DNA from: a virus
Lineage: Duplodnaviria > Caudoviricetes
Reading direction: 5' to 3' (one strand)
Length of the DNA: 58,269 nucleotides
IMG/VR virus record: IMGVR_UViG_3300028920_000079
Coordinates: 1-58,269 of that record
Positions within the stretch are counted from its first letter, which is position 1; each line of letters opens with the position of its first letter. This document shows positions 1 through 58,269 of the stretch, piece after piece. The position numbers and the translations under genes were made by a program. Under the pieces are notes generated by a model. The model was not told where the DNA came from, ran no database searches, and was given only the letters and a program-made list of their open reading frames with translations.

Positions 1-126
1 GTGTCTGAACTTCTTCTGTCATCTCGCTTTACCCTTTCCGCTCGGTTTTAAAAAAAATGAGTCCTCGGTATGGGAGGTAAACATATATACGTGCGACAGG
101 GTGCCTGCTGAACGGTACCGGTTGGT
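1..126. repeat. Terminal direct repeat, copy 1 (circular assembly overlap)
   Basis: Identical to 58127-58252. Confidence 0.95.
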
Positions 127-211
127 CCCGCACCCCCACCCCCACCCCCGCGCATACCGCTATTTTCATGAATTTGCCGTTTCTACGGATATATAATCCG
201 CGGCTAAGTGT

Positions 212-823
212 CTATACGTCAATGGCTTGACTGTTTTTATCCTGTTCAAGTAGCGGATTAGTAGCATTTGTGCCGGTCTGAATGCCGATATTGACAGTCA
301 TGCCACCGCCTTTGTGCTCGATCTCTTGCCGATCACCGTACTTCTCTCGGTCGTTCGCTTTCAAGAGCAATTCCATCAGCCTATCACTACTCTTGTGGAC
401 CAATATTGTGCCATGTTTAACCGGTATCTCTTCTGTCCAACCCTCAACCGCTCTGCGTTCGGCTTCGGATTCTCTAAGCTTTTGTCGTACAGTATTATAC
501 ATATCATCAATTGCACGTATCAACTCTCGGAATGTCGGATATATGCCACAATATGAGGATATTGTAGGCCATTGCACGCCAGACACTTCTGCAGCTATTC
601 GGTATGTTTTACCGTGCAGCCTGCTAATCAGATATTTGCATATTTGCGACCTAACGCGAGCCTTGGCCTTCGGTAAAACCGCTTTTAAGAATCTTTCCAT
701 CGGCACTTGCATATCCTCTTCAGGCAAAGCCTTTTGCAGTATTTTCTCTAACTGTACTTTGAAGTCCTTTTTGGCCAGTTTTTTAGTTCGCGGTTTTTGC
801 ACTTTTACGACATCGTTATTCAT
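212..823 (-). CDS. Terminase small subunit-like protein
   Basis: HTH-like N-terminal half, then EAERRAVEGW..SDRLMELLLKA..EKYG..QEIEH..G..VNI, typical of TerS. Confidence 0.65.
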   Translation of the reverse strand: MNNDVVKVQKPRTKKLAKKDFKVQLEKILQKALPEEDMQVPMERFLKAVLPKAKARVRSQICKYLISRLHGKTYRIAAEVSGVQWPTISSYCGIYPTFRELIRAIDDMYNTVRQKLRESEAERRAVEGWTEEIPVKHGTILVHKSSDRLMELLLKANDREKYGDRQEIEHKGGGMTVNIGIQTGTNATNPLLEQDKNSQAIDV

Positions 824-1144
824 AAGCGGTTTCCTTCCAATGGTTTGCAGTTTATCGGAATAGCAGAATTGCCCTTTTGAAATGTTGCCGTATCAACATG
901 CCGGAAGAGTACACTATACTTTATACCGAACGCAAGAAAAAACTGCAAGAATCTGCAATTCACAAGCGCCAAAATTTTGGCGATAATCTGAGAAGTGATC
1001 TCTTTTTGCGCTCATAATAGTTTAATAATCGTATGTTGCGAAAACCGACAAAAAGAAAACAGTAAAAAGATTCATAAACTTAATTCCCTGACTGCCAACA
1101 TCTTGCATATCTTGCCTGAAACATATCTCTACATATCTCTACGC

Positions 1145-1161
1145 TTGGCACAGTAGGTGCA
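1145..1161 (+). promoter_or_regulatory. Putative sigma54 (-24/-12) promoter of the early operon
   Basis: TTGGCACAGTAGGTGCA: GG(1147-48)-N10-GC(1159-60); perfect palindrome CGCCAAAATTTTGGCG upstream at 967-982. Confidence 0.5.
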
Positions 1162-1216
1162 TGTATTAGTTGGCAGTTGAACAGAGTTAATCATTAACAG
1201 CACGGGAGGACAGGCA

Positions 1217-1396
1217 ATGACAGATAAACAGGCATTGAAGCGGGCACGCAAAATGTACGGTTTGCGTGCACGGACGTATAGCAATAAATTTATATGCGAA
1301 GTGGGCACTATTGAGCGCGGGCCTATGCCCTTGTATATTATTACAGGGCGCGGAAAAACATGGGAAGAGGCATTTGCGGACGCTGAAAGCAAATAA
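1217..1396 (+). CDS. Small hypothetical protein (59 aa, not in ORF track)
   Basis: GGGAGG RBS then ATG; MTDKQALKRARK...GRGKTWEEAFADAESK*. Confidence 0.75.
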   Translation: MTDKQALKRARKMYGLRARTYSNKFICEVGTIERGPMPLYIITGRGKTWEEAFADAESK

Positions 1397-1414
1397 TACA
1401 CGGGAGGACACACA

Positions 1415-1801
1415 ATGAAGGCAACAATCAAAACCACGAAGGCAATCACCCGGCAAGCAGTTGAATCGATGAAATCCGAACATGCCGAATGGTACGACCA
1501 ACCGCACGGATTCCGTCGGCTCGATGGCGGCGTGGTATGTGGCTACACGGCCACGGCCACCGGTGGTGGATACTGGACCACCTCATCTGGTAATCAACTG
1601 GCGATTGAGTCAGATCCTGCCGGCGGAACGCTTATATCAATATCTGGTCGACGGCACGGCATTCCGTGGCGTTTCATCAACCGGCTTGTAGAGGTGGAAA
1701 ACCTGCAGGTGATTGACATGCAGTCGCAGGCAAGCGCTCCGCCGTGGTGCGACGGTTCAGGCAAGCCGCTTGTGCGGTTCGGGCGGCAGATCAGATTTTG
1801 A
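1415..1801 (+). CDS. Hypothetical protein
   Basis: GGGAGG RBS, operon context. Confidence 0.7.
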   Translation: MKATIKTTKAITRQAVESMKSEHAEWYDQPHGFRRLDGGVVCGYTATATGGGYWTTSSGNQLAIESDPAGGTLISISGRRHGIPWRFINRLVEVENLQVIDMQSQASAPPWCDGSGKPLVRFGRQIRF

Positions 1802-1892
1802 AAACCACAAGCCCGATGCCCAGCGGGTAAACTGGGCTTGATTTTCGGGAACAGAACAGAGTCACAATCATTAACAGCACAGGAGGCAGGCA

Positions 1893-2228
1893 ATGCAGGC
1901 AATGAAATTCACAGACACAGAGAAAGCAGAAGAACTCGCCCAATGGCTCGAAGACAAAAGCGCAGACATATGCGCGGATAATGAATGCACGGACGAAGAA
2001 CATAATTGCGATTCCGTCGCATATGGCACAGTGTACCTGTCGAAAGATGAGTCTGAAATTATAGACTGCGAAATACATGATATATGCGCTTCTGATTATT
2101 GGCGTGGATACTATGAGTGTGAGCGTACCGACGAAACGCAACACAGATATGAGTTTGTTATCTATTTGCCATTTGCAGGAAATTCTATCGACTTAGCGGC
2201 AGAGATTGAAACTGGGATTAACTGGTAA
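1893..2228 (+). CDS. Acidic hypothetical protein (possible DNA mimic)
   Basis: AGGAGG RBS; very D/E-rich. Confidence 0.65.
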   Translation: MQAMKFTDTEKAEELAQWLEDKSADICADNECTDEEHNCDSVAYGTVYLSKDESEIIDCEIHDICASDYWRGYYECERTDETQHRYEFVIYLPFAGNSIDLAAEIETGINW

Positions 2229-2250
2229 CACTAAGCACGGGAGGCAGGCA

Positions 2251-2613
2251 ATGAAGACATTAACACAAGCCATAGACTTGGCAAAAAAGGCTGACATGTG
2301 GACATGGTGGCGTGGCGACGGAACATATTCGACAGGGCAGCTCACAATATATCTTGACGATCACGATCGAGACACGCGCACAGTGTACGAAATCAAGTTC
2401 CGAAAGGGACGCAAGCCGGATATTAAAACAACGCATTTATCCGGATATGAAACTAGCCGAAACATATGGACAATATACAACCGACCGACGGAAAATATAA
2501 CGCTTGCCAACAAGCGCGGTGAAAAGGCGTTACGGGCATACGTTAAGGGCATTATTGCCGAAAATCACTTTTACCAGAACCCGGAAACGTACACATATTA
2601 CGCGAACAATTAA
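2251..2613 (+). CDS. Hypothetical protein
   Basis: Start moved to ATG after GGGAGG. Confidence 0.7.
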   Translation: MKTLTQAIDLAKKADMWTWWRGDGTYSTGQLTIYLDDHDRDTRTVYEIKFRKGRKPDIKTTHLSGYETSRNIWTIYNRPTENITLANKRGEKALRAYVKGIIAENHFYQNPETYTYYANN

Positions 2614-2632
2614 CAACACGGGAGAGCAGACA

Positions 2633-2920
2633 ATGCAAAACGACATACCAACAGTGACACTCGCGCAACTGGTACGGACAAAGCCACTGAATCAATGGCA
2701 GCGCAATTATATAGGCAATAAAATCAACCGAGAATTATACAACAGCAGAGGCAAAAGCACGCCGTATCAATATGCGGTCGGCTTGCCGATGATTGACACG
2801 ATAACAGGCACAAAAGGCATTATTCTGGAACGATACCGGGACAACGGGCATAATAAATACCGCATAGATGAAAAGGCAAGCGGTGGAATTCGGGAAAAAG
2901 ACATAATGCGGGTTGCATAA
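2633..2920 (+). CDS. Hypothetical protein
   Basis: Start moved to ATG after GGGAG. Confidence 0.65.
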   Translation: MQNDIPTVTLAQLVRTKPLNQWQRNYIGNKINRELYNSRGKSTPYQYAVGLPMIDTITGTKGIILERYRDNGHNKYRIDEKASGGIREKDIMRVA

Positions 2921-2940
2921 CACGGAAAGGAAAGCAGACA

Positions 2941-3366
2941 ATGAAAAAGGCACGCAGAAAGTTAAGCCCGGCACAAGAAAAGAAACGAGCAGAGAAAAAG
3001 GAAAAGATCAGAGCACTAGCGCAACAGCTCAAAGCAATGCCAGACCACGACCGGGAACGGCTCGCAAGTCAAGTGCAGATCAGGAAAGCTACGGACGGTA
3101 GCTTTTACAGCGTAAAGAATCAATGCCTGATTGCATTCCAGAAAAGAGACGCGACACTTTGCGCCAGTTTTGACGACTGGAAAAAAGAAGGGCGCACGGT
3201 TAGAAAAGGCGAGCGCGGACTTATCGTATTCGTGCCGACGTTCATAAAGGAAAAGGCAAAAGAAACGGACGAGGAACGGGAAAGCCTGCGAGGATTTATT
3301 ACCGGTTATGTGTTCGATATTACGCAGACAGAAGCCATTGAAAAGGAAAACGAAAAGGCAGCATAA
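2941..3366 (+). CDS. ArdC-like N-terminal ssDNA-binding domain protein (anti-restriction)
   Basis: YS.KNQ.LI..Q..AT..ASF..WK..GR.VRKGE.G..VFVP..F..GYVFDI.QT. Confidence 0.8.
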   Translation: MKKARRKLSPAQEKKRAEKKEKIRALAQQLKAMPDHDRERLASQVQIRKATDGSFYSVKNQCLIAFQKRDATLCASFDDWKKEGRTVRKGERGLIVFVPTFIKEKAKETDEERESLRGFITGYVFDITQTEAIEKENEKAA

Positions 3367-3427
3367 CAAAACAGGCACGGCTTGCCCGGCACTACGTCGG
3401 GCAGGCTTGCCGGAAAGCGGGGAATAT

Positions 3428-3883
3428 ATGTATCAAACAGCACTCGTCAACTTGCCGCTATTAGTACGGGAAAGCGGACCGACGAAACGAATAAGCACGC
3501 CGGAAAGCGTCAAAGAAGTATGCGCAGATATGGCAGACCTTGCGCAAGAATCAGTACATATACTATGCCTGAACACAAAAAACGGGTTAATACAGAGCGG
3601 GCGCGTTATGATTACTTTGGGAGTAGTTGACGCATCATTGTTACACCCAAGAGAAGTCTTCAGGCCTGCAATCGTGAACAGCGCAGCGGCAATTATACTT
3701 GTTCACAATCATCCGAGCGGAGACATGACGGCAAGCGCGGAAGATATCAACATCACAAGGCAACTAGTAGAAGCCGGGAAAATCGTAGATATTAAGATTC
3801 TAGATCATTGCATTCTCGGGCGCAATGAAGACGGAGAAGTAGATTGTTTAAGTATGCGCGAAAACGGAATAGTTGCGTTTTAA
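3428..3883 (+). CDS. radC: RadC-like JAB domain protein
   Basis: E..LNTKN..HPREVF..AI..HNHPSGD..S.ED..T..L..G..LDH. Confidence 0.92.
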   Translation: MYQTALVNLPLLVRESGPTKRISTPESVKEVCADMADLAQESVHILCLNTKNGLIQSGRVMITLGVVDASLLHPREVFRPAIVNSAAAIILVHNHPSGDMTASAEDINITRQLVEAGKIVDIKILDHCILGRNEDGEVDCLSMRENGIVAF

Positions 3884-3910
3884 CAAACAACAAAAAAGCG
3901 AGGGCAAGAC

Positions 3911-4114
3911 ATGACAATATATGAACAGGCAAAAGCGGCAGGACTAGAAATGGATCATCACGAAACGGACTTGTATTTGAAAGACTGCGAACAAGCGCGG
4001 AAACTGATTGCAGACTTTGAATTCAAGCAAAATGTTACGCGGTTCAAATCGCAAATAGACGGTTCTTTATGGTATGACATCCCGTTCTCATATGATCCGG
4101 CGTGGAAGAGATAA
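3911..4114 (+). CDS. Conserved hypothetical protein
   Basis: DHHETDLY...F.SQIDG..WYDIPF.YDP.W. Confidence 0.75.
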   Translation: MTIYEQAKAAGLEMDHHETDLYLKDCEQARKLIADFEFKQNVTRFKSQIDGSLWYDIPFSYDPAWKR

Positions 4115-4147
4115 CCGACAAATAACACAAGAAAGCGAGGCAAAACA

Positions 4148-4594
4148 ATGACACTAGCAGAACAGATCGACAATATGACAATGTGTTTCTATGTACCCGG
4201 TGACACAAGAATTGTAGACATGGCAAGAAACACTGGCCGCAGTTTATACCAACATGAAACGCTTGAAGAAATTCGAACACGTTATCCCGGCGCAGAGTTA
4301 ATGCCTTTTGAAGACGCTTGCGAACAGATCGACAAAGCAAGACATGCAAGCTATAAAGTTGGACAAGCGCAAGAAATAACCGAAGAGCGGTTTATTGAAA
4401 TGCTGGAAGTCTTGCCACCGAAACAATGGAAGCGCGCCGGTCACACAGAATCTTTCAAAATGGCAGAATTACTAGACGGTGACATAACGGGCTGCTATGC
4501 ACGAATAGGAAACCGATATTTTCAGGTCAACGGTTCAATTTCCGCAACACATGACTGGATCATCGCAGCATGTCAAAGCTGTGTGGATAACTAA
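4148..4594 (+). CDS. DUF1419-like protein
   Basis: EITEERF.EMLEVLPP..W....F.M.E...G.IT..Y..IG.RYF. Confidence 0.65.
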   Translation: MTLAEQIDNMTMCFYVPGDTRIVDMARNTGRSLYQHETLEEIRTRYPGAELMPFEDACEQIDKARHASYKVGQAQEITEERFIEMLEVLPPKQWKRAGHTESFKMAELLDGDITGCYARIGNRYFQVNGSISATHDWIIAACQSCVDN

Positions 4595-4651
4595 CCAGAA
4601 CAGGACAAGAGCCGGGCAGGTTGAACGCTTGCCCGGCAGAAGGGAAAGACA

Positions 4652-4900
4652 ATGCAATACGCAAGAGCGTACACCACAACAGCAAAACCGGCAGGCATAA
4701 GATTTGTCGGAAACTTTGACGACTGCTCGGAAGAGTGCGTGCATATCGACGAAGTGCGAAAATACGACAGCTACGAGGACGCGCACTCGGAAAAAGAACC
4801 GGGTGAATTCATTGTCAGGATCTGGCAGGAATACGACGAGAATCTGTCCGCAGACCTGAATGATAAGGTCTTTTGCTGGGAAGAGGAACAGAATGTATGA
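4652..4900 (+). CDS. Acidic hypothetical protein
   Basis: RBS, operon context. Confidence 0.6.
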   Translation: MQYARAYTTTAKPAGIRFVGNFDDCSEECVHIDEVRKYDSYEDAHSEKEPGEFIVRIWQEYDENLSADLNDKVFCWEEEQNV

Positions 4901-5021
4901 ACTCATCGAAATCCTAGAAGAGTTCCTGCAGGATCTGCTCTGGGTAGAAGTTGTAATTATACTTGCCGGCATACTGGCGATTTCCATGCTGATAGGTTGT
5001 GCTATTGCGTGGATAATGTAA
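4893..5021 (+). CDS. Small membrane peptide (42 aa)
   Basis: MYELIEILEEFLQDLLWVEVVIILAGILAISMLIGCAIAWIM*. Confidence 0.55.
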   Translation: MYELIEILEEFLQDLLWVEVVIILAGILAISMLIGCAIAWIM

Positions 5022-5035
5022 AAGGAACGGAAGAA

Positions 5036-5353
5036 ATGACAAGAGAAGAATATGCGAAGCTGACGGATGAGGAAAAGCGAGTAAAGGTTGCTGAACATTG
5101 CGGTATCAAGAATATCGGGCGATATTCTAAATACAGTAGCTTAATGGGGGAGTTAGATGGTAGAACAGTTATGATTCTTGATTATCTCAACGATCTGAAC
5201 GCTTGTCATGAGTTTGAAGAATTCAAGACTATCGAACAGCATGATAAGTACGACACGCTACTTGACAGCATAACCCGTAAAGCAGGCATCCCTAGTTGGA
5301 ACGCAACAGCAGCCCAAAGAGCAGAAGCATTTGTACTAACACTGGAAAACTAA
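5036..5353 (+). CDS. Phage ABA-sandwich-like domain protein
   Basis: VAE..G...DY.NDLNA.HE.E...ATAAQRAEAF. Confidence 0.6.
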   Translation: MTREEYAKLTDEEKRVKVAEHCGIKNIGRYSKYSSLMGELDGRTVMILDYLNDLNACHEFEEFKTIEQHDKYDTLLDSITRKAGIPSWNATAAQRAEAFVLTLEN

Positions 5354-5382
5354 CTAACATAAAACGAGAAAGAGTAAAGAGA

Positions 5383-5559
5383 ATGACAAGATTAAGATCA
5401 GACAGGCTGAACCATCTAGCATATGGTAAAGAATTTCCGACAGAGGCACAAAAAGAAGCAAGGTTGAAACACTTGCAAGATTTGAATAGAGTAAATACAA
5501 GAGAACAATGGGCTAAGTTATCTCCCGAAGAACAGAGAATCAAGGTTGCTGAGTTATAA
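5383..5559 (+). CDS. Small hypothetical protein; C-terminus duplicates the N-terminus of the upstream gene
   Basis: TREQWAKLSPEEQRIKVAE vs TREEYAKLTDEEKRVKVAE. Confidence 0.45.
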   Translation: MTRLRSDRLNHLAYGKEFPTEAQKEARLKHLQDLNRVNTREQWAKLSPEEQRIKVAEL

Positions 5560-5571
5560 GGAACGGAAGAA

Positions 5572-6162
5572 ATGAAGATCAACCCGAATTACAAACTTGA
5601 GAAGATAGCATCAACAGATCCGAACCGCCATATATTAAACCACCTGCACATAAACAAGGCTCATCCTGTCTTGAAATGCCCAGCACTGGAAGCAACAGAC
5701 GGGCGCAGATACGTAGCGGTTCCGATTAAGCTAGAGAAAGGTGACAACTCAGAGTTTATACATCCGTCCTTGTTGCAAGCTGCGAGAATTGCACACAGAG
5801 CGATGAAGAAAAAACTCGGCAAAAGGAACTTCAACAAATACGAGATGAGTATAAAACTACGAAAGAGATGGACGCAGACCGAGGACCGGATCATTCGGCC
5901 ACAGGCAGACTTGCCTATTGATCCATATCCAAAAGTGTCGGAAGTTATGCCGCGATTAAGTGAAAACCTGAACAAGACACCGATTGAAAGGTCAGCAATT
6001 AACGCGCAGTTTCTTGCCGAGATGCAAGAGGCTATGAATGACGGAAGAAGACATACTGCTGGCGTCAAATTGACTTTCTACGGTGAACTTCAACCGATAG
6101 AAGTTGAACCGACTAATGTAGCGGATATGTGTTACGGCGTATTGATGCAGATGCGGATATAA
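5572..6162 (+). CDS. DNA polymerase III beta-clamp-like domain protein
   Basis: R.ILN.LHI..LEATDGRR..YP.V..VMP..INA.FL..GVLMQMRI. Confidence 0.6.
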   Translation: MKINPNYKLEKIASTDPNRHILNHLHINKAHPVLKCPALEATDGRRYVAVPIKLEKGDNSEFIHPSLLQAARIAHRAMKKKLGKRNFNKYEMSIKLRKRWTQTEDRIIRPQADLPIDPYPKVSEVMPRLSENLNKTPIERSAINAQFLAEMQEAMNDGRRHTAGVKLTFYGELQPIEVEPTNVADMCYGVLMQMRI

Positions 6163-6181
6163 ACGGAAGGAACGAAAGACA

Positions 6182-6382
6182 ATGAGCTGGAAGAAAATAC
6201 CAGTTATCAGATGCCAAGTTATTACACATTCTTGGAATTATGGTGCTGAACTACCACATCAATGCTTGAATCGAGCTGTCTGGGAAGACAAAGACGGGCA
6301 CAAGGTGTGCTGGCAGCATAAATATTCAATCGACAATAAGAAACGGACTTTCAAATTCATAGAAAGGGAAGAAGCACAATGA
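6182..6382 (+). CDS. Hypothetical protein (Cys/His)
   Basis: RBS; ATGA overlap with next gene. Confidence 0.6.
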   Translation: MSWKKIPVIRCQVITHSWNYGAELPHQCLNRAVWEDKDGHKVCWQHKYSIDNKKRTFKFIEREEAQ

Positions 6383-6564
6383 AAACGCAAAGAATCATCT
6401 TAAGCATAGACCTGCAGACAACTGAACGCCTGCAGGCACTGGATCTGTTTGTCGAAGAGGACTGCTCAAGCAGGAATGCGGTTATCCGGAAGCTGATCGA
6501 CAAAGAATGGGCACGGAAGCAGGAAGAGGCACGGATTAAGAGACAGGGAAAGGGTTCGGCATGA
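6379..6564 (+). CDS. Ribbon-helix-helix DNA-binding protein
   Basis: RIILSID...L..L....SRNAVIRKLI. Confidence 0.7.
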   Translation: MKTQRIILSIDLQTTERLQALDLFVEEDCSSRNAVIRKLIDKEWARKQEEARIKRQGKGSA

Positions 6565-6684
6565 TCTTTCTAAAGCTATACTTTTTCCTGCAATGTCTAC
6601 CGTTCTTCTTTGCAATTTGCGTCGGATTACTTATTCTGGCTGTATCTATCAGCCGCGCACTGGAAAAGAAGAAGGGTGAATGAC

Positions 6685-6867
6685 ATGAAACGTGCTGAAA
6701 TGGAATTCGATACATTCAGGAAGTTCTGCAAACTACGATTATATAACGAAAGGGATGATTATTGTACGCATCATGAACAATGGAATTATGCAAATAAAGT
6801 CCCGTGTGACGTCGAAAAATGCCCGGTTTGGGAATACTTGAAGAAAGTAGAAAGGCGGTCGGCATGA
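6685..6867 (+). CDS. Small Cys-rich hypothetical protein
   Basis: C..C..CDVEKCPVW. Confidence 0.55.
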   Translation: MKRAEMEFDTFRKFCKLRLYNERDDYCTHHEQWNYANKVPCDVEKCPVWEYLKKVERRSA

Positions 6868-7235
6868 AATTAGAACTTCTGATAGCACTCACACTCTGGC
6901 TTGAAGCAGGCGGCGAACCACCGATAGGAAAGCTGGCAGTTGCGAGCGTGATATACAATCGAGCTGCCGGTGACACAAACAGGATTGAGCAGGTAATACT
7001 TGCGCCGAAACAGTTCTCGGTATGGAACAACCGTAACCCTGAGAAAATGCCGAAACCACCGAGAGGGAAAAGCTGGCGGCAATGCCAACAAATAGCAAAG
7101 AGCATGTTAAATTCAACATTTCAGCCGATGAATGACTGGAATCACTACTATGCTCCGGCTCTGTGCAACCCACAGTGGGGCCAGAAGCTGCAAAACAGGC
7201 GAATCATAGGCCGACATACGTTCGGGACGCTTTAA
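6864..7235 (+). CDS. SleB/CwlJ-family cell-wall hydrolase
   Basis: ALTLWLEAGGE..GKLAVASVIYNR..KQFSVWN..HYYA..P.W..IGRHTF. Confidence 0.88.
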   Translation: MKLELLIALTLWLEAGGEPPIGKLAVASVIYNRAAGDTNRIEQVILAPKQFSVWNNRNPEKMPKPPRGKSWRQCQQIAKSMLNSTFQPMNDWNHYYAPALCNPQWGQKLQNRRIIGRHTFGTL

Positions 7236-7266
7236 CGCCATATACGGGCAATGAGAGGGAAAGATA

Positions 7267-7503
7267 ATGATTAAATGTCCATACTGTTCAAGTGAATTAC
7301 AAGTGACCTTGGATTTACGCAAGACAAAGGACGGTGAAGTTCATATTACGCCAATCAAAGAAGAACAACGGTATCAGGCGTGTTACAAATGCAAAACGCA
7401 TACATTACAGATCAAGGACTATATCGGACAGGGAAAACATGTCGGTTTTCGTTGGAAATGTACGGTTTGCGGACACAGATGCCAAAAAGTTTGGACTAAT
7501 TGA
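7267..7503 (+). CDS. Zinc-ribbon protein
   Basis: CPYC, CYKC, CTVCG. Confidence 0.65.
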   Translation: MIKCPYCSSELQVTLDLRKTKDGEVHITPIKEEQRYQACYKCKTHTLQIKDYIGQGKHVGFRWKCTVCGHRCQKVWTN

Positions 7504-7652
7504 AAAAACTTGTTGACATGACTAATACTTTCTGCCATGTTTGATACAGCAACAGAATATTCGATGTCTCTGCAAAAAAACATTGACCCTATAGGGATTG
7601 AATTCCGCCTTTTGTCGGATATTCTGTTGCCATCCCTGTAGGGTCTTTTTTT
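7500..7652 (+). promoter_or_regulatory. sigma70 promoter plus attenuator-like leader
   Basis: TTGACA at 7513; helix 7549-64/7615-30; terminator stem 7585-98/7632-45 followed by T7. Confidence 0.7.
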
Positions 7653-7664
7653 ATGAGGTGTATC

Positions 7665-8486
7665 ATGGCTGATTGGCGTGATGTTGTGGGATATGAGGGC
7701 TTATATAAAGTGTCTGATGATGGGAGGGTGTGGTCGCATAAAAGAAACAAGGTAATGCGAGGAAGTTGTCGCCGTGGTTATAGGCGTATATGTTTAACAA
7801 ACAAACGACGAAAAAAAAGTTATTTCATCCATAAACTTCTACTTATAGCATTCGTTGGGCCAAACCCAGAAGGAATGCAAACTTGTCATAATAATGGGAT
7901 ACGCGATGATAATCGGCTGGACAATTTACGTTGGGATACGCCGAAAAACAATGAGAAAGATAAACTTAGGCATGGAACACATCAGCGAGGCGAAAAGTCC
8001 GCAAACGCTAAATTGACCGAGAATGATGTTCGCCAAATTACGAATTTACATCAAGCAGGAATGAGTCATGCCGCCATTGCTAGAAAAGTAGGCGATATAC
8101 TACCAGAAACTATTGGCTTAATTATTAGAGGCAAAAATTGGTCATGGTTGACAAAAATTAAATATAAAAAAGGAAAACGGTATCGAAATAATCAGGGTTC
8201 GCACAATGGTCAATCTAAATTAACAGAAAAGGATGTATTGAAAATTTTGGAACTCTATTGTCAAGGCAAAACCCGTCAACAAATTGCAAATATCATAGGA
8301 AAAGTTAGACCAAATGCCATTGCGCACATTTTAACAGGCTCCCGCTGGCAGTCATTTACACATATTCCATACGAGAAAGGGCGAAATGCAAAACGAGAAA
8401 ACATACAATTGGCTTTCCGGAATTGTACGCAACAGACCCGAAACAGCACTATTGATTCATTGCTTATTGATTCAAGCGTTGCGTAA
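7665..8486 (+). CDS. NUMOD4-HNH homing endonuclease with tandem C-terminal HTH repeats
   Basis: W.DV.GYEGLY.VS..GRV; H.L..AF.GP..H.NG.R.DN.L.NL.W.T; two KLTE.DV repeats. Confidence 0.9.
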   Translation: MADWRDVVGYEGLYKVSDDGRVWSHKRNKVMRGSCRRGYRRICLTNKRRKKSYFIHKLLLIAFVGPNPEGMQTCHNNGIRDDNRLDNLRWDTPKNNEKDKLRHGTHQRGEKSANAKLTENDVRQITNLHQAGMSHAAIARKVGDILPETIGLIIRGKNWSWLTKIKYKKGKRYRNNQGSHNGQSKLTEKDVLKILELYCQGKTRQQIANIIGKVRPNAIAHILTGSRWQSFTHIPYEKGRNAKRENIQLAFRNCTQQTRNSTIDSLLIDSSVA

Positions 8487-8748
8487 AGGACATGTAACTG
8501 CTGAAGATGGACATCATATTGAGTGTACAAGTCCCAACTGCAGAGGAGCCGCCATGAAAATACTAGCGCGATGCGGCCTAACAAAAGACGGCGTAGTCCC
8601 GGCCAAAAAAGAGTCCAGTCATGGCAGGTGGATGTTCCTATGGAAATTAACCGACGCGCAGAAGGCGCAGGACGTGCTACAGCGGCTTAGAAAGGTCTTA
8701 CCCATGCCTGAACCTAGGTCAGAGACTCAGACGACGTTTAACCTGTGA
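8386..8748 (+). CDS. Hypothetical protein (possible winged helix)
   Basis: AGAAAGG RBS; S.HGR..W motif. Confidence 0.6.
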   Translation: MQNEKTYNWLSGIVRNRPETALLIHCLLIQALRKGHVTAEDGHHIECTSPNCRGAAMKILARCGLTKDGVVPAKKESSHGRWMFLWKLTDAQKAQDVLQRLRKVLPMPEPRSETQTTFNL

Positions 8749-8923
8749 TTCCGTGTTCTTTCGCCCTATCCCAAAGGTCTTCGGGCATAGTCCGGTATTC
8801 ATTCGGAATGATTACAAGCTGGCCCTGACCGTTACATCGTGAGCAAGGCAGGTATTGTTCTTTACCGTTGCATACTGGGCATGTCTTAAGTTGCAGCATT
8901 ATGATTTCAGGTTTGTTTGTCAT
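8738..8923 (-). CDS. DnaJ-type zinc-finger small protein
   Basis: CPVCNG..CSRCNGQG. Confidence 0.65.
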   Translation of the reverse strand: MTNKPEIIMLQLKTCPVCNGKEQYLPCSRCNGQGQLVIIPNEYRTMPEDLWDRAKEHGITG

Positions 8924-9162
8924 TCATACACCTCGCCCTTCTCAGTTTTCTTCGCCTTCCCCGGAAACATCAGCCAGTCACCGTCCGGTTGCAGCTCTTT
9001 ATGTGCTGGCACACACGTATTCAGACCCGGTGTGTCGCAGGGCATCAGGTCGATAACGCTGCATCCGCAGTCTATAGTCGGATCGCACAGGCCATCGTAT
9101 CCGTTGGCGATCAGCCATGCCGCGCAGATTGCAGGGATGGTTTTTGGTTGGTCGGTTCGCAT
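8920..9162 (-). CDS. Cys-rich hypothetical protein
   Basis: L.ANGYDGL....CGC...DL.PC. Confidence 0.65.
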   Translation of the reverse strand: MRTDQPKTIPAICAAWLIANGYDGLCDPTIDCGCSVIDLMPCDTPGLNTCVPAHKELQPDGDWLMFPGKAKKTEKGEVYE

Positions 9163-9311
9163 TTCTTCACGTCCTTTCGATGTATCTCAACCATAGTATC
9201 GTGTATTTTCGATAAACACAAAACCAAAGCACAGCCAATAGATATTACAGGTTCAGGATGAAGTGGTGAGAATGTTATTAGTATAAATGCAATGAAGAAT
9301 CGCATGGTCAT
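9111..9311 (-). CDS. Small hydrophobic protein
   Basis: ATGA overlap with upstream gene; hydrophobic N-terminus. Confidence 0.45.
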   Translation of the reverse strand: MTMRFFIAFILITFSPLHPEPVISIGCALVLCLSKIHDTMVEIHRKDVKKCEPTNQKPSLQSARHG

Positions 9312-9517
9312 GATCCTCTCGCCGTTGTGTTATTCAAATCCGCTTTGATGCTCTCGCAGTATAAACAGATTTGAGTACAATCTGATTCATCGAAAAGTTT
9401 CTGCATTCTGTTGGCATCCGTTCTTATCTTTTGCCCGCACAGTGTCAAGACGCTGCCGTCAGGGAATCCGGCTGATATATCGTGGTATGGTGGCTGAATG
9501 ATGTTGGTCATAGTCAT
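9308..9517 (-). CDS. Small zinc-binding protein
   Basis: H..TLCG..CLYC; GGGAGG RBS. Confidence 0.6.
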   Translation of the reverse strand: MTMTNIIQPPYHDISAGFPDGSVLTLCGQKIRTDANRMQKLFDESDCTQICLYCESIKADLNNTTARGS

Positions 9518-9735
9518 CCTCCCGCCGTCGTATCGCCCGTTTCGATCCGCGCCCACCAGCCGCCTGACGGCCATGATATTTCATTACCTGCTTCGATCAA
9601 CATCAAAATGCTTCGGAACAGTTCCACGTAGTAAGCGTGCAAAAAGCTGGGGTGACTTGTCTTGTTTTTTCGCCACAAATACCACCCTTCAGCGGTCGGC
9701 CTGTCTTTTGTCCAGTTGAGTGTCGGCATGGTCAT
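9514..9735 (-). CDS. WTKDRP-EGWY family small protein, paralog 1
   Basis: NWTKDRPTAEGWYLWR..GGWWARIE. Confidence 0.75.
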   Translation of the reverse strand: MTMPTLNWTKDRPTAEGWYLWRKNKTSHPSFLHAYYVELFRSILMLIEAGNEISWPSGGWWARIETGDTTAGG

Positions 9736-10052
9736 GATCCTTTCGGTGTTTCGATCCGCGCCCACCAGCCACCTTTTGGCCTCGGCACTTTACACTGTAT
9801 TTCAAACAGCCAGACTGGTGCGTGCGGTGTTTTTTCCACAAAGTAAACGAGCCATTTTCGGATGTCGTTCACATTTTTCGCCCGTCGCCAGAAGTACCAC
9901 CCTTCAGCGTTCGGCCTGTCTTTTGTCCAGTTGATCGGCGCGGGTGTTCGGTTCCGCATCGCCTTCAACGCGGCCTTCAACTCAGCCTTCAACGCGGCAT
10001 TTTCTGATTCCAGTTCTTCGACCAGTTCACCTATTTTCATTGTCATCATCAT
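9732..10052 (-). CDS. Coiled coil plus WTKDRP-EGWY family protein, paralog 2
   Basis: NWTKDRPNAEGWYFWR..GGWWARIE. Confidence 0.75.
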   Translation of the reverse strand: MMMTMKIGELVEELESENAALKAELKAALKAMRNRTPAPINWTKDRPNAEGWYFWRRAKNVNDIRKWLVYFVEKTPHAPVWLFEIQCKVPRPKGGWWARIETPKGS

Positions 10053-10276
10053 CCTTCCTCGCCCGGCAGCGTGGCGGTCGGTTGATATTGAGGCCATTCT
10101 TTGCTGGGCCTAATACTACTATTCAGCATACTACAATCACGCGGACTACATAAGAATCCGTCTACATGAGGACAATCATGCGCCAAATAACACACAATTA
10201 AGGGGTCTGGATATTTTCGCTTCCATTCAATTCGTCGCCTCCACATCTTATATTTTTTAATCCACTTCATCATCAT
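10049..10276 (-). CDS. Hypothetical protein
   Basis: C..AHDC.HVDGFLC; translational coupling. Confidence 0.6.
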   Translation of the reverse strand: MMMKWIKKYKMWRRRIEWKRKYPDPLIVCYLAHDCPHVDGFLCSPRDCSMLNSSIRPSKEWPQYQPTATLPGEEG

Positions 10277-10563
10277 CCTTTCTCGCCCGGTGGCGTGGCT
10301 TTCGGTTGGTCAGTTATGTTCGGCGTGCTGTTCGGTAACGGAACTCCCGTGCCAACAATCTGTGTTTGCGTGTATCCGTCATGCTGAAATGTGACGCTGA
10401 TCGTAAACCTATTGACAGCATGAGCATCTACAAGTTTGGCATTCCGCAATGGTTTGATATGTTGCAGTGCGTGTTGTCGAACAATGGCCTTGATACGCCG
10501 GGGGTGACATGTACCTTTTTTTTCTTCAGCGGTCGACCTGTCTTTTGTCCAGTTGAGTTTCAT
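10273..10563 (-). CDS. Chimeric hypothetical protein (WTKDR N-terminus)
   Basis: MKLNWTKDRSTAE followed by unrelated sequence. Confidence 0.6.
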   Translation of the reverse strand: MKLNWTKDRSTAEEKKGTCHPRRIKAIVRQHALQHIKPLRNAKLVDAHAVNRFTISVTFQHDGYTQTQIVGTGVPLPNSTPNITDQPKATPPGEKG

Positions 10564-10724
10564 CGTGGTCCTTTCACCTTTTTTACATGAGCATCTAGCA
10601 CCGACATAATACCGCGCCAGAAGTTCGCCGCAGTGTTGTTCTGGTACATCAGATGAACCATTTCAATTATTGCTTCGCCGGTTGCACGTCCGGCACGTTC
10701 GGCTCTTGATAGTTTCTTGTTCAT
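10560..10724 (-). CDS. Small hypothetical protein (54 aa, not in ORF track)
   Basis: MNKKLSRAERAGRATGEAIIEMVHLMYQNNTAANFWRGI...; GAAAGGA RBS. Confidence 0.65.
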   Translation of the reverse strand: MNKKLSRAERAGRATGEAIIEMVHLMYQNNTAANFWRGIMSVLDAHVKKVKGPR

Positions 10725-10726
10725 GA

Positions 10727-10945
10727 TCATCCTTTCCCGCCCGGCGGCGTGTTCTCAGGAAACCACTCAGCACCTTCAGAATGCACCCGCACCTTGCCGG
10801 TCTTCGTAACATAAACTTGCAGTCTGGTCTTTGGCGTTTCGATTCCGAGCACGATCCATTTCCTTTTTTTATCGCTAGTGATTCTTGTGACTTTGGCAGC
10901 ACCGTATTCAAAGCCGTATTCTGTTTCAGCGTAGTGTATCATCAT
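10727..10945 (-). CDS. Conserved phage hypothetical protein
   Basis: HYAETEYGFEYGAAKV..LQVYVTKTGKVRV. Confidence 0.7.
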   Translation of the reverse strand: MMIHYAETEYGFEYGAAKVTRITSDKKRKWIVLGIETPKTRLQVYVTKTGKVRVHSEGAEWFPENTPPGGKG

Positions 10946-11223
10946 AATCCTTTCCCGCCCGTCACCGTGGCAGTCTGTTGGTCCGTTCTGTCTACTGCAC
11001 TGTTGGGTTGCCTTCTGTTCCATGACTTGACGGCAGCCGCCTCAGTGCGCTCACCACCCATTGAGCAGAAGCAATTTGTATTGTTGCACTGCACCCAGAA
11101 CACCACCTTGGATGTTTTCATCTGAACGTCTGTTGTCCCGCAAAACGGGCAACCCAATAAGGAGTCCGAGCGTACCTCAGAAGGCCGCGTTTCTGGTTGT
11201 TCTTGAGTCTGTTGTGTAGTCAT
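10942..11223 (-). CDS. Lar-like restriction-alleviation zinc protein (cassette gene)
   Basis: CPFCG...V.C....C......A...WNRR. Confidence 0.75.
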   Translation of the reverse strand: MTTQQTQEQPETRPSEVRSDSLLGCPFCGTTDVQMKTSKVVFWVQCNNTNCFCSMGGERTEAAAVKSWNRRQPNSAVDRTDQQTATVTGGKGL

Positions 11224-11274
11224 TCGTTTTATCCTTTGCTGGCCTTCTGAGGCCGCTCAACTTGGTCGTTAGGA
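11152..11274 (+). mobile_element. Integron attC-like site (long loop)
   Basis: R'' ACCCAAT, 5 nt, L'' GTC[C]GAGC, 12-bp stem, L' GCTCAAC, 6 nt, R' GTTAGGA. Confidence 0.8.
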
Positions 11275-11447
11275 TTACAGATAATGTCGCGCAGATCAGC
11301 CATTTTGAGCATGGCCTCGCTCAATTTGCCGTTCGCGTACTGCAACTGTTTCCATAGCCTGCGGTTCTCTGCCGCCATCTCAGCAAATTTCTGCTCGCGG
11401 CAATCGCAGGCGTGGTGATGCGTTGCACATTCTTTCGTGTTTTCCAT
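11229..11447 (-). CDS. Hypothetical coiled-coil protein
   Basis: C.THHHACDCRE motif; GGGAG RBS. Confidence 0.7.
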   Translation of the reverse strand: MENTKECATHHHACDCREQKFAEMAAENRRLWKQLQYANGKLSEAMLKMADLRDIICNPNDQVERPQKASKG

Positions 11448-11597
11448 ATTGTTCTCCCGTCCTAGTGCCGGTAAGCCCCGCCTCCGCGCCGTTCTGTGTT
11501 TTGAGTTCTGCACTCAGCATCAATAAACCCGTCAGTGATATAAGTGCAGTATGGCGCTTTGGCGGGGCGGGCCACTCGGCTTTTCCCGGCGTTTTAG

Positions 11598-11768
11598 TCA
11601 GCCATCGCCATTGCCTGAGCCATCGCCTGCGCCTGAGCCATCGCCTGAGCCATCGCCATCGCCATTGCCTGAGCCATCGCCTGCGCCTGAGCCATCGCCT
11701 GAGCCAGAGCCATAGCCAGAGCCATAGCCAGCGCCAGAGCCATAGCCCGATTTTTTTACATTTTCCAT
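11598..11768 (-). CDS. Glycine-rich (G-X)n peptide, 56 aa (not in ORF track)
   Basis: MENVKKSGYGSGAGYGSGYGSGSGDGSG...GNGDG*. Confidence 0.75.
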   Translation of the reverse strand: MENVKKSGYGSGAGYGSGYGSGSGDGSGAGDGSGNGDGDGSGDGSGAGDGSGNGDG

Positions 11769-12118
11769 ATCGGCACCTTTGCAATGTTGTCTTTTGCTGC
11801 TTGAGTGATATTTAATATCTCTATTGCATCCAGTAAAGTTACGGTTTCAACCTCACACGGAAACTTACAGGCACCCGGATTTTTTACACCTTCCATTGCA
11901 AGCTGAGAAAGGGATGCTGCACCAGACCAATACCATAAACGTCTGGCCTTTTTTATCGTGACTTCTTTGCCGTCTCTTTGGGCAAGGTATCCTGCAAATA
12001 CACCTGCTGAATATGTGCGTACGATGACATAAGGCATTTCCTCCATCGGTTCGGCTTGTTGTTGTATGGAACTTGCCTTTATGTATTTCTCTCCATTAAC
12101 TGTGATTTCTTCCTCCAT
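11756..12118 (-). CDS. DUF6948-like conserved phage protein
   Basis: YVIVRTYSAGVFAG..ARRLWYW.GAASLSQLA.EG. Confidence 0.75.
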   Translation of the reverse strand: MEEEITVNGEKYIKASSIQQQAEPMEEMPYVIVRTYSAGVFAGYLAQRDGKEVTIKKARRLWYWSGAASLSQLAMEGVKNPGACKFPCEVETVTLLDAIEILNITQAAKDNIAKVPIWKM

Positions 12119-12172
12119 TATCTGTCCCTTTCGTTTGTTGACCGGGCGGCCACTCGGCTTTTTCCGGCGTTG

Positions 12173-12394
12173 TTATTCTGACAAATCTACTTCGGCAGGT
12201 TCAGGTATCGGTTCTCGTGGTTCAGGTTCAGGTTCTGGAATTTCCCTAATCTTAACTCTGAATGTACTATACCTTTCTTCTGCTATCACTTCGTATCCTC
12301 TCGGAATTGTATTCTTGAAGCGATATTGAAAATCCGCTTTGATCAATTCCAAAACATCCTCGGTTTTATATTCTACTTGCATTTCTATGTTCAT
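12173..12394 (-). CDS. Hypothetical protein with PE-rich tail
   Basis: GGGAGG RBS. Confidence 0.65.
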   Translation of the reverse strand: MNIEMQVEYKTEDVLELIKADFQYRFKNTIPRGYEVIAEERYSTFRVKIREIPEPEPEPREPIPEPAEVDLSE

Positions 12395-12430
12395 GTCATC
12401 CTCCCTTCGTTGACCGGCCTCCCGGCGTTG

Positions 12431-12766
12431 TTAATCATCCTTGTTTATCGCTGGTATATTCGTTGCTACTGTGTGGTCAAGCAAGTCTATTACATGCCCA
12501 CTGTTCATGATGTATCCGTACACTGATTTCTTTCCGTTGATGATTGAGGTAAAGGTAATCATATTGTTTAGTTTATCGGACGGAACTTCTATCTCGACAC
12601 GCGCCCGCATCTCTGCCAGCGTTATGACCTCATAGGGGTATCCATCCAATGAAACGAGTGGAATATCTTGGTGAACTACAGTCTCGTTGTTACACGATTT
12701 TGTACACACCAGACATGCAGCTACAATGTTTATCAGACAGCAGGAAACAACAGTTACATATTTCAT
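12431..12766 (-). CDS. Hypothetical protein, hydrophobic N-terminus
   Basis: AAGGGG RBS. Confidence 0.55.
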   Translation of the reverse strand: MKYVTVVSCCLINIVAACLVCTKSCNNETVVHQDIPLVSLDGYPYEVITLAEMRARVEIEVPSDKLNNMITFTSIINGKKSVYGYIMNSGHVIDLLDHTVATNIPAINKDD

Positions 12767-12857
12767 GATTTCCCCTTTGTCTTTTCCGACACCCATTCAT
12801 TCCCGTCCATGTCATCCCTCCGTTGACCGGCTTCCCGGCGTTGTTACCATCATCCCA

Positions 12858-13061
12858 TCACTCCTCCATCGCAATCAAAAAAAGCACCATCCCCGCCAGC
12901 CCCAGCATCAGGCCGCTGGGCAGCCACAGCGTTACGTAGTCGGCCGCGTCACACGTCCCGAACACCGGTTCAATGAGTACCATGCAGCCGAACATAATGA
13001 ACGTCAGGCCGACGAATGCGGTGATGATCTTTTCGGTTGTGGTCATGGTTTGCCTTCCCAT
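12858..13061 (-). CDS. Two-TM membrane protein
   Basis: Two hydrophobic stretches. Confidence 0.6.
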   Translation of the reverse strand: MGRQTMTTTEKIITAFVGLTFIMFGCMVLIEPVFGTCDAADYVTLWLPSGLMLGLAGMVLFLIAMEE

Positions 13062-13300
13062 CTGTCACATACATTTCCCAGCCGTATGTCCGTCGTTTCG
13101 CAATTACTGACGCCCATCAACTTGCATTTGTAATATCGTTTATAGGCTTGTTTTGCGATCATCCATTTGCACGTTTTGCATCTATTCCCGCCCGGTATCG
13201 AACGGCGATATCTGTTGTCGAACTTCCACTGTTGGTATGGGCCGCGTTGTTTCTTTGCCGGTGCTATGTCCGAAACTTCTACGCCGAATAGGTCTTTCAT
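13043..13300 (-). CDS. Cys-rich hypothetical protein
   Basis: CKTC..YYKC.L.G...TDIRL..C..W. Confidence 0.75.
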   Translation of the reverse strand: MKDLFGVEVSDIAPAKKQRGPYQQWKFDNRYRRSIPGGNRCKTCKWMIAKQAYKRYYKCKLMGVSNCETTDIRLGNVCDRWEGKP

Positions 13301-13416
13301 GGTGTTCCGTCCTTGTTATTATCACCGTCATCGACCATACACGCGCATACGTACAGTATGCCGAGGATGATCACGGCGAGGCCCATTGAGAATAGTTGGA
13401 TGTTGGTGAATGTCAT
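13297..13416 (-). CDS. Small membrane peptide (39 aa)
   Basis: ATGA overlaps at both ends; one TM segment. Confidence 0.55.
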   Translation of the reverse strand: MTFTNIQLFSMGLAVIILGILYVCACMVDDGDNNKDGTP

Positions 13417-13595
13417 AGCACCCCCTTCTGCCGCCTGATCTTATCCCTGTACGCGATCTTAATAGCGTCCTCGATTGCCGCAGACCTGTTGTTGTCTGTC
13501 AGCTTAGTGATATGATCCAGAAGCAGGTAAGACTGCAGGCTAATGCTTGCAGATATCCGCTTCCACCCGTGTTCTCTCTTGCGTAGTCTCTTCAT
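13413..13595 (-). CDS. Ribbon-helix-helix regulator
   Basis: KRISASIS....LD.....NRSAAIEDAI. Confidence 0.7.
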   Translation of the reverse strand: MKRLRKREHGWKRISASISLQSYLLLDHITKLTDNNRSAAIEDAIKIAYRDKIRRQKGVL

Positions 13596-13620
13596 GCCAT
13601 ACCCCTTTCAATTGTCCGGT

Positions 13621-13720
13621 AGTTTATTAAACTTTAATACCAGAGTCAAGCAATAAACCCTATATTTTTCAATCTTTTTTCTTGCGCTCGTACAGTAATA
13701 TACAGTAATATACTGTAACG
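13621..13720. promoter_or_regulatory. Divergent promoter/operator region
   Basis: - strand TTGACT-17-TAAACT; tandem TACAGTAATA and palindrome TACAGTA-ata-TACTGTA at 13701-13717. Confidence 0.65.
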
Positions 13721-13921
13721 ATGAAATGGAAGCAGATATCCATCAGTATACCGGAAGAGGCGTTACCGTACATTAAACAGGTAGCGAAGGAACAGAATAG
13801 AACGGTAGCTTCTCTCGGTGGATGGGCACTGCTACAGCTTACAGGTTGGTACGATAGACATCCGTTAAACATGAGTGAGTTCATAGAGAATGAAAGAATT
13901 GAACGTACAAACAGACGATAG
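13721..13921 (+). CDS. Ribbon-helix-helix (Arc-like) regulator, probably leaderless
   Basis: KQISISIPE....IK.VA...NRTVA; no RBS, TATACT 6 nt upstream of ATG. Confidence 0.65.
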   Translation: MKWKQISISIPEEALPYIKQVAKEQNRTVASLGGWALLQLTGWYDRHPLNMSEFIENERIERTNRR

Positions 13922-14108
13922 AGACGTTATCATTAGAGGGCAGCAGATTGCTTCCCGCTGGGTAGAGTCTATTTCGCGGGATACTGTAACTGAAATGGCT
14001 CTGATCATGGCAAGACAGGAAAAAGTTATAGCGAAATGTACTGTTGAAATTGATCGGCTGACTAAAGAGATCAGGATACTTCAGCAGAAGCTGTCTTTAA
14101 CTGAATAA
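13890..14108 (+). CDS. Hypothetical coiled-coil protein
   Basis: ORF overlapping the RHH gene. Confidence 0.45.
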   Translation: MKELNVQTDDRDVIIRGQQIASRWVESISRDTVTEMALIMARQEKVIAKCTVEIDRLTKEIRILQQKLSLTE

Positions 14109-14310
14109 GCTTTGCCTGTCCTGCTTTGATCCGTTTCCGTTCACCGTACCGCTTTGCAATCATGTATTGATCATCGTCCAGTAGCTTTGCATTACTCTTA
14201 GCAGGCTTTTCCCACATCCCTCTGGACTTGTAATACCTTGGTCTTTCGTAGGTGCCGTCCCATACGGTAACGATACCGTCCTTGTCTCGACAATACCATA
14301 CAGTTTTCAT
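14071..14310 (-). CDS. Hypothetical protein
   Basis: WYCRDKDG; ATGA overlap. Confidence 0.6.
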   Translation of the reverse strand: MKTVWYCRDKDGIVTVWDGTYERPRYYKSRGMWEKPAKSNAKLLDDDQYMIAKRYGERKRIKAGQAKLIQLKTASAEVS

Positions 14311-14867
14311 GCTTCTGCCTTGTCCTTAAGCTGTGCTTGTGCTGTTAATCCTACACCTATAGCGGCCCATACATCCTTGCTTACACCGTACAGTGGTCCC
14401 GGCTTATGCTTCCAGCCTGTAGCATCGCACTCAGGGCACGGTTCATGGTCCCTGCCTACCCATGTCTTACCTTTACAACGCTGGCACTTCTTGCCGCCTA
14501 TAGCCTCTTCCTTGGTCGGGCCGTAATGGTCTATTATAGCCTGTCTAATAGTGCTATCGTTAGCCCTTGGGTTTTTGCATAGATGCAGCTTTACATCCTG
14601 ACGGTATATCTTGATCTTCTTGCCAGCTCGTGAGGCTTGCCAGAACCGGCCAGCCCAGAACACTGTCTCAAATGTAGACTTGCCGACGGGCATACCGTAA
14701 GAGGCAACCATTTCAACGGCTAGGACGGCGACAAAAGGCCATATGTTATACAACTCAGGCAGCATATCTTCGTTAGAAAGAAGTCCGAAGTCTTCTATCT
14801 TCGGCAAGCGATAATCTAGGACTGCATATGCCGACTGGTATGTACCGGGATCAATGGCTAAGATCAT
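14307..14867 (-). CDS. RuvC-like Holliday junction resolvase with zinc-finger insert
   Basis: ILAIDPG..AVEMVASYG..FETV.W.GRF..D.WAA; CQRC..CPEC insert. Confidence 0.75.
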   Translation of the reverse strand: MILAIDPGTYQSAYAVLDYRLPKIEDFGLLSNEDMLPELYNIWPFVAVLAVEMVASYGMPVGKSTFETVFWAGRFWQASRAGKKIKIYRQDVKLHLCKNPRANDSTIRQAIIDHYGPTKEEAIGGKKCQRCKGKTWVGRDHEPCPECDATGWKHKPGPLYGVSKDVWAAIGVGLTAQAQLKDKAEA

Positions 14868-15124
14868 GTTGTTTCCTTTAACTCGTATCGCGACAAGGCT
14901 TGCTCTAACGTCACCTTACCGCGAGCAGCCCTATGCCACAGCAGCAGACCGACAACGCCAACCTGTTCAGGCTCTATATGCTCACAGTGGGCGGCTGCAA
15001 GCAAGCATTCATCTCGCGTGTACTCGGCAAGTTCCAGAGTCATCAACGGGACACGTTGCCTACGCCATCTCTCTTCACGCTTCCACAGAGCCGACCCTTC
15101 TTGTATCATCCGTACAAATTTCAT
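14864..15124 (-). CDS. Hypothetical protein
   Basis: Start lies in the junction repeat; coupled to downstream gene. Confidence 0.55.
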   Translation of the reverse strand: MKFVRMIQEGSALWKREERWRRQRVPLMTLELAEYTRDECLLAAAHCEHIEPEQVGVVGLLLWHRAARGKVTLEQALSRYELKETT

Positions 15125-15133
15125 AATCCTACC

Positions 15134-15190
15134 CTCAAACCAGCGTCTACAGACGACGTGGATACACGCGCCTGAGACTTGTCGTTGACT
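15134..15190 (+). mobile_element. Integron attC-like site 1 of array
   Basis: CTCAAAC-5-TCT[A]CAGA-CG[A]CGTG-gata-CACG-CG-CCTGAGA-6-GTTGACT. Confidence 0.75.
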
Positions 15191-15209
15191 ATAAACTAAG
15201 GAACCATAA

Positions 15210-15488
15210 ATGAATAGAGAACCAGATTTGACGCTTAAAATACAGCAAGCGAATGTAGAACTGCGTCAATATATTTTTGCATTGGAAAAAGAAATTGCTC
15301 GCCTTCAAAAGCAGAATGCGCATCTCCAAGCGAAGGATACATCCAACCAATACAGGATCTCGCATCTTGAGCAAAGCATAGCCGACCTTCAGCGTAAAAC
15401 AAGGCTTCATGTCAACATCGGTTTGAGTTCGCAATCTACACCTCCTGATACACAATCAAGTCAACAAAAGAATCCAGCAGACGGATAA
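15210..15488 (+). CDS. Cassette-borne coiled-coil protein
   Basis: AAGGA RBS just after the core site; opposite strand to the surrounding operon. Confidence 0.7.
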   Translation: MNREPDLTLKIQQANVELRQYIFALEKEIARLQKQNAHLQAKDTSNQYRISHLEQSIADLQRKTRLHVNIGLSSQSTPPDTQSSQQKNPADG

Positions 15489-15513
15489 ACCGCCGCTGAT
15501 CCATACGTTAAAA
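15459..15513 (+). mobile_element. Integron attC-like site 2
   Basis: AGTCAAC-5-AAT[C]CAGC-AG[A]CGG-ataaa-CCG-CC-GCTGATC-5-GTTAAAA; AGTCAAC is the reverse complement of the upstream core GTTGACT. Confidence 0.85.
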
Positions 15514-15528
15514 GACCAAAGGAATATC

Positions 15529-15774
15529 ATGCAAAAACCTGTATTTTTTGTTTCTGAACGTGAATATCCTAAGCTACAAGCTGCATGCCCTGACGACTTC
15601 CCGTGGAAGTACCAAGAATTTGTTGAGCGATTTCAAAGCCTTTTGAGACATGATCCTAGCATCATCAAGATCAACGTGCGCGTAGCCGATTTTCTCGACT
15701 GGTGCAACAAGACCAAGGTCAATCCCAATAATACCTCTCGTGCTAGATATGCTGCACTTCTTTTCGCCAAATAA
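15529..15774 (+). CDS. Cassette-borne hypothetical protein
   Basis: AAAGGA RBS; Y.KL....D.FP..Y.EF..F..WC....R..YAA. Confidence 0.75.
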   Translation: MQKPVFFVSEREYPKLQAACPDDFPWKYQEFVERFQSLLRHDPSIIKINVRVADFLDWCNKTKVNPNNTSRARYAALLFAK

Positions 15775-15803
15775 TTTTAGTCTACTGTTCATACTTAATT
15801 CCT

Positions 15804-15857
15804 TTCTAATCATAAGTTGGAGCGGACGGAGTACCGCCGCTCATCTACACGTTAGGC
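15804..15857 (+). mobile_element. Integron attC-like site 3
   Basis: TTCTAAT-5-GTT[G]GAGC-GG[A]CGG-agta-CCG-CC-GCTCATC-5-GTTAGGC. Confidence 0.8.
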
Positions 15858-16094
15858 AATATGATCTCCGTTCCAATGTTCCATCACCTGAAGGCACAGT
15901 GCCCCCAAATCTATAGCCTCAGCGTAAATCCTATCTTCATTTCCACCTTCGTGTTTATGTTGCAAAATTGCCTGAGCAAGTTCCCCTGTTTCTTCTGCAA
16001 CAGCAAGCCCAAGCGTCTCAACGTTTTGCTTTCCCCATTTCTTTAGATTGTTGCTTGCTCGTTGAATCAACATATCTACGTTTTTGACATTCAT
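15852..16094 (-). CDS. MazG-like nucleotide pyrophosphohydrolase
   Basis: KWG.Q..EETGELAQA...EAIDLGA; TAA stop lies in the attC core. Confidence 0.7.
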   Translation of the reverse strand: MNVKNVDMLIQRASNNLKKWGKQNVETLGLAVAEETGELAQAILQHKHEGGNEDRIYAEAIDLGALCLQVMEHWNGDHIA

Positions 16095-16098
16095 AACC

Positions 16099-16407
16099 CT
16101 ACCCTCTAACCGCAACAGAAGTTGTGTCAATCCTGTTCAATTTATCTATTTCAGATTCAGGAACCTCATCACGATGATATGCTAAATAATGTACAGCAAG
16201 ACTGTTTGTTATAGTTCCATCAGGAAGCACTAAATCATACGTTGTACTATGCTCGCCGCATACACAAGTATGCCATCCGCGCCAGCACGTACCTTTCTGT
16301 GCTACAGCAAGCAATGCTCTCATCTTCGCTGTAAGCTCATCTTCTACTGGTTTCTTGCTAGCTGGTTGTGTGGGTCGAATATAAAGCAATAAGTTATCGT
16401 TTGGCAT
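16099..16407 (-). CDS. Hypothetical zinc-binding protein
   Basis: RGWHTC.CG..S...TNSLAVHYLA.HR.EVP. Confidence 0.75.
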   Translation of the reverse strand: MPNDNLLLYIRPTQPASKKPVEDELTAKMRALLAVAQKGTCWRGWHTCVCGEHSTTYDLVLPDGTITNSLAVHYLAYHRDEVPESEIDKLNRIDTTSVAVRG

Positions 16408-16411
16408 AACC

Positions 16412-16639
16412 CTACCCTCTAACCGCAACAGACCAAAAACCGTCCCATGGCTCTTGTGTTGCATTGGCATAATGAATTTCACATATTGGTCCTTGATATC
16501 CGCATGACTGACAAATGACCGCAACCAGCAATCGACCATGTTTATTTTTAGAACCCATGCATGCTACAGTTAATCCCGACAACTGTCCTGCAATAGCTTT
16601 GCATTGCGGACATGGCTCAACATTGAATGCATCTGGCAT
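16412..16639 (-). CDS. Lar-like zinc-ribbon protein
   Basis: PCPQC..VICQSCGYQGP..W. Confidence 0.55.
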   Translation of the reverse strand: MPDAFNVEPCPQCKAIAGQLSGLTVACMGSKNKHGRLLVAVICQSCGYQGPICEIHYANATQEPWDGFWSVAVRG

Positions 16640-16643
16640 AACC

Positions 16644-17318
16644 TTATCCTCGTACCGCAACAGAAGTCTCGCTATACACCTTGACACCCGGTATATTCAT
16701 GTTGCCCTTCAACGCCTTTGCCAATTGTCCGAGCACCTTTGTATCCGGCTTAACACAATTCTCTGCCGCCTTACCCTCGGCTATCGCAGTACACAACAGC
16801 TTCATATCCTCAACCTCAGCCTTCCATATCTGTCTTGTACTGACACCCTCGGCCTGCGGTGCTTCCTCGACAGGCTTAACAACTTCGGGAACAATAGGCG
16901 TTTCGAGGATAGCGGCAGCCGCTTTGTCCGATCCGAACTTTTCCAGAGCTTCGGCCTCTTCGAGACGTGCAGCTTCAGCCTTGCGCATAGCCTCTTCTTC
17001 TGCCTTGCGCTGCGCTTCCTGAATCTCACGTTCTCGCTGCATCTTGTAGTCAGCAAGCTTTGCCTTGACCTGCCTTTCAGCTTGGTCTAACGGCTTATCA
17101 AACTTGTTTTCCAAAGCTTTCACTTCTTTCCAAGCTTGATGCGCTTGCTTTACGGCTGGGCCTATCTCTTGTTTTACGCGCTTACGCATAGCTCGTATCG
17201 CAACTAGTAGCTTGCCGCCGTCCTCATAGTTAGAATCCGTTGTTACTTCAAATGCCTGTGCCTGATACAATACTGGCGTGACTTCCTGCTTAACCTTGGT
17301 TTCCATTTCCGTGTTCAT
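16644..17318 (-). CDS. Conserved coiled-coil protein of phage recombination modules
   Basis: Long E/A/K helix; W.AEV.D..IPGV.VY. Confidence 0.75.
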   Translation of the reverse strand: MNTEMETKVKQEVTPVLYQAQAFEVTTDSNYEDGGKLLVAIRAMRKRVKQEIGPAVKQAHQAWKEVKALENKFDKPLDQAERQVKAKLADYKMQREREIQEAQRKAEEEAMRKAEAARLEEAEALEKFGSDKAAAAILETPIVPEVVKPVEEAPQAEGVSTRQIWKAEVEDMKLLCTAIAEGKAAENCVKPDTKVLGQLAKALKGNMNIPGVKVYSETSVAVRG

Positions 17319-17908
17319 TCTACTGCTTCCTTTTCTCGTTGCTCATAATACTTATGCACCGCCTCCACAAACATAGCCTTATCATTCCTGCTTATATACG
17401 GCTCACTCAAAGAGAACTTGCCGTCAGAAGATAGATACAGATTATACCGCTCTATTATATCAGGATGCCCGTTCTCTTGCGCCAACAACTCATACCCTGC
17501 CGTCTGTAACTTATCTTTCGGCGACGGTACACCTGTCTTAATGTCCAGAAGTATACGCCTACCGAATAATCGGCCTATCCTGTCCCATGTCCCTGCATAC
17601 TTGTATACTTCCGAGTATGCCATCTGCTCAATACTCTCAGGCACAAAACACGTAGCCTGCTTGAAGAATGTATACGCACGTACATAAGGAACACAGACAG
17701 GATCGACCGACTTCCAGTCCAAGTCATGCTGATCGTAGAAAGCACAAGCCTGATGTACGAATGTACCTCTATCCTGAGCACGCTTGAGTGTAGCTTCAGG
17801 TATATGGCTGAAGTCTGTAGGATATACAGCCTGCAGGATCTGTGTTACGCTTGGAACTTCTTCACCGTTCCAGTAGTACGTGTGTGTCTGTTCGTTAAAA
17901 CTCAACAT
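17315..17908 (-). CDS. PD-(D/E)XK (Cas4/RecE-like) exonuclease
   Basis: H.Y..G..VPSVTQIL..RGT.VH..YAGT.D..DIKTG..QT.GY. Confidence 0.85.
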   Translation of the reverse strand: MLSFNEQTHTYYWNGEEVPSVTQILQAVYPTDFSHIPEATLKRAQDRGTFVHQACAFYDQHDLDWKSVDPVCVPYVRAYTFFKQATCFVPESIEQMAYSEVYKYAGTWDRIGRLFGRRILLDIKTGVPSPKDKLQTAGYELLAQENGHPDIIERYNLYLSSDGKFSLSEPYISRNDKAMFVEAVHKYYEQREKEAVE

Positions 17909-18227
17909 GAGATTCTAGTACCGCCCTATGTTTTTCCATTGTCTGTAGGAATTCGTCCGTAGCTTGCTCGGCATCCTGTAACGCCATATGTAGGCTGTTG
18001 TATAAGTCTTCTGCACTTTTCAGAATATCTGTATCACCAGAATATATAGGGAATTGTGCAAATGGATCATCACACTTCACATATAATCGAACTGATGAAT
18101 GATCACCTGCTTTGAACCGTTTCAAAGCCTTGCGCATAGGCTCGAATTCGACAGAAACAATTTGTATTTTTTTCAATAAATGTTTTATCTCAACTATTCT
18201 ACTATTCAATTCTTCCTTGCTTAACAT
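17895..18227 (-). CDS. Hypothetical protein
   Basis: GAGG RBS, operon context. Confidence 0.6.
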   Translation of the reverse strand: MLSKEELNSRIVEIKHLLKKIQIVSVEFEPMRKALKRFKAGDHSSVRLYVKCDDPFAQFPIYSGDTDILKSAEDLYNSLHMALQDAEQATDEFLQTMEKHRAVLESHVEF

Positions 18228-18432
18228 CCTCGCTATCCTTTCTGATTATCCGACATGATATTCTCAATGTACTCGAACAATAAGCTACCGGCCTCTTCCG
18301 TAGTCAAGTCTTCCAGCTTCTTGTCAATCGGAATCTTTGCAGCCTTACGACACTGAGCAATCTGATCAGCCGTCAGCTTAGCCTGCAAGTCTATCAAGTC
18401 ATTAAGATCCTGTTCGGCGATACCATCTTCAA

Positions 18433-19224
18433 CTACTTTTTTTTTACGTCAGGCTCTTCAGGCGGCAGCACTTCTGTTTCCGGTTCCTTCTCAGGCTCAG
18501 GTGTAGACTCCGATGCACGTTGCGGTGCCATCAAGGGTTCCGAGACGTTCAGAGGCTCAATGTCTTTGAGGCTATCAAAATCTTTTCCAAGTGCGTCGTG
18601 AAACTCTGCCGACAATGGCAGTGTCTTTGAGTGCCTGCGGATAACTGTCTTCTTACACATCTCAGTGTAGTCTGTTTTCCAAGGCCCAGTAGTAGCAGCC
18701 TTAGAACGCTTACGTATACTTTCGCATTCATCCTTGGTCATTACGCAGAAGCTCTTTGAGTCATCCTTGAATATCGCACAGCTATAGACCGCATACATCT
18801 CACCTCTCGGCTTACGGAAATCTATTCTATGCTTTGTTACCTGTCCAAGATTGTAATCGAAGTCGTCATTCTCGCAGACTATCTCTGCATACCAGTCCTT
18901 CAACTGGCCTGACCTGCGGCCTAGCTCGATGAGACCCTTATAGTCAAAAATGAGTGTGCATTTATCCCCATATGGAATTAAATGCACGAGGCGTCCGTCT
19001 GGCGGCAAGCCAGAAGATGCGCAATCCATCATGCACGAAAGCAATGATTCTTGAGTACACTCGGCAAGCTTAGGTGTTTTGCTTAACATAGTCAGCATCA
19101 CCCTCGTGAACCGTTCAGCCGTTAGAAACTTCGGCAATGCCATTGCTATCTGCTGCCGCATTGTATCCTTGTTAATCAGTGCCTTGATTGAGTTTACCTT
19201 TGCGAGTCCTGTTTCCTGTGTCAT
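18433..19224 (-). CDS. recT: RecT single-strand annealing protein; possible -1 frameshift extension to 18233
   Basis: ALPK.LT.ERF..KL.ECT..S..GL..HLIPY..YKGLIEL.RRSG..PW.TD..EM.KKTVIRR..K.LP.S. Confidence 0.92.
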   Translation of the reverse strand: MTQETGLAKVNSIKALINKDTMRQQIAMALPKFLTAERFTRVMLTMLSKTPKLAECTQESLLSCMMDCASSGLPPDGRLVHLIPYGDKCTLIFDYKGLIELGRRSGQLKDWYAEIVCENDDFDYNLGQVTKHRIDFRKPRGEMYAVYSCAIFKDDSKSFCVMTKDECESIRKRSKAATTGPWKTDYTEMCKKTVIRRHSKTLPLSAEFHDALGKDFDSLKDIEPLNVSEPLMAPQRASESTPEPEKEPETEVLPPEEPDVKKK

Positions 19225-19250
19225 GTTGTCTGTCCTTTCTGTTATATTAC

Positions 19251-19661
19251 CTACTCTTCCGGCCATCTTTCCACCACACGAATACCAGTTCCTTCAACCA
19301 CAAACATATATCCGCAATCCCGTAGAGCCTCATTAACTACAGGAATTACCTTCTCGAATTCAGATTTCCACAATCGGTTTAATGCAGGAATCATTGCTTC
19401 AAGAACCAGTTTAGTCGTAGTGCTGCCAGCAGCCTGTTGTTCTTTCAGCATGGGAAGCTCATATATATGAAACTCATGTCTGTGAATTATTCCGTTCTTA
19501 TCTACGTAATCACACTGTAATAATGGAACAGCTTCAATCTTAAAACCTATAGGCATCATAGCGAAGTGTCCTCTTACAGTCATTGTTATGCCCATATAAG
19601 TAAACGTTTCACCAATACCTCGAAATGCTATTAGCTCTTCTATCTGTTTTTTTTCATTCAT
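19251..19661 (-). CDS. Hypothetical protein
   Basis: ATGA overlap with the integrase stop. Confidence 0.6.
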   Translation of the reverse strand: MNEKKQIEELIAFRGIGETFTYMGITMTVRGHFAMMPIGFKIEAVPLLQCDYVDKNGIIHRHEFHIYELPMLKEQQAAGSTTTKLVLEAMIPALNRLWKSEFEKVIPVVNEALRDCGYMFVVEGTGIRVVERWPEE

Positions 19662-20761
19662 GGCATAATCCCAAAGTATTCCTCGCCCTCTTCCCTCGTA
19701 GCCAAGTTCCGGTAATGCTTGAACAACACACTGCTACTGTTGCCCATCATGCTGGTAGTCTTACTTACGTTCCCGTACTTGGCACAATGATACGTCGAAA
19801 AACTATGTCGAGTGATATTACTAGACCACTCTAATCCGTCCACCATAGCAACCAAGCTCTTCCTGTACTGATCAAACTCACGCCTGCCAACAAGCATATC
19901 ATCCGTAATAGAAGCATCCCAAGTAGCATCCAGCCAAGCAATCAGGTTATCTTCCATCTCAATATACCTAGACTGCCTGCACTTACTCACCTCTGGGTTA
20001 ATAAGTATAATACCTCTGGAACGCTGTATTTCGCCGTAGGATAACCTCTCGGCCTCAGATGAACGAAGGCCGGCAAATAATAAGATCGCGCCTTGTAGCT
20101 GCACTCTCGGCAATCCTTGCGCCCTTCTAAGCAGCATTTCAGCATGTTCAACGCTTAATACCTCTGGCATCTTCTCTTCTATGCTTGGTGACTGCAGTCT
20201 ATCGGTAGGCGTATCCTCTATGAAGCCTCGCTTTTTCGCAAAATTGAAAAAGACTTTAAGGTAACGCTGATCATTTGACTGTGTGATGAGACTAAGCGTG
20301 TGTCTCGTAGACAGGAAATGCTCTATCATATCCGGTGTAATCTGATCAACAGGTCGGTCGCCGCATATCTTAAGGAACCGTTTAAGGCTACATTCTGCAG
20401 TATCTATGCTACGTTGCCGTCTATTCATGTTCCGCATATCCTGAAGCAGCATCTCGTATACCTTCTGGGCACTGGGAATATAGTGTCTTGCCTTGTGGTG
20501 CTGATTGTAGAAGGATACTGCATCCAGTAAAGAACCGTCACCTAACATCTCGTAGGCTTGTGCCGCTGTTGCGAGTTGTTTCAGGGAAAAGTTCATTGCC
20601 TGCTCGCCGTACTTCTGCTGTTGTGTACGCAGGTGATCGGCAAGATCCTCGGCTAATTCTTGGGTCTTGCGCCGGTAGACTCTACGGTGATTGTCGATCC
20701 AGCCACAGTCTACTACCCATGAGCCGTTCTTTTCTTCTCTTATTCTCGGCCATTCTTTCAT
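19658..20761 (-). CDS. Tyrosine recombinase / integrase
   Basis: FAGLRSSE (R), SK, TRHSF.TY, MGNS, KHY; N-terminal arm-binding-like region. Confidence 0.88.
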   Translation of the reverse strand: MKEWPRIREEKNGSWVVDCGWIDNHRRVYRRKTQELAEDLADHLRTQQQKYGEQAMNFSLKQLATAAQAYEMLGDGSLLDAVSFYNQHHKARHYIPSAQKVYEMLLQDMRNMNRRQRSIDTAECSLKRFLKICGDRPVDQITPDMIEHFLSTRHTLSLITQSNDQRYLKVFFNFAKKRGFIEDTPTDRLQSPSIEEKMPEVLSVEHAEMLLRRAQGLPRVQLQGAILLFAGLRSSEAERLSYGEIQRSRGIILINPEVSKCRQSRYIEMEDNLIAWLDATWDASITDDMLVGRREFDQYRKSLVAMVDGLEWSSNITRHSFSTYHCAKYGNVSKTTSMMGNSSSVLFKHYRNLATREEGEEYFGIMP

Positions 20762-20762
20762 C

Positions 20763-21092
20763 TTAGTATCCCGTAATTGTAATTGCACCTACTAATACGC
20801 CAATACCACCCATGATTATTACTGTTGCAAAAAGGAAACCTAAAGCTGCCATAAGCAGTGAGCCAATACGTAAAACCCAAGGACTGCTTTGCCACTCGTC
20901 CTTATGTAGCATTGATAAATATGGTATCAAACAGACAATGGTAATGCCTGTGAATAGCAGCAAGGTGCTGCAAAGGCTTCTTACAAAAAGCTCATTCCAA
21001 TCAGTACCTGCAATAAGAGCATTCGATACGACTGTATTAGTTGCCACATCTACATAAGCCTTAGTTGCCATAGGATTCGTATATGTCATCAC
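20763..21092 (-). CDS. Two-TM membrane protein
   Basis: Two hydrophobic segments; TN-rich N-terminus. Confidence 0.55.
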   Translation of the reverse strand: MMTYTNPMATKAYVDVATNTVVSNALIAGTDWNELFVRSLCSTLLLFTGITIVCLIPYLSMLHKDEWQSSPWVLRIGSLLMAALGFLFATVIIMGGIGVLVGAITITGY

Positions 21093-21119
21093 TCGTCAAC
21101 GCCTTTCATCTTCCCACAA

Positions 21120-21310
21120 CAAAGAAAGGGCAAGAACCTAATGCCTGATGTGGTTTTCGCAGTAGATTGACAAAAACAAGTGCAGGCAAAAAGGCTCTTG
21201 CCCAAAGTGTGCGCTTTTTGTGTGTGTCTGTATAGGAATTCTTGTCCTCATCAATCTACTGTCGGGTAATGTATCACAGCTCTTTGAATTCTGTCCACAA
21301 CTTTTTTCAA
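21120..21310 (-). promoter_or_regulatory. Promoter plus attenuator-like leader of the integrase/recombination operon
   Basis: TGGACA..TGnTACATT; 21251-61 complementary to 21160-70; stem 21192-203/21128-39 followed by U-tract. Confidence 0.65.
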
Positions 21311-21404
21311 CTTTTTTTGCAGGCACAAAAAAGGGAAGCATAGAAGCGAGGACAACTATGCTTCCCAGCACGGAAGAGAACGCGAAAAGGCTAACGCGTT
21401 GGCT

Positions 21405-21770
21405 CTATTCTTTCCAAGTCATAATCGTGTACATGTTGGTGCTTGTAGTATCGGAACAAGTAATAAGCACCTTGGCGTTCCTGTCAAGTTTAATGTCACC
21501 GTCTACGTATGCGGCTGTGTTTGTAACGTCATTCGATATATAGAATCTATTCGTAATGCTGTTGTGAATAACCGACATCGTAACATTGTTGCTACGGCCC
21601 GGCTGCATGGCAACAAAGATAGCCTTGATAGCCGGTATCCTGCCGGTTGCATTCGTATAGACAGTTGAGCCGCCGGTAAAGGTTTTGGTCTGTGTCTTTT
21701 CCCAGCCTGCCGCTATTGCCAGTCCTGCTACCAGTACTGCGATAGTTATGAGTGTGAGTTTCTTCTTCAT
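21405..21770 (-). CDS. Secreted small beta-rich protein at the end of the virion operon
   Basis: MKKK, hydrophobic core, AIA|A signal peptide. Confidence 0.7.
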   Translation of the reverse strand: MKKKLTLITIAVLVAGLAIAAGWEKTQTKTFTGGSTVYTNATGRIPAIKAIFVAMQPGRSNNVTMSVIHNSITNRFYISNDVTNTAAYVDGDIKLDRNAKVLITCSDTTSTNMYTIMTWKE

Positions 21771-21793
21771 TGCCCGTCTCCTGTGTGTTGTGT

Positions 21794-24700
21794 TTATTGC
21801 GCTCGTAGTTTGCGTAATCGCTGTATGCGTTTTGTTTTCTTTCTGCGTTTTGTGTCTTCTAAATATGGATCAAAAACTTGCTTAACATCCGCTCGTCGTG
21901 TCAATCTTTGCCTTAATCGTGATTGCTCTTTCTTGTTCGGTATGGCGTAAATGAAAGCCATAACATGCATAGGATCATACTCCCTCGTCATAACTTTAGC
22001 AATCATTTCATCTACCGTTTTATCATTCTTTCGCCTATCACGTAACACAGTCATACGATCTTGATAAAGCTCTTCGTATACCGGATTGAGTTTGCCTATA
22101 GAGTAGGGTGGCAGAATATCAAGCGGTGTACGTTCTGCAGGCTTACCTTCCGGCGTAAGATATGGCGGGATATATTCGCCAAGCAACTCACGCAAGAATG
22201 GAATATCCTTAACAAGAGCTTGCGTTGCAGTCTCAGGATTACGATAGGGTCTATCTATCCATTCATTAACGTAGCGTAGCAACCCACTTGCAGGAATAAC
22301 TTGCCCTGCAGTGAACCCAAAGTTCCGCGCAAAAGAATAGTCATCCATGTCAATAGCGTTAATGAATCCATTTAATGCAGCAAAAGGTGTCTGTGTTAAA
22401 TACCAACGATTCAAACCTTTGATAGCACCTGCGAATTTAGCAACATTGCTAGCATTTGCATACGTTGGATCATCTGCGACTTTATCGCGTATAGCTGCAG
22501 GAATTGCTAAAGCCAAGGCAAAGGGACCAAAAGTCCAAAGCGGTACATCATAGTCACCGATGCGAATTGAATACGGTTTTCTGCCCATATAAAAAGCTTT
22601 CTTAGCTTCAGGATCTCTAGGTGGTGCCCACGTAGTACGTCCGGCTATAGCCAACATCATACCAATAAAGCTAACAGTAGTACCAAATAAAGCCTGCCCT
22701 GTTCTAAGACGAATTTCATCATCAACTAAAATCTGTTGTTCTTTTGTTAGATTGTTGAACTTTTGCCCATACCGTTCTTTTGCTATACGATTTTTCGTTA
22801 ATGGTAACCCAGCAATGAAAGGCAAGAATGATGTATTCACACCTTCTTGTGCAATCTTTGTTGGCGTTCTAAGGAATCTAGCAAATGGCGCAAAGAATGG
22901 ACCTATGTACGGCATTGATCTCATCTTCTGTAACGAATAACCGAAAGCATCCAAGAAACGATTGATTACATTCTCGGTGGTATCCGTCATTGTTTCGCCT
23001 AATTCTTGACGGAACAATAATTTCTGAGCTTGTTCTTCAGCTTTTTGATAAGCTACTTCTGGCGTCACGCCCTTCTTAATTAAGCGTTGCGCGGCACTCT
23101 CTTTAAGTATGGTGCTGAAAAATTTATCCTGAGCTTCAAGAAAGCGTCCGATAAAAGTAACGGCAGCAGGTAAACGTTTATTGACTGCTTCGTCTAAAGT
23201 AGTTTCGCCGACCTCTTCAAAAAGTTTGGATGTATCATAACTATTCATCGCATTACGAAATTCTTGCCATGCTTGCCCAATATTTTGAACAGACGTTATG
23301 GCAAAACGAGCTGCTTCAACCGGTTGTCCAGCAAAAATCAAGCGTCCCGGTGCAAGAATACCAGTCATAATAGAATTGCCGACTATATTACGTTCATGAC
23401 TTTTAGGACTGGAAAGCATATTGCTATACAAATATGCACGCCAGAAAAACTTGGCCTTCTCTTTCCTTGGTAATTCTGCGACAATAGTATCAATCACATT
23501 TTGAACAGCCGCCGCTCGTGCATCAGCGTCTTCAATAGCTTCTGCTTGAGCAAATAATTCTGCTGCTCTATTCAACAACGCTTTAATTTTAGGTGAATCT
23601 GTTGAAATACGCCGATCTCGCATCCACTTTTTAACCACTCTCAAATGTAAGTCTGATCTACCTTCAGGCGTCAACAACTTAAACTCACGAGCAAAACGTA
23701 GTAATGTACCAGCAACAGTCCAGTCTTCCGCAGCAAGTTCTAATGCTTGACGCTTCGTTGTTTCATCTACGTTTTTGGCGTTAAGAATACCGGTCAACTT
23801 TGCAACACGATCATACGAGTCCTTTGTTTCTCTTGCTTCCTCAAGTAATCCTGCTGCATCTTGTGTTGCTTGCTCTGTGGCCTCTGCTACTTTCTGTGCA
23901 ATCGGTGTATTCTCCGCAAGATTAGTACCGGCATCACGGGTTTCTTTAACTGCCTGCCGAAACTCAGGGTCTTCTGAGGCACGAGTTATTGTTCGACGTT
24001 CGTGCATGCCTTCAGGAATATCAACCTCAATGTCGGGTTCTGCTTCAAAAGATTCTATTATAGATTCCAAGTGCTGACCGCTTGTGTCTGCGTCATAAAC
24101 AGGCGTTCCTTCTACCGTCTTAGCTGCAACCTCTTCCAGCACCGGCACAGCCTCTTCCGCAACAGGTTCCTCGACGGGTGCTTCCATCTTGGCGGGTTCA
24201 GTTGGTTTTCGTATAGCCTCGGCAAACAGCGGCATTTCAGATTCACGAGTATCAAACAGTTCACCCGTTAAATCACCGGCTGTACCGGCAATAGGCGCAC
24301 CAGCCCGTCGTTCAATCTCTGCCTGTTGCCTACGAGTCTCTGCTTCGGTTGCTAATTCCTTTTCTGTTGCCGCTTCTAATGCGAATGGTCGTTTCAAACT
24401 ACCCTTGTCAATACGAAACTCTTCATTAAGATCAGGCTCATACGGCAGGTATATATCTTCTTCTGGTCCTTTGATCTGAAGCGCAGTGTCGGTTTCCGCT
24501 ATGACTTCATGTGGCTTACCGTCGATAGTAAACGTGTCGCCAACCTGCATATCGGCTGCTATTACCTTATCTGTGCGTTCTTCTAACTCACGTTGTTTCG
24601 CTTCAGCTTCTGCTTGCAAAGCATCCCAATATGAATCGGGCATATCTTGAACAACACGTCCTCGACCTTTGCCTTGTAAAGCAGTAACTAAATCATCCAT

Positions 24701-27700
24701 AGAAGCATTTTCTGGTAACAAGCCAGCATTAACAACAGCCTGTAATGCCTCGTCTAATGTAGGTGCGTACGGATTTGAAGTCCTAAATACTAATGGAATA
24801 CGCTCAATCAGATCATAATACATGCCACGCTTTTCATCAGGCGACTTTCTGAATGATCGTATCTTGCCAACGTTACCGAGAATAAATTGCGGAATAGGAT
24901 CAGTCCATACATCACCAAGAAGTGCCGGTCTTCTTCCTTTTGCTAGCTCCTTTTCTTTCGCTTTCTTAACCCGTAATGCTTCTAAGTCAGATTCCATTTG
25001 TTGTTCATCAGCAAAGAATTGCTTGGCTGCTTGGGCTTGTGCTTTATCTTTGCTCTTCAGCTTCTTCTTAAATCGTGCAAGTCGTGCTGCTTTTTTACGA
25101 GTATGATTACGCGGGATCTGTGATAATTGTTCCAGCCAGTCTTGCTTTATCTTATCTACATTATCTTGTATTACGACATCTTCTACCTCGAAAGGTACTG
25201 CTTCCGGCGTAGGTTCAGGCGCAACGGCAGCCTCTTCCGCAGGTGTTGTCTTTACCGATTGCTCTCGAAGTGCTTTTACTTCAGGACTTTCAACATAATC
25301 TTTTCGGTAAACCCATTCGATTGCTTCGCGCATTGCCTCTCGTCTTGTAGGCATCGTGCCGCCTTTTTTGTTCCCATAAGCATCTACAGCTTGCCATGAA
25401 AATCCACGACCACCAAATTTATCCGTGGAAGGCTCAACACTAAGAACCTGACCTTTTGGCGTCGGCTCTTCTTTCGGCGGAACATACAGGTCGCCCTCGC
25501 GGGTCCAGCCTTGCAAAACATCGGGAACACTTTTTTGCAGAAGCTCTGCAGTTTTTGCATTGACCGGCTTTTTATTTCTAATCGCATCATAAACAACATA
25601 TTTATGAGACAAGAATTGTGTTACTTGAGATGCTTTCACGTTTCTATTAAGGCCTAACCAGTTTTCCATTGATCCGTGCATCGCATCTGTCGAAAGCCAT
25701 AAGTATAAATTGCCTTCCGAATCACGAGTAGATCGTGTTTTAGGTTCACCTTTAGGCGCGTCAGGATATTGCTCATCAAACTCGTTATTAAATACACCAT
25801 AATCTTCCGGCATAGGATTTTTAACAACGCGCACATCGACAGGGCCAATTTGAGCAACAAAGGATTCTCTAATGCCATCGCCTTTAGGTTCGGTTTTTTC
25901 ATATTCTTCTTGCGTCATCTGCTCAGGCGGCTTCTCAGGAACAGCCTCTTCCGCAACCTCTGGAATATCCGCAACCGGCGGCTCTTCGGAAAGTCTGTCT
26001 TGTCGATATTCCTGAAATAATCGTTCGGACTCAGCTTGTAAATCTCGCAACTCTTGACGTTTGGCATCATAATCATTTTTCAAACGATCTCTTTTTCGTC
26101 CAGTAATACCTGTGTTTTTCAATTGCTTACCGAGAGCGTTAATGTCTTTAGTTAACCTAGTTTCGGATTCTTCGTATCCTTCTAATTGTCCTTGAAAAAC
26201 ACCTAGATCATCAATCATAGGAATATCCGCAACCGGCGGCTCTTCTTGGAACCTGCCTTCAATTACAGGTGCTTCGGGTGCAGGCGGCTCAACTTCAGGT
26301 GCAGGTTCTACAGGCACAGGCTCTGGCTCGATAGGTGCAGCTTCTTCCTGCATTTGTGATTGTAATTGTTGCTGGATTCTTTGAAGATTTTCTTGAAGAT
26401 CTAAATAGGATTTCTCAACAATGCGGCCAGCCTTTTTTCGTGCGTCAACGATAAAATTAACCTTAGCTAGTTCGTGTTCAATAGATATCAACTCGTCGGC
26501 TACAGATTTCGGCTGTGTCGGGATAGGCGGTGGTTCTGCGGTGGGTGCCGCTTTAGGTGCGCCCGCTACTTGTTGCGTGATAGCAGAAGCAATTTTGCCG
26601 CCACCAAAAGTTGTTTTACCAAGCACATATCCTGCTAATGCGGCCTTCCATGCGTCCTTGTTAATAGTGCCAATGTCTAACGCATCAATTCGCTTCATAA
26701 CCTGATCACGTTCCGGTCCTTCAGGCAATGTTTGTGCATATTCTGTTAATGCTAATCCAGTAGCAACACCTTCTAGCATTGTCTGGCTATATTCTTCAGC
26801 ACCTTCCATTAAACCTGCCAGTTCGATTGCGCCTATACCCTTAAGAACTGATATCAAAGCCTTTTTCTGAAGTAAACCTGCGGCCTTGCCAACGGCCTTG
26901 GTTGCAACTTTCTTGCCTAAACCTGTCTTTGCTAATTGCTTGAATGGACCAATCAACACTCGTTCGCTTGCATACTCAATCATGCCGATTGTCGGTCCAA
27001 ACATATTGGTATACTTGTCTACTATTGCTTCATCCTTGACACCGCTTTGACGAAGACCGTTGGCAAAATCACCTGTTACATTTGCGATTAACACTGCCGC
27101 ACCTGCTGGATGTGCTGCGGATATAGTACGTGGCGCATTGTTCAAAAACATCACGGCAACTGCATCAGCCATGCGATTAACATGATTAAGATCCTTTAAC
27201 TTAGAAGGCTTCCAATTAGTCCAATCACTTATCAGCTCATTGGATTCCTGTGAGCTAACTCTAAATGGTTCTGGTACTGCTTCGCGCCACTTGTTTGCCA
27301 TCTCGACTGCTTCTGTACGGAACGATTGATCTAACTTCTTACGGGTAGATTCCGGCATAACCTTAACAACTTGGTTTAACACCTTTCTGTCAAGACCGCC
27401 CGGCGCAAACTCTAATGTTTTGATTAACGTCGGCAATGATTCGACAACGCCTGCACCCATATCTATCGTACCCGCTATACCTTGAGATAGCTTGTTTCCT
27501 ATCTCTTCAACGGTCTGGCCGATAACGAAGTCTGGATCTGTACGCAACCTACCTTCTTCAACCTTCGGCGCCGGTGCCTCTATCCGTTCCATAGGCACAC
27601 CCGGTAGAGCTGCCGGTGTAATCTCTGGCGTTGGCTCAGATGCCGGTGCAGGCTTAGGCATTGCGAAAGAAGGTGTCCCTGTCACTTCCGTTACGTCCGT

Positions 27701-27961
27701 CATGACATTGCTGACTGCCGGCATATGGGCAGGACGTGGTAATGCTAGGGCTTCTCGTTGCGGTGCAGGTCTAGGCTTCGCTGTAGCAAGACGACGAGCA
27801 AAAATATCATCCACTTCGGGATCTGTGCCTATAGATACACCTGAAGGTTGCATGTTAGAAATGGCAACAGGCTGTGTGGCCGCCGATTTTTGCATTAGCG
27901 CATTATTGAATATAGCGTCTACTTCAGGATCAAACCCTAAACTTGTAGCTTGTTGCGCCAT
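21794..27961 (-). CDS. Giant internal virion/ejection (large polyvalent-like) protein
   Basis: 2055 aa; last of three internal-protein-like genes; P/E-rich linkers; C-terminal hydrophobic LPD-like region. Confidence 0.7.
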   Translation of the reverse strand: MAQQATSLGFDPEVDAIFNNALMQKSAATQPVAISNMQPSGVSIGTDPEVDDIFARRLATAKPRPAPQREALALPRPAHMPAVSNVMTDVTEVTGTPSFAMPKPAPASEPTPEITPAALPGVPMERIEAPAPKVEEGRLRTDPDFVIGQTVEEIGNKLSQGIAGTIDMGAGVVESLPTLIKTLEFAPGGLDRKVLNQVVKVMPESTRKKLDQSFRTEAVEMANKWREAVPEPFRVSSQESNELISDWTNWKPSKLKDLNHVNRMADAVAVMFLNNAPRTISAAHPAGAAVLIANVTGDFANGLRQSGVKDEAIVDKYTNMFGPTIGMIEYASERVLIGPFKQLAKTGLGKKVATKAVGKAAGLLQKKALISVLKGIGAIELAGLMEGAEEYSQTMLEGVATGLALTEYAQTLPEGPERDQVMKRIDALDIGTINKDAWKAALAGYVLGKTTFGGGKIASAITQQVAGAPKAAPTAEPPPIPTQPKSVADELISIEHELAKVNFIVDARKKAGRIVEKSYLDLQENLQRIQQQLQSQMQEEAAPIEPEPVPVEPAPEVEPPAPEAPVIEGRFQEEPPVADIPMIDDLGVFQGQLEGYEESETRLTKDINALGKQLKNTGITGRKRDRLKNDYDAKRQELRDLQAESERLFQEYRQDRLSEEPPVADIPEVAEEAVPEKPPEQMTQEEYEKTEPKGDGIRESFVAQIGPVDVRVVKNPMPEDYGVFNNEFDEQYPDAPKGEPKTRSTRDSEGNLYLWLSTDAMHGSMENWLGLNRNVKASQVTQFLSHKYVVYDAIRNKKPVNAKTAELLQKSVPDVLQGWTREGDLYVPPKEEPTPKGQVLSVEPSTDKFGGRGFSWQAVDAYGNKKGGTMPTRREAMREAIEWVYRKDYVESPEVKALREQSVKTTPAEEAAVAPEPTPEAVPFEVEDVVIQDNVDKIKQDWLEQLSQIPRNHTRKKAARLARFKKKLKSKDKAQAQAAKQFFADEQQMESDLEALRVKKAKEKELAKGRRPALLGDVWTDPIPQFILGNVGKIRSFRKSPDEKRGMYYDLIERIPLVFRTSNPYAPTLDEALQAVVNAGLLPENASMDDLVTALQGKGRGRVVQDMPDSYWDALQAEAEAKQRELEERTDKVIAADMQVGDTFTIDGKPHEVIAETDTALQIKGPEEDIYLPYEPDLNEEFRIDKGSLKRPFALEAATEKELATEAETRRQQAEIERRAGAPIAGTAGDLTGELFDTRESEMPLFAEAIRKPTEPAKMEAPVEEPVAEEAVPVLEEVAAKTVEGTPVYDADTSGQHLESIIESFEAEPDIEVDIPEGMHERRTITRASEDPEFRQAVKETRDAGTNLAENTPIAQKVAEATEQATQDAAGLLEEARETKDSYDRVAKLTGILNAKNVDETTKRQALELAAEDWTVAGTLLRFAREFKLLTPEGRSDLHLRVVKKWMRDRRISTDSPKIKALLNRAAELFAQAEAIEDADARAAAVQNVIDTIVAELPRKEKAKFFWRAYLYSNMLSSPKSHERNIVGNSIMTGILAPGRLIFAGQPVEAARFAITSVQNIGQAWQEFRNAMNSYDTSKLFEEVGETTLDEAVNKRLPAAVTFIGRFLEAQDKFFSTILKESAAQRLIKKGVTPEVAYQKAEEQAQKLLFRQELGETMTDTTENVINRFLDAFGYSLQKMRSMPYIGPFFAPFARFLRTPTKIAQEGVNTSFLPFIAGLPLTKNRIAKERYGQKFNNLTKEQQILVDDEIRLRTGQALFGTTVSFIGMMLAIAGRTTWAPPRDPEAKKAFYMGRKPYSIRIGDYDVPLWTFGPFALALAIPAAIRDKVADDPTYANASNVAKFAGAIKGLNRWYLTQTPFAALNGFINAIDMDDYSFARNFGFTAGQVIPASGLLRYVNEWIDRPYRNPETATQALVKDIPFLRELLGEYIPPYLTPEGKPAERTPLDILPPYSIGKLNPVYEELYQDRMTVLRDRRKNDKTVDEMIAKVMTREYDPMHVMAFIYAIPNKKEQSRLRQRLTRRADVKQVFDPYLEDTKRRKKTKRIQRLRKLRAQ

Positions 27962-27966
27962 AATGA

Positions 27967-29193
27967 TTACATTCCTATCCCGGCTTGCTGAATTTCATTT
28001 TGAGCATTGTTCTTAAGCGTTGATTTATACGCTTGCAAGATTGCTTTGTACTCTTCAACTAATGGTGCGGTTTGAGGATTTTGAGCATATGGACTATCTG
28101 ATTTCAATGCGCCTTTATTTTCAAGCACAAGTGCTTCTTTAATCTTTTGATCAGTTGCATCCCACACGCCATTATTATTCGAGTCAACTTCATCAAATGA
28201 TATAGGTATTTGATTCGCACCTGCAAGCTTAGACCATGCTTCCTTTTGTGCCATTGCCTGCTGTTCAGGTGCCGGTGGCGTAGGAACAGCCTGAGCAAGT
28301 GCCGAAGGTTCCGGTGGTGCTGCGGGTGTCGGTGCAGGTGCAGGTGTAAGTGCGCCTGCTTCCGGCGATGGTGCAAACTCATCCGGTTGAGCTTGAGCAG
28401 TTTTAGCTTGGCGATTACGAATCCTAATTAAGAAGTCGCGTTCCGTGTCTGTTAAAGAACGAGTACGCGCTGTTGCCGCCAATTCTTTTGCTGTCTGAAC
28501 ATCTTCAGGACTAGGCGGTCTAATAGCCTGCTGTGATCGGCCTAACCGTTGATCAATCTCTTGTTGCAAGAAGTCAGCTAAGGCATAATCTTTACCTTCT
28601 AACGCTGTCAACTTTAGTTGTGTCAGATCGTTAATTCGAGAAGTTCCTAACGTAGTCCCTGCATATGGACGTTGCGTTTTTTCTTGTTCTTTCGGTCTAT
28701 TCTTCTCGTACACAATAGAAGCCAACTGTCGTGTAACCGCTGTCTTATTAGGATGAGTAAACTTCGGATAGAACATGGATTGGTGCATGTCTACGCTGCC
28801 AACTTTGCGTTGACCGTCCGGCATAATAATCTCAATCTGATTACCCTGCTTAACAAACCGCGTACCCTCTGCTTCAAGCTGCTTCAAGACATTGGGAAAC
28901 TGAGCAGTCAAATCACCGTCCGGCATGAAGCGCATACTCTCAAGCATTAAGATGCTCTGCATAGCCTTCTGTTCTTCAGGCGTAATTACCTGCGGTGATA
29001 CGGTTTGCGGAGTCGGCTGTGCAAAACGAGCTTCTTCCAATGCCATACGCCGTTCCTGAAGATCCGCTGTACGTGCCGCTTCTTGTTGTCGCAAGGCCTG
29101 TTGCTGCTGTTTAGAACGTAACCCGCGTCCTGTCGTAAACCCTTTAGCAAAACCGGAAAGTCCTGCACCTAATGCGCCTTCAAAACTAGCCAT
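27967..29193 (-). CDS. Internal virion (ejection) protein
   Basis: GALGAGLSGFAKGF N-terminus, Q/A-rich, position. Confidence 0.6.
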   Translation of the reverse strand: MASFEGALGAGLSGFAKGFTTGRGLRSKQQQQALRQQEAARTADLQERRMALEEARFAQPTPQTVSPQVITPEEQKAMQSILMLESMRFMPDGDLTAQFPNVLKQLEAEGTRFVKQGNQIEIIMPDGQRKVGSVDMHQSMFYPKFTHPNKTAVTRQLASIVYEKNRPKEQEKTQRPYAGTTLGTSRINDLTQLKLTALEGKDYALADFLQQEIDQRLGRSQQAIRPPSPEDVQTAKELAATARTRSLTDTERDFLIRIRNRQAKTAQAQPDEFAPSPEAGALTPAPAPTPAAPPEPSALAQAVPTPPAPEQQAMAQKEAWSKLAGANQIPISFDEVDSNNNGVWDATDQKIKEALVLENKGALKSDSPYAQNPQTAPLVEEYKAILQAYKSTLKNNAQNEIQQAGIGM

Positions 29194-29215
29194 TGTATTT
29201 ATCCTCGTTTTAGTC

Positions 29216-30151
29216 TTAGTACCAATCTAAGGGACTCAGCGAAGTTCGGGATGAACTTTGACCACCCAAACCTGTAAACAAACCAGCTATATTGCCAATC
29301 CCACCAATCATTGCTGCGCGATTTTGGGCACCTGCTTGTCGTAACTGCATAGATTCATTCATTCGCGCCAATTCCATTTGCTGTTGTCTATTTAATGCAT
29401 TTTCTTGTCCTGCAAATGCACGTTGCAAAGCATTCTGTTGTGCTTGTGCCGTAAGTCCTGCACTCTGACCAAGGGTACTAGCCAATCCACCAGCACCAGC
29501 CCCGTATGCCTGTGTCCCTAATGCCGCTGCCTGCAATGCCGGTCCCGGTGCCTGCATACCAAGTGCGACACCTTCAAGCTGGCGTTGCCGCTGTTGTTGT
29601 CGAACACCAGCTCTTGCCTGTGTTTTAGCACCAGCTTCTGCTGCTGCTCTGGCTAATGCCACATCGCGCTGCAATGCTTGTGATCGGGCTGACGTAGGTG
29701 AAATACCTAAACGTGAAAGCTGGCGTTCCTGTTGTTCAGGTATTGCGGCATATGCTTGCCTAACTTCCGATCCTGCTCTTTCTGCGGCCTGTTGCTGCAT
29801 AAGACCAATAGGTGCAAAAGATTCCTTAATAGTCTGTTGAATGTGTGGCTTGGCACTCGTGAACAGCTCGAACATCTCTCGCGCTCGCATAGCCTGCTCT
29901 TCGCCTGATGCTGTAGCAAACTCAAAGAACTTTCGCTGTGCTTCGATAGCTTCAAGCTCCTCTGGTGTCAGCTCGCGAGTCAAGTCAATAAAAATATTTT
30001 GTCCCGCATCTGCTCTATCTATTGCACCCGTTAAGCCCTTACCTAATCTTCCCATTTCTTCGGAAGTTAAAACAGGTGCATTCGGATCATTAGCATTATC
30101 GCCAATAGGCCGATAAATTGGTACTTGTTCGCCTTGTCCCGGTGTTACCAT
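29216..30151 (-). CDS. Internal virion (ejection) protein
   Basis: Q/A/G-rich, Gly-rich hydrophobic C-terminus. Confidence 0.6.
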   Translation of the reverse strand: MVTPGQGEQVPIYRPIGDNANDPNAPVLTSEEMGRLGKGLTGAIDRADAGQNIFIDLTRELTPEELEAIEAQRKFFEFATASGEEQAMRAREMFELFTSAKPHIQQTIKESFAPIGLMQQQAAERAGSEVRQAYAAIPEQQERQLSRLGISPTSARSQALQRDVALARAAAEAGAKTQARAGVRQQQRQRQLEGVALGMQAPGPALQAAALGTQAYGAGAGGLASTLGQSAGLTAQAQQNALQRAFAGQENALNRQQQMELARMNESMQLRQAGAQNRAAMIGGIGNIAGLFTGLGGQSSSRTSLSPLDWY

Positions 30152-30161
30152 AACAATTCTC

Positions 30162-30740
30162 CTAATCGCTAACAATGTACTGGAAGTACAAGTTCAATTC
30201 ACCCGCAGTTAGATTTTCCGCCGCAAGCGTAAGGACGATATTCCTTGCCGCTGTTGAAATAGTGGTGAAATTGGCCGCTGTACCGTCAGGAACTGCATCA
30301 TGTGCACCTGCATCCCATACATTTCCACCTGCACTGATAGCTGTAGTATTGACTATACCGGTTGTATCATCAGTTCCTACACCTATTGCTATGGTTGCCG
30401 CATCAGTAGCCGACTGAAAAGTAGTCTCGACAATATAGAACGCTCGAACAATATAAGCATTATCAGGAATCTTCGGCCCTAATGTATATGGACTTGCCGC
30501 AACCGTTTTACCGGCAGTAGCATCAAAATTAGCCCTAACCCAAGGATTGCTGATCTGCGCCCACTGTAAGGTAGAATTGCTAATCAGTATCCAGAACGAT
30601 CCATCGTCTTCCTGCCTCGCAACCTTGCCAATATCAGAAGATGTCATAGTTGTGACAGCTTCTCGTTCTGCGGCATCGTCATACGAAAAAGCATGAAGGT
30701 TATGTAAGTTAGTCGTTACCAATTCTTTATGTAAGGCCAT
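30162..30740 (-). CDS. Virion structural protein
   Basis: Short fibre-like N-terminus plus decoration-like beta C-domain. Confidence 0.55.
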   Translation of the reverse strand: MALHKELVTTNLHNLHAFSYDDAAEREAVTTMTSSDIGKVARQEDDGSFWILISNSTLQWAQISNPWVRANFDATAGKTVAASPYTLGPKIPDNAYIVRAFYIVETTFQSATDAATIAIGVGTDDTTGIVNTTAISAGGNVWDAGAHDAVPDGTAANFTTISTAARNIVLTLAAENLTAGELNLYFQYIVSD

Positions 30741-30758
30741 GGTCTGTTCTTCCTTAAA

Positions 30759-31079
30759 CTACGGTTGAATTGTGACAGTATTACCGTCATTATCTGTCAC
30801 AAGATTGCCATCTTCATCGAATACATTCAGATAATCACCCTCTACAAGTACATCCTGAAACGGTACAGGTGCCGCCAAATTCGGATTATATACGACATTA
30901 TTAGCGTCAACTCCGATAACACCTATATCACGTAATTGCTGTACTGTCAAAAAGCTATCGAGAAAATTCCCCTCCCTGCCTAATCCTATCTGCAGGATCT
31001 TGGACAACGCTTCAAGGATCTGACGTACCTTAAGATCCTCAATATGCGTTGCACTCGGAATACCTCTCTTTATAGCCAT
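30759..31079 (-). CDS. Tail-associated protein
   Basis: Follows nozzle gene; IP..L..L...G..G..LD. Confidence 0.5.
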   Translation of the reverse strand: MAIKRGIPSATHIEDLKVRQILEALSKILQIGLGREGNFLDSFLTVQQLRDIGVIGVDANNVVYNPNLAAPVPFQDVLVEGDYLNVFDEDGNLVTDNDGNTVTIQP

Positions 31080-31082
31080 AGC

Positions 31083-33194
31083 TTACAAATCCTGCATACT
31101 CGTGCTCAGGACAATACTCTCTATCTCATCATCCGAAACAACCTCTATTTCCCACGTCTTCTCATCCCGTAACACCTTGAGCTTACGGGCTTTATCGTTG
31201 GTAACTGAAAGAGACAAGACGGCTGTAGCGTTCTCGTTGGCATATAAGTTAAGAGTAACTGGATATGTATTTGCTACCACCTGAGTCACGCTAGGCGACC
31301 ACCGTCTTGGAAGTTGATAAATCTTTCCGCGCCATGTACCTGTAAGATTAGACGAGCCTTGCCGCCAACCTTTAACAGCATCACCCTGTATCAGGTACAG
31401 TACATCCGTCTCATCGTCGGAATATAGACCGGCTGTAGTCTCATCAGTTTCAACCAAGGTTGAAGCACCTTCGCCGAAGTCAAAGATGATACCTGTGCTA
31501 TCTGTCCAGCCATGATATATCCCGTCATGCACTTCACCTATCATAGTATCAGGGTCTATTGCATTCCACTGCTCACGAGTATAGAAGGATTCGGTCACTA
31601 GAGTGCCTAGACCGGCCTGTACGGCCACTAAACCGTCCGGGCTAGGGTAAACTACGGTTTCGGCTATTCTCGCCATTCCTCGCTTGGATACGCAAGCCTG
31701 ACGGATACTGAGCTGGGCTACTGACATTGCATCGGGTTCGTAGCCGGTAATCGCATAGGGTATGCCTTCTGTGCCGACAACAAGTGTATTCTCGGATACT
31801 TGTAGCCCTACAATATCTTCGTCTATTGTAATGGCATAGTCTTCCGGCCATGCGTGAGGCTGATTTATTGCTGAGAAGAAGACTGTTTTACCCTTGAATG
31901 CGGCAAGAAACCCGCCGGGCATACTGACTACACCCTTCAAGCTTGAGTCAGGTGCATCCCAATTGGCTGAAGGTAGGACTTCATCTGTCTCGTCGTCTGT
32001 CAATGAATCGGTATACGAGGTTGTAGCAAGGTCTATCTCGGCAACGTAATAGTAGTCTGTACCGGCATTTGTGGTAACTGTCCGATATATCCGCTTCTTC
32101 GTTACATTGGCGTACCCGGTAACTGACGTGTCCATATTGCTTACCACAGCGTCCTGCGTTGGATCTATATCGACTGCGGTACTTGGACTGGAAGGCGGTC
32201 CTTCTTCGCCCCAATCGGTAACAAAGGTGTAAACATATGCTCTTGATACGGTATAGTCGGCAGCTCTGCTGGTATCGTATGTGATGGTAAGCGTACATTC
32301 GGGTGAAGTAGAGCTGTTGACCTGTGTTGATGTACCGCTTGCACCGTCCAGTACGAAGTCTGTATTGCTTGCATATTGGCTTGTTGCCGGATAACAGGTG
32401 CCTAAGCTTGCACCGTCTGCACTTGCGGCTGTAAACCAGAGAATGAACTTAGCATCTGCACTGGCTGTAGTCTTTGTAGGAATAGTCTCGATCCGATATG
32501 ATTTACCGGGTGTAACTTCATTGACATTAGTACCGCTGTAAGCACCCTCAGTAAGTGTACCTGTCTGTGATACTGTACCGTCCGGCTCTTCGTAGTAATA
32601 GTACCAGCTTCGCGTCCATGTAACAGAAGCTTTATCTGAGGCTGTAATCGTTGGTGTATTCGTCGGAACCGGCAGTCCAAGGGTATACTCTGACTCGTCT
32701 GCATCGACAAGCGTCAAGGATGTCATTTCCCATACAACTGTCCCGTCTGTAACGGTATCGCCTACACCTTTTCCGCTAATACTGGGTGCTGCTGCTGCGG
32801 AAGTACCACCGGTTGTAACTTCCCATACGGTTGTGCCGGTTTCCCATCGCGCTTTCTGGCCTAACGTATAGGCTGTAGAGTTCTCGCGGATAAGTACACC
32901 TCTAACCTTGGGTGCATCGTCTCCGGTATAATATATCCTTGCTCTCTGATCGTCGGCAATAGGACTTTTTACTACGTCTACATCGGTTGTCCAAGATAAC
33001 CATGCACCGTTGTATGAGTAGATAGATATACGGCTGGAATCCGGCAAGGTAGCAACATCGCTTAGACCGGCCAATGGTTTGATATTCCCTGATTTCAGGT
33101 CGAGGTTAGTAGCAACCTGAGCCTGCGTGTCCGATAATAGTCTCGGTGCTATCCTCGGAACAAGTCCTTGAAATCCTGTGAGTTTAATCTTCAT
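31083..33194 (-). CDS. Tail nozzle/stabilisation protein (beta-propeller type)
   Basis: F.G..PR..PRLL..AQ.A.N; RAYVYTFVT.WGEE..PS; PHAWP..Y; CVSKR. Confidence 0.75.
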   Translation of the reverse strand: MKIKLTGFQGLVPRIAPRLLSDTQAQVATNLDLKSGNIKPLAGLSDVATLPDSSRISIYSYNGAWLSWTTDVDVVKSPIADDQRARIYYTGDDAPKVRGVLIRENSTAYTLGQKARWETGTTVWEVTTGGTSAAAAPSISGKGVGDTVTDGTVVWEMTSLTLVDADESEYTLGLPVPTNTPTITASDKASVTWTRSWYYYYEEPDGTVSQTGTLTEGAYSGTNVNEVTPGKSYRIETIPTKTTASADAKFILWFTAASADGASLGTCYPATSQYASNTDFVLDGASGTSTQVNSSTSPECTLTITYDTSRAADYTVSRAYVYTFVTDWGEEGPPSSPSTAVDIDPTQDAVVSNMDTSVTGYANVTKKRIYRTVTTNAGTDYYYVAEIDLATTSYTDSLTDDETDEVLPSANWDAPDSSLKGVVSMPGGFLAAFKGKTVFFSAINQPHAWPEDYAITIDEDIVGLQVSENTLVVGTEGIPYAITGYEPDAMSVAQLSIRQACVSKRGMARIAETVVYPSPDGLVAVQAGLGTLVTESFYTREQWNAIDPDTMIGEVHDGIYHGWTDSTGIIFDFGEGASTLVETDETTAGLYSDDETDVLYLIQGDAVKGWRQGSSNLTGTWRGKIYQLPRRWSPSVTQVVANTYPVTLNLYANENATAVLSLSVTNDKARKLKVLRDEKTWEIEVVSDDEIESIVLSTSMQDL

Positions 33195-33675
33195 CTAATG
33201 ACTTTGGTAACGTGTATTCTTTGTTGTAATGATACCATGCAACCCACCCGCCTAGCCGGACACCTCTGTAAATGGACCAAGCTCTAAACTTGTTAGTGCC
33301 GCCTAAACGACAAGCATCGTAAAGAATCTCATCCCATTCCGCTCTACTCAAAATACATGAATATCCGGTCAATACGTTATAGCGAGGCTTAAATCTGTTC
33401 CGATAGCCGTGATCGTGGATAACTGCGCCGCAAGTCTCTCGCTTGTTCACGCCGTAAAAAATACGTAATAGCCTCGGAATGCTGGCTAGATCGGATAAGA
33501 AGCTATCTTCTATTTCTACGCCCCAGCCCCTCCTGCTTATATAAAGGAACGGTTTAGCAACTTTCCATTGCTTGTGCTCACCGAAAGGCGGATAAAGTAA
33601 AGGCTCGCCGCAAGGCAAACAACCGTAAGGCTGAAGCATTGAGGAATCATATTCACTTAAAAAAAGTTGCTTCAT
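33184..33675 (-). CDS. DUF1353-like protein
   Basis: F.SDLASIPR..AVIHD..Y..R...D....Y.GVRLGG. Confidence 0.8.
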   Translation of the reverse strand: MKQLFLSEYDSSMLQPYGCLPCGEPLLYPPFGEHKQWKVAKPFLYISRRGWGVEIEDSFLSDLASIPRLLRIFYGVNKRETCGAVIHDHGYRNRFKPRYNVLTGYSCILSRAEWDEILYDACRLGGTNKFRAWSIYRGVRLGGWVAWYHYNKEYTLPKSLDED

Positions 33676-33708
33676 TTTAATCGCTTTTATATGAATTCTG
33701 CTGCAATC

Positions 33709-34143
33709 TTAAAATCGCACGAAGTAAATTGATTTACGCTCTTTATCAGACAGTTTCAAAAATCTACAAGTTTGCGGTTCAAAGAATCGAAGTTGAGCTT
33801 TCTTGCCTATAATGATAGCGTTAATAGCATGATGCCCACCTTTGTCCTGCTTAAACCATACTTCAGCAATAGCGGGACCGTCAGAACCTTTACCTTTCTT
33901 CTCCCACGCATAATACATCCGGGCCAGTGCGTGATACAGCCCCGCGAAATCGTCACAGTCCCAGTCATGCCGCCACTTGTCGAGATTGGCTTTCTTCAGC
34001 GTGTCCTTAAACCATGGGTTCATCTTGTTGCGGACCCACGATTCCGATACCGATTCATACTTTGCGTCGGCGAATCGGACCTGTTTGCCGGAAAACAATA
34101 ACTTGATAATGCTGGGTGATATAGTTGTCATGGTGTCCACCAT
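33709..34143 (-). CDS. Papain/transglutaminase-like fold protein
   Basis: D..Y..WDCDDFA..HAIN..FFEPQT. Confidence 0.6.
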   Translation of the reverse strand: MVDTMTTISPSIIKLLFSGKQVRFADAKYESVSESWVRNKMNPWFKDTLKKANLDKWRHDWDCDDFAGLYHALARMYYAWEKKGKGSDGPAIAEVWFKQDKGGHHAINAIIIGKKAQLRFFEPQTCRFLKLSDKERKSIYFVRF

Positions 34144-34427
34144 TCGAGGAAGTTCTTAAAGGCCGTAACAAACACTGCTGCGCCGCCACCGCCAAGTGCT
34201 GCGCCGCCGAACGAAATACCCCGGTTGCCATTCTCAACCTTCTTCAGCCGGTTGTGCAGCGTCACGCCGAAGCCACAGCCGTCCCGGTTCATCGTTTTCA
34301 CGTCTTCGACCAGTACCTTGACCGTATCGTGCGTGGACTTCAGACCGCCCTTGAGTTCCCCGATGTCCTCTTTTATGCCCATCAAGATGGCCGTAAGATC
34401 CTGTGTGCTTCCCCTGTCAGCAGCCAT
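34128..34427 (-). CDS. Holin-like coiled coil with C-terminal TM
   Basis: Coiled coil then GGAALGGGGAAVFV. Confidence 0.5.
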   Translation of the reverse strand: MAADRGSTQDLTAILMGIKEDIGELKGGLKSTHDTVKVLVEDVKTMNRDGCGFGVTLHNRLKKVENGNRGISFGGAALGGGGAAVFVTAFKNFLEWWTP

Positions 34428-34445
34428 ATTATCCTCTTTTCCCCT

Positions 34446-34553
34446 TTATCGTATGCCGAGTATAAATTCATAAGCCAGCCCGATAAGTACCCCGATCATC
34501 ATCAGGCCGAACAGTATCTCAATCAATATCCAAGCTGGATCTTTTTGCGTCAT
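34446..34553 (-). CDS. Small TM peptide
   Basis: AWILIEILFGLMMIGVLIGLAYEFILG. Confidence 0.45.
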   Translation of the reverse strand: MTQKDPAWILIEILFGLMMIGVLIGLAYEFILGIR

Positions 34554-34629
34554 TGTCCATACACCATTATGTGAGCCAGTACACAGAAGAAGGCAATAAT
34601 CAACAACACCAATATGGTCCACGCTATTT

Positions 34630-35715
34630 TCATGGTAAGTACTCGTCATAGCCATGCAGTTTGTTTGATCCGTCGATGTATGCATTGTCCGAGTCAACGT
34701 ACACTCGAAATGACGGGATGTGCTGGTCCGCGCCGATGTCCCATGTGTCGTTTTCGGCGTCCCGGTCTCTGCCGTCGATGTCGATATTTACGCCTGTGGG
34801 TGTTGTTCCGAGATCCTGACCCGCATGAACAAGTTTCGCTCCCGGTTTAAGGTGCAAATCTTCAGAACCTGTGACAGTCGAAACAAACGTGTTTGCTGGA
34901 ATAACGCCTGTAAGAGTGTTGGCACCCTTGCCGCTGATCGTACCATCCTCATCAGCATTGTTGCTGAAGTTTGCGTAACCGCTGCCGGAATTGATTACCC
35001 AGTCCGCGCCCTCATTGCCACCTGAATAAACATTGCGATATTCGGAACCTCCATTGTAATTGAGTCCACGATTAACACCGCTTGAACCATGGCAATGAAA
35101 GATCACACAGTTAAAAATGTTGCAGCCTGAGCCACTGGCAGACATTACCGAGTTTGCATTGGATTGACCTGTATTGTTCTCCATGTGATAGGCTATGCAA
35201 TTAGCTGCAATGTCATTCGGATAGAAACAAGAGGTTGTTGTTGAAGATGTTTTGCGAATTCCGTGAACTATCAAATTGTAAAAGTCAGCACCGGCTGTTC
35301 CCCGAACAGCATAAGTCACATTTTGCAAATTCGCATCGACTTCCAACCATCTAATCTTTGCAAGAGCAACACTGGCAAACAGGATGTCAGTCACGCCGCC
35401 TGTGGATTTGACTATTCTTGCACCTGTTCCCGCCGTTCCGTCGTGCCGATCTGCCGCGACAACAGTCAATGTTACTGATACTAATCCGACAGTACCACCG
35501 CCGTTGATAGTGACAGATTCATTAAATGCGCTATCGTTGTAGCATTCACCTACAGCAGCATCACCCGCTGAATAGATGTTCGTCTTGTCCAAATCGGCCT
35601 CCCATAGGGTTATCGTAGAATAATCCCGGCCAGACGTTCCAATGCTCTTCGTAACCGTTGCAGCCCTGCACTGCACCGCCACCATCACCAACAGTATGAC
35701 AACCCATCGCTTCAT
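34630..35715 (-). CDS. Signal-peptide-bearing beta-helix (tailspike-like) protein
   Basis: MKRWVVILLVMVAVQCRA|A; RDYSTI..WE; DLHLK..DIDG..R..WDIGADQ. Confidence 0.7.
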   Translation of the reverse strand: MKRWVVILLVMVAVQCRAATVTKSIGTSGRDYSTITLWEADLDKTNIYSAGDAAVGECYNDSAFNESVTINGGGTVGLVSVTLTVVAADRHDGTAGTGARIVKSTGGVTDILFASVALAKIRWLEVDANLQNVTYAVRGTAGADFYNLIVHGIRKTSSTTTSCFYPNDIAANCIAYHMENNTGQSNANSVMSASGSGCNIFNCVIFHCHGSSGVNRGLNYNGGSEYRNVYSGGNEGADWVINSGSGYANFSNNADEDGTISGKGANTLTGVIPANTFVSTVTGSEDLHLKPGAKLVHAGQDLGTTPTGVNIDIDGRDRDAENDTWDIGADQHIPSFRVYVDSDNAYIDGSNKLHGYDEYLP

Positions 35716-36572
35716 CGTATCACCTCGACCGCTTTTGCTTTCAGAACGTTCTTGAGTTTGATCGCTGACTTCGTTTTGCGATAGTCTTTCTTCTTGCTCA
35801 CATTCTCAATGTCAGCCTTTTCTGCCTCCGAAAAGCCCAAATCATTCTTGTAGTCGAGCCTGTTCTTGCGCTTCTTCAACATCACCGGTTCTTCGTCTTC
35901 ATCTTCCGGTTCGCTCATCAGCGGTGCCATTGCATCGGAAGCTTCTGCATCCGTCATATCGTCAACCTTCAATGCTAGATGCTGCTTTAATTCACGCTCG
36001 GTATACGGAAACTGCGTATAGTCTTTCCGGTCATACGCCGTGTTCTGCTCGATCAGATCCCACATGACATTCAGATCATCTTGACTTGGCGTAACCGCAC
36101 CACCGTACCAATACTCTGCACCGGGTGTTCCGAAGATAAGATGCTGCTTCGATTTCAACCTGCGTTGAAGAAATAAAGGCACATTCATATACTCGCCGTC
36201 TGAATTCGGCTTGTTGCTCAACACCTCAACCGCATCGGTCGCCAACGTAACACGCTGGATCTCATACTTGCTTATGCGCCGAAAGACATACTTGGAACGC
36301 TTCTGCATCCATGCGTCAAGCACTGTGCCTGCCGCTCGCAACCCGTGTTTGTTGAATCCAAAATTACGCTTGTTGCAGATGTTACTGACATGCACTTCCG
36401 CAATACGCCGATCATTAGCAGCATGTAGAATATCGCCGTCCTTGTATTGCGGACCATTGCCAACGTGTACTATGACGTCAGCCGCAGATGCAAACAAGAG
36501 ACACATCTTGATGATGCTCAGAATCGTGACTGCGTAAACGATCATTAGTGTGACTGTGTATCGTGATCTCAT
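35712..36572 (-). CDS. Signal-peptide-bearing tail-associated protein
   Basis: Hydrophobic N-terminus ending ASA|A; YKDGDI. Confidence 0.6.
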   Translation of the reverse strand: MRSRYTVTLMIVYAVTILSIIKMCLLFASAADVIVHVGNGPQYKDGDILHAANDRRIAEVHVSNICNKRNFGFNKHGLRAAGTVLDAWMQKRSKYVFRRISKYEIQRVTLATDAVEVLSNKPNSDGEYMNVPLFLQRRLKSKQHLIFGTPGAEYWYGGAVTPSQDDLNVMWDLIEQNTAYDRKDYTQFPYTERELKQHLALKVDDMTDAEASDAMAPLMSEPEDEDEEPVMLKKRKNRLDYKNDLGFSEAEKADIENVSKKKDYRKTKSAIKLKNVLKAKAVEVIR

Positions 36573-36584
36573 ATCGTGTTATCC

Positions 36585-39530
36585 TCAGAATGCGTAGTGA
36601 ACCTGAACATGCTCAACTGCGTTCGTGTACGGAACAACGTTCGTCTGGGAATCGTAAAAGATGCCTGTGTGCTCATTCAAGGTATAGCCGTCCTTGACGC
36701 GCCACTGCCATGTGCTTGCAATTATCTCATTAGTAGTCAGTCCCACTTCAGGATTGACCTGATACCGATTAACATAGGTAGAGTACAAGTCGTTCGTTGT
36801 AATGGGCGTAATGTTCGTTACCATGGTTCCGGCCACTATGTTATACACCTGACCGCTATTAGGAATATAACCGTACTGTGCCTTCGTTCCATTGATATTG
36901 GCGAAGAAGGTCATAATGCCACCCAACTTGCTAGGTGGTATATCACGCTTGGCAAACTCTACGATTTCCGGCAACGTCGTTATTTCGTAGTGGACATACT
37001 TCGGGTCGGTGCCGCCGGAGAATGTCGCTTTGCCGGTTACGCGCATGGTGCCGTTGACGTCAAGTCCATAGGATGGGGTTGTGTCATTGATACCAACATA
37101 GCCCGGATTATCCAAGGTCAGAACAGTTTTTGAATCACCATCATCCTGTATTTGAAACATCATCCTCGAATCTTCTGTTCCCGTGGTAACATCCTCTGTG
37201 ATAACAAGTATCTCTGCCATTTCCTGTAATGTTGTATCAGTAATTGAATGATTAAAGATTAACCGTCCAACCGTATCACCATCAGCAGGAGATGGAGTAA
37301 CTTTATCGAAGGAAATAGCCGCGCCTCCTGTGCCAGAGATATTAGCAGCAAGTCTCATCATCGTACTGCTACTACTCTCTACTTCAAAAGTTGTGCTTGG
37401 TGGATTCGTCCCAATCCCCACCATGCCATTCGTCACATACAGCGTGTCGTCAATGTTTGCAGTGCCGTTGACGTGCAGCTTGGCTTCGGGCGAGGATGTG
37501 CCGATTCCGACCTTGCCATTCAGATCAATAATCAATCCGTTGACGCTTGCGCCCCAGCTTAATCCCGTAACGAACTTGAATACATCCAAACTATCGTCGT
37601 AACCAGCCCAGCACCATCTATTGTCACTTTCCGAATCGGTCCGGAATTGCAAAACAGAATCATTAGTACTCGTATTAGTAATCCTGATATATTGTGGAGT
37701 TGAACCGCTAACCTCAAGATGCGTTCCCGGACTTGCAGTCCCAATCCCCACGTTACTGTTCGTCACATACAGCGTGTCGTCGAGATTAAGCCGCCCCGTC
37801 TGATCGTCAATCTTGCCACCCTGCATCAGCAGTTGACCGGACAACTTCTGCGATCCGACAACATGCAGGTTCGTACTGGGTGTCGTCGTTCCGATTCCGA
37901 CATGGCCGTGATTATTGATCCGCATACGTTCTTCAGGTGCTGTTTGGGGTTGCTGATGAAAACGATCTTCTGGCGTAAAGAATGCCAATGCCATATCATC
38001 ACCATAATTATACTCAGAGAAACAAACAATACGACACCGCTTGAAGTCATTATCTTCATCAATTTGAAAATCTAATGAAATGCCAGCATTCGTTGTATCT
38101 TGATGATGCGTGTTCTGCAATCGAATGGCCTCCCAAATAGTTGCTTCATCTTTTTGTATATGCAGCGATTCACGCGGTATGTTCGTCCCAACGCCAACAT
38201 TGCTATTCGTCACATACAGTGTGTCTCCGAAGTTCGCAACCGTTGCTTCAACCGGACTGCCCTGCCTGAGTATCTGTCCTGAACTAACTGTATCGCTCGC
38301 TATAAGAACACCGTTGCTGCTCCAAATACGGTTTGCACCATAATAAGTCGAGCCAGTGGCCCCAAGGAACGTATTCAAGTATGGCGTGATAAATGATCCT
38401 AATGATAATGTGTTGCTACCATTCGGAAAAATGTCGCCACCGACGGTAAACCCTGCATCCCGCTCAGCCGTCCACACTGGATCAATCTCATCGCTCGACC
38501 CGAAACCGGGTGTCTCAAGGCGTGTGTGATACGGATGGCCCAAGTATGTCACCACCGTCGCACCGGCCCCCTGTGCGGCGCGCACCAGATAATAAGTCAC
38601 GCCGACATACAGACTGCTGTTCGTAATCGCCGTATCATTCGCCGCGCTCACGCGGTATTCAGCAATCGCCCCGCCGATCTCGCCGCTCAAATTGGACGTA
38701 TCAATGATGTTCGTTGTTGCGCCATTGTCATCGGAATAAAATAATTCAATGTATCCCTGAACAGTGCTATTTCCCACTGTTTTTTCAGCCGCAAAGACAC
38801 CCTCGTAATTGCCTTGCTTTATCACTTCGACAGGATTAGTATAAATAAAACTTCCTATCAAATTAGTGCCAGCACCCAACACGTTCGTCACAGCCGTTGC
38901 CGTTTCGTGAGCAGTAATCAGCGAACTCGCCCCGGCAATCACCGGATGCGCCGTCAAACTGCCGTACAGATCCAGAACCGACAGATCCGCGAACAGATCA
39001 TAGACCTGTGCCCTATTGATCAACTGGTTCGTCACGCTGGCATACGGACCGTACAGCCCGATCGTCAACGTGTCGCCGTCATCCAGCTTATTCGTGCAGG
39101 CCGTGTCAGCGTAAACTTTCGCCGTGTCAAGCGTCGTGTTCGTAGCCGTCGCAACGGTGGTATCGGTGTATGACTTGGCCGCGGTCAGCGTGGTATTTGT
39201 TGCAGTCGTTACAGTAGTATCAGTGTACGACTTCGCCGCGGTCAGCGTCGTGTTCGTCGCCGTATTGATCGTTGTATCAGTGTATGATTTCGCCGTAGTC
39301 AACGTCAGGTTCGTAGCTGTATCAACATAAATCTTCGTTGCCGCATCGTTAGTGGCAACAGGTTCGCCTAGTCCCGTAATCTTATAATCGTTCAATTTAA
39401 GATCCTCGGTAGCATCAATACCCGTTGCTCTAATCAACTGCCGCCCGTCCTTTAGACTTATGCCCGCATTCACACCTGCAACAATTGCGAGTAACAGAGC
39501 AAATCCACAAAGCGTTTTGACTATCTTCAT
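36585..39530 (-). CDS. Tail fibre / receptor-binding protein with signal peptide
   Basis: MKIVK..LLLAIVAGVNA|G; 18-aa TATNTTLTAAKSYTD coiled-coil repeats; repeated N(V)GIGT..P...L.V.G. Confidence 0.8.
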   Translation of the reverse strand: MKIVKTLCGFALLLAIVAGVNAGISLKDGRQLIRATGIDATEDLKLNDYKITGLGEPVATNDAATKIYVDTATNLTLTTAKSYTDTTINTATNTTLTAAKSYTDTTVTTATNTTLTAAKSYTDTTVATATNTTLDTAKVYADTACTNKLDDGDTLTIGLYGPYASVTNQLINRAQVYDLFADLSVLDLYGSLTAHPVIAGASSLITAHETATAVTNVLGAGTNLIGSFIYTNPVEVIKQGNYEGVFAAEKTVGNSTVQGYIELFYSDDNGATTNIIDTSNLSGEIGGAIAEYRVSAANDTAITNSSLYVGVTYYLVRAAQGAGATVVTYLGHPYHTRLETPGFGSSDEIDPVWTAERDAGFTVGGDIFPNGSNTLSLGSFITPYLNTFLGATGSTYYGANRIWSSNGVLIASDTVSSGQILRQGSPVEATVANFGDTLYVTNSNVGVGTNIPRESLHIQKDEATIWEAIRLQNTHHQDTTNAGISLDFQIDEDNDFKRCRIVCFSEYNYGDDMALAFFTPEDRFHQQPQTAPEERMRINNHGHVGIGTTTPSTNLHVVGSQKLSGQLLMQGGKIDDQTGRLNLDDTLYVTNSNVGIGTASPGTHLEVSGSTPQYIRITNTSTNDSVLQFRTDSESDNRWCWAGYDDSLDVFKFVTGLSWGASVNGLIIDLNGKVGIGTSSPEAKLHVNGTANIDDTLYVTNGMVGIGTNPPSTTFEVESSSSTMMRLAANISGTGGAAISFDKVTPSPADGDTVGRLIFNHSITDTTLQEMAEILVITEDVTTGTEDSRMMFQIQDDGDSKTVLTLDNPGYVGINDTTPSYGLDVNGTMRVTGKATFSGGTDPKYVHYEITTLPEIVEFAKRDIPPSKLGGIMTFFANINGTKAQYGYIPNSGQVYNIVAGTMVTNITPITTNDLYSTYVNRYQVNPEVGLTTNEIIASTWQWRVKDGYTLNEHTGIFYDSQTNVVPYTNAVEHVQVHYAF
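39113..39327 (-). repeat. Four ~54-bp tandem repeats in the tail fibre
   Basis: DT(T)..TATN(T/L)TL..AK(S/V)Y, four times. Confidence 0.8.
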
Positions 39531-39553
39531 AATTCCCATTCCTTTATTTGTTC

Positions 39554-40615
39554 TTATTCGGCAAGTCGCCATATACCAAAAAATACATTGTTCAATCCAA
39601 CGATTGCATTTGTGCTTCCATCGGAATTCGCATGAATAGTGACATTATAATCAGTAAATAGCTGAACAGGCCCATATAGCATAGCAATATCTTTAGAATC
39701 GTCGGCAGTCATAGGTGTGCGCCACCGAACCATTTGTTCTCCATTTGTATAAATATAACCATACAATGCTTGTGATCCGGGGTTTTCAGTAAATCGAAGA
39801 CGAGCATTAACCATATAATAACCATCTTGACTTACTTCGTATAAATTTGTTCCGTTATAGTTTCCATCAGTATCGGTTACTTCGGTTTCAAAATTCACAC
39901 GAGTAATAACACCATTAGCGATATTTTGCTGAGTGCTTTTAGTTGCAAAGAAAAATGGCGTATTCGCTTCATCCGAACTGTTCGTATCCAAGGCAGGATA
40001 GGCATTAGTCATATCATCAGCTAGTGTCGTCTTGTCGGTATACAGATCCGAATACGCATTAGTCATCCAATCGGCCATGTTGTTCGTTATACTAACCGTT
40101 GTGCTGTAGTTGGAAAAGGTTGATACCATTTCGTTAGACAATGACGTTACCTGAGTATTGACATATGTCACAGAAGCCAATGAATCCGTAACAATAGCAC
40201 CATCACCTATGTCATACTGCCCGGTATCGCCCCAGTCGGGCCAACGATAAATGAATGAAGCCGTACCTGTAGCATTACCATTACCCTTGAAAATCAAGTA
40301 AGGACCAGCAACAAGCGGATTAGTGTTGAATCTGACAATACAGTTATTCGTAATATCAAGGCAACTATCGTCAGTAACGCAAACAGTGATATTCGATGGA
40401 AAGGTTACGTTGGTAGTAATAAGCCAATCACCGCCGTCCAGTACGAAACGTGCATCTCTTGTGCCGAATTTTGTAATCATGTTCGTAAGCGTTGTCGCAT
40501 TCTTGCTTCCGTATTCCTTAACAGAAATCCAGCTAGAAGGCGTCGTGTCGCTACTCGCTACAACCAGTCCAACAATTGCGTACAGCGTGATAAGAAGAAT
40601 TAAAGCTTTTTTCAT
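39554..40615 (-). CDS. Signal-peptide-bearing fibre protein with C1q-like C-terminal domain
   Basis: MKKALILLITLYAIVGLVVA|S; F.A...Q....V.F.TE..D....Y...GYY.V....F.G. Confidence 0.7.
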   Translation of the reverse strand: MKKALILLITLYAIVGLVVASSDTTPSSWISVKEYGSKNATTLTNMITKFGTRDARFVLDGGDWLITTNVTFPSNITVCVTDDSCLDITNNCIVRFNTNPLVAGPYLIFKGNGNATGTASFIYRWPDWGDTGQYDIGDGAIVTDSLASVTYVNTQVTSLSNEMVSTFSNYSTTVSITNNMADWMTNAYSDLYTDKTTLADDMTNAYPALDTNSSDEANTPFFFATKSTQQNIANGVITRVNFETEVTDTDGNYNGTNLYEVSQDGYYMVNARLRFTENPGSQALYGYIYTNGEQMVRWRTPMTADDSKDIAMLYGPVQLFTDYNVTIHANSDGSTNAIVGLNNVFFGIWRLAE

Positions 40616-40627
40616 TTGTGCCCTCTA

Positions 40628-40984
40628 TTATGCAAAGGTTATTGCCGAAGATACGCCAACAGGACCAAGTACAACGCCTGCCAAGTACCATGTCCCTGTC
40701 CCGCTATGCGTAAAGGTTTTTGTCAGTACACCGCTCGAATTAGTTACTTCGTACCAAAGCGTCTCTGTATCGCCGTCAGGTGGAACCGCACTCAGTTCGC
40801 CGGGCGTAGTCGAAGCGTCGATAAGCCAGAGCCTAAGCAGATAATATCCCGTCTCGTCCACTGTTATCGTAACTGTAATCGAATCTGAAGTCTCATCACC
40901 GACACTGATAATGAATGGTGTATTCGGCGAAACAGTGCTGGCCCTGACCGCAAGACCTGTTAATGTATCTGAACAGCATGACAT
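40628..40984 (-). CDS. Small beta-rich structural protein
   Basis: Position in tail module. Confidence 0.5.
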   Translation of the reverse strand: MSCCSDTLTGLAVRASTVSPNTPFIISVGDETSDSITVTITVDETGYYLLRLWLIDASTTPGELSAVPPDGDTETLWYEVTNSSGVLTKTFTHSGTGTWYLAGVVLGPVGVSSAITFA

Positions 40985-40998
40985 ATCGGCTCTCCTAT

Positions 40999-41364
40999 TT
41001 AGAAATCATCTACTACTTTGACAGGGAACGTCGATGCCGTGTCCGACGAGGCACCGTCCCAATAATAGTAATTAACTGTCTGTATCTCACCGTCAAACGA
41101 AACAGATAGTTCTATTTCGTAATTACCCTCGTCTACATCCAAAGTGTCTGTATCCCAATCCATCTGGACCCAGCCGGTAGCACCTGATCCAACCTTGCTG
41201 CAGGTAATCGTATCGAGCACTGTGGTTGTACCCTTCTCTCGAAACTTTGCGGTAATAGAAGTCGTAGACGGACTCAGGTCAACAGCAACATCTGCTTGAA
41301 TATCGCGGATTTGAAGATAAAGTGACGGCCTGTCATCACCTGCATGTACTCGTAGTTTATCCAT
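40999..41364 (-). CDS. BppU-N-like (Ig-like) tail protein
   Basis: GD.RP.L..VDL...G.V..W..L..G.YE.E..F.V.DDF. Confidence 0.6.
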   Translation of the reverse strand: MDKLRVHAGDDRPSLYLQIRDIQADVAVDLSPSTTSITAKFREKGTTTVLDTITCSKVGSGATGWVQMDWDTDTLDVDEGNYEIELSVSFDGEIQTVNYYYWDGASSDTASTFPVKVVDDF

Positions 41365-41378
41365 TGTATAGTCCCTCG

Positions 41379-42005
41379 TTAAAAGCTATCGGTATTAACC
41401 GCTCTCGACCTCGGTACAAAACCAAATGCAGGTTGTGCCCGCAAACCAACATTCAAGCTTCCGCGTGTTCGCTCGATGTTAGCCGCTGACATTCCGCGTA
41501 TCCAAAATTGTCTGTGGAAAGTTGAACCTTCTTTGTCAGTCCATGTCTTGTTGGGATATGCCTTAAGGTACATAAGAACGCCGTGTACCCATGATCGGCG
41601 GTAATCGGCATACTGTCTGTCGCATACTTTGGTAGCAGTAGACTTTAGCCGTAACGCAACTTTGACTACAAGACCGCTGGCTATATCTGCCTGCGGTTCA
41701 TCTTCCAGTTCTATAGTTGTCTTGGTTCCAACCTTGAGCTTGTAGTCTTCTACTTCCTGCAGGTATGTGTCCTGTTGCTTGACAGAGCGTACAAGGAAAA
41801 TCTCTGCACAACTCTCTGGACTGTCTAGTTCGTATTCTGTCTTATCTTCGCGGATATTGATTGCGTCTAAAGTAGCTTGCCAGTTAAGCGTTTCTTCATT
41901 GAACTCAATGATAACGTCTCGAATAACATCGAGCATCAAGGCTTGAGGACAACCCGGTAATTCGGTAACAAGGTACTTGTACAATGAAGATAGTTCTGTA
42001 GCCAT
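41379..42005 (-). CDS. Head-tail adaptor / tail tubular protein A-like
   Basis: ELPGCP..IR..IEF..T..W..P...W. Confidence 0.7.
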   Translation of the reverse strand: MATELSSLYKYLVTELPGCPQALMLDVIRDVIIEFNEETLNWQATLDAINIREDKTEYELDSPESCAEIFLVRSVKQQDTYLQEVEDYKLKVGTKTTIELEDEPQADIASGLVVKVALRLKSTATKVCDRQYADYRRSWVHGVLMYLKAYPNKTWTDKEGSTFHRQFWIRGMSAANIERTRGSLNVGLRAQPAFGFVPRSRAVNTDSF

Positions 42006-42340
42006 TATGCTAACTCTCCCGCAAAGTAGGTACGATACGTAGCCGCAAGATTCATGTTGACACTATCTTCTGAATCTTTGGATAAAGCGCGAAAGGCTAC
42101 ATAGTACAGTAACGTATCTATGTAGTCATCGCTGATAGATAGAATATCATCGGTCTCTGTAATGGCACTAGGTGCCGTTGTTGTTACAGAGCTTACGTAG
42201 AAAGCTTCTGGATGCCGACGCCAAATCTGATTCTGACCATCCGTAATGTAGGTCATCAGTTCTGTATCGTCATAACGATACTCTTCTACTTCGTCAGATA
42301 TGAGTTCTCGAACACGAGAAATAAAACCTGAAACAAGCAT
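42005..42340 (-). CDS. Head-tail adaptor-like protein
   Basis: VR.L..D...RY.D.EL..YI..RP-like..L..YV..RA..KDSE. Confidence 0.65.
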   Translation of the reverse strand: MLVSGFISRVRELISDEVEEYRYDDTELMTYITDGQNQIWRRHPEAFYVSSVTTTAPSAITETDDILSISDDYIDTLLYYVAFRALSKDSEDSVNMNLAATYRTYFAGELA

Positions 42341-42352
42341 TTAACCCTCAAC

Positions 42353-42898
42353 TCAAGTTGAGGCTTCGGCAAGAGAAATCGCAGCTTTGAGCTTATCTGC
42401 ACTAAGACGACAATCTATCTCAAGACCTTTGTCCTGAATGTATGTAACAAGATCAATTTTGCTCATACCGGCAAAACGATCTTCTTCTGTGTTTACAGAT
42501 ATTGCATCTAGTACAGGTTCTACAACAGGTGCTTCCGTCTCTTCGGATTCCTCTTCGGGCTTCTCGTCGTCTTTAATAGACGATTCGTAAGCCTTGATTG
42601 CATCCTCTTGGAACTGCTTCTGTTGTCTCGCTTTGCGAATCTGATCCTCGGATCGGCCACCTCTAACCGCCTCTATCCTCTTCAGCTCTTTGCCGATTCG
42701 CAATAACGCCTCTTCATCCGAAAGTGGCGACATGTCCGAACCTGCGTGTTCTATGCGAGCTAAGTGATGGGGATCAGCCTTATGCACTCGGCCTGTTGCC
42801 TTGATAAGTACATAATTGATATGCCCATATTTCAGTTTTACTTCCTGCATCAGGGGGTCTTTTCTGAATTCTACCGAATCGAAGTCTGCCATAGCCAT
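42353..42898 (-). CDS. Hypothetical protein with C-terminal HeH/Rho-N-like motif
   Basis: MSK.DL..Y...G.EID.R...KL..I. Confidence 0.55.
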   Translation of the reverse strand: MAMADFDSVEFRKDPLMQEVKLKYGHINYVLIKATGRVHKADPHHLARIEHAGSDMSPLSDEEALLRIGKELKRIEAVRGGRSEDQIRKARQQKQFQEDAIKAYESSIKDDEKPEEESEETEAPVVEPVLDAISVNTEEDRFAGMSKIDLVTYIQDKGLEIDCRLSADKLKAAISLAEAST

Positions 42899-42960
42899 GT
42901 TATATAACTCCTAGTTAGCAGGAGCCGGAAGTGTTGGCTTCCGGCCCCCAACCGTATTCT

Positions 42961-43380
42961 TTAGGCAGCTATGTCAACAACCATAAGACGTATTGTCAGC
43001 TTCATCGTGTCTGCAGCATTATTTACCGTTACCAGTATATAATCAGCCGCGTCGTACAATTTGCTAACCGTAGTCGTTACAGTTGTACCGTCGCCACCAT
43101 CACCCATTTTATAGGTGCCGGAATTGCCGTTAGCACCGGTCAAGAACGTAGTAGCAGCATCACTATCGCCTACTTCAAACGTCATTGTCCCGCCTTCCAG
43201 CGTATCAACAATAGCAACCAGCCCGATAACGTAGCTGCCTGCCGGAATCGTAATGTAACGATCCGTATCAGACGCACCCGCGTTATTAGCGGAATAGTCT
43301 ATTGTGTTTTCCAGCACATTTATCCGTCGATGTCCTGTATAAGGTGCACCAGCTTTTACAAGTGAAGTCCTATCAGTCAT
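42961..43380 (-). CDS. Capsid decoration/cement protein
   Basis: Directly after MCP; IPAG..V...VGD...Y.AAD.I. Confidence 0.65.
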   Translation of the reverse strand: MTDRTSLVKAGAPYTGHRRINVLENTIDYSANNAGASDTDRYITIPAGSYVIGLVAIVDTLEGGTMTFEVGDSDAATTFLTGANGNSGTYKMGDGGDGTTVTTTVSKLYDAADYILVTVNNAADTMKLTIRLMVVDIAA

Positions 43381-43419
43381 TTTTTTACTATCCTCTCTGT
43401 GATGTTAATTTACTTGTAA

Positions 43420-44355
43420 TTAGCCCTTATAGGCGTAGAGCCAACCAAGAGCTTCGGCCTTTACAACCTTATACCCGTAGACCTGAAGACCACGATGCAG
43501 TGTTCCAAATCCATTCGGATTAGGCAGCACTTCATTTTCGGTCAACTGACTAGCGAATGTAATCGCGTGATTTGTCCCGAATATGATATTCGTCGCTGTC
43601 TCACCACCGCCATCCGCTGTAGTCGTAAGCAGATTGCTTGAATACAACATGAAGCGATCAATCATACCAACCTTACCATTGCGAGCGATAGACACGCTAT
43701 CACCTGCAAGGGAAGCATCCTTCAGGTCACTCTTCTTGATCATACCCAAGAACCAAGGCGGAACCACCATAAACCTACCGGACTGCGGTACATTCTCTTC
43801 GTCGAGAACGGTGCCACAATCGGTAATAACGTCTATGACGTTAGCGGCAGTTACTTCCAACGGACTACCGGAAACACCAAGGTTGATGTCACCAGACTTG
43901 CGTCCAGCAGTAGAACCCTGATTATCAGAATCAGCATTCGAATAGACGTTCGCAAGAATCTGCGTGTCTATCGTAATCTTCATCTGCTCGGCGGCATCAC
44001 TGGTCCACTTATCAACGTAATCCTTGATGTCGGTCTGTGCAAGATCAACACGATCTGCAACAAACGACCAGCTCTTACCCTGATCTATGTCAAGCGAAGT
44101 CGCCGTGCTTTCCGGCTGTTCGTAGTCAAGAGTCTGACCTTTACGATGCGTATTGATCGTAATATCCGGCAAAGTTCTGATATGAACCTTGTCGCCCTGT
44201 TTTGTTATTGCTCCTTCGTAGTCTGTATTGGTTATATCGCCCAATACCGTATTGTCGTAGAACTTAATTAAAAGTTCGCCAGCCCATACTTCGGGAATGT
44301 AGTCCATAGTTGAACTACCAATGTCCCTAAATCCCGCTGCTGCAGAGTATCCCAT
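43420..44355 (-). CDS. Major capsid protein (HK97 fold, P22-coat-like)
   Basis: IPEVW..NTDYEG.I..GD.VHI..IDQ..LDE.NVP..GRF..GLQVYG.KV. Confidence 0.9.
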   Translation of the reverse strand: MGYSAAAGFRDIGSSTMDYIPEVWAGELLIKFYDNTVLGDITNTDYEGAITKQGDKVHIRTLPDITINTHRKGQTLDYEQPESTATSLDIDQGKSWSFVADRVDLAQTDIKDYVDKWTSDAAEQMKITIDTQILANVYSNADSDNQGSTAGRKSGDINLGVSGSPLEVTAANVIDVITDCGTVLDEENVPQSGRFMVVPPWFLGMIKKSDLKDASLAGDSVSIARNGKVGMIDRFMLYSSNLLTTTADGGGETATNIIFGTNHAITFASQLTENEVLPNPNGFGTLHRGLQVYGYKVVKAEALGWLYAYKG

Positions 44356-44398
44356 TATCCACATCCTCTCTTATACAGCACCGGTTTCCCTGCAAGAG

Positions 44399-45436
44399 TT
44401 AAGCTACTCGCTGTTCTGCCGCTGCTGTTAGAATTTGTTGTCTAATAGCTTCAGCCTCAGCTTCACGACCACGGTATCTTCCTTTGGAAAGATCCTCGTA
44501 GAACTTCTGGATTTCAACCACACTCAAGATCGGTTGCGTCTGTTCCTGTACAGGTGCATTCGCTTTGACTTGACCGGGATCAATCTGTTTCGCTCTTTCG
44601 TCGTTTGCTAAAGCTTTTGCTTTATCATCATTCCCAATACCCTTTTCAGCATTGTAAGTCTTGAAGAAGTAGGCAACGCGATCTGTATCAAACTTAGCAA
44701 CGGCATCACTTAAAAGCTGCTGTCTCGATAAGCCTGAACTCGTCTCTTGATGATTCAGCCATTCTAAGAAGTCTGGATCACGGTTGAGATCAAGCGCGTT
44801 AGGAACCTGAGCTACCAGCACTCGCCGCAAGGATTGTTCTTTGATCTGATTTATCTCGTCCTGAGTTTGTTTCTCAATCTGAGCTATTCGATCATTGATT
44901 GGCCCAAGCTTGCTGCCGATAATGTCTTCGGTAACGCCCTTGGCAATTCTCGAATTAAGATCAATTTCTTCTTGCAGCTCATTCGCTTCTTCAGGCTTCA
45001 AATATCGCTTCTCGCCGGGAACTACTGGAACTGCGGTTTCAGCTTTCTTTAAGCTGCCCTGCAAATTCTGCACTTCCTGTCTGAGTGACGATATCATCCC
45101 TGACATTTCGCTAACTTGTGCGTCAAGTTTACCTCGACGGCCTATTTCCGACGAAAGCTTGTGTTCCGCTTGCTTCAACATCTCTCGCAAATCTTCGGCC
45201 TCTGAAGCTGCTTGAGTCTGTTGAGTATCAGGAACAACAGGCTTTGGTTCTTTTGGCGTTATGTCAGGCTTTGGCTGAGTCTGCTCATCAGTCTTCTTCG
45301 GAATCAAACTTTCCAACGGTTGAGTTACAACCTTGTCGGTCTGATCCTCTGATGCCTGCTTCTGCTGCTCACTCAATTCCTCTAGTTTTTTCCTACTTTC
45401 CTCTGCTTGTTTACGTACTGCTGAAGGTACTGCCAT
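44399..45436 (-). CDS. Scaffolding protein
   Basis: Upstream of MCP, coiled coil; VP...N.DP.F..WL; A..EQRV end. Confidence 0.75.
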   Translation of the reverse strand: MAVPSAVRKQAEESRKKLEELSEQQKQASEDQTDKVVTQPLESLIPKKTDEQTQPKPDITPKEPKPVVPDTQQTQAASEAEDLREMLKQAEHKLSSEIGRRGKLDAQVSEMSGMISSLRQEVQNLQGSLKKAETAVPVVPGEKRYLKPEEANELQEEIDLNSRIAKGVTEDIIGSKLGPINDRIAQIEKQTQDEINQIKEQSLRRVLVAQVPNALDLNRDPDFLEWLNHQETSSGLSRQQLLSDAVAKFDTDRVAYFFKTYNAEKGIGNDDKAKALANDERAKQIDPGQVKANAPVQEQTQPILSVVEIQKFYEDLSKGRYRGREAEAEAIRQQILTAAAEQRVA

Positions 45437-45505
45437 TTGTCTCTCCTATTGCGCGTTTCTAACGGGCAAGTTAATAACTGGAATTGCCTAAACGGGTTTC
45501 CAGTC

Positions 45506-45760
45506 TTACGATGTTTTCTCTTGGACTCGCAAAGCTTCGTCGAAGAGCCTTAAAAAATCCTCTAATGCTTGTGCATATCCTTGACCGGTGAAAATGTCGT
45601 CCTTCGATGCACGTCTATTTCGTTTGTCTTGTTCCCTTAAACAGTGTTCAGCCCAACTGTGTATTTCCAAAAAATCCCTGTTCTGCATCAAGTTTATAGC
45701 GGCCTTAAGTATCCTCGCCTGTCTATTCTCTGGCTCTCTGCTGTTTGGAAGATCGAACAT
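45506..45760 (-). CDS. Small head-assembly protein (Bbp19-like)
   Basis: N.DF....W....QG.AQ.L..L between portal and scaffold. Confidence 0.65.
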   Translation of the reverse strand: MFDLPNSREPENRQARILKAAINLMQNRDFLEIHSWAEHCLREQDKRNRRASKDDIFTGQGYAQALEDFLRLFDEALRVQEKTS

Positions 45761-45769
45761 ATTTTCGCT

Positions 45770-45860
45770 TACAAGCAAAAAGAAAGGCAATACAGTGACA
45801 CGGCACCGTATTGCCCTTCTTCGATATTCATCGCAGATAAAGTAGCTAGCTCTATCCGCT
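45770..45860 (-). promoter_or_regulatory. Two-hairpin leader/terminator before the head genes
   Basis: Stems 45833-45859 and 45780-93/45808-21 followed by U-tract. Confidence 0.55.
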
Positions 45861-45876
45861 TGCTTGAGTTTTTTTG

Positions 45877-46383
45877 TTAATTATTAGTTACGCGATTCAC
45901 CTCATACCACAAGTTCGTTGTAGGTGCTCTAAGCTCAATCACAGAGCCATTGTCGCCTACAAAATCACCATTCAGTACCAGATTAGCATCCGTTTCTTTC
46001 AACTGAATCAGATTCGTTGTAGTGCTTGACAACATCAAGCACAGCCATTTACCAGCCGTACCGGGATTGGGAAGCGTAATGGTATTCGTAGCGTTATTCG
46101 CGCTACCTATACCGCTAACAACGTAACAATTCTTTGCAACAGCTACAGTGGCATTGTTCGTCAGTGACTGTGTGCCGACAGCATTGATATTGTGTCCTTC
46201 AAACGTCAGAGCACTAGCAAACGTAGTAGCCGCCGATTTGTCCACAAGGTTCGTAGTTTTAACCCACGTCCCGTCAGACAAACCAATCTCATTGATACGT
46301 ACTCGCTGTCTCCATGCCGCTTCGGACACAATGCAGCTTACAGCAATAAATGCCAAAGTGCATACTATTTTGGTCCACTTCAT
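45877..46383 (-). CDS. Signal-peptide-bearing beta-rich protein between portal and scaffold
   Basis: AGGAG RBS; MKWTKIVCTLAFIAVSCIVSEA|A; TITLP..G..W.EV.R. Confidence 0.7.
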   Translation of the reverse strand: MKWTKIVCTLAFIAVSCIVSEAAWRQRVRINEIGLSDGTWVKTTNLVDKSAATTFASALTFEGHNINAVGTQSLTNNATVAVAKNCYVVSGIGSANNATNTITLPNPGTAGKWLCLMLSSTTTNLIQLKETDANLVLNGDFVGDNGSVIELRAPTTNLWYEVNRVTNN

Positions 46384-46393
46384 ATTTGATCTC

Positions 46394-48448
46394 CTAAGCC
46401 GCTTGTCCTTCACTTGAGGCCTGAGCTTGAAGTTGAGCAACTTGCATTGCTTGTTCTTTTTGTTCTATTTCTTCTTCAGACGGTATCAGCCCTTCTACGG
46501 GAATGTCAACACTGTCAAACGTATCGCGTAACAGCTTTGCCCTTCCGGTAAGACCAAGTATCTGCATATCGACTGGATTATTAGTCGTGTTAAGGACTTC
46601 CATTCGACGCACGGCCATCTGCTCTTGCATAATGGCCGCAAGTATTCCACGAGGCCGAACTTTAACATCACCCTTAATCGTGTTGTCCGGGTTGTACAGC
46701 ATATTCCTGTCAACGCGGTTCTGCACGATGGGTTGTATCACATCTTCATCAATCTGTGCAATGATTGTTTTTATCCCTTTTGCCGCAGAGGACATTAGCA
46801 TGGATAATCCCGAACTCGTTCGAGCTGCTCCGGGCACATTCAAATTGCCATGAGTGAAAGCCGGGACGCCGGTATGATCATCTGCCATCTTCGCAAATGC
46901 CTGATAAACAGCCATAAGCTCTGCAGCATGAGACGGTATATCAAACACTGAAAGCGGTAATCCGGTTGTCCCGTCAAGGGAAGGCTTAAATTGCCAAACC
47001 TTTCTGGGATAGATATTTGTGACTTGTTCTTCTGCTGGAATGCGGTTGATATCGTTGATTGCTATCTGCGGGCCTGCAGCAATACCCATGTTGTTCATCA
47101 ACTCTCTGGCCGCTGAATTGCATATCGCCTGTATGTCCTTCATCTTGTCAGGGATACCCAAGCCCCAGAATGAACCGGGAACCTTCTCGAAAGACGTGGT
47201 GTAAAATGGCCTAGCGTCAAGTGGATCATCGTTCAGGGATACCTTAACTAGATAATTACCAACAACATACGCAATTGTCTCAACTTCTTCGTGCGGATCT
47301 AGGTCAAATGCTTCCTTAACACCCCATTCTATGAGCTGACTGGCAGGCAGAGGACCGTAGAAAATAAGCCCTTCGATCATGTTGTCGTAAATAGCACCGC
47401 CTTCATCTGGTCCCTGCAAGTTCTCAAGATCAGCTCTTGTATCGGCAATATGGTCTGGATATGAGAAACCGTCCTTGCCGTAAAGCTCTAGTACATAGTC
47501 GATTGAGTTCTTATCGTAACCCGATTCCTGCTTCATGTTGTTGAGCTGCCTGCGATTATACCGTACACGCTGAATAAGATTGCCGTCATTGATGCAAGTA
47601 GCGTCAGGCGAAGGATATATGTCGAATGGACTAACTCTCTCGTATTCCTCGACAATCTGTAGCTTCACATCGACCTTGTAGGAACCGTCGTCCTTCTGTA
47701 CGTACTTCTTCTGCTTACGTTTACGTACTATCGGACCTTTGATAAATGCGTTCTTGAATGTGGTGACATCGGCAATAAAATCGTTGAATACCTTTTCAAA
47801 CCCGACTTGTTCCAGATCGTCGAAGACTTGTACTTCCATTCGCTCGGCACGTTCTTCGGCTTCCATCTGCATCAGGCGCATTGTCTCGTCTTTGAGTTCT
47901 ATGGCCCGTTCAAAGATAGACTGCATCTCTTCTGGACCGATAGGCATAGCATCCGGTTGACGCTGTTGCAAGAATTCCATTGCGGCCTTATCCGCAACCT
48001 GTTGCTGGACCGGTCTAGGTAGCTCTGCTATAGGCGTTGACGCAAGCTGAACAGAGTTTTTACCAGCGGCACCCATCACGTCTTTGATCCAAGACTCTGC
48101 GGCTAAAGACTTTACAGAAGTCAATCGCATATAAACATCTTGACCACCTTGCTGTTCTATCAATGTTTTTGTCGCCTTATCGTACTCGCCTTTACGCTGT
48201 CGCAGGTTGTCAAGTAGCTCTTCATCAATGTTTTCGGTCAGCTTATGGCGTTTATTGCGCTCAAATTGATTGAGAACCATCTTGGCAAGATTGGTAATCG
48301 GGGGTGAATTCTGGGTTTGCAGTGCTTCTCGACGATTCTGAGCTGCATCTTCCATCTCTTTTGTGGACACAAAGCGGATAAATGGCTTGGATGCAGGTTC
48401 AACAGTCTCGAATGAAACTGCTTTACTTGGCGGTAGGCGTAATGTCAT
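46394..48448 (-). CDS. Portal protein
   Basis: 684 aa after TerL; VSPFDIYP.P; PGSFWG.G; R.L.NN..A.GPQ; RT.SGLSML. Confidence 0.88.
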   Translation of the reverse strand: MTLRLPPSKAVSFETVEPASKPFIRFVSTKEMEDAAQNRREALQTQNSPPITNLAKMVLNQFERNKRHKLTENIDEELLDNLRQRKGEYDKATKTLIEQQGGQDVYMRLTSVKSLAAESWIKDVMGAAGKNSVQLASTPIAELPRPVQQQVADKAAMEFLQQRQPDAMPIGPEEMQSIFERAIELKDETMRLMQMEAEERAERMEVQVFDDLEQVGFEKVFNDFIADVTTFKNAFIKGPIVRKRKQKKYVQKDDGSYKVDVKLQIVEEYERVSPFDIYPSPDATCINDGNLIQRVRYNRRQLNNMKQESGYDKNSIDYVLELYGKDGFSYPDHIADTRADLENLQGPDEGGAIYDNMIEGLIFYGPLPASQLIEWGVKEAFDLDPHEEVETIAYVVGNYLVKVSLNDDPLDARPFYTTSFEKVPGSFWGLGIPDKMKDIQAICNSAARELMNNMGIAAGPQIAINDINRIPAEEQVTNIYPRKVWQFKPSLDGTTGLPLSVFDIPSHAAELMAVYQAFAKMADDHTGVPAFTHGNLNVPGAARTSSGLSMLMSSAAKGIKTIIAQIDEDVIQPIVQNRVDRNMLYNPDNTIKGDVKVRPRGILAAIMQEQMAVRRMEVLNTTNNPVDMQILGLTGRAKLLRDTFDSVDIPVEGLIPSEEEIEQKEQAMQVAQLQAQASSEGQAA

Positions 48449-48488
48449 ATCGAGTCAACCATAGAGAATTTTCCTACGAATTGACGCG

Positions 48489-48517
48489 AACTTACCACAA
48501 GAAGAAAATTATGTCAA
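48489..48517 (-). promoter_or_regulatory. sigma70 promoter upstream of portal
   Basis: TTGACA-17-TAAGTT with extended TG. Confidence 0.65.
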
Positions 48518-48552
48518 ACGTATTTTTGCATTTTTTCTTACATTTGCAAAAC

Positions 48553-50064
48553 CTAGACCCATTTGCGGGTGACAATAGGTTTCTTGCGAACGTTGTGATA
48601 ACCGGAACCGTCCTGCCCGGCATATGAGTTCATAGCGCCGTGATCCATGCCTACAGCCGCGTATTGGCAAGCCTCGACGATATGTGACCACTTGTTCTTG
48701 CTCGGCTCGTCGTGGTAACGCTCGTCGCCTGCAACTCGGATTCGCCGGAAACAGTAACGACCCATCAAGCCTTGTCTCAGCATTTCGCATTTTGGCGAAA
48801 CCAGAAACGCTTCTTCGCCGTCGCTTGATTTGCGGATCATGTACTTGACCAACGATTCACGGCGATGTGGGAATCTGTTGCTTGTACCCGCTGGCAAGAC
48901 AGGGACACCGCATTCCTGCAGAAGCTGTACATACGTCTTGGCATCTGAGGCCGACTGTTGTGTGCCGGCAGGATCGCAGTACCGTACAAACTGTGCGCCG
49001 TGATAGTTATTCATGCAATGCGGTCTGAGAAGATCCGTAGCGAATTGCCGTAAGCTCATGTTCTCGGTAACAATCTCGTCGATAACCCTGAACTGACCGG
49101 ATGGACTGATCTGACAAAATGCCGCGGCTGGTGTAAGACCTAAGTCAATTCCGATGATGATCGGTATGCCGTAAAAAACATCCAACTCTTCTTTCGCCCT
49201 ATGCACTGTGTCGTGGTATTCCGGATAGACAGGTTTGCCGTCAACAACTGTCCCGTATTCGTTGAGGACATAAACGTTGATCCATTCCTCGGTCTTGCCG
49301 CCAACCATGTTGAGATAGTATTGATACCCGCCGGAAAGATGATCTATGTTTTCTGCAGGCAGTACGCCTTTAACCTGTCCGCGATTCGGAATGTATTCTG
49401 GAAATTCTTTGCCCTCGGTCTGAACCCGGAACAGAGCAGGCGGTTGAACAAATTGCTTCCAGTTCCTCGGACATTCTTTCTCGAAGATCCGATACCACCA
49501 GTGATCTGTATCCGGTGGGTTGGTGTCCATAATAACACCTGTCCATGTCGGACCACCTGCATCGACAGGCGGGTAACGATTCACACGTTGCGTTACACCG
49601 TCAAGAATAGCTTTCGGCAATTCTCGCGCTTCGTTGATCCATGCACCAGTCAACTCTAGCGATAAAAGTTTTTTCATGTCGTCGGCTTGATCCAACGCAA
49701 GAAAAAGAACTTCCATTTCCATCCGCGTACCGTCGGACAAATCCTGCTTCAAGTTCGCTGACAAAAACGGTGTTTGTCGAATGACGCAATGAGTCTCTGG
49801 AAACCATTCCTTCCAACTTTTCAAGACGGTTGTATGTAACTGCGAGAATGTGTTTCGTATACCCGCCCATCGGGTACTGCGTATACCGTTGAACGGCTTC
49901 TGTTCTTGTGCTCGCCTGAATAAATCAAAGATGCAAGTAACAGACTTTCCTGATCCGACTGGTCCACGCAAGCCCTTGACAAACGAATCGTCAAGCATGA
50001 ATGCGTTAGACGTAGGGCTAGGCATGTAGTTGATGTTTACATGGCCGTCAACGACTTTGTACAT
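48553..50064 (-). CDS. terL: Terminase large subunit
   Basis: GPVGSGKS Walker A, LELTGAWINE Walker B, DTNPP, GIDLGLTPAA nuclease, KN.WSH..EA.QY. Confidence 0.95.
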   Translation of the reverse strand: MYKVVDGHVNINYMPSPTSNAFMLDDSFVKGLRGPVGSGKSVTCIFDLFRRAQEQKPFNGIRSTRWAGIRNTFSQLHTTVLKSWKEWFPETHCVIRQTPFLSANLKQDLSDGTRMEMEVLFLALDQADDMKKLLSLELTGAWINEARELPKAILDGVTQRVNRYPPVDAGGPTWTGVIMDTNPPDTDHWWYRIFEKECPRNWKQFVQPPALFRVQTEGKEFPEYIPNRGQVKGVLPAENIDHLSGGYQYYLNMVGGKTEEWINVYVLNEYGTVVDGKPVYPEYHDTVHRAKEELDVFYGIPIIIGIDLGLTPAAAFCQISPSGQFRVIDEIVTENMSLRQFATDLLRPHCMNNYHGAQFVRYCDPAGTQQSASDAKTYVQLLQECGVPVLPAGTSNRFPHRRESLVKYMIRKSSDGEEAFLVSPKCEMLRQGLMGRYCFRRIRVAGDERYHDEPSKNKWSHIVEACQYAAVGMDHGAMNSYAGQDGSGYHNVRKKPIVTRKWV

Positions 50065-50067
50065 GGA

Positions 50068-50355
50068 TTATCCTTTCTTCTCGGCATACACCTGATTGAT
50101 ACGACTGGCCTGCCGTTCGCGTTTAGCTTTCATCTCTGCGGTGCTACCCGTCTTTGCAGTACCGCCGTCTACCGGATTGCCTTTTGCCGTCATTGCGATT
50201 CTGCCTGTGTCTGCTTCAATAAGGCGATAGAGTCCGTTAATCTTTCGTACTTTTACTGGCATGGATTTCCCCTTATCGTTTCGGACACTTCTGACCTGCA
50301 GCTCTACGCCTGCCAACTTTCTTACGTTCGTCTTTAACCCGCCTGCTGTTTGCAT
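50068..50355 (-). CDS. Small basic hypothetical protein
   Basis: MPVKVRK..G.YR..E..DGG..A.RQ..IN; true start probably internal. Confidence 0.55.
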   Translation of the reverse strand: MQTAGGLKTNVRKLAGVELQVRSVRNDKGKSMPVKVRKINGLYRLIEADTGRIAMTAKGNPVDGGTAKTGSTAEMKAKRERQASRINQVYAEKKG

Positions 50356-50415
50356 ACGGCCCTGTCCCGTCTCGCTTACCTCGTACTGTTCTGCTCATGT
50401 GTTTTTCCTTTCCGC

Positions 50416-50664
50416 CTAAAACGGCAAGTTGTCGTCTTTCACTTCCTGCTGCTCACCTGCTAACGGTCGCTGTTGTGCTTCCTCGTTCATTTGCTCGTAC
50501 TCTTGCGCCGATAACGACAGGTACTTGTCGCCGTTCTTTGTCTTGTTGACCCACCCGGCCAAGCGATACTGGATTCCAAGGATCGAAATCCGCCCTGTAT
50601 ACTCTGGCGAATTCTCGTTCTTTTTCTTCTCGTTCCTGAACAGGCTTCCGCGCATGTCTTTCAT
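50416..50664 (-). CDS. DUF736-like small ssDNA-binding protein
   Basis: GSLF.N..K..P.Y.G...L.GW..G.KYLSLS; DDNLPF tail. Confidence 0.75.
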   Translation of the reverse strand: MKDMRGSLFRNEKKKNENSPEYTGRISILGIQYRLAGWVNKTKNGDKYLSLSAQEYEQMNEEAQQRPLAGEQQEVKDDNLPF

Positions 50665-50971
50665 AGCTTGTCTTTCTCTTGTATGTTTCCCCGTAGAACA
50701 TACGGGCTTGTGCTTCTTTCTTCGTGTAACCGCAGCGTATTAAACCCTGCTTGATTTGCTCGGCTGAAACAGTATCAGATCGCTTCCAGTCTGTCAAGTA
50801 CCGATCAAACCAGTCTACCCGGTTGATCGCTAAACGTCGTGAAAAATGATCCCACCAGATAACTGCCGCAACCGCATTCCTAACCTTCCGATCTTCTATC
50901 TCGTCTAGTATCGCTTGCCATCCTTCCTTTGTTTGTTGTTTGATCCATTCTATGTTGTCATTTTTTTTCAT
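50453..50971 (-). CDS. Hypothetical protein (3' part overlaps next gene)
   Basis: AAGGA RBS; ATGA coupling. Confidence 0.5.
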   Translation of the reverse strand: MKKNDNIEWIKQQTKEGWQAILDEIEDRKVRNAVAAVIWWDHFSRRLAINRVDWFDRYLTDWKRSDTVSAEQIKQGLIRCGYTKKEAQARMFYGETYKRKTSYERHARKPVQEREEKEREFARVYRADFDPWNPVSLGRVGQQDKERRQVPVVIGARVRANERGSTTATVSR

Positions 50972-51276
50972 TGGCTGTCCTTTTTCTCGGTAACAATCTT
51001 AATCGTCCGACCCTTGAAGACAAAGTAGTTCTCTTCCAGAACAACACCGCTCTCATTCGTCATCGTATCCGTGTCAACGTACAGCAATGTGTTGTCGCGT
51101 AAAAACACTGCGGTTTCATATGCACGTTCTGATTGAAACGCAATCTTGTCCAACCCTTCCTCGACTTCTTCACGCGCCCAGTCTATCCGATGATTGAAGT
51201 CAGTCATAATCAAAACGTGTATGACCACTACGATCATAATCCCAATGTATGCCAGTATCTTTTTGTCGTCGCTCAT
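50968..51276 (-). CDS. Membrane-anchored protein
   Basis: N-terminal TM. Confidence 0.55.
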   Translation of the reverse strand: MSDDKKILAYIGIMIVVVIHVLIMTDFNHRIDWAREEVEEGLDKIAFQSERAYETAVFLRDNTLLYVDTDTMTNESGVVLEENYFVFKGRTIKIVTEKKDSQ

Positions 51277-51400
51277 GTTATTTCATCCTTTCATCCGAAT
51301 ACTCCAAAGCAATCCGATGATAAATGACAACAGTATTCCGATATACTTTAACAGCCATATCATTTCTTTTGCGTAGGCGTCGGTCATGCTGTTATCCCTT

Positions 51401-51784
51401 TCATTCCTCAACCAGCTCGCGGACCGGCGTGCCGTCGGGTTGTACGTAAGTACTCTCAAAATAGTCCCACGATACACGATCGCGACTAATACGGACATAA
51501 TCTGGGCTAGCATGAATTATCATAGAACATCTACCATCACGAGCTTCCTTATTCCGCACCACCTTGCCGACCGCCTCTTCCGGCGTCCACCGGCGGTACT
51601 TCGGTTCGGGTGGGTCGGGTACAACCCAAAAATCAGTATGCTCCCAGTCCCATTTTGGTTCTTCCGTTTTTCCAAGATGATAAACTGTTGGGTATTTTTT
51701 ATCATGTGACTTACCCGCAATTCTCTTACCCTCAGCCCAGAGTCTCATGACCTGCGCCGCTTCGAGTGTTCGTTTTTCGTTCAT
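51401..51784 (-). CDS. Conserved phage hypothetical protein
   Basis: A.VM..WAEGK.I..P.WDW..PEPKYRRWT..DGTP. Confidence 0.7.
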   Translation of the reverse strand: MNEKRTLEAAQVMRLWAEGKRIAGKSHDKKYPTVYHLGKTEEPKWDWEHTDFWVVPDPPEPKYRRWTPEEAVGKVVRNKEARDGRCSMIIHASPDYVRISRDRVSWDYFESTYVQPDGTPVRELVEE

Positions 51785-51968
51785 ACCTTCCCTTTCGTCT
51801 TTAATCGCTCAACCAGCCGCCAGCACCTACCCGGTAACTGTGCAATCACAATCACCAACTCCGCTATCGCCATTAAAAAAAACAGTATGCCGAAGATAAT
51901 CACCATAGCAAGAAACCGTAGGTAGTCTATCACCTGCACACTGTGATCGCATTCTGCTGATTCATAAC

Positions 51969-52331
51969 TCATGCCGTTCCCTTCCCGTTTTTCTTCTTCT
52001 CGTCCCGCAACCTCTTCTGCAACCACATCAGCACACTCGCAAGTATCGCCGCTACTGCCTTGCCGTAGTGCTGTAACATAACACGCAGTACCGAACGATA
52101 ATCGCTCGGAAACTCTTGGTCCAAAACCTGCATCGCCTCCCGCCGAATAAACTGTCGCGTCTCATCGTCCTTCAACTCGTTCTTGAAACGCCTGTGAAAT
52201 TGCCGGTCCAATACCTCGCCAGCTTCCTTCTGAATCGAACGCTCTGTTTCGTGCTTTACCATCCGGCAGCTTACGAGTAAGAGTAGAACAAGACATGCCA
52301 ATGCTTTGAAGAGTTTTATAAACTCAGTCAT
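51969..52331 (-). CDS. Putative lipoprotein with C-terminal TM (u-spanin-like topology)
   Basis: LVLLLLVS|C lipobox; AVAAILASVLMWL followed by basic tail. Confidence 0.5.
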   Translation of the reverse strand: MTEFIKLFKALACLVLLLLVSCRMVKHETERSIQKEAGEVLDRQFHRRFKNELKDDETRQFIRREAMQVLDQEFPSDYRSVLRVMLQHYGKAVAAILASVLMWLQKRLRDEKKKNGKGTA

Positions 52332-52860
52332 GTAAATGCTCAAACTTTTTACGCATCGCGGTATCATACGCTTGTAGTAAACGACGATCATCTAAGACCG
52401 GCCATTTATCATGGTCACCACAGGTATGATTCATTACATCGCCCCAGCCATTAACACCGTCCTCAGCGCAATAAGAAATATAACATAACCCATCACATCT
52501 TCGACATGGCGCGAATAAAACATACGCTTGATGCTCGCCTCCAATATATGCTTTGTATTTACCATCGGCAGGCAAGCCTTGGATTAACCATAAAGATTCA
52601 TTGTTGTTTTCAAATTTTCTGATTAGTCTTTCTACACGCTGTTGATCTTGATCGGAAATGTCAGTAGGTTTTATCTCAACAAACACATCGTCTTCCGGTA
52701 ACCGAAAATCGGGCAGATAGCGTTCGCCGTCTATATCCCAACCTTGTTGTTCGTAGACCCATTTAATTTTCATAGCGTCAAACCAAACTGCCCAACGTGC
52801 TTCTAACCGTGATCGGAAAAAACACCCATTATACTTTGTCTCTATTGCCTTGATCGTCAT
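52324..52860 (-). CDS. PD-(D/E)XK-like nuclease
   Basis: IKAIET.Y.G..FRSRLEARWA..YE..YLPDF..EIKP. Confidence 0.8.
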   Translation of the reverse strand: MTIKAIETKYNGCFFRSRLEARWAVWFDAMKIKWVYEQQGWDIDGERYLPDFRLPEDDVFVEIKPTDISDQDQQRVERLIRKFENNNESLWLIQGLPADGKYKAYIGGEHQAYVLFAPCRRCDGLCYISYCAEDGVNGWGDVMNHTCGDHDKWPVLDDRRLLQAYDTAMRKKFEHLHD

Positions 52861-54653
52861 ATCTCTTCACCTTCCTCGTTTAGCCAATCCTCTTCATGGG
52901 TTGGCGGTTTGTTTTCCAACATTGTCCTTGGTTTCTGATGATCGTTATCCAAATACTGATGGCAGTCCTGATGATACCATAACGAAAGCTTCCCTTCCCA
53001 ATCATAATACCGTTGCTTCTGAACTTGAAGATATGCATCACCCTGATCTTCTGATCCGCCTGCGCCTTCTTCTTTTGGCTTATTGCGCCATACAGCAACA
53101 ACGTTATCGGCCATATCTGTTATGCCACCGGTTCCCTTAACGTCCATCTTTCCCGGCGTACTTGATTCGTTAATGCCTTTCCTGTCGTGATTGACTAAAT
53201 GCAAATGAATAGCTTTGTCTCGGCAAAAATCAGTCAGCTTATCGACAAATTCTTTTTGCCCATTGTAATCGTCTTCAGCAAAACCACACTTACTGAGTGA
53301 GTCTATGATGCCATGCTGGACGCCGTACCGGTGATATGAATAATCCATCATCTCAAGAACTAACTCAGCCTTGGCAGTTCCTTGAATGTTGACAATCCAA
53401 CACTGGTCGATAAACGCCTCAGTGATTTGATCTATATAAAGTTCGCTCGGACATTCTATCGCACCATATTGCTGATACATTCTTGCCAATAACTTCACAG
53501 CAGGTATTTCCATGCTGGCAATCGCAAGCTTACTTCCTTGCGAAATCAAGTAACTTGCAATCATCGACAAGACCATGCTTTTTCCGTGACCGCTGAAGCC
53601 ATGCCATATCGTAAGCTCGCCGGGCCGTAAACGAAACTGTGCATCTGATTTGGGCCATGGTAATGCGTCGCCCTGAGTATCTTGATCGCCTGCAAAGTAA
53701 TTCTTCAGTTCATCGCTGAATGTTTCGGCAGCACGCAACTGCGGTGGATCTACATACTTGGCCTTCTGAATAAACTCGTCTAAATCATGTCCGGCAAGCA
53801 AAGTATCGTTTGCATCCTTAACCGGCAACGAAATAATCTTGCATCGGTGGTGCCCTAAACGTTCCAACACTGGACCAATGGTTTCTTGTCCAGCCGTGTC
53901 CATGTCAAACGACAAATAAATCGTATCGAATTGCTCAAGCCGTTCCCAGTCTAATTCAATCCACTTGAGTTTATAGCCTCCGCCAGAACCCATCGGTAAC
54001 GACAACGCAGGAATGCTGTGTTGTGCATAAGCCAACGCATCAAACTCACCCTCGGTAATGACAACTTCACGAGCATCTTCCGGTATTGCCTGCCACCCAA
54101 ACAAAATTGGCGTACTGCCTTTACTGCAAGACCACCGTTCTTTTTTAGGTTTCGTCATGTTCAAATACTTGATGTGATAAACCTTGTCTTCGGCGTAATA
54201 CGGGAAATTGATCATAACGCCATTGTTTGTGATCTTAAAAGCGTCGAGTACAGCTTTAGAAATGCCACGCTTCTTGAACCACTTCTCAGCAGCAGTTCCA
54301 ACATCACCGCCTTTTGGCGGATCAATCGTTTTCGGTTCAGGTGCTTTTGGATGAACATCAAACTTGTCGCATCGAATACCTAAAAAATCTTGCGCCCAAG
54401 CTTTAGCATCATTGACGCCGCAATTTTGTACGGCCTTATACAAGCCAATCAAATCGCCTTTAATGTCAGCATCAAAATCAGACCATCTTCCAGCTTTAGG
54501 TCCCGCCAAGCGGATTTTCATAGATTGGCCGGGTTTCCCAGACACGTCACCAACAAGCCATTCAGCACCCTTTTTCTCGCCTTGTGGCAAAAGCTGACGG
54601 CATATCGTTTCGACATGAGGAATCAGCAATTTATTTAATTCAGTCGGCCTCAT
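52857..54653 (-). CDS. Primase-helicase (TOPRIM plus SF4 helicase, T7 gp4/Twinkle-like)
   Basis: ITEGEFDAL, FDMD.AG, KDAND; G.SGHGKS; IDSL; HLVNH.RK; KQR. Confidence 0.9.
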   Translation of the reverse strand: MRPTELNKLLIPHVETICRQLLPQGEKKGAEWLVGDVSGKPGQSMKIRLAGPKAGRWSDFDADIKGDLIGLYKAVQNCGVNDAKAWAQDFLGIRCDKFDVHPKAPEPKTIDPPKGGDVGTAAEKWFKKRGISKAVLDAFKITNNGVMINFPYYAEDKVYHIKYLNMTKPKKERWSCSKGSTPILFGWQAIPEDAREVVITEGEFDALAYAQHSIPALSLPMGSGGGYKLKWIELDWERLEQFDTIYLSFDMDTAGQETIGPVLERLGHHRCKIISLPVKDANDTLLAGHDLDEFIQKAKYVDPPQLRAAETFSDELKNYFAGDQDTQGDALPWPKSDAQFRLRPGELTIWHGFSGHGKSMVLSMIASYLISQGSKLAIASMEIPAVKLLARMYQQYGAIECPSELYIDQITEAFIDQCWIVNIQGTAKAELVLEMMDYSYHRYGVQHGIIDSLSKCGFAEDDYNGQKEFVDKLTDFCRDKAIHLHLVNHDRKGINESSTPGKMDVKGTGGITDMADNVVAVWRNKPKEEGAGGSEDQGDAYLQVQKQRYYDWEGKLSLWYHQDCHQYLDNDHQKPRTMLENKPPTHEEDWLNEEGEEI

Positions 54654-55417
54654 AATGCTTTTGCCAAATCTCGGTTATGTGCATCCCATTGTTCTCGCGT
54701 CATTCCGGCTGGTATGTTCAAAGGTTTACTACTAGCTTCTTTGCTTTGTCTTGCCTGCCACCCACCTATCGAACTATGCCAACACTTCATCTTGTTTTTT
54801 CCAACCATCCAATTCTTGCTTGCGTAAAACGAATGGAACTCTACAGCATCCACAGTGTATTCCATTTTTGCGATATACGCTTTTATCTCATCAACAGTTG
54901 GTGGTACAAAGACTTTACTAGATTTTGAATCTTTCTCCCTCTCAGACTCTCCCTCTTTCTTAGTATCCTTATCCTTATCCTTATCCTTATCCTTATCCTT
55001 ATCCTGTAGGCTCCTATCGGACCCTACTATAGGAGCCTTCATAGAAGGCTTTGTAGTAGCCTTTGGAATTATTTCCAAGCCTTCGCATTTGTCTATCAGG
55101 TTATGTGCTGTAAGTGCTTTAATTACTGAAACATGTACAGTGCTGTTTTCCGATAAGACACCTTTGTATTGAAATTTAACGAATTTCGTAAGCCACCACT
55201 TATCTTCGCTGAGTTTCTTAATTCTGTCGCCGAAAACAGCCATATCTTCTTCAGAAAAGGTTGTCTTCGCGATAAATGATGCTGAACTGAAACTCGTCTT
55301 CCATATCCCAGCATGGTCACATTTGCAGCATAAATACATCCATAACCATTGATGCTTCAAGTCCAATTGGCAGAACCAATCATGCTCCCAAATTTCAGTG
55401 TCTATAAATCTTTTCAT
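54650..55417 (-). CDS. Replication initiator-like protein
   Basis: KRF.DT.IW..WF..YL...CDHAG.W; (DK)n linker; F.PPT.DE..F..FY..W..G...K.W. Confidence 0.75.
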   Translation of the reverse strand: MKRFIDTEIWEHDWFCQLDLKHQWLWMYLCCKCDHAGIWKTSFSSASFIAKTTFSEEDMAVFGDRIKKLSEDKWWLTKFVKFQYKGVLSENSTVHVSVIKALTAHNLIDKCEGLEIIPKATTKPSMKAPIVGSDRSLQDKDKDKDKDKDKDTKKEGESEREKDSKSSKVFVPPTVDEIKAYIAKMEYTVDAVEFHSFYASKNWMVGKNKMKCWHSSIGGWQARQSKEASSKPLNIPAGMTREQWDAHNRDLAKAL

Positions 55418-55429
55418 CGCGGCCTCCCA

Positions 55430-55605
55430 TAAAAAAACCCGGCATAGCCCTAGAACATCGAGCGATAAGAAAGATGTCCGGTTCCGAAGAACCACTATGC
55501 CGGGTAAATTGTAGTCGTGTGAATAATTTCATTTATCGCTGCCAACTTCCTAGGTTGCCGCGTACTCTATCACCTCCCTTCCCGTATGTCAACGGTTTTT
55601 TTCAA
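55430..55605 (-). promoter_or_regulatory. sigma70 promoter plus attenuator-like leader of the replication operon
   Basis: TTGACA-17-TAGAGT; stem 55495-505/55437-47 followed by U-tract; 55533-40 complementary to loop 55461-68. Confidence 0.7.
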
Positions 55606-55612
55606 CTTTTTT

Positions 55613-55831
55613 TCAATCATACACCAGCTTCGCATCAAACTCAAGTATACGCGCCGTCATTAACTCACTCGCCAAGCGTTCCAGTAACTCAATCTGTTGC
55701 TGAACCGATAGCGGAGAACAGCTTGATATCCGTATCAAAGCTTCCAGTAATCGGATCAACTCGTCCCTGCTGATCCCGCTTGCATGCTGAAACTCTGTAA
55801 CCAGTTGCGTGTAATCTACTTCTGTCTTCAT
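55613..55831 (-). CDS. Hypothetical protein
   Basis: GGGAG RBS. Confidence 0.55.
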   Translation of the reverse strand: MKTEVDYTQLVTEFQHASGISRDELIRLLEALIRISSCSPLSVQQQIELLERLASELMTARILEFDAKLVYD

Positions 55832-56039
55832 ATCTCCCAGCCATCCATCATTATCCGTTCGAGTTCCTCGTAGGTTTCAACTGATATGCTGATGTACTGG
55901 TCGGGGTGAAAACCAGCACCGTATTGGTCCGATTCGCATACCAGTTTCAACGTAGATAGAGGCACGATATATGTCGATTGATCCACGTCCTTGAATTTAA
56001 CACATACATCGTGGTTCTTACTGTACGCCCCGCCTACTT

Positions 56040-56303
56040 TTACTTCGTCTGACATTGTTTGCCTTTCTTGTTTTGCCGCTCTTCTGCTGCCTCTAGTATA
56101 CAGCGATCTGTCGCTGCTGCCATTTGTCGTGCCGCCTTCTGTACCCACTCATTGCTCTCTCGCTCAGCCTGTGTATACTCGCCGCGCTCAAGTCTATCGT
56201 GTTCGTCCTTAATGATTTGCAGAGCTTGCATCTGCCGATCTTCCGATAGCGTTCCCAGAAACTTGCTTAAGCGCGATACGCCTGTTATGGGATGGTCTGA
56301 CAT
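56040..56303 (-). CDS. Hypothetical protein
   Basis: AAAGGA RBS. Confidence 0.55.
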   Translation of the reverse strand: MSDHPITGVSRLSKFLGTLSEDRQMQALQIIKDEHDRLERGEYTQAERESNEWVQKAARQMAAATDRCILEAAEERQNKKGKQCQTK

Positions 56304-56338
56304 TTATAGTCCTTTCCCTAATTCAACCTCGTCCCAAA

Positions 56339-56518
56339 TTACAAGTCTTTCACCTCGCTAGCAAGTAATTCCGCTATCTTTTCCCATGTTTCCTTTGAGA
56401 TAGTCCAATGTGTGATCTGTGTATGTTTTCCCGGCGACTGAGAATCATCAGATACTGTGACTATATTCTTATCACCCAAGGATGTAACAAAAACATTCAT
56501 CTTAATGTAGCCAGACAT
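56339..56518 (-). CDS. Small hypothetical protein (59 aa, not in ORF track) between 23-bp direct repeats
   Basis: GGGAG RBS; MSGYIKMNVF...SEVKDL*. Confidence 0.6.
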   Translation of the reverse strand: MSGYIKMNVFVTSLGDKNIVTVSDDSQSPGKHTQITHWTISKETWEKIAELLASEVKDL

Positions 56519-56527
56519 ATCAGCTCC

Positions 56528-56782
56528 CTAATTCAACCTCGTCCCAACAACCTGCACCAACCTGTCTTCCGATATCTTCTCCATGATAGTCCTGCTCGCC
56601 ATAGCCCCAAACCTAAACGCCCTCTGCGTCTCGTCCCGCTGCGTCGGTCCCGCATCCTTCGGTATAGTCTCGAAGTAATCCTTCCACGCGTTCTGTAACG
56701 ATCTCAGATATAACGCTTTTTCGCTCTTGTTCATGTTCATGTCTTCAACTCCTCTTATCCGGCGGTTCGAACTCCAAATCAA
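56528..56782 (-). CDS. Hypothetical protein
   Basis: W..Y...IP.DA..Q..ET.RAF..GA; true start probably internal. Confidence 0.6.
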   Translation of the reverse strand: MIWSSNRRIRGVEDMNMNKSEKALYLRSLQNAWKDYFETIPKDAGPTQRDETQRAFRFGAMASRTIMEKISEDRLVQVVGTRLN

Positions 56783-56999
56783 TATACCCCGTCGCTATTG
56801 TAAACCCTTGCATAACAACAGGTGGCTCGCATGTAATCTTGACTGTCCGTGAGTATATAGCCCAAGAGCCAACTGCTTCCAGTACACTGGCACCGCGACC
56901 CACAACGTATGAGCCGCAACTACCTTCTTGTATGCAGTCAAATCGACCAGCCTTGTTTTGCGTAATACGTAACTGTTTCTCCGTATCGCTTGTTTTCAT
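56745..56999 (-). CDS. Hypothetical protein
   Basis: GRG.SV.EAVG; ATGA coupling. Confidence 0.55.
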   Translation of the reverse strand: MKTSDTEKQLRITQNKAGRFDCIQEGSCGSYVVGRGASVLEAVGSWAIYSRTVKITCEPPVVMQGFTIATGYIDLEFEPPDKRS

Positions 57000-57244
57000 A
57001 ACCGCAACTCCTCCTGCACCCCCACGCCAAACATCCTGTACAATACCTGTTCCTTCGCCGCCTTCTCCGCCGCCGCCCGGTCCATACCCGCCTCGTATTC
57101 CAAGATGGCCGCCCTCTCCTCGAACTCGTCCCGATACCGCTCGTCCTCTTGCGCTATCACCTCCAGTAATCGCTTGCCTTTATGCATCCCCAAACCCTCG
57201 CTTTCAGCCCTCTCCGAACACCAACCAACGTTTCCTGCGCGCAC
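56996..57244 (-). CDS. Conserved phage protein (EERAAI.EY motif)
   Basis: FEERAAILEYEAG..R.AAE. Confidence 0.6.
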   Translation of the reverse strand: MRAGNVGWCSERAESEGLGMHKGKRLLEVIAQEDERYRDEFEERAAILEYEAGMDRAAAEKAAKEQVLYRMFGVGVQEELRL

Positions 57245-57303
57245 GCGCAGTATAGAATATATATATTTATATATATAGGCCTACCGTAGTATGCATACAA
57301 CCG

Positions 57304-57495
57304 TTATGTATTGATCTCCCTTCTTAACCACCTCAGTATCCTTCTCAACCTACTACTACCAGAAACCAAAATTTGAATATAAAAAAATAATCCTTCCTTA
57401 TGCTCGTCTTCAACCAAGCTATCTACTTCCCAGATATACCCGCCTTTAGCTTTCCCAGCCAAAAAATTATTTTGCCAGATCCGTTGCTCTATCAT
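57304..57495 (-). CDS. Hypothetical protein
   Basis: GGAGG RBS. Confidence 0.45.
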   Translation of the reverse strand: MIEQRIWQNNFLAGKAKGGYIWEVDSLVEDEHKEGLFFYIQILVSGSSRLRRILRWLRREINT

Positions 57496-57736
57496 CCTCC
57501 ACCTCTAAGGGTCCATGCCCACCCTTGTATACACCAGTACAGCAGCTCTGTTTAACCTTCTTCATCACGTCTTCAACCGAGTCATGAACATATACCGCTT
57601 TTCGACCTGATATGAGAATAACCGTCAATGCTTCTTCGTCTTCGTCTACCTCTTCAGGCAATACAGCCACAATAGTATCGGCGTCTATATATCCACGCTT
57701 GCCGTCACCAACTGTCACGTCTATGAAACTCGTCAT
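57467..57736 (-). CDS. FlbD-like small protein
   Basis: FI.VT....YI.AD.I..V....T.I.....V.DS.EDV..KV. Confidence 0.55.
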   Translation of the reverse strand: MTSFIDVTVGDGKRGYIDADTIVAVLPEEVDEDEEALTVILISGRKAVYVHDSVEDVMKKVKQSCCTGVYKGGHGPLEVEDDRATDLAK

Positions 57737-57878
57737 ATCTTTACCCTCCCTCTCATAACTACCTCCCATATCCGCCTAATTAGCCTCACCAGTGCCCTAA
57801 ATCGCCCTCCCACGGTCAAGTTCTAACAAACCTATACCTAGACATGGGTTTTGCCTAGATCGGGACGTATAGAGCCTC

Positions 57879-58148
57879 TCAGGGCTTCGGAAGGTATAAA
57901 CCAAACCCGTCCGTTACGATAGAATTATGGCGCATATTAGCCAACTTTAGCGCATGCTCATAAAACACCTTGTAACTTTTCTCATCACTAGGCTTGTATA
58001 TGTCCGACAATGTGTCAATGTCGTCCAGTAATGTGTACATCGTCTCTACAAGCCGCAATAGCTGCTCATGTGTACAGGATGATACAGGATTGCCTAAGTT
58101 ATCCGTAATACGCTCACTTATACCTTGTGTCTGAACTTCTTCTGTCAT
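57879..58148 (-). CDS. Hypothetical protein
   Basis: LLDDIDT.SD..KP..DG..L. Confidence 0.65.
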   Translation of the reverse strand: MTEEVQTQGISERITDNLGNPVSSCTHEQLLRLVETMYTLLDDIDTLSDIYKPSDEKSYKVFYEHALKLANMRHNSIVTDGFGLYLPKP

Positions 58149-58252
58149 CTCGCTTTACCCTTTCCGCTCGGTTTTAAAAAAAATGAGTCCTCGGTATGGG
58201 AGGTAAACATATATACGTGCGACAGGGTGCCTGCTGAACGGTACCGGTTGGT
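58127..58252. repeat. Terminal direct repeat, copy 2
   Basis: Identical to 1-126. Confidence 0.95.
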
Positions 58253-58269
58253 GGGGGGGGGGCGCCGGC

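Follow-up and report, generated by a model that had tools for sequence, protein, structure and literature searches.

Integron attC sites follow a defined plan on their bottom strand, in a total length of 57-141 nt. The R' box ends in AAC, a spacer of 5-6 nt adjoins it, position 16 is taken by an extrahelical base that is usually G, a stem of 6 bp comes next, and the last extrahelical base is a T at position 23 or 24 (PMC5027507). The bulged bases occupy the positions contacted by integron integrases, and the other tyrosine recombinases for which action on folded single strands is known are XerCD (PMC5027507). The loops of natural class 1 attC sites range from 3 to 100 nt (PMC7439510). attC sites in phages have already been published, and IntI1 recombined five of the six phage sites tested (PMC9892861). 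Those sites, located in the genomes of temperate and virulent phages, have no integrase nearby, and the phage locus described here is likewise.

The window, which is the whole stretch of DNA analysed, comprises 58,269 nucleotides of a virus of the Caudoviricetes (IMG/VR record IMGVR_UViG_3300028920_000079). At the junction of two phage genes, a 123-nt imperfect hairpin was identified on the - strand (11274..11152), and its inner stem is a perfect 12-bp inverted repeat with the two halves 54 nt apart (Table 1). In the outer stem on the - strand, GAGCGG stands opposite ACGCTC and forms five pairs and one G.A mismatch. The unpaired T11174 and G11167 of the 3' arm correspond to an extrahelical A and C on the + strand. 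The repeat search and the folds confirm the hairpin coordinates, the 12-bp inner stem and the extrahelical bases proposed by the sequence-only reading that preceded this analysis. The loop holds the stop codon of the upstream 72-aa gene and the RBS and ATG of the downstream gene (ORF 11223..10942), whose domain is named Lar_restr_allev in Pfam; this arrangement had been claimed as well and is borne out. The final 13 codons of the 72-aa gene fall in the 5' arm and the loop, and the ORF translations show that both arms are coding, as suggested earlier, giving ..NPNDQVERPQKASKG before the stop of the 72-aa gene and ..ETRPSEVRSDSLLGC.. in the Lar-like gene. The attC bottom-strand geometry lies on the phage coding (-) strand, so that the Lar gene runs in the opposite direction to the gene of a classical cassette, as first described. 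We regard the element, with a probability of roughly 0.6, as an attC-type site that has its bottom strand on the phage coding strand and makes a 266-nt cassette-like unit with the Lar-like gene.

Table 1. Coordinates of the hairpin site, its flanking genes and the further attC-like sites of the window.
Feature	Position	Strand	Sequence, content and basis
72-aa gene	11229..11447	-	CxxHHHxCDC motif and coiled coil; no assigned function
R' box	11268..11274	-	TCCTAAC; predicted cut between A11269 and C11268 (G11268 and T11269 on +); ends per descriptor and model R1
5' arm, outer part	11253..11267	-	GACCA 11267-11263 (unpaired spacer), AGTT 11262-11259, GAGCGG 11258-11253; folds; descriptor d5 = 9
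5' arm of inner stem	11241..11252	-	CCTCAGAAGGCC; codes ..RPQKA.. of the 72-aa protein
Terminal loop (VTS), 54 nt	11187..11240	-	RBS AAAGGA 11237-11232, TAA 11231-11229, ATG 11223-11221
3' arm of inner stem	11175..11186	-	GGCCTTCTGAGG; codes ..RPSE.. of the Lar-like protein
3' arm, outer, pairing part	11163..11174	-	T11174 unpaired (position 23), ACGCTC 11173-11168, G11167 unpaired (position 16), GACT 11166-11163
3' arm, outer, spacer	11162-11159	-	CCTT; basis for 11159..11174: folds, descriptor (extrahelical 'GT') and R1 alignment
R'' box	11152..11158	-	ATTGGGT; consensus GTTRRRY
Distal boundary of the 266-nt unit C11268..A11003	11002..11008	-	ACCCAAC; L007 homology ends here
Lar-like restriction-alleviation gene, 93 aa	10942..11223	-	PF14354 E 3.4e-10; phrog_599 E 9e-11
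attC-like site	15189..15134	bottom strand on -	R1 16.9 bits, E 0.063 in window
attC-like site	15513..15459	bottom strand on -	R1 23.4 bits, E 0.0015 in window
attC-like site	15857..15804	bottom strand on -	R1 21.2 bits, E 0.0053 in window
Cassette ORFs	15210-15488, 15529-15774	+	match phrog_1244 and phrog_4753, each E 1.3e-5

Comparison with the published plan revealed a close but imperfect match. The R' box ends in AAC, its first base being T where the consensus RYYYAAC has a purine. In the R'' box, A replaces the G of GTTRRRY. The 5' spacer measures 5 nt and the 3' spacer 4 nt, against the expected 5-6 nt. Counted from the 3' end of R'', the unpaired G11167 stands at position 16 and T11174 at position 23, and five of the six stem positions beyond G11167 are paired. 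The total length of 123 nt and the 54-nt loop lie within the ranges of natural sites. In the present context, R' and R'' form four Watson-Crick pairs and one wobble pair over seven positions; after circularisation, ACCCAAC from the distal boundary would pair with R'' at six of seven. TTGGGTTGCC at 11003-11012 and GGCAACCCAA at 11148-11157 form a perfect 10-mer match, which retains the core of the cassette-end repeat reported earlier, and the 11-mer claimed there is mismatched at its outer base. Complementarity between the end of the unit and R'' extends over 10 nt in the window and over 11 nt in the related contig L007, and the fold check found no hairpin after the distal ACCCAAC in the window. 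The word 'canonical' used for this attC could not be upheld, given its ATTGGGT box, the T that opens R', the G.A mismatch, the 4-nt 3' spacer and a score of 13.2 bits. Judging by the ATT of R'', the imperfect R box and the low score under model R1, this copy may be a weak or decaying site.

Two models were applied for detection. The first, a descriptor, was written from the attC plan of PMC5027507. In plasmid R100 (50 kb), its one match is the attC that belongs to aadA1, on the opposite strand to that gene; 80 intI1-type loci (760 kb) gave 56 matches, 53 on the expected bottom strand and 3 on the other strand, and 27 more distant phage loci (270 kb) gave none. The strict descriptor misses site 11274..11152 because R'' reads ATT, and it also misses all six sites later found in contig L028 by the covariance model, so its sensitivity is limited. 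The relaxed descriptor has a single match in the window, which is the site, with ends exactly at 11274 and 11152. Two relaxed matches elsewhere, L013 422..308 and L020 10247-10379, have 'TG' as extrahelical bases and are probable false positives. The second model, R1, is a covariance model from 29 bacterial integron attC bottom strands. It aligns to the site from end to end, exactly over 11274..11152, with 13.2 bits, for which E is 0.53 over the window and 4 over 441 kb. On eight integron loci, R1 gave 21 bottom-strand matches of 26.7-75.3 bits, long-loop sites among them.

A functionless inverted repeat that arose by chance at a mosaic junction is, in our judgement, a highly improbable explanation. 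The window has two perfect 12-bp inverted repeats with a loop of up to 120 nt, where 100 shuffles average 0.36 and 23 of them contain at least one; the relaxed descriptor gave 90 matches in 155 shuffled windows (about 0.6 per window). The abundance of mosaic breakpoints around the site and the missing 5' arm in L007 would fit the same explanation. Against it, the extended arm-to-arm duplex reaches -39.5 kcal/mol, beyond the best of every one of 30 shuffled windows (-23.2 to -35.5 kcal/mol), and the full geometry with an inner stem of 12 bp or more appeared only three times in the 155 shuffles. Furthermore, sites of the same plan occur at the same junction in contig G001 and at other junctions in five contigs. 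The other junctions of the operon (10880-11029, 10660-10809 and 10490-10639) fold no better than shuffles.

The site at 11274..11152 stands alone, and its nearest sites are three attC-like sites at 15134-15857, about 3.9 kb away on the same strand, with R1 scores above its own. These three bound two classical cassettes (15185-15851), with the gene on the top strand and upstream of attC; the - strand alternatives to the two cassette ORFs gave no match. With attC-like sites and no integron integrase nearby, the site falls under the definition of a CALIN or SALIN. R1 also found same-strand arrays of attC-like sites in five related phage contigs. All 18 of the relatives' R1 matches with E < 0.5 lie on one strand per contig, and this strand is that of the 72-aa gene (that of Lar in L007). 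Contig L028 carries six sites on one strand, the best with 37.5 bits (E 3.5e-6). The G001 site scores 19.2 bits, has extrahelical G and T and six of six spacer pairs, and starts at the same codon within the homologue of the 72-aa gene, with ACCCAAC where the window has TCCTAAC.

Many of these sites hold a start codon. In 13 of 25 phage sites, an ORF of 45 codons or more, on the same strand and with an RBS-like motif, begins within the site; in 21 of 25, an open frame of 50 codons or more on that strand terminates in the site or at most 3 nt before it, and in L028 all six such frames stop at a TAA inside R'. Some sites of the same-strand arrays have short 3-nt loops without a start codon. Many short intervals in the relatives are open on both strands. 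The number of open frames between sites therefore decides little, and a firm coding strand can be given only to the 72-aa gene, Lar, L028 and a few others. Pfam and PHROGs gave a match for one of the six L028 ORFs. In L004, no hairpin follows the 72-aa gene (z +0.78 at that junction). Another hairpin, at L004 4020-4135 (L015 3246..3110), is doubtful as an attC-like site, since its R1 score is only 9.2 bits. The phage-adapted cassette format put forward by the sequence-only reading thus gains from the arrays in five contigs and the many sites with a start codon, and loses from L007, where the hairpin is not conserved.

Homology to other phages ends at both predicted cut points, between A11269 and C11268 and between A11003 and C11002. 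The homology of G001 and G002 to the window ends at 11267 and 11264, and that of L007 at 11002. L007 is the only close relative of Lar with the N-terminal extension. Its R'' reads GTTGGGT, and the difference between ATT in the window and GTT in L007 amounts to a synonymous change between the leucine codons TTA and TTG. L007 keeps the 3' arm as coding sequence and has no 5' arm, therefore the hairpin is not conserved there; at the other side, the end of its homology falls within the loop, near 11195, instead of at R'. Breaks at 11153-11165, within the site, occur in L008 and in low-depth contigs from runs X2 and X3; exchange in this region is therefore not confined to attC cut points. Beyond these relatives, Megablast of 10700-11800 against phage and E. 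coli collections gave no match, and an exact search of viral contigs for both arms with a 40-70 nt gap found none. A Lar protein search of viral contigs retrieved one distant locus, L002, and none of 98 candidate stretches was confirmed by Lar alignment in genome contigs.

Read contigs over 9500-12500 were also inspected. In the probable source run, one contig spans 9500-11630 without differences. These contigs show no 11002/11268 joint; they drop rare variants and so are silent on rare excision. One low-depth joint, from 11022 to 11136 (one contig, side 21), lies away from the predicted cut points. A repeated junction motif, GGCGGGAAAGGA, has nine matches against 3.5 expected and was considered as a candidate for the true shuffling signal.

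The site may be acted on by an integron integrase or by another recombinase. No integron integrase was found in the window, the record being about 80% complete, and none was matched in the five related, incomplete contigs; the window does not amount to a complete integron, with an integrase gene and an attI site beside the array. The only tyrosine recombinase of the window (19658..20788, - strand) scores 31 bits against TIGR02249, for which the cut-off is 265, and is Xer-like, with XerD (54 bits) and XerC (43 bits) as best matches. It is conceivable that a different enzyme, for example this one, rather than a host integron integrase, uses the attC-shaped hairpin, and we consider this distinctly unlikely. 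The missing integron integrase, the XerD/XerC-like protein of the window, the action of XerCD on folded single strands (PMC5027507) and the R1 scores of phage sites, which are below those of bacterial attC sites, would all be in line with it. However, G001-G004 have no PF00589 match at all, though these contigs are 30-62% complete, the bulges stand at the contact positions of integron integrases (PMC5027507), and phage attC sites have been recombined by IntI1 (PMC9892861).

The hairpin may also have a role in mRNA. It lies on the sense strand of transcription, where 11145-11285 folds as RNA with -43.7 kcal/mol (z -3.7) and none of 200 shuffles is as good, and several helices, here and in the sites of the relatives, use sense-strand G.U pairs. 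The helix frames the start of Lar, with the stop, RBS and start in the loop, and might couple or limit translation or serve as a double-strand RNase target, the likeness to attC being coincidental. According to a review, attC hairpins in mRNA hinder ribosomes, and internal short ORFs relieve this (PMC8876359). As the sole explanation, mRNA structure is nevertheless unlikely. It does not account for the fixed spacing of AAC and ATT/GTT, for bulges that stand at positions 16 and 23, or for the alignment from end to end with a model that was trained on DNA attC sites; nor does it account for the same-strand arrays with 3-nt loops and no start codon, or for homology that ends between AA and C. Rfam gave no real match either, with two chance-level matches in 10000-12500 at E up to 10. 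A role in RNA can coexist with the attC-type site.

If the element is an attC-type site, its hairpin would fold in single-stranded DNA in the layout recognised by integron integrases. The unit C11268..A11003 sits directly behind the conserved part of the 72-aa gene. Unlike in a classical cassette, attC would stand ahead of its gene, and its loop combines the stop codon of one gene with the RBS and start codon of the following one; the unit therefore carries its own translation start, and both arms are read as protein. In the mRNA, a hairpin of about -40 kcal/mol should form unless ribosomes finishing the 72-aa gene open the 5' arm, in which case translation of Lar would be coupled to that of the upstream gene. 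Such coupling and a role for a host IntI, both proposed by the sequence-only reading, may apply here; overall, what that reading observed is confirmed, and its interpretation is partly supported. A broader view is possible and more tentative: a marine-sediment phage lineage may keep small accessory and anti-defence genes as 'attC-first' cassettes with the bottom strand coding, in which each attC ends the previous gene (in the R' box or the loop) and starts the next from the RBS and ATG in its loop, and which are shuffled by a host integron integrase or an unrecognised recombinase. With this layout, any cassette behind any other would be translated at once by coupling.

The origin of integron cassettes and their expression away from the integron promoter are open questions, and attC-shaped sites in phage operons with a built-in translation start bear on both. 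If the sites recombine, phages could swap small counter-defence genes, such as Lar, as units that are expressed wherever they land, and phages would be a reservoir and possible birthplace of cassettes.

The classical aadA1 cassette (60-nt attC, In2, plasmid R100, NC_002134) has the same order and spacing of parts as the window site. The bottom strand of its attC reads ATCTAAC-GCTTG-AGTT-AAGCCG-stem..T-CGGCTT-G-AAC-GAATT-GTTAGAC, and the window site reads TCCTAAC-GACCA-AGTT-GAGCGG-stem..T-ACGCTC-G-GACT-CCTT-ATTGGGT. In R100, the aadA1 gene lies on the top strand, upstream of attC, and the loop has 3 nt. In the window, by contrast, the gene lies on the bottom strand, downstream of attC; the loop has 54 nt with a translation start, the first base of R'' is A, and both arms encode protein. 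The Lar unit is thus not a classical cassette, in which the gene lies on the top strand upstream of attC. The published phage sites carry DNA methyltransferases as cargo, whereas the gene here encodes a Lar-like protein, and both concern escape from restriction; the cassettes described there (PMC9892861) run in the usual direction or have divergent attC sites, and here the bottom strand is coding with the start codon in the loop.

Other systems share part of this arrangement. SALINs and attG insertions (Loot et al., bioRxiv 10.1101/2022.09.11.507474) also have an isolated attC with one gene far from an integron, and, as in those cases, one end of the window unit (ACCCAAC, 11002) abuts non-attC sequence. 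Those cases come from bacterial chromosomes, and the accessible part of that preprint describes no translation starts in loops. PeSL cassettes of T4-type phages (PMC2839356, PMC4122927) are bordered by repeated stem-loops around small accessory genes, which they are thought to shuffle between phages; PeSLs are conserved promoter/terminator sequences that act by homologous recombination, whereas the sites here are alike in structure and not in sequence. A start codon in an attC loop, or phage arrays with a coding bottom strand, did not appear in our literature search, and the supplementary phage CALIN tables of PMC9892861, which lie outside its scope, may bear on novelty. With attC ahead of the gene and the start site in its loop, the unit appears to be a new variant. 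For short ORFs in attC sites (Jacquier et al., reviewed in PMC8876359), translation opens the hairpin and aids the next gene, as proposed here; in that case attC comes after its top-strand gene, with the small ORF as an addition, while in the window it is the two flanking genes that end and start within the site. Synthetic attC sites in coding sequence (Nivina et al. 2020, PMC7439510) demonstrated that the arms can code for protein and yet recombine. Those sites were engineered, whereas the window site is natural and lies across a gene junction, so that an attC-type site read as protein on both arms, previously shown only with engineered sites, is met here in a natural sequence.

The junction between a 72-aa gene and a Lar-like gene carries an attC-like hairpin on the - strand, the gene direction in this region. 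An inverted repeat spanning both genes (11175-11186 / 11241-11252) is perfect over 12 bp, with its arms 54 nt apart. On the - strand, pairing continues outward with GAGCGG (11258-11253) opposite ACGCTC (11173-11168) and, beyond the unpaired G11167, with AGTT (11262-11259) opposite GACT (11166-11163); T11174 likewise has no partner on the opposite arm. The two genes lie 5 nt apart, with stop and start both in the loop, and the 93-aa product also matches the PHROG 'Lar-like restriction alleviation protein' (E 9e-11). The sequence-only reading had described an attC with extrahelical bases, a 12-bp inner stem and these signals in its loop, and all details of that description are present in the window sequence. 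The window (58,269 bases) is ~80% complete, and marine-sediment metagenome runs contain near-identical DNA.

Features of the Lar junction and of the cassette region, with the basis of each assignment
Feature	Position	Strand	Basis or remark
72-aa gene	11447..11229	-	CxxHHHxCDC motif and coiled coil, no family
AAAGGA, in loop	11237-11232	-	sequence
TAA of 72-aa gene, in loop	11231-11229	-	sequence
ATG of Lar-like gene, in loop	11223-11221	-	sequence
Lar-like gene, 93 aa	11223..10942	-	Pfam Lar_restr_allev, E 3.4e-10
attC-like site	15189..15134	-	R1 16.9 bits, E 0.063
attC-like site	15513..15459	-	R1 23.4 bits, E 0.0015
attC-like site	15857..15804	-	R1 21.2 bits, E 0.0053
ORFs of the two units	15210-15488, 15529-15774	+	antisense to surrounding phage genes

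According to PMC5027507, the attC bottom strand begins with R' (5'-RYYYAAC) and an unpaired spacer of 5-6 nt, has an extrahelical base, usually G, at position 16 in the L box, then a 6-bp stem and, at position 23 or 24, a final extrahelical T, and continues through a variable terminal structure to R'' (5'-GTTRRRY), measuring 57-141 nt overall. The - strand of the Lar-junction site reads TCCTAAC / GACCA / AGTT / GAGCGG / 12-bp stem / 54-nt loop in its 5' half and 12-bp stem / T / ACGCTC / G / GACT / CCTT / ATTGGGT in its 3' half; it is 123 nt long, and positions 16 and 23 are G and T, respectively. It departs from the plan by having ATT rather than GTT in R'', a T instead of the purine opening R', one G.A mismatch in the six-position stem and a 4-nt spacer in the 3' arm.

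The same plan was coded as a search descriptor. Its sole match in 50 kb of plasmid R100 was the aadA1 attC, on the strand opposite the gene; 80 intI1-type bacterial genome loci (760 kb) gave 56 matches, 53 on the expected bottom strand and 3 on the other, and 27 distant phage loci (270 kb) gave none. With one mismatch permitted in AAC or GTT, the only match in the window was 11274..11152, the coordinates already proposed; such relaxed matches are common in shuffled windows (90 in 155), and only 3 of them had an inner stem of at least 12. The covariance model R1 was trained on real attC bottom strands: of 43 distinct + strand sequences matched by the descriptor in integron loci, 29 (57-72 nt) were used, and two further 60-nt sites and 12 longer ones were left out. 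Across 8 integron loci it returned 21 bottom-strand matches of 26.7-75.3 bits, including long-loop sites outside the training set, and a top-strand maximum of 25.6 bits. With filters off, R1 aligned the Lar-junction site end to end at 13.2 bits (E 0.53), which is not significant by R1 alone. Perfect 12-bp repeats by themselves are not unusual: the window has two, and 23 of 100 shuffles have at least one. Less common is the extended duplex, which reaches -39.5 kcal/mol, against -23.2 to -35.5 for the best per shuffled window (n=30), and the RNA fold of 11145-11285 (-43.7 kcal/mol, z -3.7) was equalled in 0 of 200 shuffles.

Three other window sites, also on the - strand, outscore the Lar-junction site in the same R1 search. 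They enclose two units of 323 and 344 nt. In each, the RBS of a + strand ORF comes right after the GTT before it, and the next site lies beyond the ORF, which is the classical cassette form. These ORFs match phrog_1244 and phrog_4753 (E 1.3e-5 each), and the alternative - strand ORFs of the units gave no match. The phage therefore does have cassettes of the integron type, and their bottom strand is the - strand, as it is for the Lar-junction site. Nearby genes encode a MazG-like protein (15852-16130), whose TAA falls within an R' box, GCCTAAC, and a Holliday junction resolvase-like protein (14307-14867).

Homologues of the 72-aa gene occur in four related viral contigs, G001-G004, with identities of 64-72% in alignment A4 (covering G001-G003) and 54% for locus L006 of G004, and the gene that follows differs contig by contig. 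At the equivalent place in G001 (locus L003) lies a hairpin of unrelated sequence, whose R' box ACCCAAC occupies the same codons as TCCTAAC in the window; positions 16 and 23 are G and T, all six pairs of the stem between them are perfect, and the inner stem measures 12 bp. Its 34-nt loop contains AAGGAGG and an ATGA stop/start overlap, and a zinc-ribbon gene begins there. Like-planned hairpins in G002 and G003 lie at other junctions, and in each case the flanking genes have their stop, RBS and start in the loop. In 60 kb of relatives, R1 with filters off found 18 matches at E < 0.5 (five in L014 of G001, five in L015 of G002, three in L018 of G003, four in L020 of G004 and one in L007, which carries a Lar homologue), all on a single strand per contig: that of the 72-aa gene in G001-G004 and that of Lar in L007. 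A sixth contig, L028, has six R1 sites on one strand (maximum 37.5 bits, E 3.5e-6), and the other 26 distant loci gave nothing below E 1. G001 has one site on either side of the 72-aa gene. Immediately upstream of that gene in the window, at the place occupied in G001 by a 57-nt attC-like site, lies the window's second strongest long-loop hairpin (11475-11568, -29.9 kcal/mol, 78-nt loop), to which R1 gave no match.

Gene ends were scored at 25 phage sites, the Lar-junction site and 24 in relatives. In 21, a frame open for at least 50 codons on the strand of the site stops in the site or at most 3 nt before it; in 13, an ORF of 45 codons or more on that strand, preceded by an RBS-like motif, begins within the site. 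These counts are to be read with the caveat that many short inter-site intervals are open on both strands. The coding strand is firm only with independent support, namely for the 72-aa gene (homology), Lar (Pfam) and the L028 cases (one ORF by PHROG, E 6e-12, plus ORF tiling). We term 'attC-first' the order C, remaining attC with translation start, gene, next ..AA. The L028 array is its clearest case: the upstream frame stops at the TAA in R' (xxxTAA|C) at all six sites, and the ORFs tile the intervals between sites exactly. This array (IMGVR_UViG_3300032254_000019) lies within 288-2853, the first five sites being 200-260 nt apart, and the following ORF starts in the loop for three of the six.

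The predicted cuts bound a 266-nt unit (C11268..A11003) comprising the site and the Lar-like gene. Homology with the window ends at 11267 in G001 and 11264 in G002, adjoining the cut between A11269 and C11268, and for L007, whose Lar is 81% identical, it ends at 11002, adjoining the cut between A11003 and C11002. The unit end GGCAACCCAA and the R'' region TTGGGTTGCC are complementary over 10 nt (11 nt in L007), as a past circular form of the unit would lead one to expect. After ACCCAAC, L007 continues with GCC.., which resembles the start ACCCAACGCC of another of its sites (130-185, 20.4 bits); a further site may thus have begun there, the contig running on for 37 nt. Other observations argue against a simple cassette. 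L007 has no 5' arm; the 3' arm persists there as coding sequence, differing by a single change and bearing the canonical GTTGGGT, and homology between L007 and the window stops in the loop near 11195; further breaks fall at 11153-11165 in L008 and in low-depth contigs of metagenome runs X2 and X3, and no hairpin follows ACCCAAC at 11002 in the window. No integron integrase was found in the window, whose tyrosine recombinase is Xer-like (XerD 54 bits; integron integrase model 31 bits, cut-off 265), or matched in five related contigs, 30-62% complete. About 600 nt from the recombinase gene (19658-20788) lies a 16-base palindrome (21389-21404) in which R' box-like and R'' box-like sequences are joined directly (AGCCAACGC followed by GTTAGCC on the - strand); the R1 alignment (11.8 bits) deletes the entire middle, and other hairpins flank the palindrome (21160-21261, 21333-21366), which may represent a collapsed attC or the attachment site of the phage.

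Other repeats were also noted in the window. The - strand of a tandem repeat at 11594-11770 (one type of unit is GCCATCGCCTGAGCC) codes for a protein rich in Gly, Asp and Ser; the repeat attracts a pile-up of many unrelated contigs from all three runs, at depth above 1000, with numerous 'goes back' joints. A series of small paralogous genes at 9500-10960 shares the motif NWTKDRP.AEGWY and the junction sequence GGCGGGAAAGGA, which occurs unchanged at 10730 and 10948 and in variant form at 10276 and 10052 and comprises the gene end ..PPGGKG or ..PGEKG and the next gene's RBS; homologous shuffling could make use of junctions repeated in this way. Upstream of a gene starting at ~55416, an 11-bp inverted repeat (55437-55505) encloses a 47-nt loop and precedes a T run, and a 10-bp inverted repeat (54585-54666) surrounds an ATGA stop/start overlap (54650-54653).

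The Lar-junction site is probably an attC-type hairpin whose coding strand is also its recombining strand, and the site and Lar gene form a unit that lies after the conserved part of the 72-aa gene. The unit brings its own translation start, because the loop contains an RBS and ATG; since the 72-aa gene stops inside this loop, ribosomes completing it would melt the 5' arm and expose the Lar start. The translational coupling that we infer fits the ribosome block by untranslated attC hairpins reported in PMC8876359, where such hairpins in mRNA hinder ribosomes unless translated through. The ATT in R'' and the low R1 score suggest that this copy is a weak or decaying site. The earlier interpretation, an inverted cassette whose attC doubles as a translational coupler and lets host IntI shuffle anti-defence genes, is partly supported.

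In the literature searched, as far as its accessible text extends, there is no description of a bottom-strand gene behind its attC with the stop and start of both genes in the loop. Phage attC sites and CALINs, and IntI1 recombination of them, are already published (PMC9892861), single attC sites without integrase are known in bacteria (bioRxiv 10.1101/2022.09.11.507474), and engineered attC sites have been placed within coding sequence (PMC7439510).

Follow-up and report, generated by a model that had tools for sequence, protein, structure and literature searches.

Repeated gene junctions in an uncultured phage as probable scars of stepwise gene accretion downstream of a recombination module

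How do unrelated neighbouring genes come to share an ending? The question is raised by three consecutive minus-strand genes of the uncultured phage IMGVR_UViG_3300028920_000079 (Caudoviricetes), all of which end in SVAVRG. We analysed the whole 58,269-nt stretch of this phage, referred to below as the window (features in Table 1). Our reading is that the SVAVRG repeats are recombination scars that double as translation-start regions, left by stepwise accretion of genes downstream of the phage's recombination module, to which we give a probability of about 0.6.

Table 1. Genes and junction repeats of the window, in order of position.
Feature	Position	Strand	Description
Further leader/junction repeats	1189-2943; 12399/12812; 15489/15833		
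Second gene row, tails	10043-10980		...TLPGEEG, ...TPPGEKG, ...TPPGGKG, ...TVTGGKGL
RuvC-like resolvase	14307-14867		follows gene D; phrog_1770
Gene D	14864..15124	-	86-aa orphan
J3, partial junction	15122..15141	-	GGTTTGAGGGTAGGATTATG; precedes gene D
Opposite-strand block	15142..15850	+	two small genes, 15210-15488 and 15529-15774
Gene C	15852..16094	-	80-aa, MazG-like; phrog_1247, E 7e-7; Pfam MazG, E 0.004, below cut-off
J2, derived junction copy	16092..16122	-	B end, TAG, GGTT, ATG of C
Gene B	16099..16407	-	102-aa, weak DUF7919 match; ends DTTSVAVRG
J1, derived junction copy	16405..16432	-	A end, TAG, GGTT, ATG of B; 28/28 identical to J2
Gene A	16412..16639	-	ORF, 75-aa, Cys-rich (CxxC...CxxC); ends WSVAVRG
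J0, native junction	16637..16667	-	ACT TCT GTT GCG GTA CGA GGA TAA GGTT ATG; g224 end, stop, spacer, start of gene A
g224	16644..17318	-	conserved 224-aa gene; phrog_10477, E 3e-23
PD-(D/E)XK exonuclease (predicted)	17315-17908	-	phrog_298 exonuclease, E 2e-22
RecT	18433-19266	-	Pfam RecT, E 2e-44

The repeat, termed J, is a 28-nt unit (TCTGTTGCGGTTAGAGGGTAGGGTTATG) present in identical form at 16092-16119 and 16405-16432; its minus strand reads SVAVRG, stop, GGTT, ATG. Searched with up to three mismatches, the unit gave these two matches against 0.00 expected (100 shuffles). The end of g224 holds a 24/28 match (16637-16664), and 15122-15141 holds a partial copy. In each full copy the minus-strand codons are TCT GTT GCG GTx xGA GGx TAx, encoding SVAVRG-stop, after which come GGTT and the ATG of the next gene. 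The 15-mer GAGGGTAGGNTTATG, allowing two mismatches, occurs at four sites in the 58 kb, exclusively the four J copies (0.23 expected; 0 of 100 shuffles reached four). When the three SVAVRG proteins were compared with each other by blastp, the only similarity was the tail of 6-7 aa. The first-pass annotation had described three consecutive unrelated genes with SVAVRG ends, a 28-bp identity between the copies at 16092 and 16405, and a repetition of the last codons, stop, ribosome-binding site and ATG of g224 in the next two genes; all three observations were confirmed.

The copies lie in one orientation, on the minus strand, and they are polar: J3 is partial and diverged, J2 equals J1, and J0 is a different allele. 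J3 comprises the ribosome site and start only, without the SVAVRG part, and is identical to J1/J2 at 18 of 20 nt and to J0 at 15 of 20. The half copy noted at 15122-41 is a genuine copy; its supposed cut at an AAC serving as the R'' site of an attC is not supported, as CTCAAAC (15134-15140) departs from RYYYAAC at position 1. GAGGG stands 7 nt before the ATG in J1, J2 and J3, and GAGGA in J0. J1 and J2 have abrupt edges, and the genes flanking them share no other similarity. J0 differs from J1/J2 at four positions, each of them a silent change, either synonymous or from one stop to another (simulated P about 0.006-0.017), as expected if J0 and J1/J2 trace back to two g224 alleles that purifying selection had constrained as they diverged. 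An extra ACT codon is common to J2 and J0, and CCA after the ATG is common to J1 and J0; these shared flank extensions fit copies of one ancestral junction. Eleven nt, TCTGTTGCGGT, are unchanged in J0, J1 and J2 despite three synonymous sites free to vary. The codons TCT GTT GCG are the same in J0 as in J1/J2, without any synonymous drift, which could alternatively reflect selection acting at the nucleotide level. J begins with the 13 upstream nt TCTGTTGCGGTTA. Rfam gave no match over 14800-16800, RNA folds of the four J contexts had no common structure (z -0.6, -1.8, +0.7 and -1.8), and a promoter/terminator scan returned three promoter-like sites against 5.3 expected, none of them J-specific and nothing above chance.

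Which gene owned the tail originally? g224 is the third gene of a RecT/PD-(D/E)XK exonuclease/g224 module, and the same gene order, RecT-exonuclease-X, is annotated in Shewanella phage QDWS. Among 16 homologues (best identity 38%), a similar tail was spanned in 14, for example SVAVRAS or SAVRA; the Itty13 homologue ends KSVSVRV and that of QDWS ends VIAARAA. An AlphaFold2 model of g224 has a predicted strand at residues 212-222 that takes in SVAV. Judged by these homologue sequences and the model, the ...TSVAVRG tail is native to g224. Foldseek found no PDB match to the model at E <= 0.001. With the resolvase beyond gene D, recombination genes stand on either side of the array: RecT and the exonuclease, and the RuvC-like resolvase.

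In genes A and B, by contrast with g224, the tail is derived. The first-pass annotation had proposed asking whether homologues of these two genes lack SVAVRG, and they do: it was carried by 0/3 aligned homologues of gene A (the three short ones of five) and, for gene B, by 0/5 proteins and 0/7 viral loci. Both genes are near-orphans with five database relatives each; those of gene A came from HMMER, and a word-index search with gene A matched only itself. Homology in gene A ends at ...PWDAF, where the aligned homologues extend a further 16-25 aa, which indicates that A was truncated and re-tailed. Four of the five protein homologues of gene B end at ...KLRRL, where B reads on, and in the AlphaFold2 model of B the last helix ends before the tail, which is predicted as coil with pLDDT down to 48. 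No junction repeats of 16 nt or more were found at the borders of gene B homologues in the three of seven loci scanned. One gene B homologue (L006) has an 11-nt sequence, GGGCGGGTAGC, on both sides, too short to count. Gene C starts at the J2 ATG and has an end of its own, ...GDHIA-stop. GC content is 42-45% in A, B, C and the plus-strand genes versus 50-53% in g224, D and the resolvase, a weak contrast given that other core genes span 37% to 47%.

J is not the only repeat of this kind, as at least three further junction-repeat families occur in the same genome. The clearest parallel is a 42-nt junction present four times at 10043-10980, where four consecutive unrelated genes share a tail. One of these genes belongs to the Lar family, and its Pfam domain ends 22 aa before the stop; the Gly-rich tail of the row overlies the ribosome site of the next gene. 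Elsewhere, CACGGGAGG..CAATG precedes five of six plus-strand genes at 1189-2943, and CCGGGCGRGRAAGGATGATSATGA, found four times, is the leader of one gene row. Each row has its own conserved leader, including a Shine-Dalgarno site and ATG, with 2-6 junction copies per row. Repeated junctions thus exist in this phage, native in g224, derived in A and B, and with sister arrays in the same genome.

Close relatives in which the array might be compared did not emerge. Megablast of 13000-20000 against phage records gave no match, protein patterns for g224, D and C brought up no relatives in viral_contigs, a degenerate J pattern had no matches in viral_contigs or metagenome_contigs, and tblastn of g224 against phage records yielded four distant partial matches and nothing closer. 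A contig set (k=31) from a run that may be the window's own data has one 39-kb contig that crosses J0, J1 and J2 at an even depth of 31 and shows neither other letters nor gaps nor joints there. The run also holds a minor contig (depth 3.4 versus about 32) that shares 15851-15880 and diverges at 15850/15851; its 30-nt loose end is absent from the window, metagenome_contigs and viral_contigs. No joints between J copies were seen in the run's contigs; contigs drop rare variants, so that missing J-J joints are uninformative on recombination.

Since the sample is a metagenome with a minor variant nearby, the array might in principle be an assembly artefact in which repeats chained genes of different strains. 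We regard this as exceedingly improbable, because the separate k=31 contig set spans all three junctions at even depth, a 28-nt repeat is shorter than k-1 so that the graph is not collapsed, and in-frame fusions with intact genes would be unlikely in a chimera.

We propose that the end of g224 forms a border, with the conserved module of recombination genes (RecT, exonuclease, g224) on one side and a variable series of small accessory genes on the other, and that foreign small genes joined successively just downstream of g224, likely in the order D -> C -> B -> A. Each join would have arisen either by exchange within the junction itself or when related genomes, aligned on the conserved module, crossed over unequally or illegitimately. 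It would have duplicated the last 6-7 codons of g224 together with the Shine-Dalgarno site inside them, the stop, the spacer of 4 nt and the ATG. An incoming gene would lose its own end and read into the copied tail, and the downstream gene would retain a working, closely coupled start; the shared peptide would be a by-product. What we infer from this arrangement is the order of insertion, for which there are four junction copies to go by, the kind of crossover involved and any recombination activity today. The 28-nt direct repeats, of roughly the length usable by RecT/Red-beta-type annealing proteins, could now allow whole genes to be lost, gained or swapped. Red-beta recombination has a minimum of about 30 bp, as quoted in De Paepe et al. 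(PMC3945230), and J, at 28 nt, lies at or just below it. The earlier suggestion of an iterative gene-capture site that regenerates its own junction is supported by the tail being native to the 224-aa family and absent from the aligned A and B homologues, and by the polar copies. A CRISPR/casposon-like integrase that makes staggered cuts and so duplicates its target site was also considered; the genes scanned included none of this type, and as the inserts start exactly after the ATG and end in frame, selection on recombinants is the simpler account.

An integron would produce a similar picture, and the first-pass annotation had placed J at the edge of an attC array and suggested IntI-driven capture. 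What it called the array is the opposite-strand block. After each of its two cassette-like plus-strand genes comes a 9-bp hairpin that has a bulged A and ends ACGTTA, plus ATCYAYACGTTA (15475-15510 and 15820-15854); the two hairpins are homologous, and at one base pair the change between them is compensatory (C-G versus G-C). J and these hairpins (15145-15854) could then be likened to attI and attC, with an IntI-like recombinase acting at GTT cores. GTTAGGC at 15851 does satisfy GTTRRRY, the minor contig diverges exactly left of this position, and the genome encodes a tyrosine recombinase (19658-20788). In integrons, however, attC core sites form an inverted pair, R'' RYYYAAC and R' GTTRRRY, and canonical attC sites are much longer than 9-bp hairpins. 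Within 15100-15900 we found one RYYYAAC (15341), two GTTRRRY (15622 and 15851) and no inverted pair; no GTT site has an RYYYAAC partner, and 15775-15850 contains no AAC at all. Either core type occurs by chance at 1.7 per kb in this genome. GTTAGAG was correctly reported as present in the derived J copies and absent from J0, yet it is not core-like, as it violates GTTRRRY at position 7; GTTAAAA (15507) and GTTGACT (15184) also depart from the consensus. Folding of the hairpins is weak, with energies of -5.2 to -13 kcal/mol and z values from -1.5 to -3.5, and their motif had no matches in viral_contigs. The recombinase is the only tyrosine recombinase in the 58-kb genome, whose ends overlap. 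It scores 31.3/30.7 bits against the integron integrase model TIGR02249, for which the cut-off is 265, and is generically Xer-like or phage-integrase-like, its best NCBIfam matches being XerD/XerC-like and far below their own cut-offs. Position 15851 is also 1 nt past the gene C stop and may simply be an ordinary mosaic boundary. Thus, neither the attC array with its R'' AAC nor IntI-driven capture was borne out; the integron reading is largely refuted for this phage, and site-specific capture of an integron-like kind is very improbable.

Two further explanations attribute the repeat to function. J might be a selected translation-start or regulatory motif, comparable to the start-associated sequences (SAS) of Cluster K mycobacteriophages and kept by function instead of being left by insertion: coupling, or an RNA-binding regulator common to the row, would demand an identical leader before each accessory gene, and upstream genes reading into that leader would thereby acquire the common tail. 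The individual leaders of the other rows (CACGGGAGG..CAATG and CCGGGCGRGRAAGGATGATSATGA, beside GAGGGTAGGNTTATG here) fit this proposal, as does the invariance of TCTGTTGCGGT, and Pope et al. (2011, PMC3203893) describe SAS 3-7 bp before the starts of unrelated non-structural genes, sometimes with the upstream stop codon inside them. The sharp-edged 28-nt identity of J1 and J2 is less easily accommodated, as motifs are usually graded in conservation. J0 differs precisely in the Shine-Dalgarno-proximal part, and J3 keeps the 3' 20 nt only, so that the upstream 8 nt are dispensable for gene D. The four copies have neither a shared RNA fold nor an Rfam match, they are confined to one row where SAS has many across the non-structural half, and the SAS consensus itself is absent. 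We consider a purely regulatory origin possible, if unlikely; regulation and scar are compatible and not exclusive.

Selection might instead act on the peptide, with SVAVRG a portable C-terminal tag (for example a partner-binding or degradation signal linked to the recombination module) that spread with the junction and was selected on A and B. The first-pass annotation had raised such a tag; all four differences between J0 and J1/J2 preserve the peptide and a stop, and the tail motif is conserved in the g224 family. The silent pattern is nonetheless explained by selection on g224 itself, where SVAV would sit in a beta-strand of the modelled C-terminal domain. In the gene B model the tail is predicted as coil and confidence drops along it, none of the aligned homologues of A and B has the tail, and J1 and J2, being identical, are too recent for any selection on A and B to have become visible. 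Moreover, the unrelated Gly-rich tail of the second row also overlies a ribosome site, which points to a positional by-product. A functional tag is accordingly improbable.

J is a variant of known phage junction repeats. For T4-type phages, Arbiol, Comeau and Krisch (2010, PMC2839356) describe PeSL (promoter-early stem-loop) and ORFan cassettes: ORFans are shuffled by means of conserved regulatory cassettes, each with a Shine-Dalgarno site and a start codon at its end. As described there, PeSL resemble J in that short conserved junctions flank small orphan genes in a variable region and end with the next gene's Shine-Dalgarno site and start codon, and whole-gene gain, loss and shuffling are proposed to occur by homologous recombination without a dedicated integrase. 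In the same account, PeSL are about 100 nt long against 28 for J and carry a sigma-70 early promoter and a stem-loop terminator, neither of which J has in our scan and fold comparison; their shuffling was shown by mini-circles, whereas J is known here from sequence alone. Unlike PeSL as so described, J extends into the upstream coding region, so that unrelated proteins acquire a common tail. The present phage is not T4-like and has a RecT/exonuclease pair.

The SAS/ESAS of Cluster K (PMC3203893) likewise form an RBS-containing repeat a few nt before the ATG of unrelated genes, sometimes over an upstream stop. A single 13-bp SAS consensus recurs many times over the non-structural half of each Cluster K genome, whereas in the present phage the junctions are longer and differ from row to row, the J core lies at four sites only, and J1 and J2 are exact, sharp-edged duplicates. 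The SAS consensus, GGGATAGGAGCCC, had no matches in the window at up to two mismatches. Models of phage mosaicism contrast conserved boundary or 'linker' sequences with illegitimate recombination (PMC3233612), and De Paepe et al. (2014, PMC3945230) describe how Rad52-like/RecT-type recombinases carry out a relaxed form of homologous recombination. These accounts share with J exchange at gene boundaries, short homologies as crossover sites and a phage annealing protein. What differs here is that the boundary is visibly duplicated in tandem within one genome, with native and derived copies, so that intermediate steps are preserved. With integron arrays, J has in common a polar, one-site accretion of promoterless single genes in which the junction is regenerated per insertion; it differs in that this phage has no IntI and no attC core pair, its hairpins are much shorter than canonical attC sites, and its junctions are coding tail plus ribosome site where those of integrons are folded recombination sites.

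How single genes are added precisely at phage gene borders is an old and unsettled question, viewed either as targeted exchange at short conserved boundaries or as random illegitimate joins filtered by selection. Here one genome preserves the steps. The native junction is present, two derived copies that match each other exactly are joined in frame to foreign genes that have been truncated or extended, and a further copy is older and decayed; several sister arrays bear the same signature. The array is a concrete substrate for testing whether RecT-type proteins use junctions of about 28 nt. Going further, J could have evolved into a 'landing pad' that needs no integrase: a 28-nt site, regenerating itself where the last gene of the RecT/exonuclease module ends, at which single genes are captured and shuffled into a polar array by the phage's annealing recombinase. 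We hold this extension to be speculative and distinctly unlikely; if it were true, a captured gene would automatically bring its neighbour a working translation start, and a single phage would contain a homology-driven functional analogue of an integron, with one junction type per gene row. For annotation, the array is a warning that C-terminal motifs common to neighbouring phage proteins can be positional by-products, and the design of J suggests a natural way to insert phage genes with built-in translational coupling.

The 28-nt minus-strand unit TCTGTTGCGGTTAGAGGGTAGGGTTATG was identical at all 28 positions at 16405-16432 (J1, spanning the end of gene A and the start of gene B) and 16092-16119 (J2, spanning the end of B and the start of gene C). 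These were its only two matches in the window at up to three mismatches (0.00 expected, 100 shuffles). Both copies read Ser-Val-Ala-Val-Arg-Gly, the stop TAG, GGTT and ATG. A further copy at the end of the conserved 224-aa gene g224 (J0, 16637-16664) matched J1/J2 at 24 of 28 positions and encoded these six residues followed by a stop, and a partial fourth copy before gene D (J3, 15122-15141, GGTTTGAGGGTAGGATTATG) had 18/20 identity to J1/J2 and 15/20 to J0, without the SVAVRG half. At up to two mismatches, the 15-mer core GAGGGTAGGNTTATG was confined to the four J sites (4 found, 0.23 expected); J is therefore not a genome-wide ribosome-site consensus. Similarity among g224, A and B was limited to the 6-7 residue tail (all-against-all blastp of the genes). 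A single 39-kb contig (k=31 set, depth 31) crossed J0, J1 and J2 with no differences, which argues against mis-assembly, with the qualification that it derives from the sole public run containing this DNA, possibly the window's own source and hence not independent. The repeated tail, stop, ribosome site and ATG reported in the first-pass annotation are real and non-random.

The J row is located in the early minus-strand region of this 58,269-base IMG/VR virus record. A whole-window repeat search found that bases 1-126 recur exactly at 58127-58252, which makes a complete genome probable, with the contig closing on itself (circularly permuted or terminally redundant); the record's own class is linear and 80% complete, despite this end repeat. 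GC content was 42-45% in genes A to C and in both plus-strand genes and 50-53% in g224, D and the resolvase, a weak contrast because other core genes span 37% to 47%. Elsewhere in the genome are a RadC-like JAB-domain protein (3308-3883), an HNH endonuclease of homing-endonuclease type with NUMOD4 and two helix-turn-helix domains (7653-8486), and an 18-nt tandem repeat (11582-11773, eight overlapping copies) encoding a Gly/Ser/Asp-rich run in a minus-strand ORF. By arithmetic, the source run's k=31 contig begins within this tandem repeat, at about 11702.

Genes in and around the J row, listed in transcription order
Feature	Position	Strand	Remarks
Xer-like tyrosine recombinase	19658-20788	minus	
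136-aa ORF	between tyrosine recombinase and RecT		
RecT	18433-19266	minus	Pfam E 2e-44
Two small ORFs	between RecT and exonuclease		
PD-(D/E)XK exonuclease	17315-17908	minus	
g224	16644-17318	minus	224 aa; phrog_10477
Gene A	16412-16639	minus	
Gene B	16099-16407	minus	
Gene C	15852-16094	minus	MazG-like
Two plus-strand genes	15210-15488 and 15529-15774	plus	
Gene D	14864-15124	minus	
RuvC-like resolvase	14307-14867	minus	

The tail is native to g224, because homologues carry similar tails and the structural model places SVAV in a beta-strand. There were 16 database homologues (best identity 38%), of which 14 run on into a short tail past the conserved PGV..Y/E block and two end earlier. No relative close enough for comparing the number of repeat units turned up in the phage records or in the viral and metagenome contigs searched. 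Examples of these tails are ...SVAVRAS, ...SAVRA and ...VVSARA; the homologue in Pseudomonas phage Itty13 ends ...KSVSVRV, and that in Shewanella phage vB_Sb_QDWS, which comes after annotated RecT and exonuclease genes, ends ...VIAARAA. In the AlphaFold2 model (17-sequence alignment, mean pLDDT 83), residues 212-222 (VKVYSETSVAV) form a predicted beta-strand of the C-terminal domain.

In genes A and B the tail is derived, as the proposal of iterative gene capture had predicted. None of five protein homologues of B (46-57% identity), and none of seven viral loci encoding B homologues, had the SVAVRG end. Four of the five terminate at ...KL(R/V)(R/S)L(P), the point where B extends with DTTSVAVRG, and the fifth has an unrelated extension. 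In the model of B (mean pLDDT 87.8) the last helix stops before the tail, which is predicted as coil with confidence down to 48. No relatives of gene A were found in a word-indexed search; exhaustive HMMER search gave five, and the alignment comprised the three short ones, leaving out two multi-domain proteins (285 and 303 aa). The tail was present in 0/3 aligned relatives, whose similarity to A ends at ...PW(D/E/K)AF and which run 16-25 residues further, so gene A is truncated and re-tailed. The suggestion that the shared tail is a functional peptide tag was not supported. In another viral contig (region 3378-3831), a B homologue ends ...KAGG-stop, with GGGCGGGTAG preceding its start and recurring at its end; a stretch downstream of it, repeated at 1730-1786 and 3775-3831, resembles tRNA 3' halves by eye.

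J0 differs from J1 and J2 at four positions (GTA/GTT, CGA/AGA, GGA/GGG and TAA/TAG), all silent. The chance of four random substitutions all being silent is about 0.006 over the 21 coding nucleotides only, or about 0.017 over 28 nt. On the simplest reading, J0 and J1/J2 would come from two g224 alleles whose divergence was constrained by purifying selection on the tail of g224 itself, which would mean exchange between related phages, not copying within the genome. J2 has one extra codon on its upstream side, ACT, in common with J0, and J1 has CCA after the ATG in common with J0. The polarity of the copies (J3 decayed, J2 equal to J1, J0 another allele) suggests accretion at the g224-proximal end. 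Without the plus-strand block, gene C's TAA stop and the single C after it would abut the GGTT of J3, plausibly an older C-D junction.

The whole-window repeat search revealed several junction families besides J, so duplicating 20-40 nt where genes meet is habitual in this genome. A second row of minus-strand genes with shared tails (9308-11223) has a 42-nt junction at 10043, 10267, 10721 and 10939, its copies 69-88% identical to the reference copy and its core CCGGGCGRGRAAGGATGATSATGA found four times (0.00 expected). Four consecutive genes there end ...QPTATLPGEEG, ...QPKATPPGEKG, ...ENTPPGGKG and ...QQTATVTGGKGL, with Gly-rich endings (PGEEG, PGEKG, PGGKG, GGKGL) and stops overlapping the next ATG; they have no relation to each other beyond the tail (blastp). 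One gene of the row encodes a Lar-family restriction-alleviation protein, whose 22-aa tail is an add-on too, because its Pfam match goes no further than residue 71 of 93. Unrelated proteins acquire a common tail wherever the copied segment extends into the gene upstream. Six consecutive small plus-strand genes at 1189-2943 each stand behind a stop-plus-leader, five of them with CACGGGAGG..CAATG, and no common protein tails were found in this row. A 35-nt repeat (12399-12433 and 12812-12846, 91% identical) precedes two neighbouring genes and holds, on the minus strand, a stop, a short GC hairpin and a ribosome site. A 50-nt segment encoding LNWTKDRPTAEGW occurs in three otherwise different genes (9670-9719, 9885-9934, 10507-10556); two are true paralogues (E 3e-18), and the third is a mosaic gene, as its similarity is limited to this N-terminal piece.

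It had also been proposed that the plus-strand block behind gene C is an attC array, possibly with capture driven by an integron integrase. This was not supported: the genome's one tyrosine recombinase scored 31 bits against the integron-integrase model (cut-off 265), with weak likeness to Xer and phage integrases. The integron core-site consensus is RYYYAAC and GTTRRRY. Between 15100 and 15900 there were one RYYYAAC and two GTTRRRY, with no inverted pairs, and such heptamers arise by chance at 1.7 per kb; the GTTAGAG of the derived J copies mismatches GTTRRRY at the last position. Two homologous, weakly folding hairpins (15475-15510 and 15820-15854; 9 bp, one bulged A) each lie just behind a plus-strand gene and are followed by ATCYAYACGTTA. 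A compensatory change at one base pair between them suggests that the hairpin matters, but does not show that it is an attC; having no T-run, the hairpins are ruled out as classical terminators. A repeat of 22 nt, or some 36 nt if its hairpin is counted, lies at 15489-15510 and 15833-15854 and brackets the second plus-strand gene; the block fits the pattern of the other junction repeats. One observation still speaks for some event at this edge: a minor contig from the source run (313 nt, depth 3.4 v ~32) matches 15851-15880 and is wholly different left of 15851, so the population is polymorphic for what follows gene C. The 30-nt loose end of that contig had no match in the window or in the viral and metagenome contig collections. 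Position 15851 is the G of GTTAGGC and also one base past the gene C stop, and divergence there is an ordinary mosaic boundary.

The claim of iterative capture that regenerates its own target is supported in a homology-driven form. The end of g224 would be the border between a conserved recombination module, common to relatives, and a variable accessory row. Co-infecting relatives could undergo unequal crossover, aligned on the conserved module with an illegitimate join at the far side, or might recombine inside the junction. In both cases a new gene would come to lie immediately after g224, and every such event would duplicate the junction. Read from sequence, two of the three frames of J meet a stop inside J, so in-frame or near-frame fusions that still terminate close to the following ATG, within a few bases, would be easy to obtain, and would be favoured because expression of the downstream gene is preserved. 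Once formed, the 28-nt direct repeats, which sit between RecT/exonuclease and a resolvase, are near the minimum for Red-beta recombination, quoted as roughly 30 bp (PMC3945230). We infer the insertion order, crossover type and present-day activity. J may also be a selected leader, comparable to the start-associated sequences known from Cluster K phages (PMC3203893), a role that would be compatible with accretion. The proposed accretion mechanism follows a logic like that of the PeSL cassettes of T4-type phages (PMC2839356) and agrees with the boundary-sequence model (summarised in PMC3233612). J is a variant of known phage junction repeats.

What the first reader, a model, noticed from the sequence alone, without database searches (positions are those of the whole stretch)
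15134..15857. Phage-borne integron cassette array without integrase: three attC sites, two captured genes
Seen: three 54-57 bp sites with R''-5-L''(8, extrahelical 4th base)..[A]..L'(7)-5/6-GTT geometry, all oriented +. They delimit two cassettes (15185-15507, 15508-15851), each holding RBS plus ORF antisense to the phage operon. Cassette A has exactly complementary core and inverse core (GTTGACT/AGTCAAC). The MazG-like phage gene stops in the third core. Established: this is cassette architecture. No IntI is recognisable here. Inference: the phage uses host IntI to load host-type cassettes at its attC sites, so it can both receive and carry integron cargo.
Basis: partly seen in the sequence, partly recalled or inferred. 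Interest (0 to 1): 0.85.

Follow-up and report, generated by a model that had tools for sequence, protein, structure and literature searches.

The report
Integron cassette array inside a phage
A marine-sediment phage carries, wedged backwards between two of its early genes, two small gene cassettes bounded by three integron-type recombination sites but no integron integrase, a rare arrangement that has already been described in other phages.

Summary
I built a covariance model only from 52 attC sites in cassette arrays next to true integron integrases. Other phage DNA gave nothing comparable. The sites bound two cassettes of 323 and 344 bp. Each cassette holds one ORF that is sense to the attC sites and antisense to the phage operon. 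Cassette A's start is a perfect 7/7 complement of its own inverse core. A homologue of ORF B sits before an attC site in an attC cluster of a MAG that encodes IntI. The window has only an ordinary phage tyrosine integrase.

The sites are weak: low scores, poor hairpin energy, and AAT instead of AAC in site 3. Loading by a host IntI remains an inference.

Phage-borne clusters of attC sites without an integrase (CALINs) are already published (Qi et al. 2023: 17 CALINs among 10,705 phage genomes). This is therefore a new member of a known kind.

Two extras: a fourth attC-like site at 11152-11274, and metagenomic contigs with related MazG genes in which attC sites lie antisense at gene junctions and chain like true cassettes.

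The parts
15134..15190 (+). attC site 1. R'' is CTCAAAC, followed by a bulged hairpin, then CGTT and R' GTTGACT. Crossover at G15184|T15185.
   Evidence: R1 hit 15134-15189, 25.5 bits, E 8.1e-4. R2 hit 25.9 bits. Bottom-strand fold -10.9 kcal/mol. Its 5' arm is a diverged copy of the phage's own gene-junction repeat.
15185..15507 (+). Cassette A, 323 bp.
   Evidence: It starts TTGACT. With the preceding G this is a 7/7 reverse complement of its own inverse core AGTCAAC at 15459-15465. In the computed circular form its attC folds end to end, including the R box, at -11.1 kcal/mol.
15210..15488 (+). ORF A, 92 aa, a predicted coiled-coil protein. Its stop codon lies in the loop of attC site 2.
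   Evidence: ORF list. Only weak coiled-coil family matches. 18 weak relatives of 70-97 aa, E 5e-7 to 9e-4.
15459..15513 (+). attC site 2. R'' is AGTCAAC and R' is GTTAAAA. Crossover at G15507|T15508.
   Evidence: R1 hit 24.2 bits, E 1.6e-3. R2 partial hit 15463-15509, 17.1 bits. Its 3' arm is 86% identical over 22 nt to that of site 3.
15508..15851 (+). Cassette B, 344 bp.
   Evidence: Boundaries are set by sites 2 and 3. Its start GTTAAAA is only a 5/7 complement of the site-3 inverse core TTCTAAT.
15529..15774 (+). ORF B, 81 aa, member of a conserved small protein family of unknown function.
   Evidence: 25 homologues at 46-54% identity. AlphaFold model with pLDDT 96 has no significant PDB match. 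The homologue in L072 is followed by an attC site (38.2 bits).
15804..15857 (+). attC site 3. R'' is TTCTAAT (AAT, not AAC) and R' is GTTAGGC. Crossover at G15851|T15852.
   Evidence: R1 hit 27.0 bits, E 3.4e-4. R2 hit 26.5 bits. The assembly graph of the probable source run branches exactly at 15850/15851.
15852..16091 (-). MazG-like NTP pyrophosphatase gene of the phage operon. Its TAA stop lies inside the R' core of site 3.
   Evidence: PF03819 and phrog_1247 matches. 54 homologues, the best 91% identical with the same C-terminus.
14864..15124 (-). 86-aa phage ORF downstream of the array in the operon. Its RBS repeat overlaps R'' of site 1.
   Evidence: ORF list. Junction-repeat alignment. 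No family match.
11152..11274 (+). Fourth, isolated attC-like site (123 nt; R'' ACCCAAT, R' GTTAGGA). The RBS and start codon (11223) of a minus-strand gene lie in its loop.
   Evidence: R1 18.3 bits, E 0.042. R2 26.6 bits, E 2.9e-4. ORFs.
19658..20788 (-). Phage tyrosine integrase. It is not an integron integrase.
   Evidence: TIGR02249 30.7 bits against a cut-off of 265. PF00589 and phrog_1 matches.

Best explanation
The 724-bp stretch is a genuine integron-type gene-cassette array without an integrase (a CALIN). It sits in the early operon of a roughly 58-kb tailed, integrase-bearing phage from marine sediment. The array lies between the stop codon of a MazG-like gene and the ribosome-binding site of the next minus-strand gene.

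Three short attC sites on the + strand bound two single-ORF cassettes. No promoter was detected in either cassette. Their ORFs run with the attC sites and against the phage operon.

Mechanism, from established integron biology (recalled, and as summarised in PMC9892861):
- Each attC acts as a folded single-stranded (bottom-strand) hairpin with extrahelical bases.
- An integron integrase cuts it between G and TT of the R' core.
- attC x attC or attC x attI exchange inserts or excises circular cassettes.
- The phage has no IntI, so any such reaction needs an IntI supplied by a host integron.

Most economical history: the lineage had a resident attC directly after mazG (site 1's body plus the TTAGGC now at site 3). 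Cassettes A and B were then inserted there.

Shown here: the sites match an attC model; the boundaries lie at G|TT; cassette A has a perfect core/inverse-core pair; a relative of ORF B lies in an attC cluster; relatives of mazG have antisense attC sites directly downstream.

Inferred: IntI involvement, the order of events, and whether the sites are still active.
For: 1. Model R1 was built only from 52 attC sites of arrays beside IntI genes that score above the TIGR02249 cut-off. It ranks the three sites first, second and third in the window, all on the + strand (27.0, 25.5, 24.2 bits).

2. Controls: 0 hits in 583,303 bases of other viral DNA (default filters). Best hit 12.9 bits in 92,243 bases with filters off.

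3. Columns that are invariant or nearly invariant in the real sites (T..A of L'', the bulged GAC, C before GTT) are present in all three window sites.

4. Chain rule: R' of site 1 against R'' of site 2 is 7/7 complementary, using an atypical core (GTTGACT). In real arrays 50 of 67 consecutive pairs are 7/7.

5. Both cassette ORFs are sense to attC, as in 57 of 65 real cassettes. Both have relatives elsewhere.

6. The ORF B homologue in L072 is followed by an attC site (38.2 bits), with two more downstream. That MAG (G001) has an IntI scoring 496 bits.

7. In 21 metagenomic loci with MazG relatives, 20 of 21 R1 hits (E<=10) are antisense to mazG, as in the window. In L135 and L136 a site begins 9 and 3 nt after the MazG match. 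5 of 6 consecutive site pairs obey the 7/7 chain rule, against 9 of 94 non-consecutive pairs.

8. Logan contigs of the probable source run cover 13500-15880 in one piece at depth 33.5, against 31.4 beyond. The array is therefore physically joined to the phage genes on its left. A minor contig (depth 3.4) diverges exactly at 15850/15851.
Against: - Scores of 24-27 bits lie in the lower tail of 20 non-training attC hits in loci flanking IntI genes and in MAG contigs L072 and L084 (16.7-56.3 bits, median 42.75; only 4 are <=27.8).
- Bottom-strand folding energies are -7.3 to -10.9 kcal/mol against a training median of -17.4. Per nucleotide, 50 to 52 of the 52 training sites are at least as stable.
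- Site 3 has AAT instead of the invariant AAC, and cassette B's core pair is only 5/7.
- The R''-L'' arm of site 1 is a diverged copy of a repeat found at three other junctions of the operon. It may therefore be partly native phage sequence.
- 12 of 13 genome loci with ORF B homologues show no full-length attC hit at E<=1; L062 and L065 have only partial hits of 15.7 and 17.2 bits.
- The genomic context of ORF A relatives could not be obtained.
- Cassette GC (0.42) does not stand out from the phage (0.46, sd 0.038 for 330-nt windows).
- No relative with an empty site or other cassettes was retrieved.
- The branch at 15851 also lies 1-2 nt past the mazG stop codon, so an ordinary gene-boundary mosaic joint explains it equally well.
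- I chose the training sites with my own heuristic, which required AAC/GTT and arm pairing. R1 is not the community model and its E-values are rough.
Confidence: 0.7

Rival explanations
1. Fossil array. A fragment of a bacterial cassette array (or a CALIN) entered the phage en bloc by illegitimate or short-homology recombination, for instance through the R''-like junction repeat. The sites have since decayed and no integrase acts on them in the phage.
For: Low model scores and weak hairpins. AAT in site 3 and a 5/7 core pair for cassette B. Site 1's 5' arm is homologous to the phage junction repeat CTCTAACCGCAACAGA. Cassette GC is close to that of the phage. Qi et al. themselves propose off-target homologous or illegitimate recombination at GTTRRRY-like motifs as the route into phages (section 3.4).
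Against: Cassette A keeps a perfect 7/7 core pair with an atypical sequence. The right border falls exactly at G|TT, with a canonical GTTAGGC shared with the mazG stop. MazG relatives repeatedly carry an antisense attC at the same place, and those sites obey the chain rule. That points to repeated site-specific events in this gene neighbourhood.
Confidence: 0.2
2. Look-alike hairpins. The three elements are phage regulatory stem-loops (terminators, RNA-processing or antisense-control structures) that resemble attC sites only by chance or convergence. The two ORFs form an ordinary antisense 'moron'.
For: The stems are short (9-13 bp) and lie at ORF ends, where terminators lie. The ORFs are antisense inserts between operon genes, like morons.
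Against: No T-run follows the stems, and the terminator scan found none there. The match to attC extends to unpaired conserved positions (AAC, bulged GAC, CGTT) and to spacing. It also extends to the 7/7 core pair. Other phage DNA gives no such hits.
Confidence: 0.06
3. The phage's own tyrosine recombinase (19658-20788), or another phage enzyme, uses these sites rather than an integron integrase.
For: A tyrosine recombinase is encoded 4 kb away.
Against: It scores as an ordinary phage integrase (phrog_1, PF00589) and far below the IntI model (30.7 against 265 bits). The sites match the consensus of IntI substrates, not an attP-type site. There is no evidence for such an activity.
Confidence: 0.03
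4. Assembly chimera. Bacterial integron DNA was mis-joined into a phage contig.
For: The record is a metagenomic assembly, and the assembly graph branches at 15851.
Against: An independent Logan contig spans 13500-15880: phage genes, all three sites, both cassettes and 30 nt of mazG. Its depth is 33.5, against 31.4 on the far side. The alternative branch has depth 3.4. The run is probably the source sample, so this is a re-assembly and not an independent sample.
Confidence: 0.02

Closest known systems
Phage-borne CALINs (clusters of attC sites lacking an integron integrase) of Qi, Rajabal, Ghaly, Tetu and Gillings 2023, Front Microbiol, PMC9892861
   Same: At least two attC sites with single-ORF cassettes in a phage genome and no IntI. 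Cassettes are co-oriented. That paper's attC sites recombined with IntI1 (5 of 6 tested). DNA methyltransferases were among its phage cassette cargo, and phage-type methyltransferases also neighbour the attC-like sites in the MazG-relative contigs seen here.
   Different: This one comes from an uncultivated marine-sediment phage. It lies antisense inside an early operon, directly on the stop codon of a MazG gene. Its sites are unusually short (54-57 nt) and weak, and no assay has been done. That paper's supplementary tables could not be opened here, so I cannot say whether a similar architecture is listed there.
Bacterial CALIN and single-attC (SALIN) elements as defined by IntegronFinder (Cury et al. 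2016, PMC4889954; Neron et al. 2022; only search listings seen, definitions partly recalled)
   Same: attC sites matched by a covariance model with no integrase nearby. The isolated site at 11152-11274 would be a SALIN-type element.
   Different: The host replicon is a phage. IntegronFinder itself was not run.
Cassette insertion outside att sites (bioRxiv 10.1101/2022.09.11.507474; only the start of the abstract seen in the listing)
   Same: IntI can put cassettes into genomic positions outside integrons. This offers a route for a first attC to enter a phage.
   Different: Such an insertion leaves one attC per cassette. Here there are three sites for two cassettes, so the target itself already looked like an attC.
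Phage morons (recalled concept)
   Same: Small extra genes inserted between conserved phage genes, often in the opposite direction.
   Different: Morons typically bring their own promoter and terminator. Here no promoter or terminator was detected above chance, and the borders are attC sites.

Membership tests
Integron attC recombination site | Match to a covariance model of attC sequence plus structure | tested here: met
   R1, built from 52 real sites, gives 27.0, 25.5 and 24.2 bits and the top three ranks. These lie at the low end of 20 non-training real sites, which range 16.7-56.3 bits with median 42.75. IntegronFinder's own model was not available.
Integron attC recombination site | Conserved triplets: AAC in R'' and GTT in R' | tested here: inconclusive
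   GTT is present in all three sites. AAC is present in sites 1 and 2. Site 3 has AAT, as does the fourth site at 11152. AAC was invariant in all 52 training sites, but my selection heuristic required it.
Integron attC recombination site | Imperfect hairpin with extrahelical bases on the R''/L'' arm, an unpaired spacer between the R and L boxes, and a short variable loop | tested here: met
   All three sites have a bulged 4th base in L'' and a bulged A in GAC on the 5' arm, 5-7 nt unpaired spacers and 4-5 nt loops. The stems are weak: -7.3 to -10.9 kcal/mol against a median of -17.4.
Integron attC recombination site | Recombination by an integron integrase on the folded bottom strand | not testable with these tools
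   This needs an attC x attI conjugation assay, as done in PMC9892861.
Integron cassette array / CALIN | Two or more co-oriented attC sites close together with no IntI nearby | tested here: met
   There are three + strand sites within 724 bp. No IntI is found in the whole 58,269-base record: the best TIGR02249 match scores 30.7 bits against a cut-off of 265. CheckV rates the record 80% complete, so an IntI on a missing part cannot be excluded.
Integron cassette array / CALIN | Each cassette's first bases (TTxxxx after G) are complementary to the R'' of its own attC | tested here: inconclusive
   Cassette A is 7/7 and cassette B is 5/7. In real arrays 50 of 67 pairs are 7/7, 7 are 6/7, 8 are 5/7, and 1 each are 4/7 and 3/7.
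Integron cassette array / CALIN | One ORF per cassette, sense to attC | tested here: met
   ORF A and ORF B are both on the + strand, like the sites. In real arrays 57 of 65 cassettes are sense.
Integron cassette array / CALIN | Cargo genes also found as cassettes elsewhere | tested here: inconclusive
   For ORF B, 1 of 13 genome loci (L072) is attC-associated. For ORF A, no genomic context was obtainable.
Complete integron | intI gene with an adjacent attI site and Pc promoter | tested here: not met
   No IntI is present. attI was not searched for. This is not a complete integron.

The most novel reading that the evidence does not exclude
In this group of sediment phages the early operon is itself a cassette array read backwards. 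attC sites lie antisense at gene junctions, and the next gene's ribosome-binding site and start codon sit in the attC loop. Phage genes such as mazG and orphan DNA methyltransferases are mobile cassettes with inverted ORFs.

The phage would then be an integrase-less integron platform. It would borrow a host IntI to shuffle its own early genes and would occasionally take up bacterial (sense) cassettes such as A and B. Part of phage early-region mosaicism would be site-specific rather than illegitimate.

The evidence so far:
- 20 of 21 model hits in MazG-relative contigs are antisense to mazG.
- 5 of 6 consecutive site pairs obey the 7/7 chain rule, against 9 of 94 control pairs.
- Phage-type methyltransferases sit in those arrays.
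- One such site lies on an IMG/VR contig that has a portal-like gene.
- The window's fourth site has the same junction layout.

Weak points: the best arrays are 1-1.5 kb contigs of unknown replicon, and the scores are modest.
Probability: 0.3. Interest if true: 0.8.

Novelty: new member of a known kind. Interest (0 to 1): 0.5.

Why it matters
Phage CALINs are rare in isolates: 17 among 10,705 genomes in Qi et al. 2023. They are the proposed bridge by which cassettes move between bacterial integrons through transduction.

This case extends them to an uncultivated marine-sediment phage. It also gives an unusually clean anatomy. The array sits exactly on a gene's stop codon. One cassette keeps an intact core pair and the other is decaying. 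This makes the insertion history readable and testable.

If the wider pattern in MazG-relative contigs holds, integron-type recombination would be a driver of phage early-gene mosaicism. That would be of real interest to both phage and integron specialists. The cargo itself (a coiled-coil protein and a conserved small alpha/beta protein) has no known function.

Tried and rejected
Searches that led nowhere:
- The shared 20-nt arm of sites 2 and 3 searched in viral contigs gave 14 loci. All were an unrelated coding sequence or single chance matches without the hairpin.
- No close relatives of the phage were found. MazG, resolvase, exonuclease and ORF A/B queries in viral contigs gave none, or only relatives of 46% identity or less without synteny. 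INPHARED blastn gave none.
- The exact 23-mer of the mazG 3' end gave 0 hits in metagenome contigs.
- The MazG homologues of 81-91% identity were not among the loci returned, so their neighbourhoods are unseen.
- ORF A: the word-index search found only itself. It was not found in the 400 genomes scored of the class of G004 (one further genome could not be scored).
- ORF B function: no Pfam family and a weak phrog_4753 match. No PDB fold match at E<=0.001; the best is 2ox6 at E 0.13. The Atlas gives only hypothetical proteins and N-terminal parts of SEC-C proteins.
- Promoter and terminator scans were not above chance.
- Cassette GC is not distinctive.
- The junction repeats at 16089, 16402 and 16634 are not full attC sites: no R1 or R2 hit at E<=10.
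- No second site was found next to 11152-11274.
- The 30-nt loose end of the minor contig is absent from the window and from viral contigs.
- Only one sequencing run holds the stretch. It is probably the source, and it is kept as contigs, so excision joints in raw reads could not be sought.

Correction to my own control: 12 of the 34 hits proved to be training sites and were dropped from the comparison.

Full report
**What the window is.** The window is a whole IMG/VR virus record of 58,269 bases. It is linear and CheckV rates it 80% complete. It encodes a portal or adaptor protein, terminase large subunit, tail fibre, internal virion protein, primase/helicase, RecT, two exonuclease-like proteins, a Holliday-junction resolvase and a tyrosine integrase. 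It is therefore a tailed, probably temperate phage. Nearly all genes lie on the minus strand. The only public run that holds the stretch is a marine sediment metagenome, probably the source sample.

**Checking the observation.**
- Three + strand elements lie at 15134-15190, 15459-15513 and 15804-15857.
- Each has the layout xxxxAAC (AAT in the third), a 7-nt spacer, a bulged hairpin with a 4-5-nt loop, a 5-7-nt spacer, and then CGTT.
- Between them lie ORF A (15210-15488, 92 aa) and ORF B (15529-15774, 81 aa). Both are on the + strand and each has a purine-rich RBS.
- They are flanked by the minus-strand genes 14864-15124 (86 aa) and 15852-16091 (MazG-like; PF03819, phrog_1247).
- The MazG stop codon lies inside GTTAGGC of the third element.
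- GTTGACT at 15184 is the exact complement of AGTCAAC at 15459.
- The 3' arms of elements 2 and 3 are 86% identical over 22 nt, and that motif occurs nowhere else in the window.

**A test against real attC sites.** IntegronFinder was not available, so I made a stand-in.
- ORF B homologues led me to MAGs that encode true integron integrases, scoring 466-497 bits against the TIGR02249 cut-off of 265.
- A survey of 301 genomes of the same class found IntI in 111. This tally includes three unpublished genomes that I did not otherwise use.
- I fetched the DNA on the cassette side of 20 of these intI genes, plus two more stretches.
- I located attC sites there with a simple heuristic that required AAC...GTT with complementary arms.
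- I aligned the 52 distinct sites of 76 nt or less, after dropping two obvious non-attC palindromes.
- The alignment showed strong covariation: 13 of 14 predicted pairs have compensatory changes. I built covariance model R1 from it.
- In these real arrays the longest ORF is sense to the attC in 57 of 65 cassettes. The R' of one site is a perfect 7/7 complement of the R'' of the next in 50 of 67 pairs. The strand convention and the 'chain rule' are therefore validated on my own material.

**Result of the test.**
All are on the + strand: 15804-15857 (27.0 bits, E 3.4e-4), 15134-15189 (25.5 bits, E 8.1e-4) and 15459-15513 (24.2 bits, E 1.6e-3). A fourth hit lies at 11152-11274 (18.3 bits, E 0.042), and nothing else exceeds 10.7 bits.
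- In 583,303 bases of 58 other viral loci there was no hit at E<=10 with default filters.
- In 92,243 bases of eight other phage loci with filters off the best hit was 12.9 bits.
- The alignments show that the window sites share not only the stem. They also share the conserved T..A of L'', the bulged A of 'GAC' and the C before GTT.

**How good are the sites?** Not very.
- In loci flanking IntI genes and in MAG contigs L072 and L084, R1 gave 34 hits at E<=1. Of these, 12 were training sites. Of the other 22, 20 lay in those loci and scored 16.7-56.3 bits with median 42.75. The window sites sit in the lower tail.
- Their bottom strands fold at -10.9, -7.3 and -10.3 kcal/mol, against a training median of -17.4 (range -29.9 to -10.1). 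Per nucleotide, 50 to 52 of the 52 training sites are at least as stable.
- Site 3 has AAT where every training site has AAC. Cassette B's core pair is 5/7.
- Cassette A looks intact. Its computed circular-form attC folds end to end, with a full R box.

**No integrase.** The only TIGR02249 match in the record is the phage integrase at 19658-20788. It scores 30.7 bits against a cut-off of 265 and is an ordinary PF00589 / phrog_1 protein. The structure is therefore a CALIN and not an integron.

**The cargo.**
- ORF B belongs to a well-conserved family of roughly 90-aa proteins: 25 homologues at 46-54% identity.
- Its model is confident (pLDDT 96) but has no significant PDB match. The Atlas relates it only to hypothetical proteins and to N-terminal parts of SEC-C-motif proteins.
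- Of 13 genome loci with a homologue, 12 show no full-length attC hit at E<=1 (L062 and L065 have only partial hits, 15.7 and 17.2 bits). Three Burkholderiales loci share a conserved downstream region with an ordinary terminator.
- One locus, L072 (a Sulfurifustaceae MAG whose genome encodes IntI on another contig), has the homologue directly followed by an attC site of 38.2 bits. Two more sites lie downstream on the same strand.
- ORF A is a coiled-coil protein with 18 weak relatives. Their genomic context could not be obtained.
- No promoter or terminator is detectable above chance. Cassette GC (0.42) is within one standard deviation of the phage mean.

**Context in relatives.**
- MazG has 54 homologues, the closest 91% identical with the same C-terminus. 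Those closest contigs could not be fetched.
- 21 metagenomic loci with relatives of 37-71% identity were fetched. They share only mazG with the window, except for one phage contig that also has a portal-like gene.
- R1 found 21 hits at E<=10 in them, and 20 are antisense to mazG, the same relative orientation as in the window. The best score 37.6, 30.8, 27.4 and 25.7 bits.
- In L135 and L136 a site begins 9 and 3 nt after the MazG match, just as site 3 abuts mazG in the window.
- In L135, L136, L151 and L152 the sites lie at successive gene junctions. The next gene's RBS and start codon sit in the attC loop. 5 of 6 consecutive pairs obey the 7/7 chain rule, against 9 of 94 non-consecutive pairs.
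- The neighbouring genes include phage-type DNA methyltransferases and a SEC-C zinc-ribbon protein.
- These look like arrays of cassettes whose ORFs are inverted relative to attC, which is unusual.
- Model R2, built from 11 of these sites, hits the window at 11152-11274 (26.6 bits), 15804-15857 (26.5), 15134-15189 (25.9) and 15463-15509 (17.1). It also hits one site on an IMG/VR contig upstream of its mazG (22.3 bits).
- The site at 11152-11274 has the same 'junction' layout, with the start codon at 11223 of a minus-strand gene in its loop.

**Reading the history.**
- To the right of G15851 the sequence is the conserved end of mazG.
- To the left of G15184 lies site 1. Its R''-L'' arm is a diverged copy (with a 4-nt indel) of a 28-nt repeat. 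That repeat forms the stop/RBS/start junction of three other genes of the operon.
- The simplest account is a single resident attC between mazG and the 86-aa gene (site 1 joined to TTAGGC). Cassettes A and B were then inserted into it by attC x attC exchange.
- An alternative I cannot exclude is en bloc capture of a bacterial array fragment through the R''-like junction repeat, followed by decay.

**Population evidence.** Logan contigs of the probable source run break at the 30-mer 15851-15880.
- One contig (depth 33.5) runs from 13500 through both cassettes to 15880.
- A 39-kb contig (depth 31.4) continues from 15851.
- A 313-nt contig (depth 3.4) shares only 15851-15880 and carries unrelated sequence before 15851.

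The array is thus firmly joined to the phage. A minor variant diverges exactly at the predicted crossover point. That point is also 1-2 nt past the mazG stop codon. The unrelated sequence could be another gene start rather than an attC arm. I therefore count this as suggestive only.

**Comparison with what is known.** Qi et al. 2023 (PMC9892861; I read the abstract, section 3.4 and passages of sections 2.1 and 3) screened 10,705 phage genomes. They found 3 complete integrons, one In0 element and 17 CALINs. They showed that 5 of 6 tested phage attC sites recombine with attI1 under IntI1. They also noted DNA methyltransferase cargo and GTTRRRY-like motifs at CALIN borders. The present case is therefore a new member of a known, rare kind. 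My two literature searches surfaced no report of phage operons built of inverted-ORF cassettes. They were not designed to exclude one, and supplements were closed.

**Verdict.**
- Novelty: a new member of a known kind.
- Interest is moderate. It would be raised if the antisense junction-attC pattern in MazG-relative phage contigs proves general.

Noticed in passing
window 11152-11274 (+): A fourth attC-like site of 123 nt. A 12-bp perfect inverted repeat (CCTCAGAAGGCC / GGCCTTCTGAGG) encloses the RBS and start codon (11223) of a minus-strand gene and the stop of the gene before it. R1 gives 18.3 bits and R2 gives 26.6 bits. Its R'' ends AAT, like site 3.
   Followed up: partly
window 16089-16116, 16402-16429, 16634-16661 (minus strand); diverged copy at 15122-15153: A 28-nt gene-junction repeat, TCTGTTGCGGTTAGAGGGTAGGGTTATG on the minus strand. 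It supplies the last codons (SVAVRG), the stop, the RBS and the start of successive early genes. It contains an R'-like GTTAGAG. Its copy before the 86-aa gene forms the 5' arm of attC site 1.
   Followed up: partly
window 10273-11513 (minus strand): A second set of look-alike gene ends. Four of five consecutive small minus-strand ORFs end in ...GGKG, ...GEKG, ...ASKG or ...GGKGL (the fifth ends ...KGPR), with the next start a few bases away. This suggests another repeated junction sequence.
   Followed up: no
window about 11580-11750: A run of short direct repeats (units such as GCCATCGCCTGAGCC). It gives long repetitive ORFs on both strands (WLWLWL... and SHRLRLSHRL...).
   Followed up: no
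window 15851 (Logan contigs of run X1): A 313-nt contig at about one tenth of the main depth shares 15851-15880 and then carries unrelated sequence to the left. This is a minor variant whose breakpoint coincides with G|TT of site 3 and with the end of mazG.
   Followed up: partly
L135 664-1004, L136 739-1319, L151 489-789, L152 293-862: Short metagenomic contigs in which every gene junction of a co-directional operon (MazG, phage-type DNA methyltransferases, small ORFs) carries an antisense attC-like site. Consecutive sites chain 7/7. These appear to be cassette arrays with inverted ORFs.
   Followed up: partly
window 15529-15774 (ORF B): A confident small alpha/beta fold (pLDDT 96) with no significant PDB neighbour. 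The family is mostly chromosomal in Burkholderiales-type MAGs. The phage copy has 43% GC, whereas the homologue-bearing MAG sequences printed look GC-rich (not computed).
   Followed up: partly
window 13721-14108 (+): Two further small + strand ORFs (66 and 72 aa) lie among the minus-strand early genes, upstream of the array on the same strand. They might mark + strand transcription that could reach the cassettes.
   Followed up: no

Follow-up and report, generated by a model that had tools for sequence, protein, structure and literature searches.

Putative Sec-type leaders on receptor-binding-type proteins in the virion module of an uncultured temperate podovirus

Six proteins encoded in the virion module of an uncultured temperate short-tailed phage (Caudoviricetes) begin with Sec-type leaders that look genuine. 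The leaders sit on fibre and sugar-binding proteins and not on the capsid and tail core, so that the host-recognition parts of this phage probably mature outside the cytoplasm in which the particle is built. The phage is represented by IMG/VR record IMGVR_UViG_3300028920_000079, and the 58,269 nt analysed here (the window) would be the greater part of a temperate podovirus genome. It is classed as temperate by a predicted integrase gene (19658..20788; phrog_1 integrase, E 1.4e-22), which, like all window genes described below, lies on the minus strand. For comparison, 80 related loci were sampled via the major capsid protein of the window. Assembly of tailed phages is taught as entirely cytoplasmic.

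Predicted leaders in the virion module

Translation recovered all six open reading frames, and each N-terminus has the basic stretch, hydrophobic core and small-residue cleavage motif that the original prediction had described. Leaders were called with a custom n/h/c heuristic, not a trained predictor, and cleavage sites were picked by hand. Some Ala/Val-rich N-termini are flagged by the heuristic as well. With the predicted cut marked by a slash, the N-termini are MKWTKIVCTLAFIAVSCIVSEA/AWRQ (45877..46383), MKKALILLITLYAIVGLVVA/SSD (39554..40615), MKIVKTLCGFALLLAIVAGVNA/GIS (36585..39530), MRSRYTVTLMIVYAVTILSIIKMCLLFASA/ADV (35712..36572), MKRWVVILLVMVAVQCRA/ATVTKSIG (34630..35715) and MKKKLTLITIAVLVAGLAIA/AGW (21405..21770). 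All six n-regions have K or R within the first 2–5 residues and no acidic residue ahead of the h-region, and the top 8- or 10-residue Kyte-Doolittle windows of the h-regions score 2.7–3.9. The h-region spans about 11–17 residues in five of the six; that of the 286-aa protein at 35712..36572 is about 25 residues long with one Lys and is borderline anchor-like. Small residues occupy positions -3 and -1 of the predicted cuts (in the same order SEA/A, VVA/S, VNA/G, ASA/A, CRA/A and AIA/A). A GGAG/GAGG-type Shine-Dalgarno motif stands at the usual spacing before each of the six ATG starts, including ATG 39530 of the 981-aa protein, while the longer alternative starts TTG 46440 and ATG 39572 are without one.

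Across the whole window the heuristic flagged 11 of 99 ORFs (at least 45 aa, greedy calling), namely these six and five others of 46–138 aa outside the virion module. Within the module (minus-strand ORFs of at least 90 aa, 21405–50064) 6 of 24 were flagged, against 21 of 635 (3.3%) in 67 more distant relatives (binomial P ~1e-4).

The core parts behave differently from the flagged proteins, as had been predicted. The heuristic was negative for the portal protein (46394..48448; phrog_332, 1.3e-43, and phrog_1216, 3.5e-15), the scaffold, the major capsid protein (43420..44364; phrog_267, E 5e-57), a 208-aa adaptor-like virion protein (41379..42005; phrog_437 'virion structural protein', E 9e-14) and a 703-aa nozzle-like tail protein (31083..33194; phrog_511, E 1.4e-130). 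It was likewise negative for the three large proteins encoded downstream of the nozzle-like protein.

Leader-bearing proteins in the fibre slot

The fibre slot, which runs from the 208-121-118 block to the nozzle gene, contains leader-bearing genes. The 208-aa adaptor-like gene, syntenic in relatives, forms the upstream edge of the block, and the nozzle-like protein, 34–49% identical to its counterparts in L045, L051 and L052, forms the downstream edge of the slot. In two relatives (L001, L030) the slot holds leaderless fibre-like ORFs and in two others (L065, L069) giant leaderless ORFs. No leaderless fibre candidate was recognised in the virion module of the window. The leaderless 118-aa protein (40628..40984), which adjoins the 353-aa gene on its upstream side, is kept in L045, L050, L051 and L052 and, among the loci examined, is missing where giant leaderless proteins occupy the slot instead (L065, L069); the post-nozzle protein of L045 contains a fused copy of its domain.

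The first leader-bearing protein of the slot is a 353-aa receptor-binding-type protein (39554..40615; leader residues 1–20, DNA 40615–40556). Its AlphaFold2 model has a conserved beta-rich N-domain at about residues 30–140 (pLDDT 92–98), a linker modelled at low confidence and, at about residues 215–353, a C1q/TNF-like tip. The tip matches two cyanophage structures, namely the CBD of the A-1(L) short tail fibre (8ke9; Z 11.1, 136 aligned at rmsd 3.7) and, from the portal-tail complex of A4, chain 9k09_A (Z 10.2). It resembles further C1q/TNF-like phage tips, and its BFVD matches are C1q and tail-fibre proteins. No solved structure was matched by sequence to the N-domain.

Next to it lies the 981-aa fibre protein (36585..39530; leader residues 1–22, DNA 39530–39465). 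The label 'fibre', given to it from the letters alone, is supported by matches to the PHROG tail-fibre families phrog_18345 (5e-14) and phrog_9942 (6.5e-13) and by tblastn hits over residues 399–843 in 8 phage records, including the annotated distal tail fibre of Thermus phage phiFa and Synechococcus phage tail fibres. A phmmer search of the PDB returned fragments of Bdellovibrio MAT fibres (8ojn_C, 3.3e-7, residues 522–598; 8oml_A, 0.009).

The 361-aa protein (34630..35715; leader residues 1–18, DNA 35715–35662) was modelled by AlphaFold2 with a pTM of 0.82. Foldseek places right-handed beta-helix enzymes at the head of its matches (PL6 alginate lyase 7dmk, 1e-4; lacto-N-biosidase; pectin methylesterases) and phage tailspikes further down, which confirms the earlier beta-helix assignment. 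Its start overlaps the stop of the preceding gene by 4 nt. That gene, a conserved partner on the upstream side, encodes the 286-aa protein (35712..36572; long leader or anchor at residues 1–30, DNA 36572–36483), for which Pfam and PHROG gave zero matches. Because its h-region is about 25 residues long and contains a Lys, it may be an uncleaved membrane anchor.

Judged by the C1q/TNF-like tip, the tail-fibre matches, the beta-helix fold and the position in the fibre slot, the leader-bearing proteins look like receptor-binding parts, as had been proposed.

Two further proteins complete the set. The 168-aa protein (45877..46383), identified by translation, the heuristic and its Shine-Dalgarno motif, has a predicted leader at residues 1–22 (DNA 46383–46318), and its mature part begins AWRQRVRINEIGL. 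It had been placed between portal and scaffold; its gene does follow the portal gene directly, but a 94-aa ORF separates it from the scaffold gene. At the same post-portal site, ten relatives (L045, L050, L054, L057, L058, L060, L061, L062, L065 and L066) encode a leader-bearing protein of 148–590 aa. Conservation in these proteins begins directly behind the leader with an [A/N]W[R/E]..-type motif, and fibre-like repeats come after it.

The 121-aa protein (21405..21770; leader at about residues 1–20, Shine-Dalgarno motif present) follows a 2055-aa gene. It had also been counted among the virion proteins. The leader is there, but the protein has no family match and no relative was found, so its virion assignment comes down to position and is weak. 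It may belong to a lysis or exclusion cassette. After it lies a 109-aa protein (20763–21092) with C-terminal hydrophobic segments, holin-like by eye, and then the integrase.

Leaders among relatives and homologues

Of 147 ORFs in the 13 loci whose capsid identity is at least 57%, among them the near-identical L054–L056, 32 were flagged, compared with 21 of 635 in the 67 loci at 49–56% (Fisher P 3e-12). By this distribution the leader trait is a mark of the phage clade to which the window belongs. Leaders at two positions shared with the window occur in L045, L050, L051, L052 and L054, and these five loci also have a syntenic homologue of the 353-aa protein ahead of the nozzle gene. The relatives with leaders at matching positions derive from other samples.

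In the alignment of the 353-aa family an N-domain of about 130 residues is conserved and the C-termini are unrelated. A leader was flagged in at least 97 of 120 N-domain-bearing representatives and about 10 of the 120 are leaderless, so the N-domain does not need export. Among 40 relatives of the protein, identity is 41% in the N-domain and 15% in the remainder, while the h-regions have a pairwise identity of 19% and a mean Kyte-Doolittle hydropathy of 2.27 (sd 0.34). Going by these comparisons, the leader of this family evolves like a signal peptide, in that the sequence drifts and the hydrophobicity is kept. The commonest +1 residue is Gln (24 of 97 when a single site is picked per leader), and 41 of the 97 have a candidate cut site before Gln. 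Gln at +1 is described as the rule for signal peptidase I substrates in Bacteroidota (PMC5837995). The cleavage sites of the 353-aa relatives thus look tuned to the host.

The beta-helix family numbers 940 matches. The original prediction held that homologues lacking the leader would start near the mature N-terminus, ATVTKSIG. Among 119 homologues, at least 73 start M-[A/P]-T-[V/I]-T-K-S-I-G by regular expression and 4 more do so by eye, which bears this out; 37 have a different helical extension at the N-terminus, and only 4 are leader-bearing, each with an unrelated leader of its own ahead of that ATVTKSIG motif. Similarly, residues 34–271 of the 286-aa partner align to residues 7–250 of a 259-aa L044 protein that has no leader (31% identity, 2e-36). 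The latter starts at the predicted mature end and is also encoded directly upstream of a beta-helix homologue, and a leaderless pair of partner and beta-helix protein is found in L048 and L049 too. For these two proteins, then, leaderless homologues begin where the predicted cut would fall. The leaders behave like true Sec/signal-peptidase-I signals added to proteins that are leaderless elsewhere.

Comparison with known systems

Podovirus tail fibres and tailspikes such as T7 gp17 and P22 gp9 are leaderless. The leaderless fibre-slot ORFs of relatives (L001, L030, L065, L069) occupy the same place between adaptor-type and nozzle genes as the proteins of the window, and leaderless fibres and tailspikes share with these the conserved N-part and variable tip as well as C1q/TNF-like tips, beta-helices and fibre repeats. 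The difference is that the window's proteins each open with a Sec-type leader.

The closest cultured case is Cellulophaga phage phi18:3 (NC_021794.1), a podovirus of Bacteroidota. Its record marks 12 CDS as structural 'based on experimental MS/MS proteomics analysis', and this annotation is the virion evidence. Three of the products, encoded consecutively (gp085, gp086 and gp087, the last a 'tail protein'), bear leaders that end ..S/Q or ..A/Q, and the remaining nine, portal included, are without a leader. As in the window, the core is leaderless and appendage-type proteins are leader-bearing. By analogy phi18:3 is a cultured precedent for leader-bearing structural proteins, whose leaders could be uncleaved in virions. 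No sequence similarity to the proteins of the window was detected, a tblastn search of phages with the 353-aa and 361-aa queries having come back empty. The phi18:3 leaders end before Gln whereas those of the window do not, and its host belongs to Bacteroidota whereas the window has strong Shine-Dalgarno sites, which are atypical for that phylum.

Outside phages, Bdellovibrio bacteriovorus is described as displaying leader-bearing, phage-fibre-like MAT fibres on its own surface (PMC10769870). In architecture, the level at which the two were compared, the 353-aa family is like the MATs described there, with a signal peptide, a conserved beta-rich N-domain (about 130 aa), then a fibre and a tip that varies (PMC10769870). 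The 981-aa fibre matches MAT fragments by sequence (8ojn from Bd3182 and 8oml from Bd1334). MATs are chromosomal proteins that the predator displays on its own surface, whereas the proteins of the window are encoded by phage virion-module genes.

Prophages of Porphyromonas gingivalis ('Nixviridae') are reported to carry Sec-leader genes of unknown function that follow the Gln rule of their host and are taken there to be potential modifiers of the outer membrane (PMC10367356). Many 353-aa relatives likewise have predicted leaders that obey the Gln rule. In the portions of that report concerned with them, the prophage genes are not described as fibres and no virion-assembly claim is made (PMC10367356). 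No paper describing a secreted-fibre assembly route was found in the literature.

Proposed maturation of appendages outside the cytoplasm and its alternatives

The reading we prefer, to which we give an even chance, is that the core is built in the cytoplasm and that the outward-facing parts are Sec pre-proteins, cut by signal peptidase, held in the periplasm and docked around lysis. The portal, scaffold, capsid, adaptor, nozzle and large post-nozzle proteins would be ordinary cytoplasmic proteins, and the pre-proteins would be those at 39554–40615, 36585–39530, 34630–36572 (beta-helix and partner) and 45877–46383. Their leaders would route them via SecYEG into the periplasm of the host, which is assumed to be diderm; no spanin was recognised. 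Host signal peptidase I would then cut behind the small-residue motif, and the fibres would trimerise and build up in the periplasm. Fibreless, DNA-filled particles would meet these periplasmic appendages only at the breach of the inner membrane by the holin or following lysis, and the appendages would dock on the tail. We infer both this series of steps and the virion membership of the window's leader-bearing proteins. As a counterpoint to the periplasmic route, docking within a short interval around lysis looks inefficient.

A wider form of this scheme would make two-compartment assembly general to the clade. Capsid and tail core would be cytoplasmic, and all appendages would be exported by Sec, processed by signal peptidase and stockpiled, possibly masking or trimming receptors, until docking after the holin breach; the route would be interchangeable with the leaderless one among phages with the same core. 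We hold this to be possible, at somewhat less than an even chance.

The main alternative is that the leader-bearing proteins are exported accessory factors (for receptor masking or destruction, superinfection exclusion or the lysogen surface) and not virion parts, being fibre-like since the same glycans are targeted. The phage is temperate by its integrase, which counts for this alternative, and beta-helix and lectin-type domains suit glycan modification, as does Laminin_G_3 in the L054 homologue. The reading of the Porphyromonas prophage leader genes as potential outer-membrane modifiers (PMC10367356) and the Bdellovibrio surface MATs (PMC10769870) point the same way. However, the genes are embedded in the late operon, 10, 12, 23, 12, -4 and 23 nt from their upstream neighbours in the order given above, and their G+C is that of the module (0.468 vs 0.460). 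Promoter-like sites number 18 where 23.2 are expected, and so are not in excess. Among moron features (own promoter or terminator, odd composition, insertion between modules), the one exception found was a strong hairpin with a 19-bp stem 3' of the 45877–46383 gene. The genes also fill the slot taken by leaderless fibres in relatives, with other fibre candidates unrecognised in the window, and the leader-bearing proteins of phi18:3 are annotated as MS/MS-detected structural proteins. The suggestion of lysogen surface proteins, raised with the original prediction, is thus disfavoured, and we regard accessory factors as unlikely.

Less likely again is that the hydrophobic N-termini play no part in export during infection and that the proteins stay on the cytoplasmic side, for instance held at the inner membrane or with the helix enclosed within the tail, to be built into particles there. 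This would retain the textbook route. The anchor-length stretch of the 286-aa protein fits it, and leaderless members of the 353-aa and beta-helix families indicate that such folds can mature in the cytoplasm. An oxidative-folding benefit, sought as Cys enrichment in the leader-bearing proteins, was not visible (0.80% Cys in their mature parts vs 0.51% in the rest of the module; a mean of 2.4 Cys in leader-bearing vs 4.8 in leaderless beta-helix homologues), which also suits retention. Against it, the positive-inside rule puts the mature part outside when a basic n-region stands ahead of the h-region. Unlike a structural docking helix, the leader is unconserved in sequence and keeps hydrophobicity alone, and the small -3/-1 residues, together with Gln at +1 in relatives, point to host signal peptidase I.

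It is improbable, in our estimate, that the proteins have a dual fate, most copies being exported early or mid-late to mask or trim envelope receptors and a fraction, or a pool released at lysis, ending on virions. Such a fate would join the export evidence with the receptor-binding evidence and would give a selective benefit without disulfides, but envelope-modifying activity is without direct evidence, and near the leaders there is no visible internal start from which a leaderless isoform could come. That the N-termini are chance features or ORF-calling artefacts from mis-called starts is hardly credible, for although the heuristic also flags some short ORFs and Ala/Val-rich N-termini, the excess over background, the Shine-Dalgarno motif at each start and the matching leader positions in relatives that derive from other samples speak against it.

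If periplasmic maturation and late docking are correct, two-compartment assembly would be a route not described for Caudoviricetes. Were export routine, fibre folding would depend on host Sec, signal peptidase and periplasmic chaperones or modifications, and lysis timing would be coupled to particle completion. Recombinant production or engineering of such fibres would have to handle the leader correctly, and leader features such as the Gln rule would be usable for host prediction. Cellulophaga phage phi18:3 offers a cultured system in which the question is directly testable.

Predicted leaders in the virion module

Within the window, an IMG/VR virus record that is linear, 58,269 bp long and an estimated 80% complete, the virion genes lie on the minus strand throughout. 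Matches to PHROG families mark a portal (46394-48448), a major capsid protein (43420-44364), a 208 aa virion protein (41379-42005), a 703 aa nozzle-like protein (31083-33194; phrog_511, 1.4e-130), a 'tail assembly chaperone' (33184-33675; phrog_1158), a further virion protein (29216-30175) and an integrase (19658-20788), all on the minus strand, as well as an endolysin on the plus strand (6819-7235). This gene set therefore indicates a temperate podovirus-type phage. The early region contains a hexanucleotide-based tandem repeat (11600-11747; periods 6, 18 and 54; at most 22.5 copies), one frame of which forms a Trp/Leu/Arg-rich ORF (11380-11784) that is probably spurious.

The original prediction held that six proteins carry Sec-type signal peptides, here called leaders, and that the core virion proteins lack them; both parts stand. 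The six ORFs, all on the minus strand, encode a 168 aa post-portal protein (45877-46383), a 353 aa protein (39554-40615), a 981 aa fibre (36585-39530), a 361 aa beta-helix protein (34630-35715), the 286 aa partner of the latter (35712-36572) and a 121 aa protein (21405-21770). In translation each begins with basic residues, followed by a hydrophobic core free of charge and by small residues at -3/-1; none of the core virion proteins was flagged by our heuristic. It flagged 11 of the 99 window ORFs, namely these six and five others of 46-138 aa located elsewhere. In the virion module 6 of 24 ORFs of at least 90 aa were flagged (binomial P ~1e-4); the rate in distant relatives was 21/635 ORFs over 67 capsid-based loci and 10/434 over 43 nozzle-based loci. 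All six ATG starts are preceded by a GGAG/GAGG Shine-Dalgarno motif, and the longer alternative starts have none.

A Pfam search with the six proteins gave no family match, and an Atlas search with the 286 aa protein yielded no usable hit. Relatives of the 121 aa protein were looked for and none were found, and it may not be a virion protein. Between its gene and the integrase lies a 109 aa protein (20763-21092, minus strand) whose C-terminal part has two or three hydrophobic segments, a holin candidate judged by eye and having no family match. A scan of the window for lipoproteins and spanins gave no convincing candidate.

Distribution among related loci

Four viral loci found through the N-domain, the conserved beta-rich part behind the leader of the 353 aa protein, are true relatives of the window (L045, L050, L051 and L052; capsid identity 57-60%, nozzle 34-49%) and share with it the gene order 111-208-121-118-[leader-bearing fibre]-nozzle. 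A sample of 80 loci was also drawn by capsid, blind to leaders. Among the 13 closest loci (capsid identity at least 57%) 32 of 147 ORFs were flagged, spread over 12 loci, a count inflated by the near-identical L054-L056. For the other 67 loci, with 49-56% identity, the flagged share was 3.3% (Fisher P 3e-12); several of these flags fall on Ala/Val-rich N-termini and are judged not genuine. The sole unflagged close locus, L060, does contain the post-portal leader-bearing ORF, which the ORF picker had dropped, and in L054 the leader of the 353 aa protein's homologue starts from an internal Met. Every close relative covering the post-portal position has a leader-bearing protein there, and conservation in this family begins directly behind the leader. 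The leaders are a real, conserved feature at the level of the clade, and as export signals they are very probably functional.

The fibre slot, between the 208-121-118 gene block and the nozzle gene, is not always filled in this way. In some close relatives (L065, L069) it holds giant leaderless proteins and the 118 aa gene is absent. It appears, therefore, that similar cores can carry either a leader-bearing or a leaderless set of appendages. In two more distant loci (L001, L030) leaderless fibre-like ORFs occupy the interval from the 208/121-type genes to the nozzle gene.

Several domains recur in other arrangements. After the nozzle gene of the window, a leaderless 192 aa protein (30162-30740, minus strand) shares 49% identity with the C-terminal portion of a 250 aa protein of L063 (5649-6401) that does have a leader and whose mature N-terminus carries the post-portal family motif; one tip domain thus occurs in both leader-bearing and leaderless proteins. 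A 179 aa protein after the nozzle gene of L045 (11718-12257) resembles the 106 aa protein of the window (30759-31079) in its N-terminal part and the 118 aa protein (40628-40984) in its C-terminal part. In L054 a leader-bearing protein adjoining the nozzle-side fibre slot (15616-17094) contains a concanavalin-A-like lectin domain (PF13385, 6.4e-11). The terminase-like and portal genes of L066 (1911-4492 and 4753-7839) are each split into two ORFs, both halves matching the single gene of the window; insertions, introns, inteins or frameshifts are possible causes.

Probable virion membership

Evidence from a cultured phage bears on whether such proteins reach the particle. The record of the Cellulophaga podovirus phi18:3 (NC_021794.1) annotates 12 CDS as structural, 'based on experimental MS/MS proteomics analysis'. 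Leaders that end in front of a Gln are present on three neighbouring products of this set, gp085, gp086 and gp087 ('tail protein'), and the other nine, among them the portal, are leaderless. Going by this annotation, leaders separate appendages from core in phi18:3 as they do in the window. Virion membership of the window's leader-bearing proteins is probable.

The 981 aa protein matches PHROG tail-fibre families as well as 8 phage records, among them tail fibres annotated in Thermus and Synechococcus phages. It also matches fragments 8ojn and 8oml of the Bdellovibrio MAT fibres, in which, according to PMC10769870, a signal peptide is followed by a beta-rich domain of ~130 aa, a fibre and a tip. 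A viral-contig scan with the 981 aa fibre found no related locus, and no leaderless fibre candidate was recognised in the window's virion module.

The leader-bearing genes could instead encode surface proteins of the lysogen, much as Porphyromonas prophage genes with leaders followed by Gln are read as surface modifiers in PMC10367356. A strong hairpin directly 3' of 45877-46383 would suit a separately expressed gene, yet this gene is kept at the post-portal position across the clade. Moreover, the six genes follow their upstream neighbours at 10, 12, 23, 12, -4 and 23 nt, their G+C (0.468) is close to that of the rest of the module (0.460), and promoter-like sites are not in excess. We therefore disfavour lysogen surface proteins and retain the reading as virion parts. 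The hairpin itself (45779-45822, minus strand; 19 pairs, T-rich tail) overlaps the start of a 94 aa ORF and may be a terminator, attenuator or RNA-stability element inside a late operon.

The 353 aa protein family

With the 353 aa protein 346 relatives (cluster representatives) were obtained at E <=1e-3, and the best 150 of these were examined. A profile built from A1, an alignment of the family, found the N-domain in 120, and 97 of the 120 were flagged as leader-bearing. Of the 23 unflagged members six or seven, judged by eye, also appear to bear leaders, approximately five have other extensions and about ten are leaderless, beginning 7-20 residues ahead of the domain. Over 40 members identity is 41% in the N-domain, 15% in the rest and 19% in the h-region, which is nonetheless uniformly hydrophobic. 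The residue following the picked cut is most often Gln (24/97), and a candidate cut followed by Gln is present in 41/97; PMC5837995 and PMC10653852 describe it as a Bacteroidetes-specific rule that signal peptidase I exposes a Gln at the N-terminus. Because the leaders thus track the preference of the host peptidase, they are better read as signal peptides than as a structural docking helix.

In the structure model the N-domain is beta-rich and very confidently predicted (residues 30-140, pLDDT 92-98), and the C-terminus forms a jelly roll, the tip, which dominated whole-model structure searches. The tip matches the CBD of the cyanophage A-1(L) short tail fibre (8ke9; Foldseek 1.4e-4; VIA Z 11.1, rmsd 3.7, 136 aligned), a chain of the cyanophage A4 portal-tail complex (9k09_A, Z 10.2) and C1q/TNF-like domains, other phage receptor-binding tips among them; BFVD matches were C1q and tail-fibre proteins. 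By sequence a second family alignment, A2, had no match in the PDB, and word-indexed protein searches with the N-domain and with A2 gave no members beyond those already known.

Leaderless homologues of the beta-helix protein and its partner

Homologues from other hosts had been forecast to start near the mature N-terminus, and many do. The beta-helix protein has 940 database relatives at E <=1e-3; among the best 120 (119 without the query), 73 by regular expression and 4 by eye begin M-[A/P]-T-[V/I]-T-K-S-I-G, coinciding with the residue after the predicted cut QCRA|ATVTKSIG. Four of the 119 have an unrelated leader directly ahead of this motif and one begins inside the protein. About a third (37/119) have an extension of another kind, about 13 to 65 residues directly before the motif (among P0008-P0115), mostly helical with one or two RTLQLLEAIARxLGLLPPLP-type repeats, which may be a third way to attach or route the same protein.

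The partner agrees with the forecast too, aligning from residue 34 to residue 7 onward of a leaderless 259 aa protein of L044. Immediately downstream of that gene is one for a beta-helix homologue starting MATVKTSIG, and leaderless pairs of this kind are also found within the virion modules of L048 and L049. The 361 aa protein is modelled as a right-handed beta-helix (pTM 0.82) whose top structural matches are PL6 alginate lyase, pectin methylesterases and lacto-N-biosidase; by sequence it has no match in the PDB.

Host

No tRNA genes or rRNA were found in the window record, and no DNA match among phages. The closest cultured capsid is that of Rhizobium phages, at 45.5% identity to a barely annotated record. 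Searches with the N-domain profile gave no hit in 3 genomes with distant prophages or in 401 sampled genomes of their phylum. Strong Shine-Dalgarno sites are unusual in Bacteroidota. Because the window has such sites and none of its own six cuts is followed by Gln, its host probably belongs to another phylum.

A possible assembly route

The most likely route would be Sec export of the leader-bearing proteins, cleavage of the leader, trimerisation in the periplasm and, after the holin has opened the inner membrane, docking on particles that still lack fibres. Such late docking is physically plausible: in vitro, addition of purified tailspike makes P22 heads infectious, and the holes that lambda-type holins form in membranes are very large. 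A disulfide rationale for export was rejected: cysteine is not clearly enriched in the mature leader-bearing proteins (17/2138 residues, versus 35/6846 in the rest of the module), and leader-bearing beta-helix homologues have fewer cysteines than leaderless ones.

A full-text literature search found no description of Sec leaders on tailed-phage fibres or of periplasmic maturation of virion parts. The nearest reports are those on the Porphyromonas prophage leaders (PMC10367356) and the Bdellovibrio MAT fibres (PMC10769870). We infer, with good motivation, that these phages would assemble their virions in two compartments. It is an attractive idea that the benefit would lie in masking or trimming host receptors before lysis.
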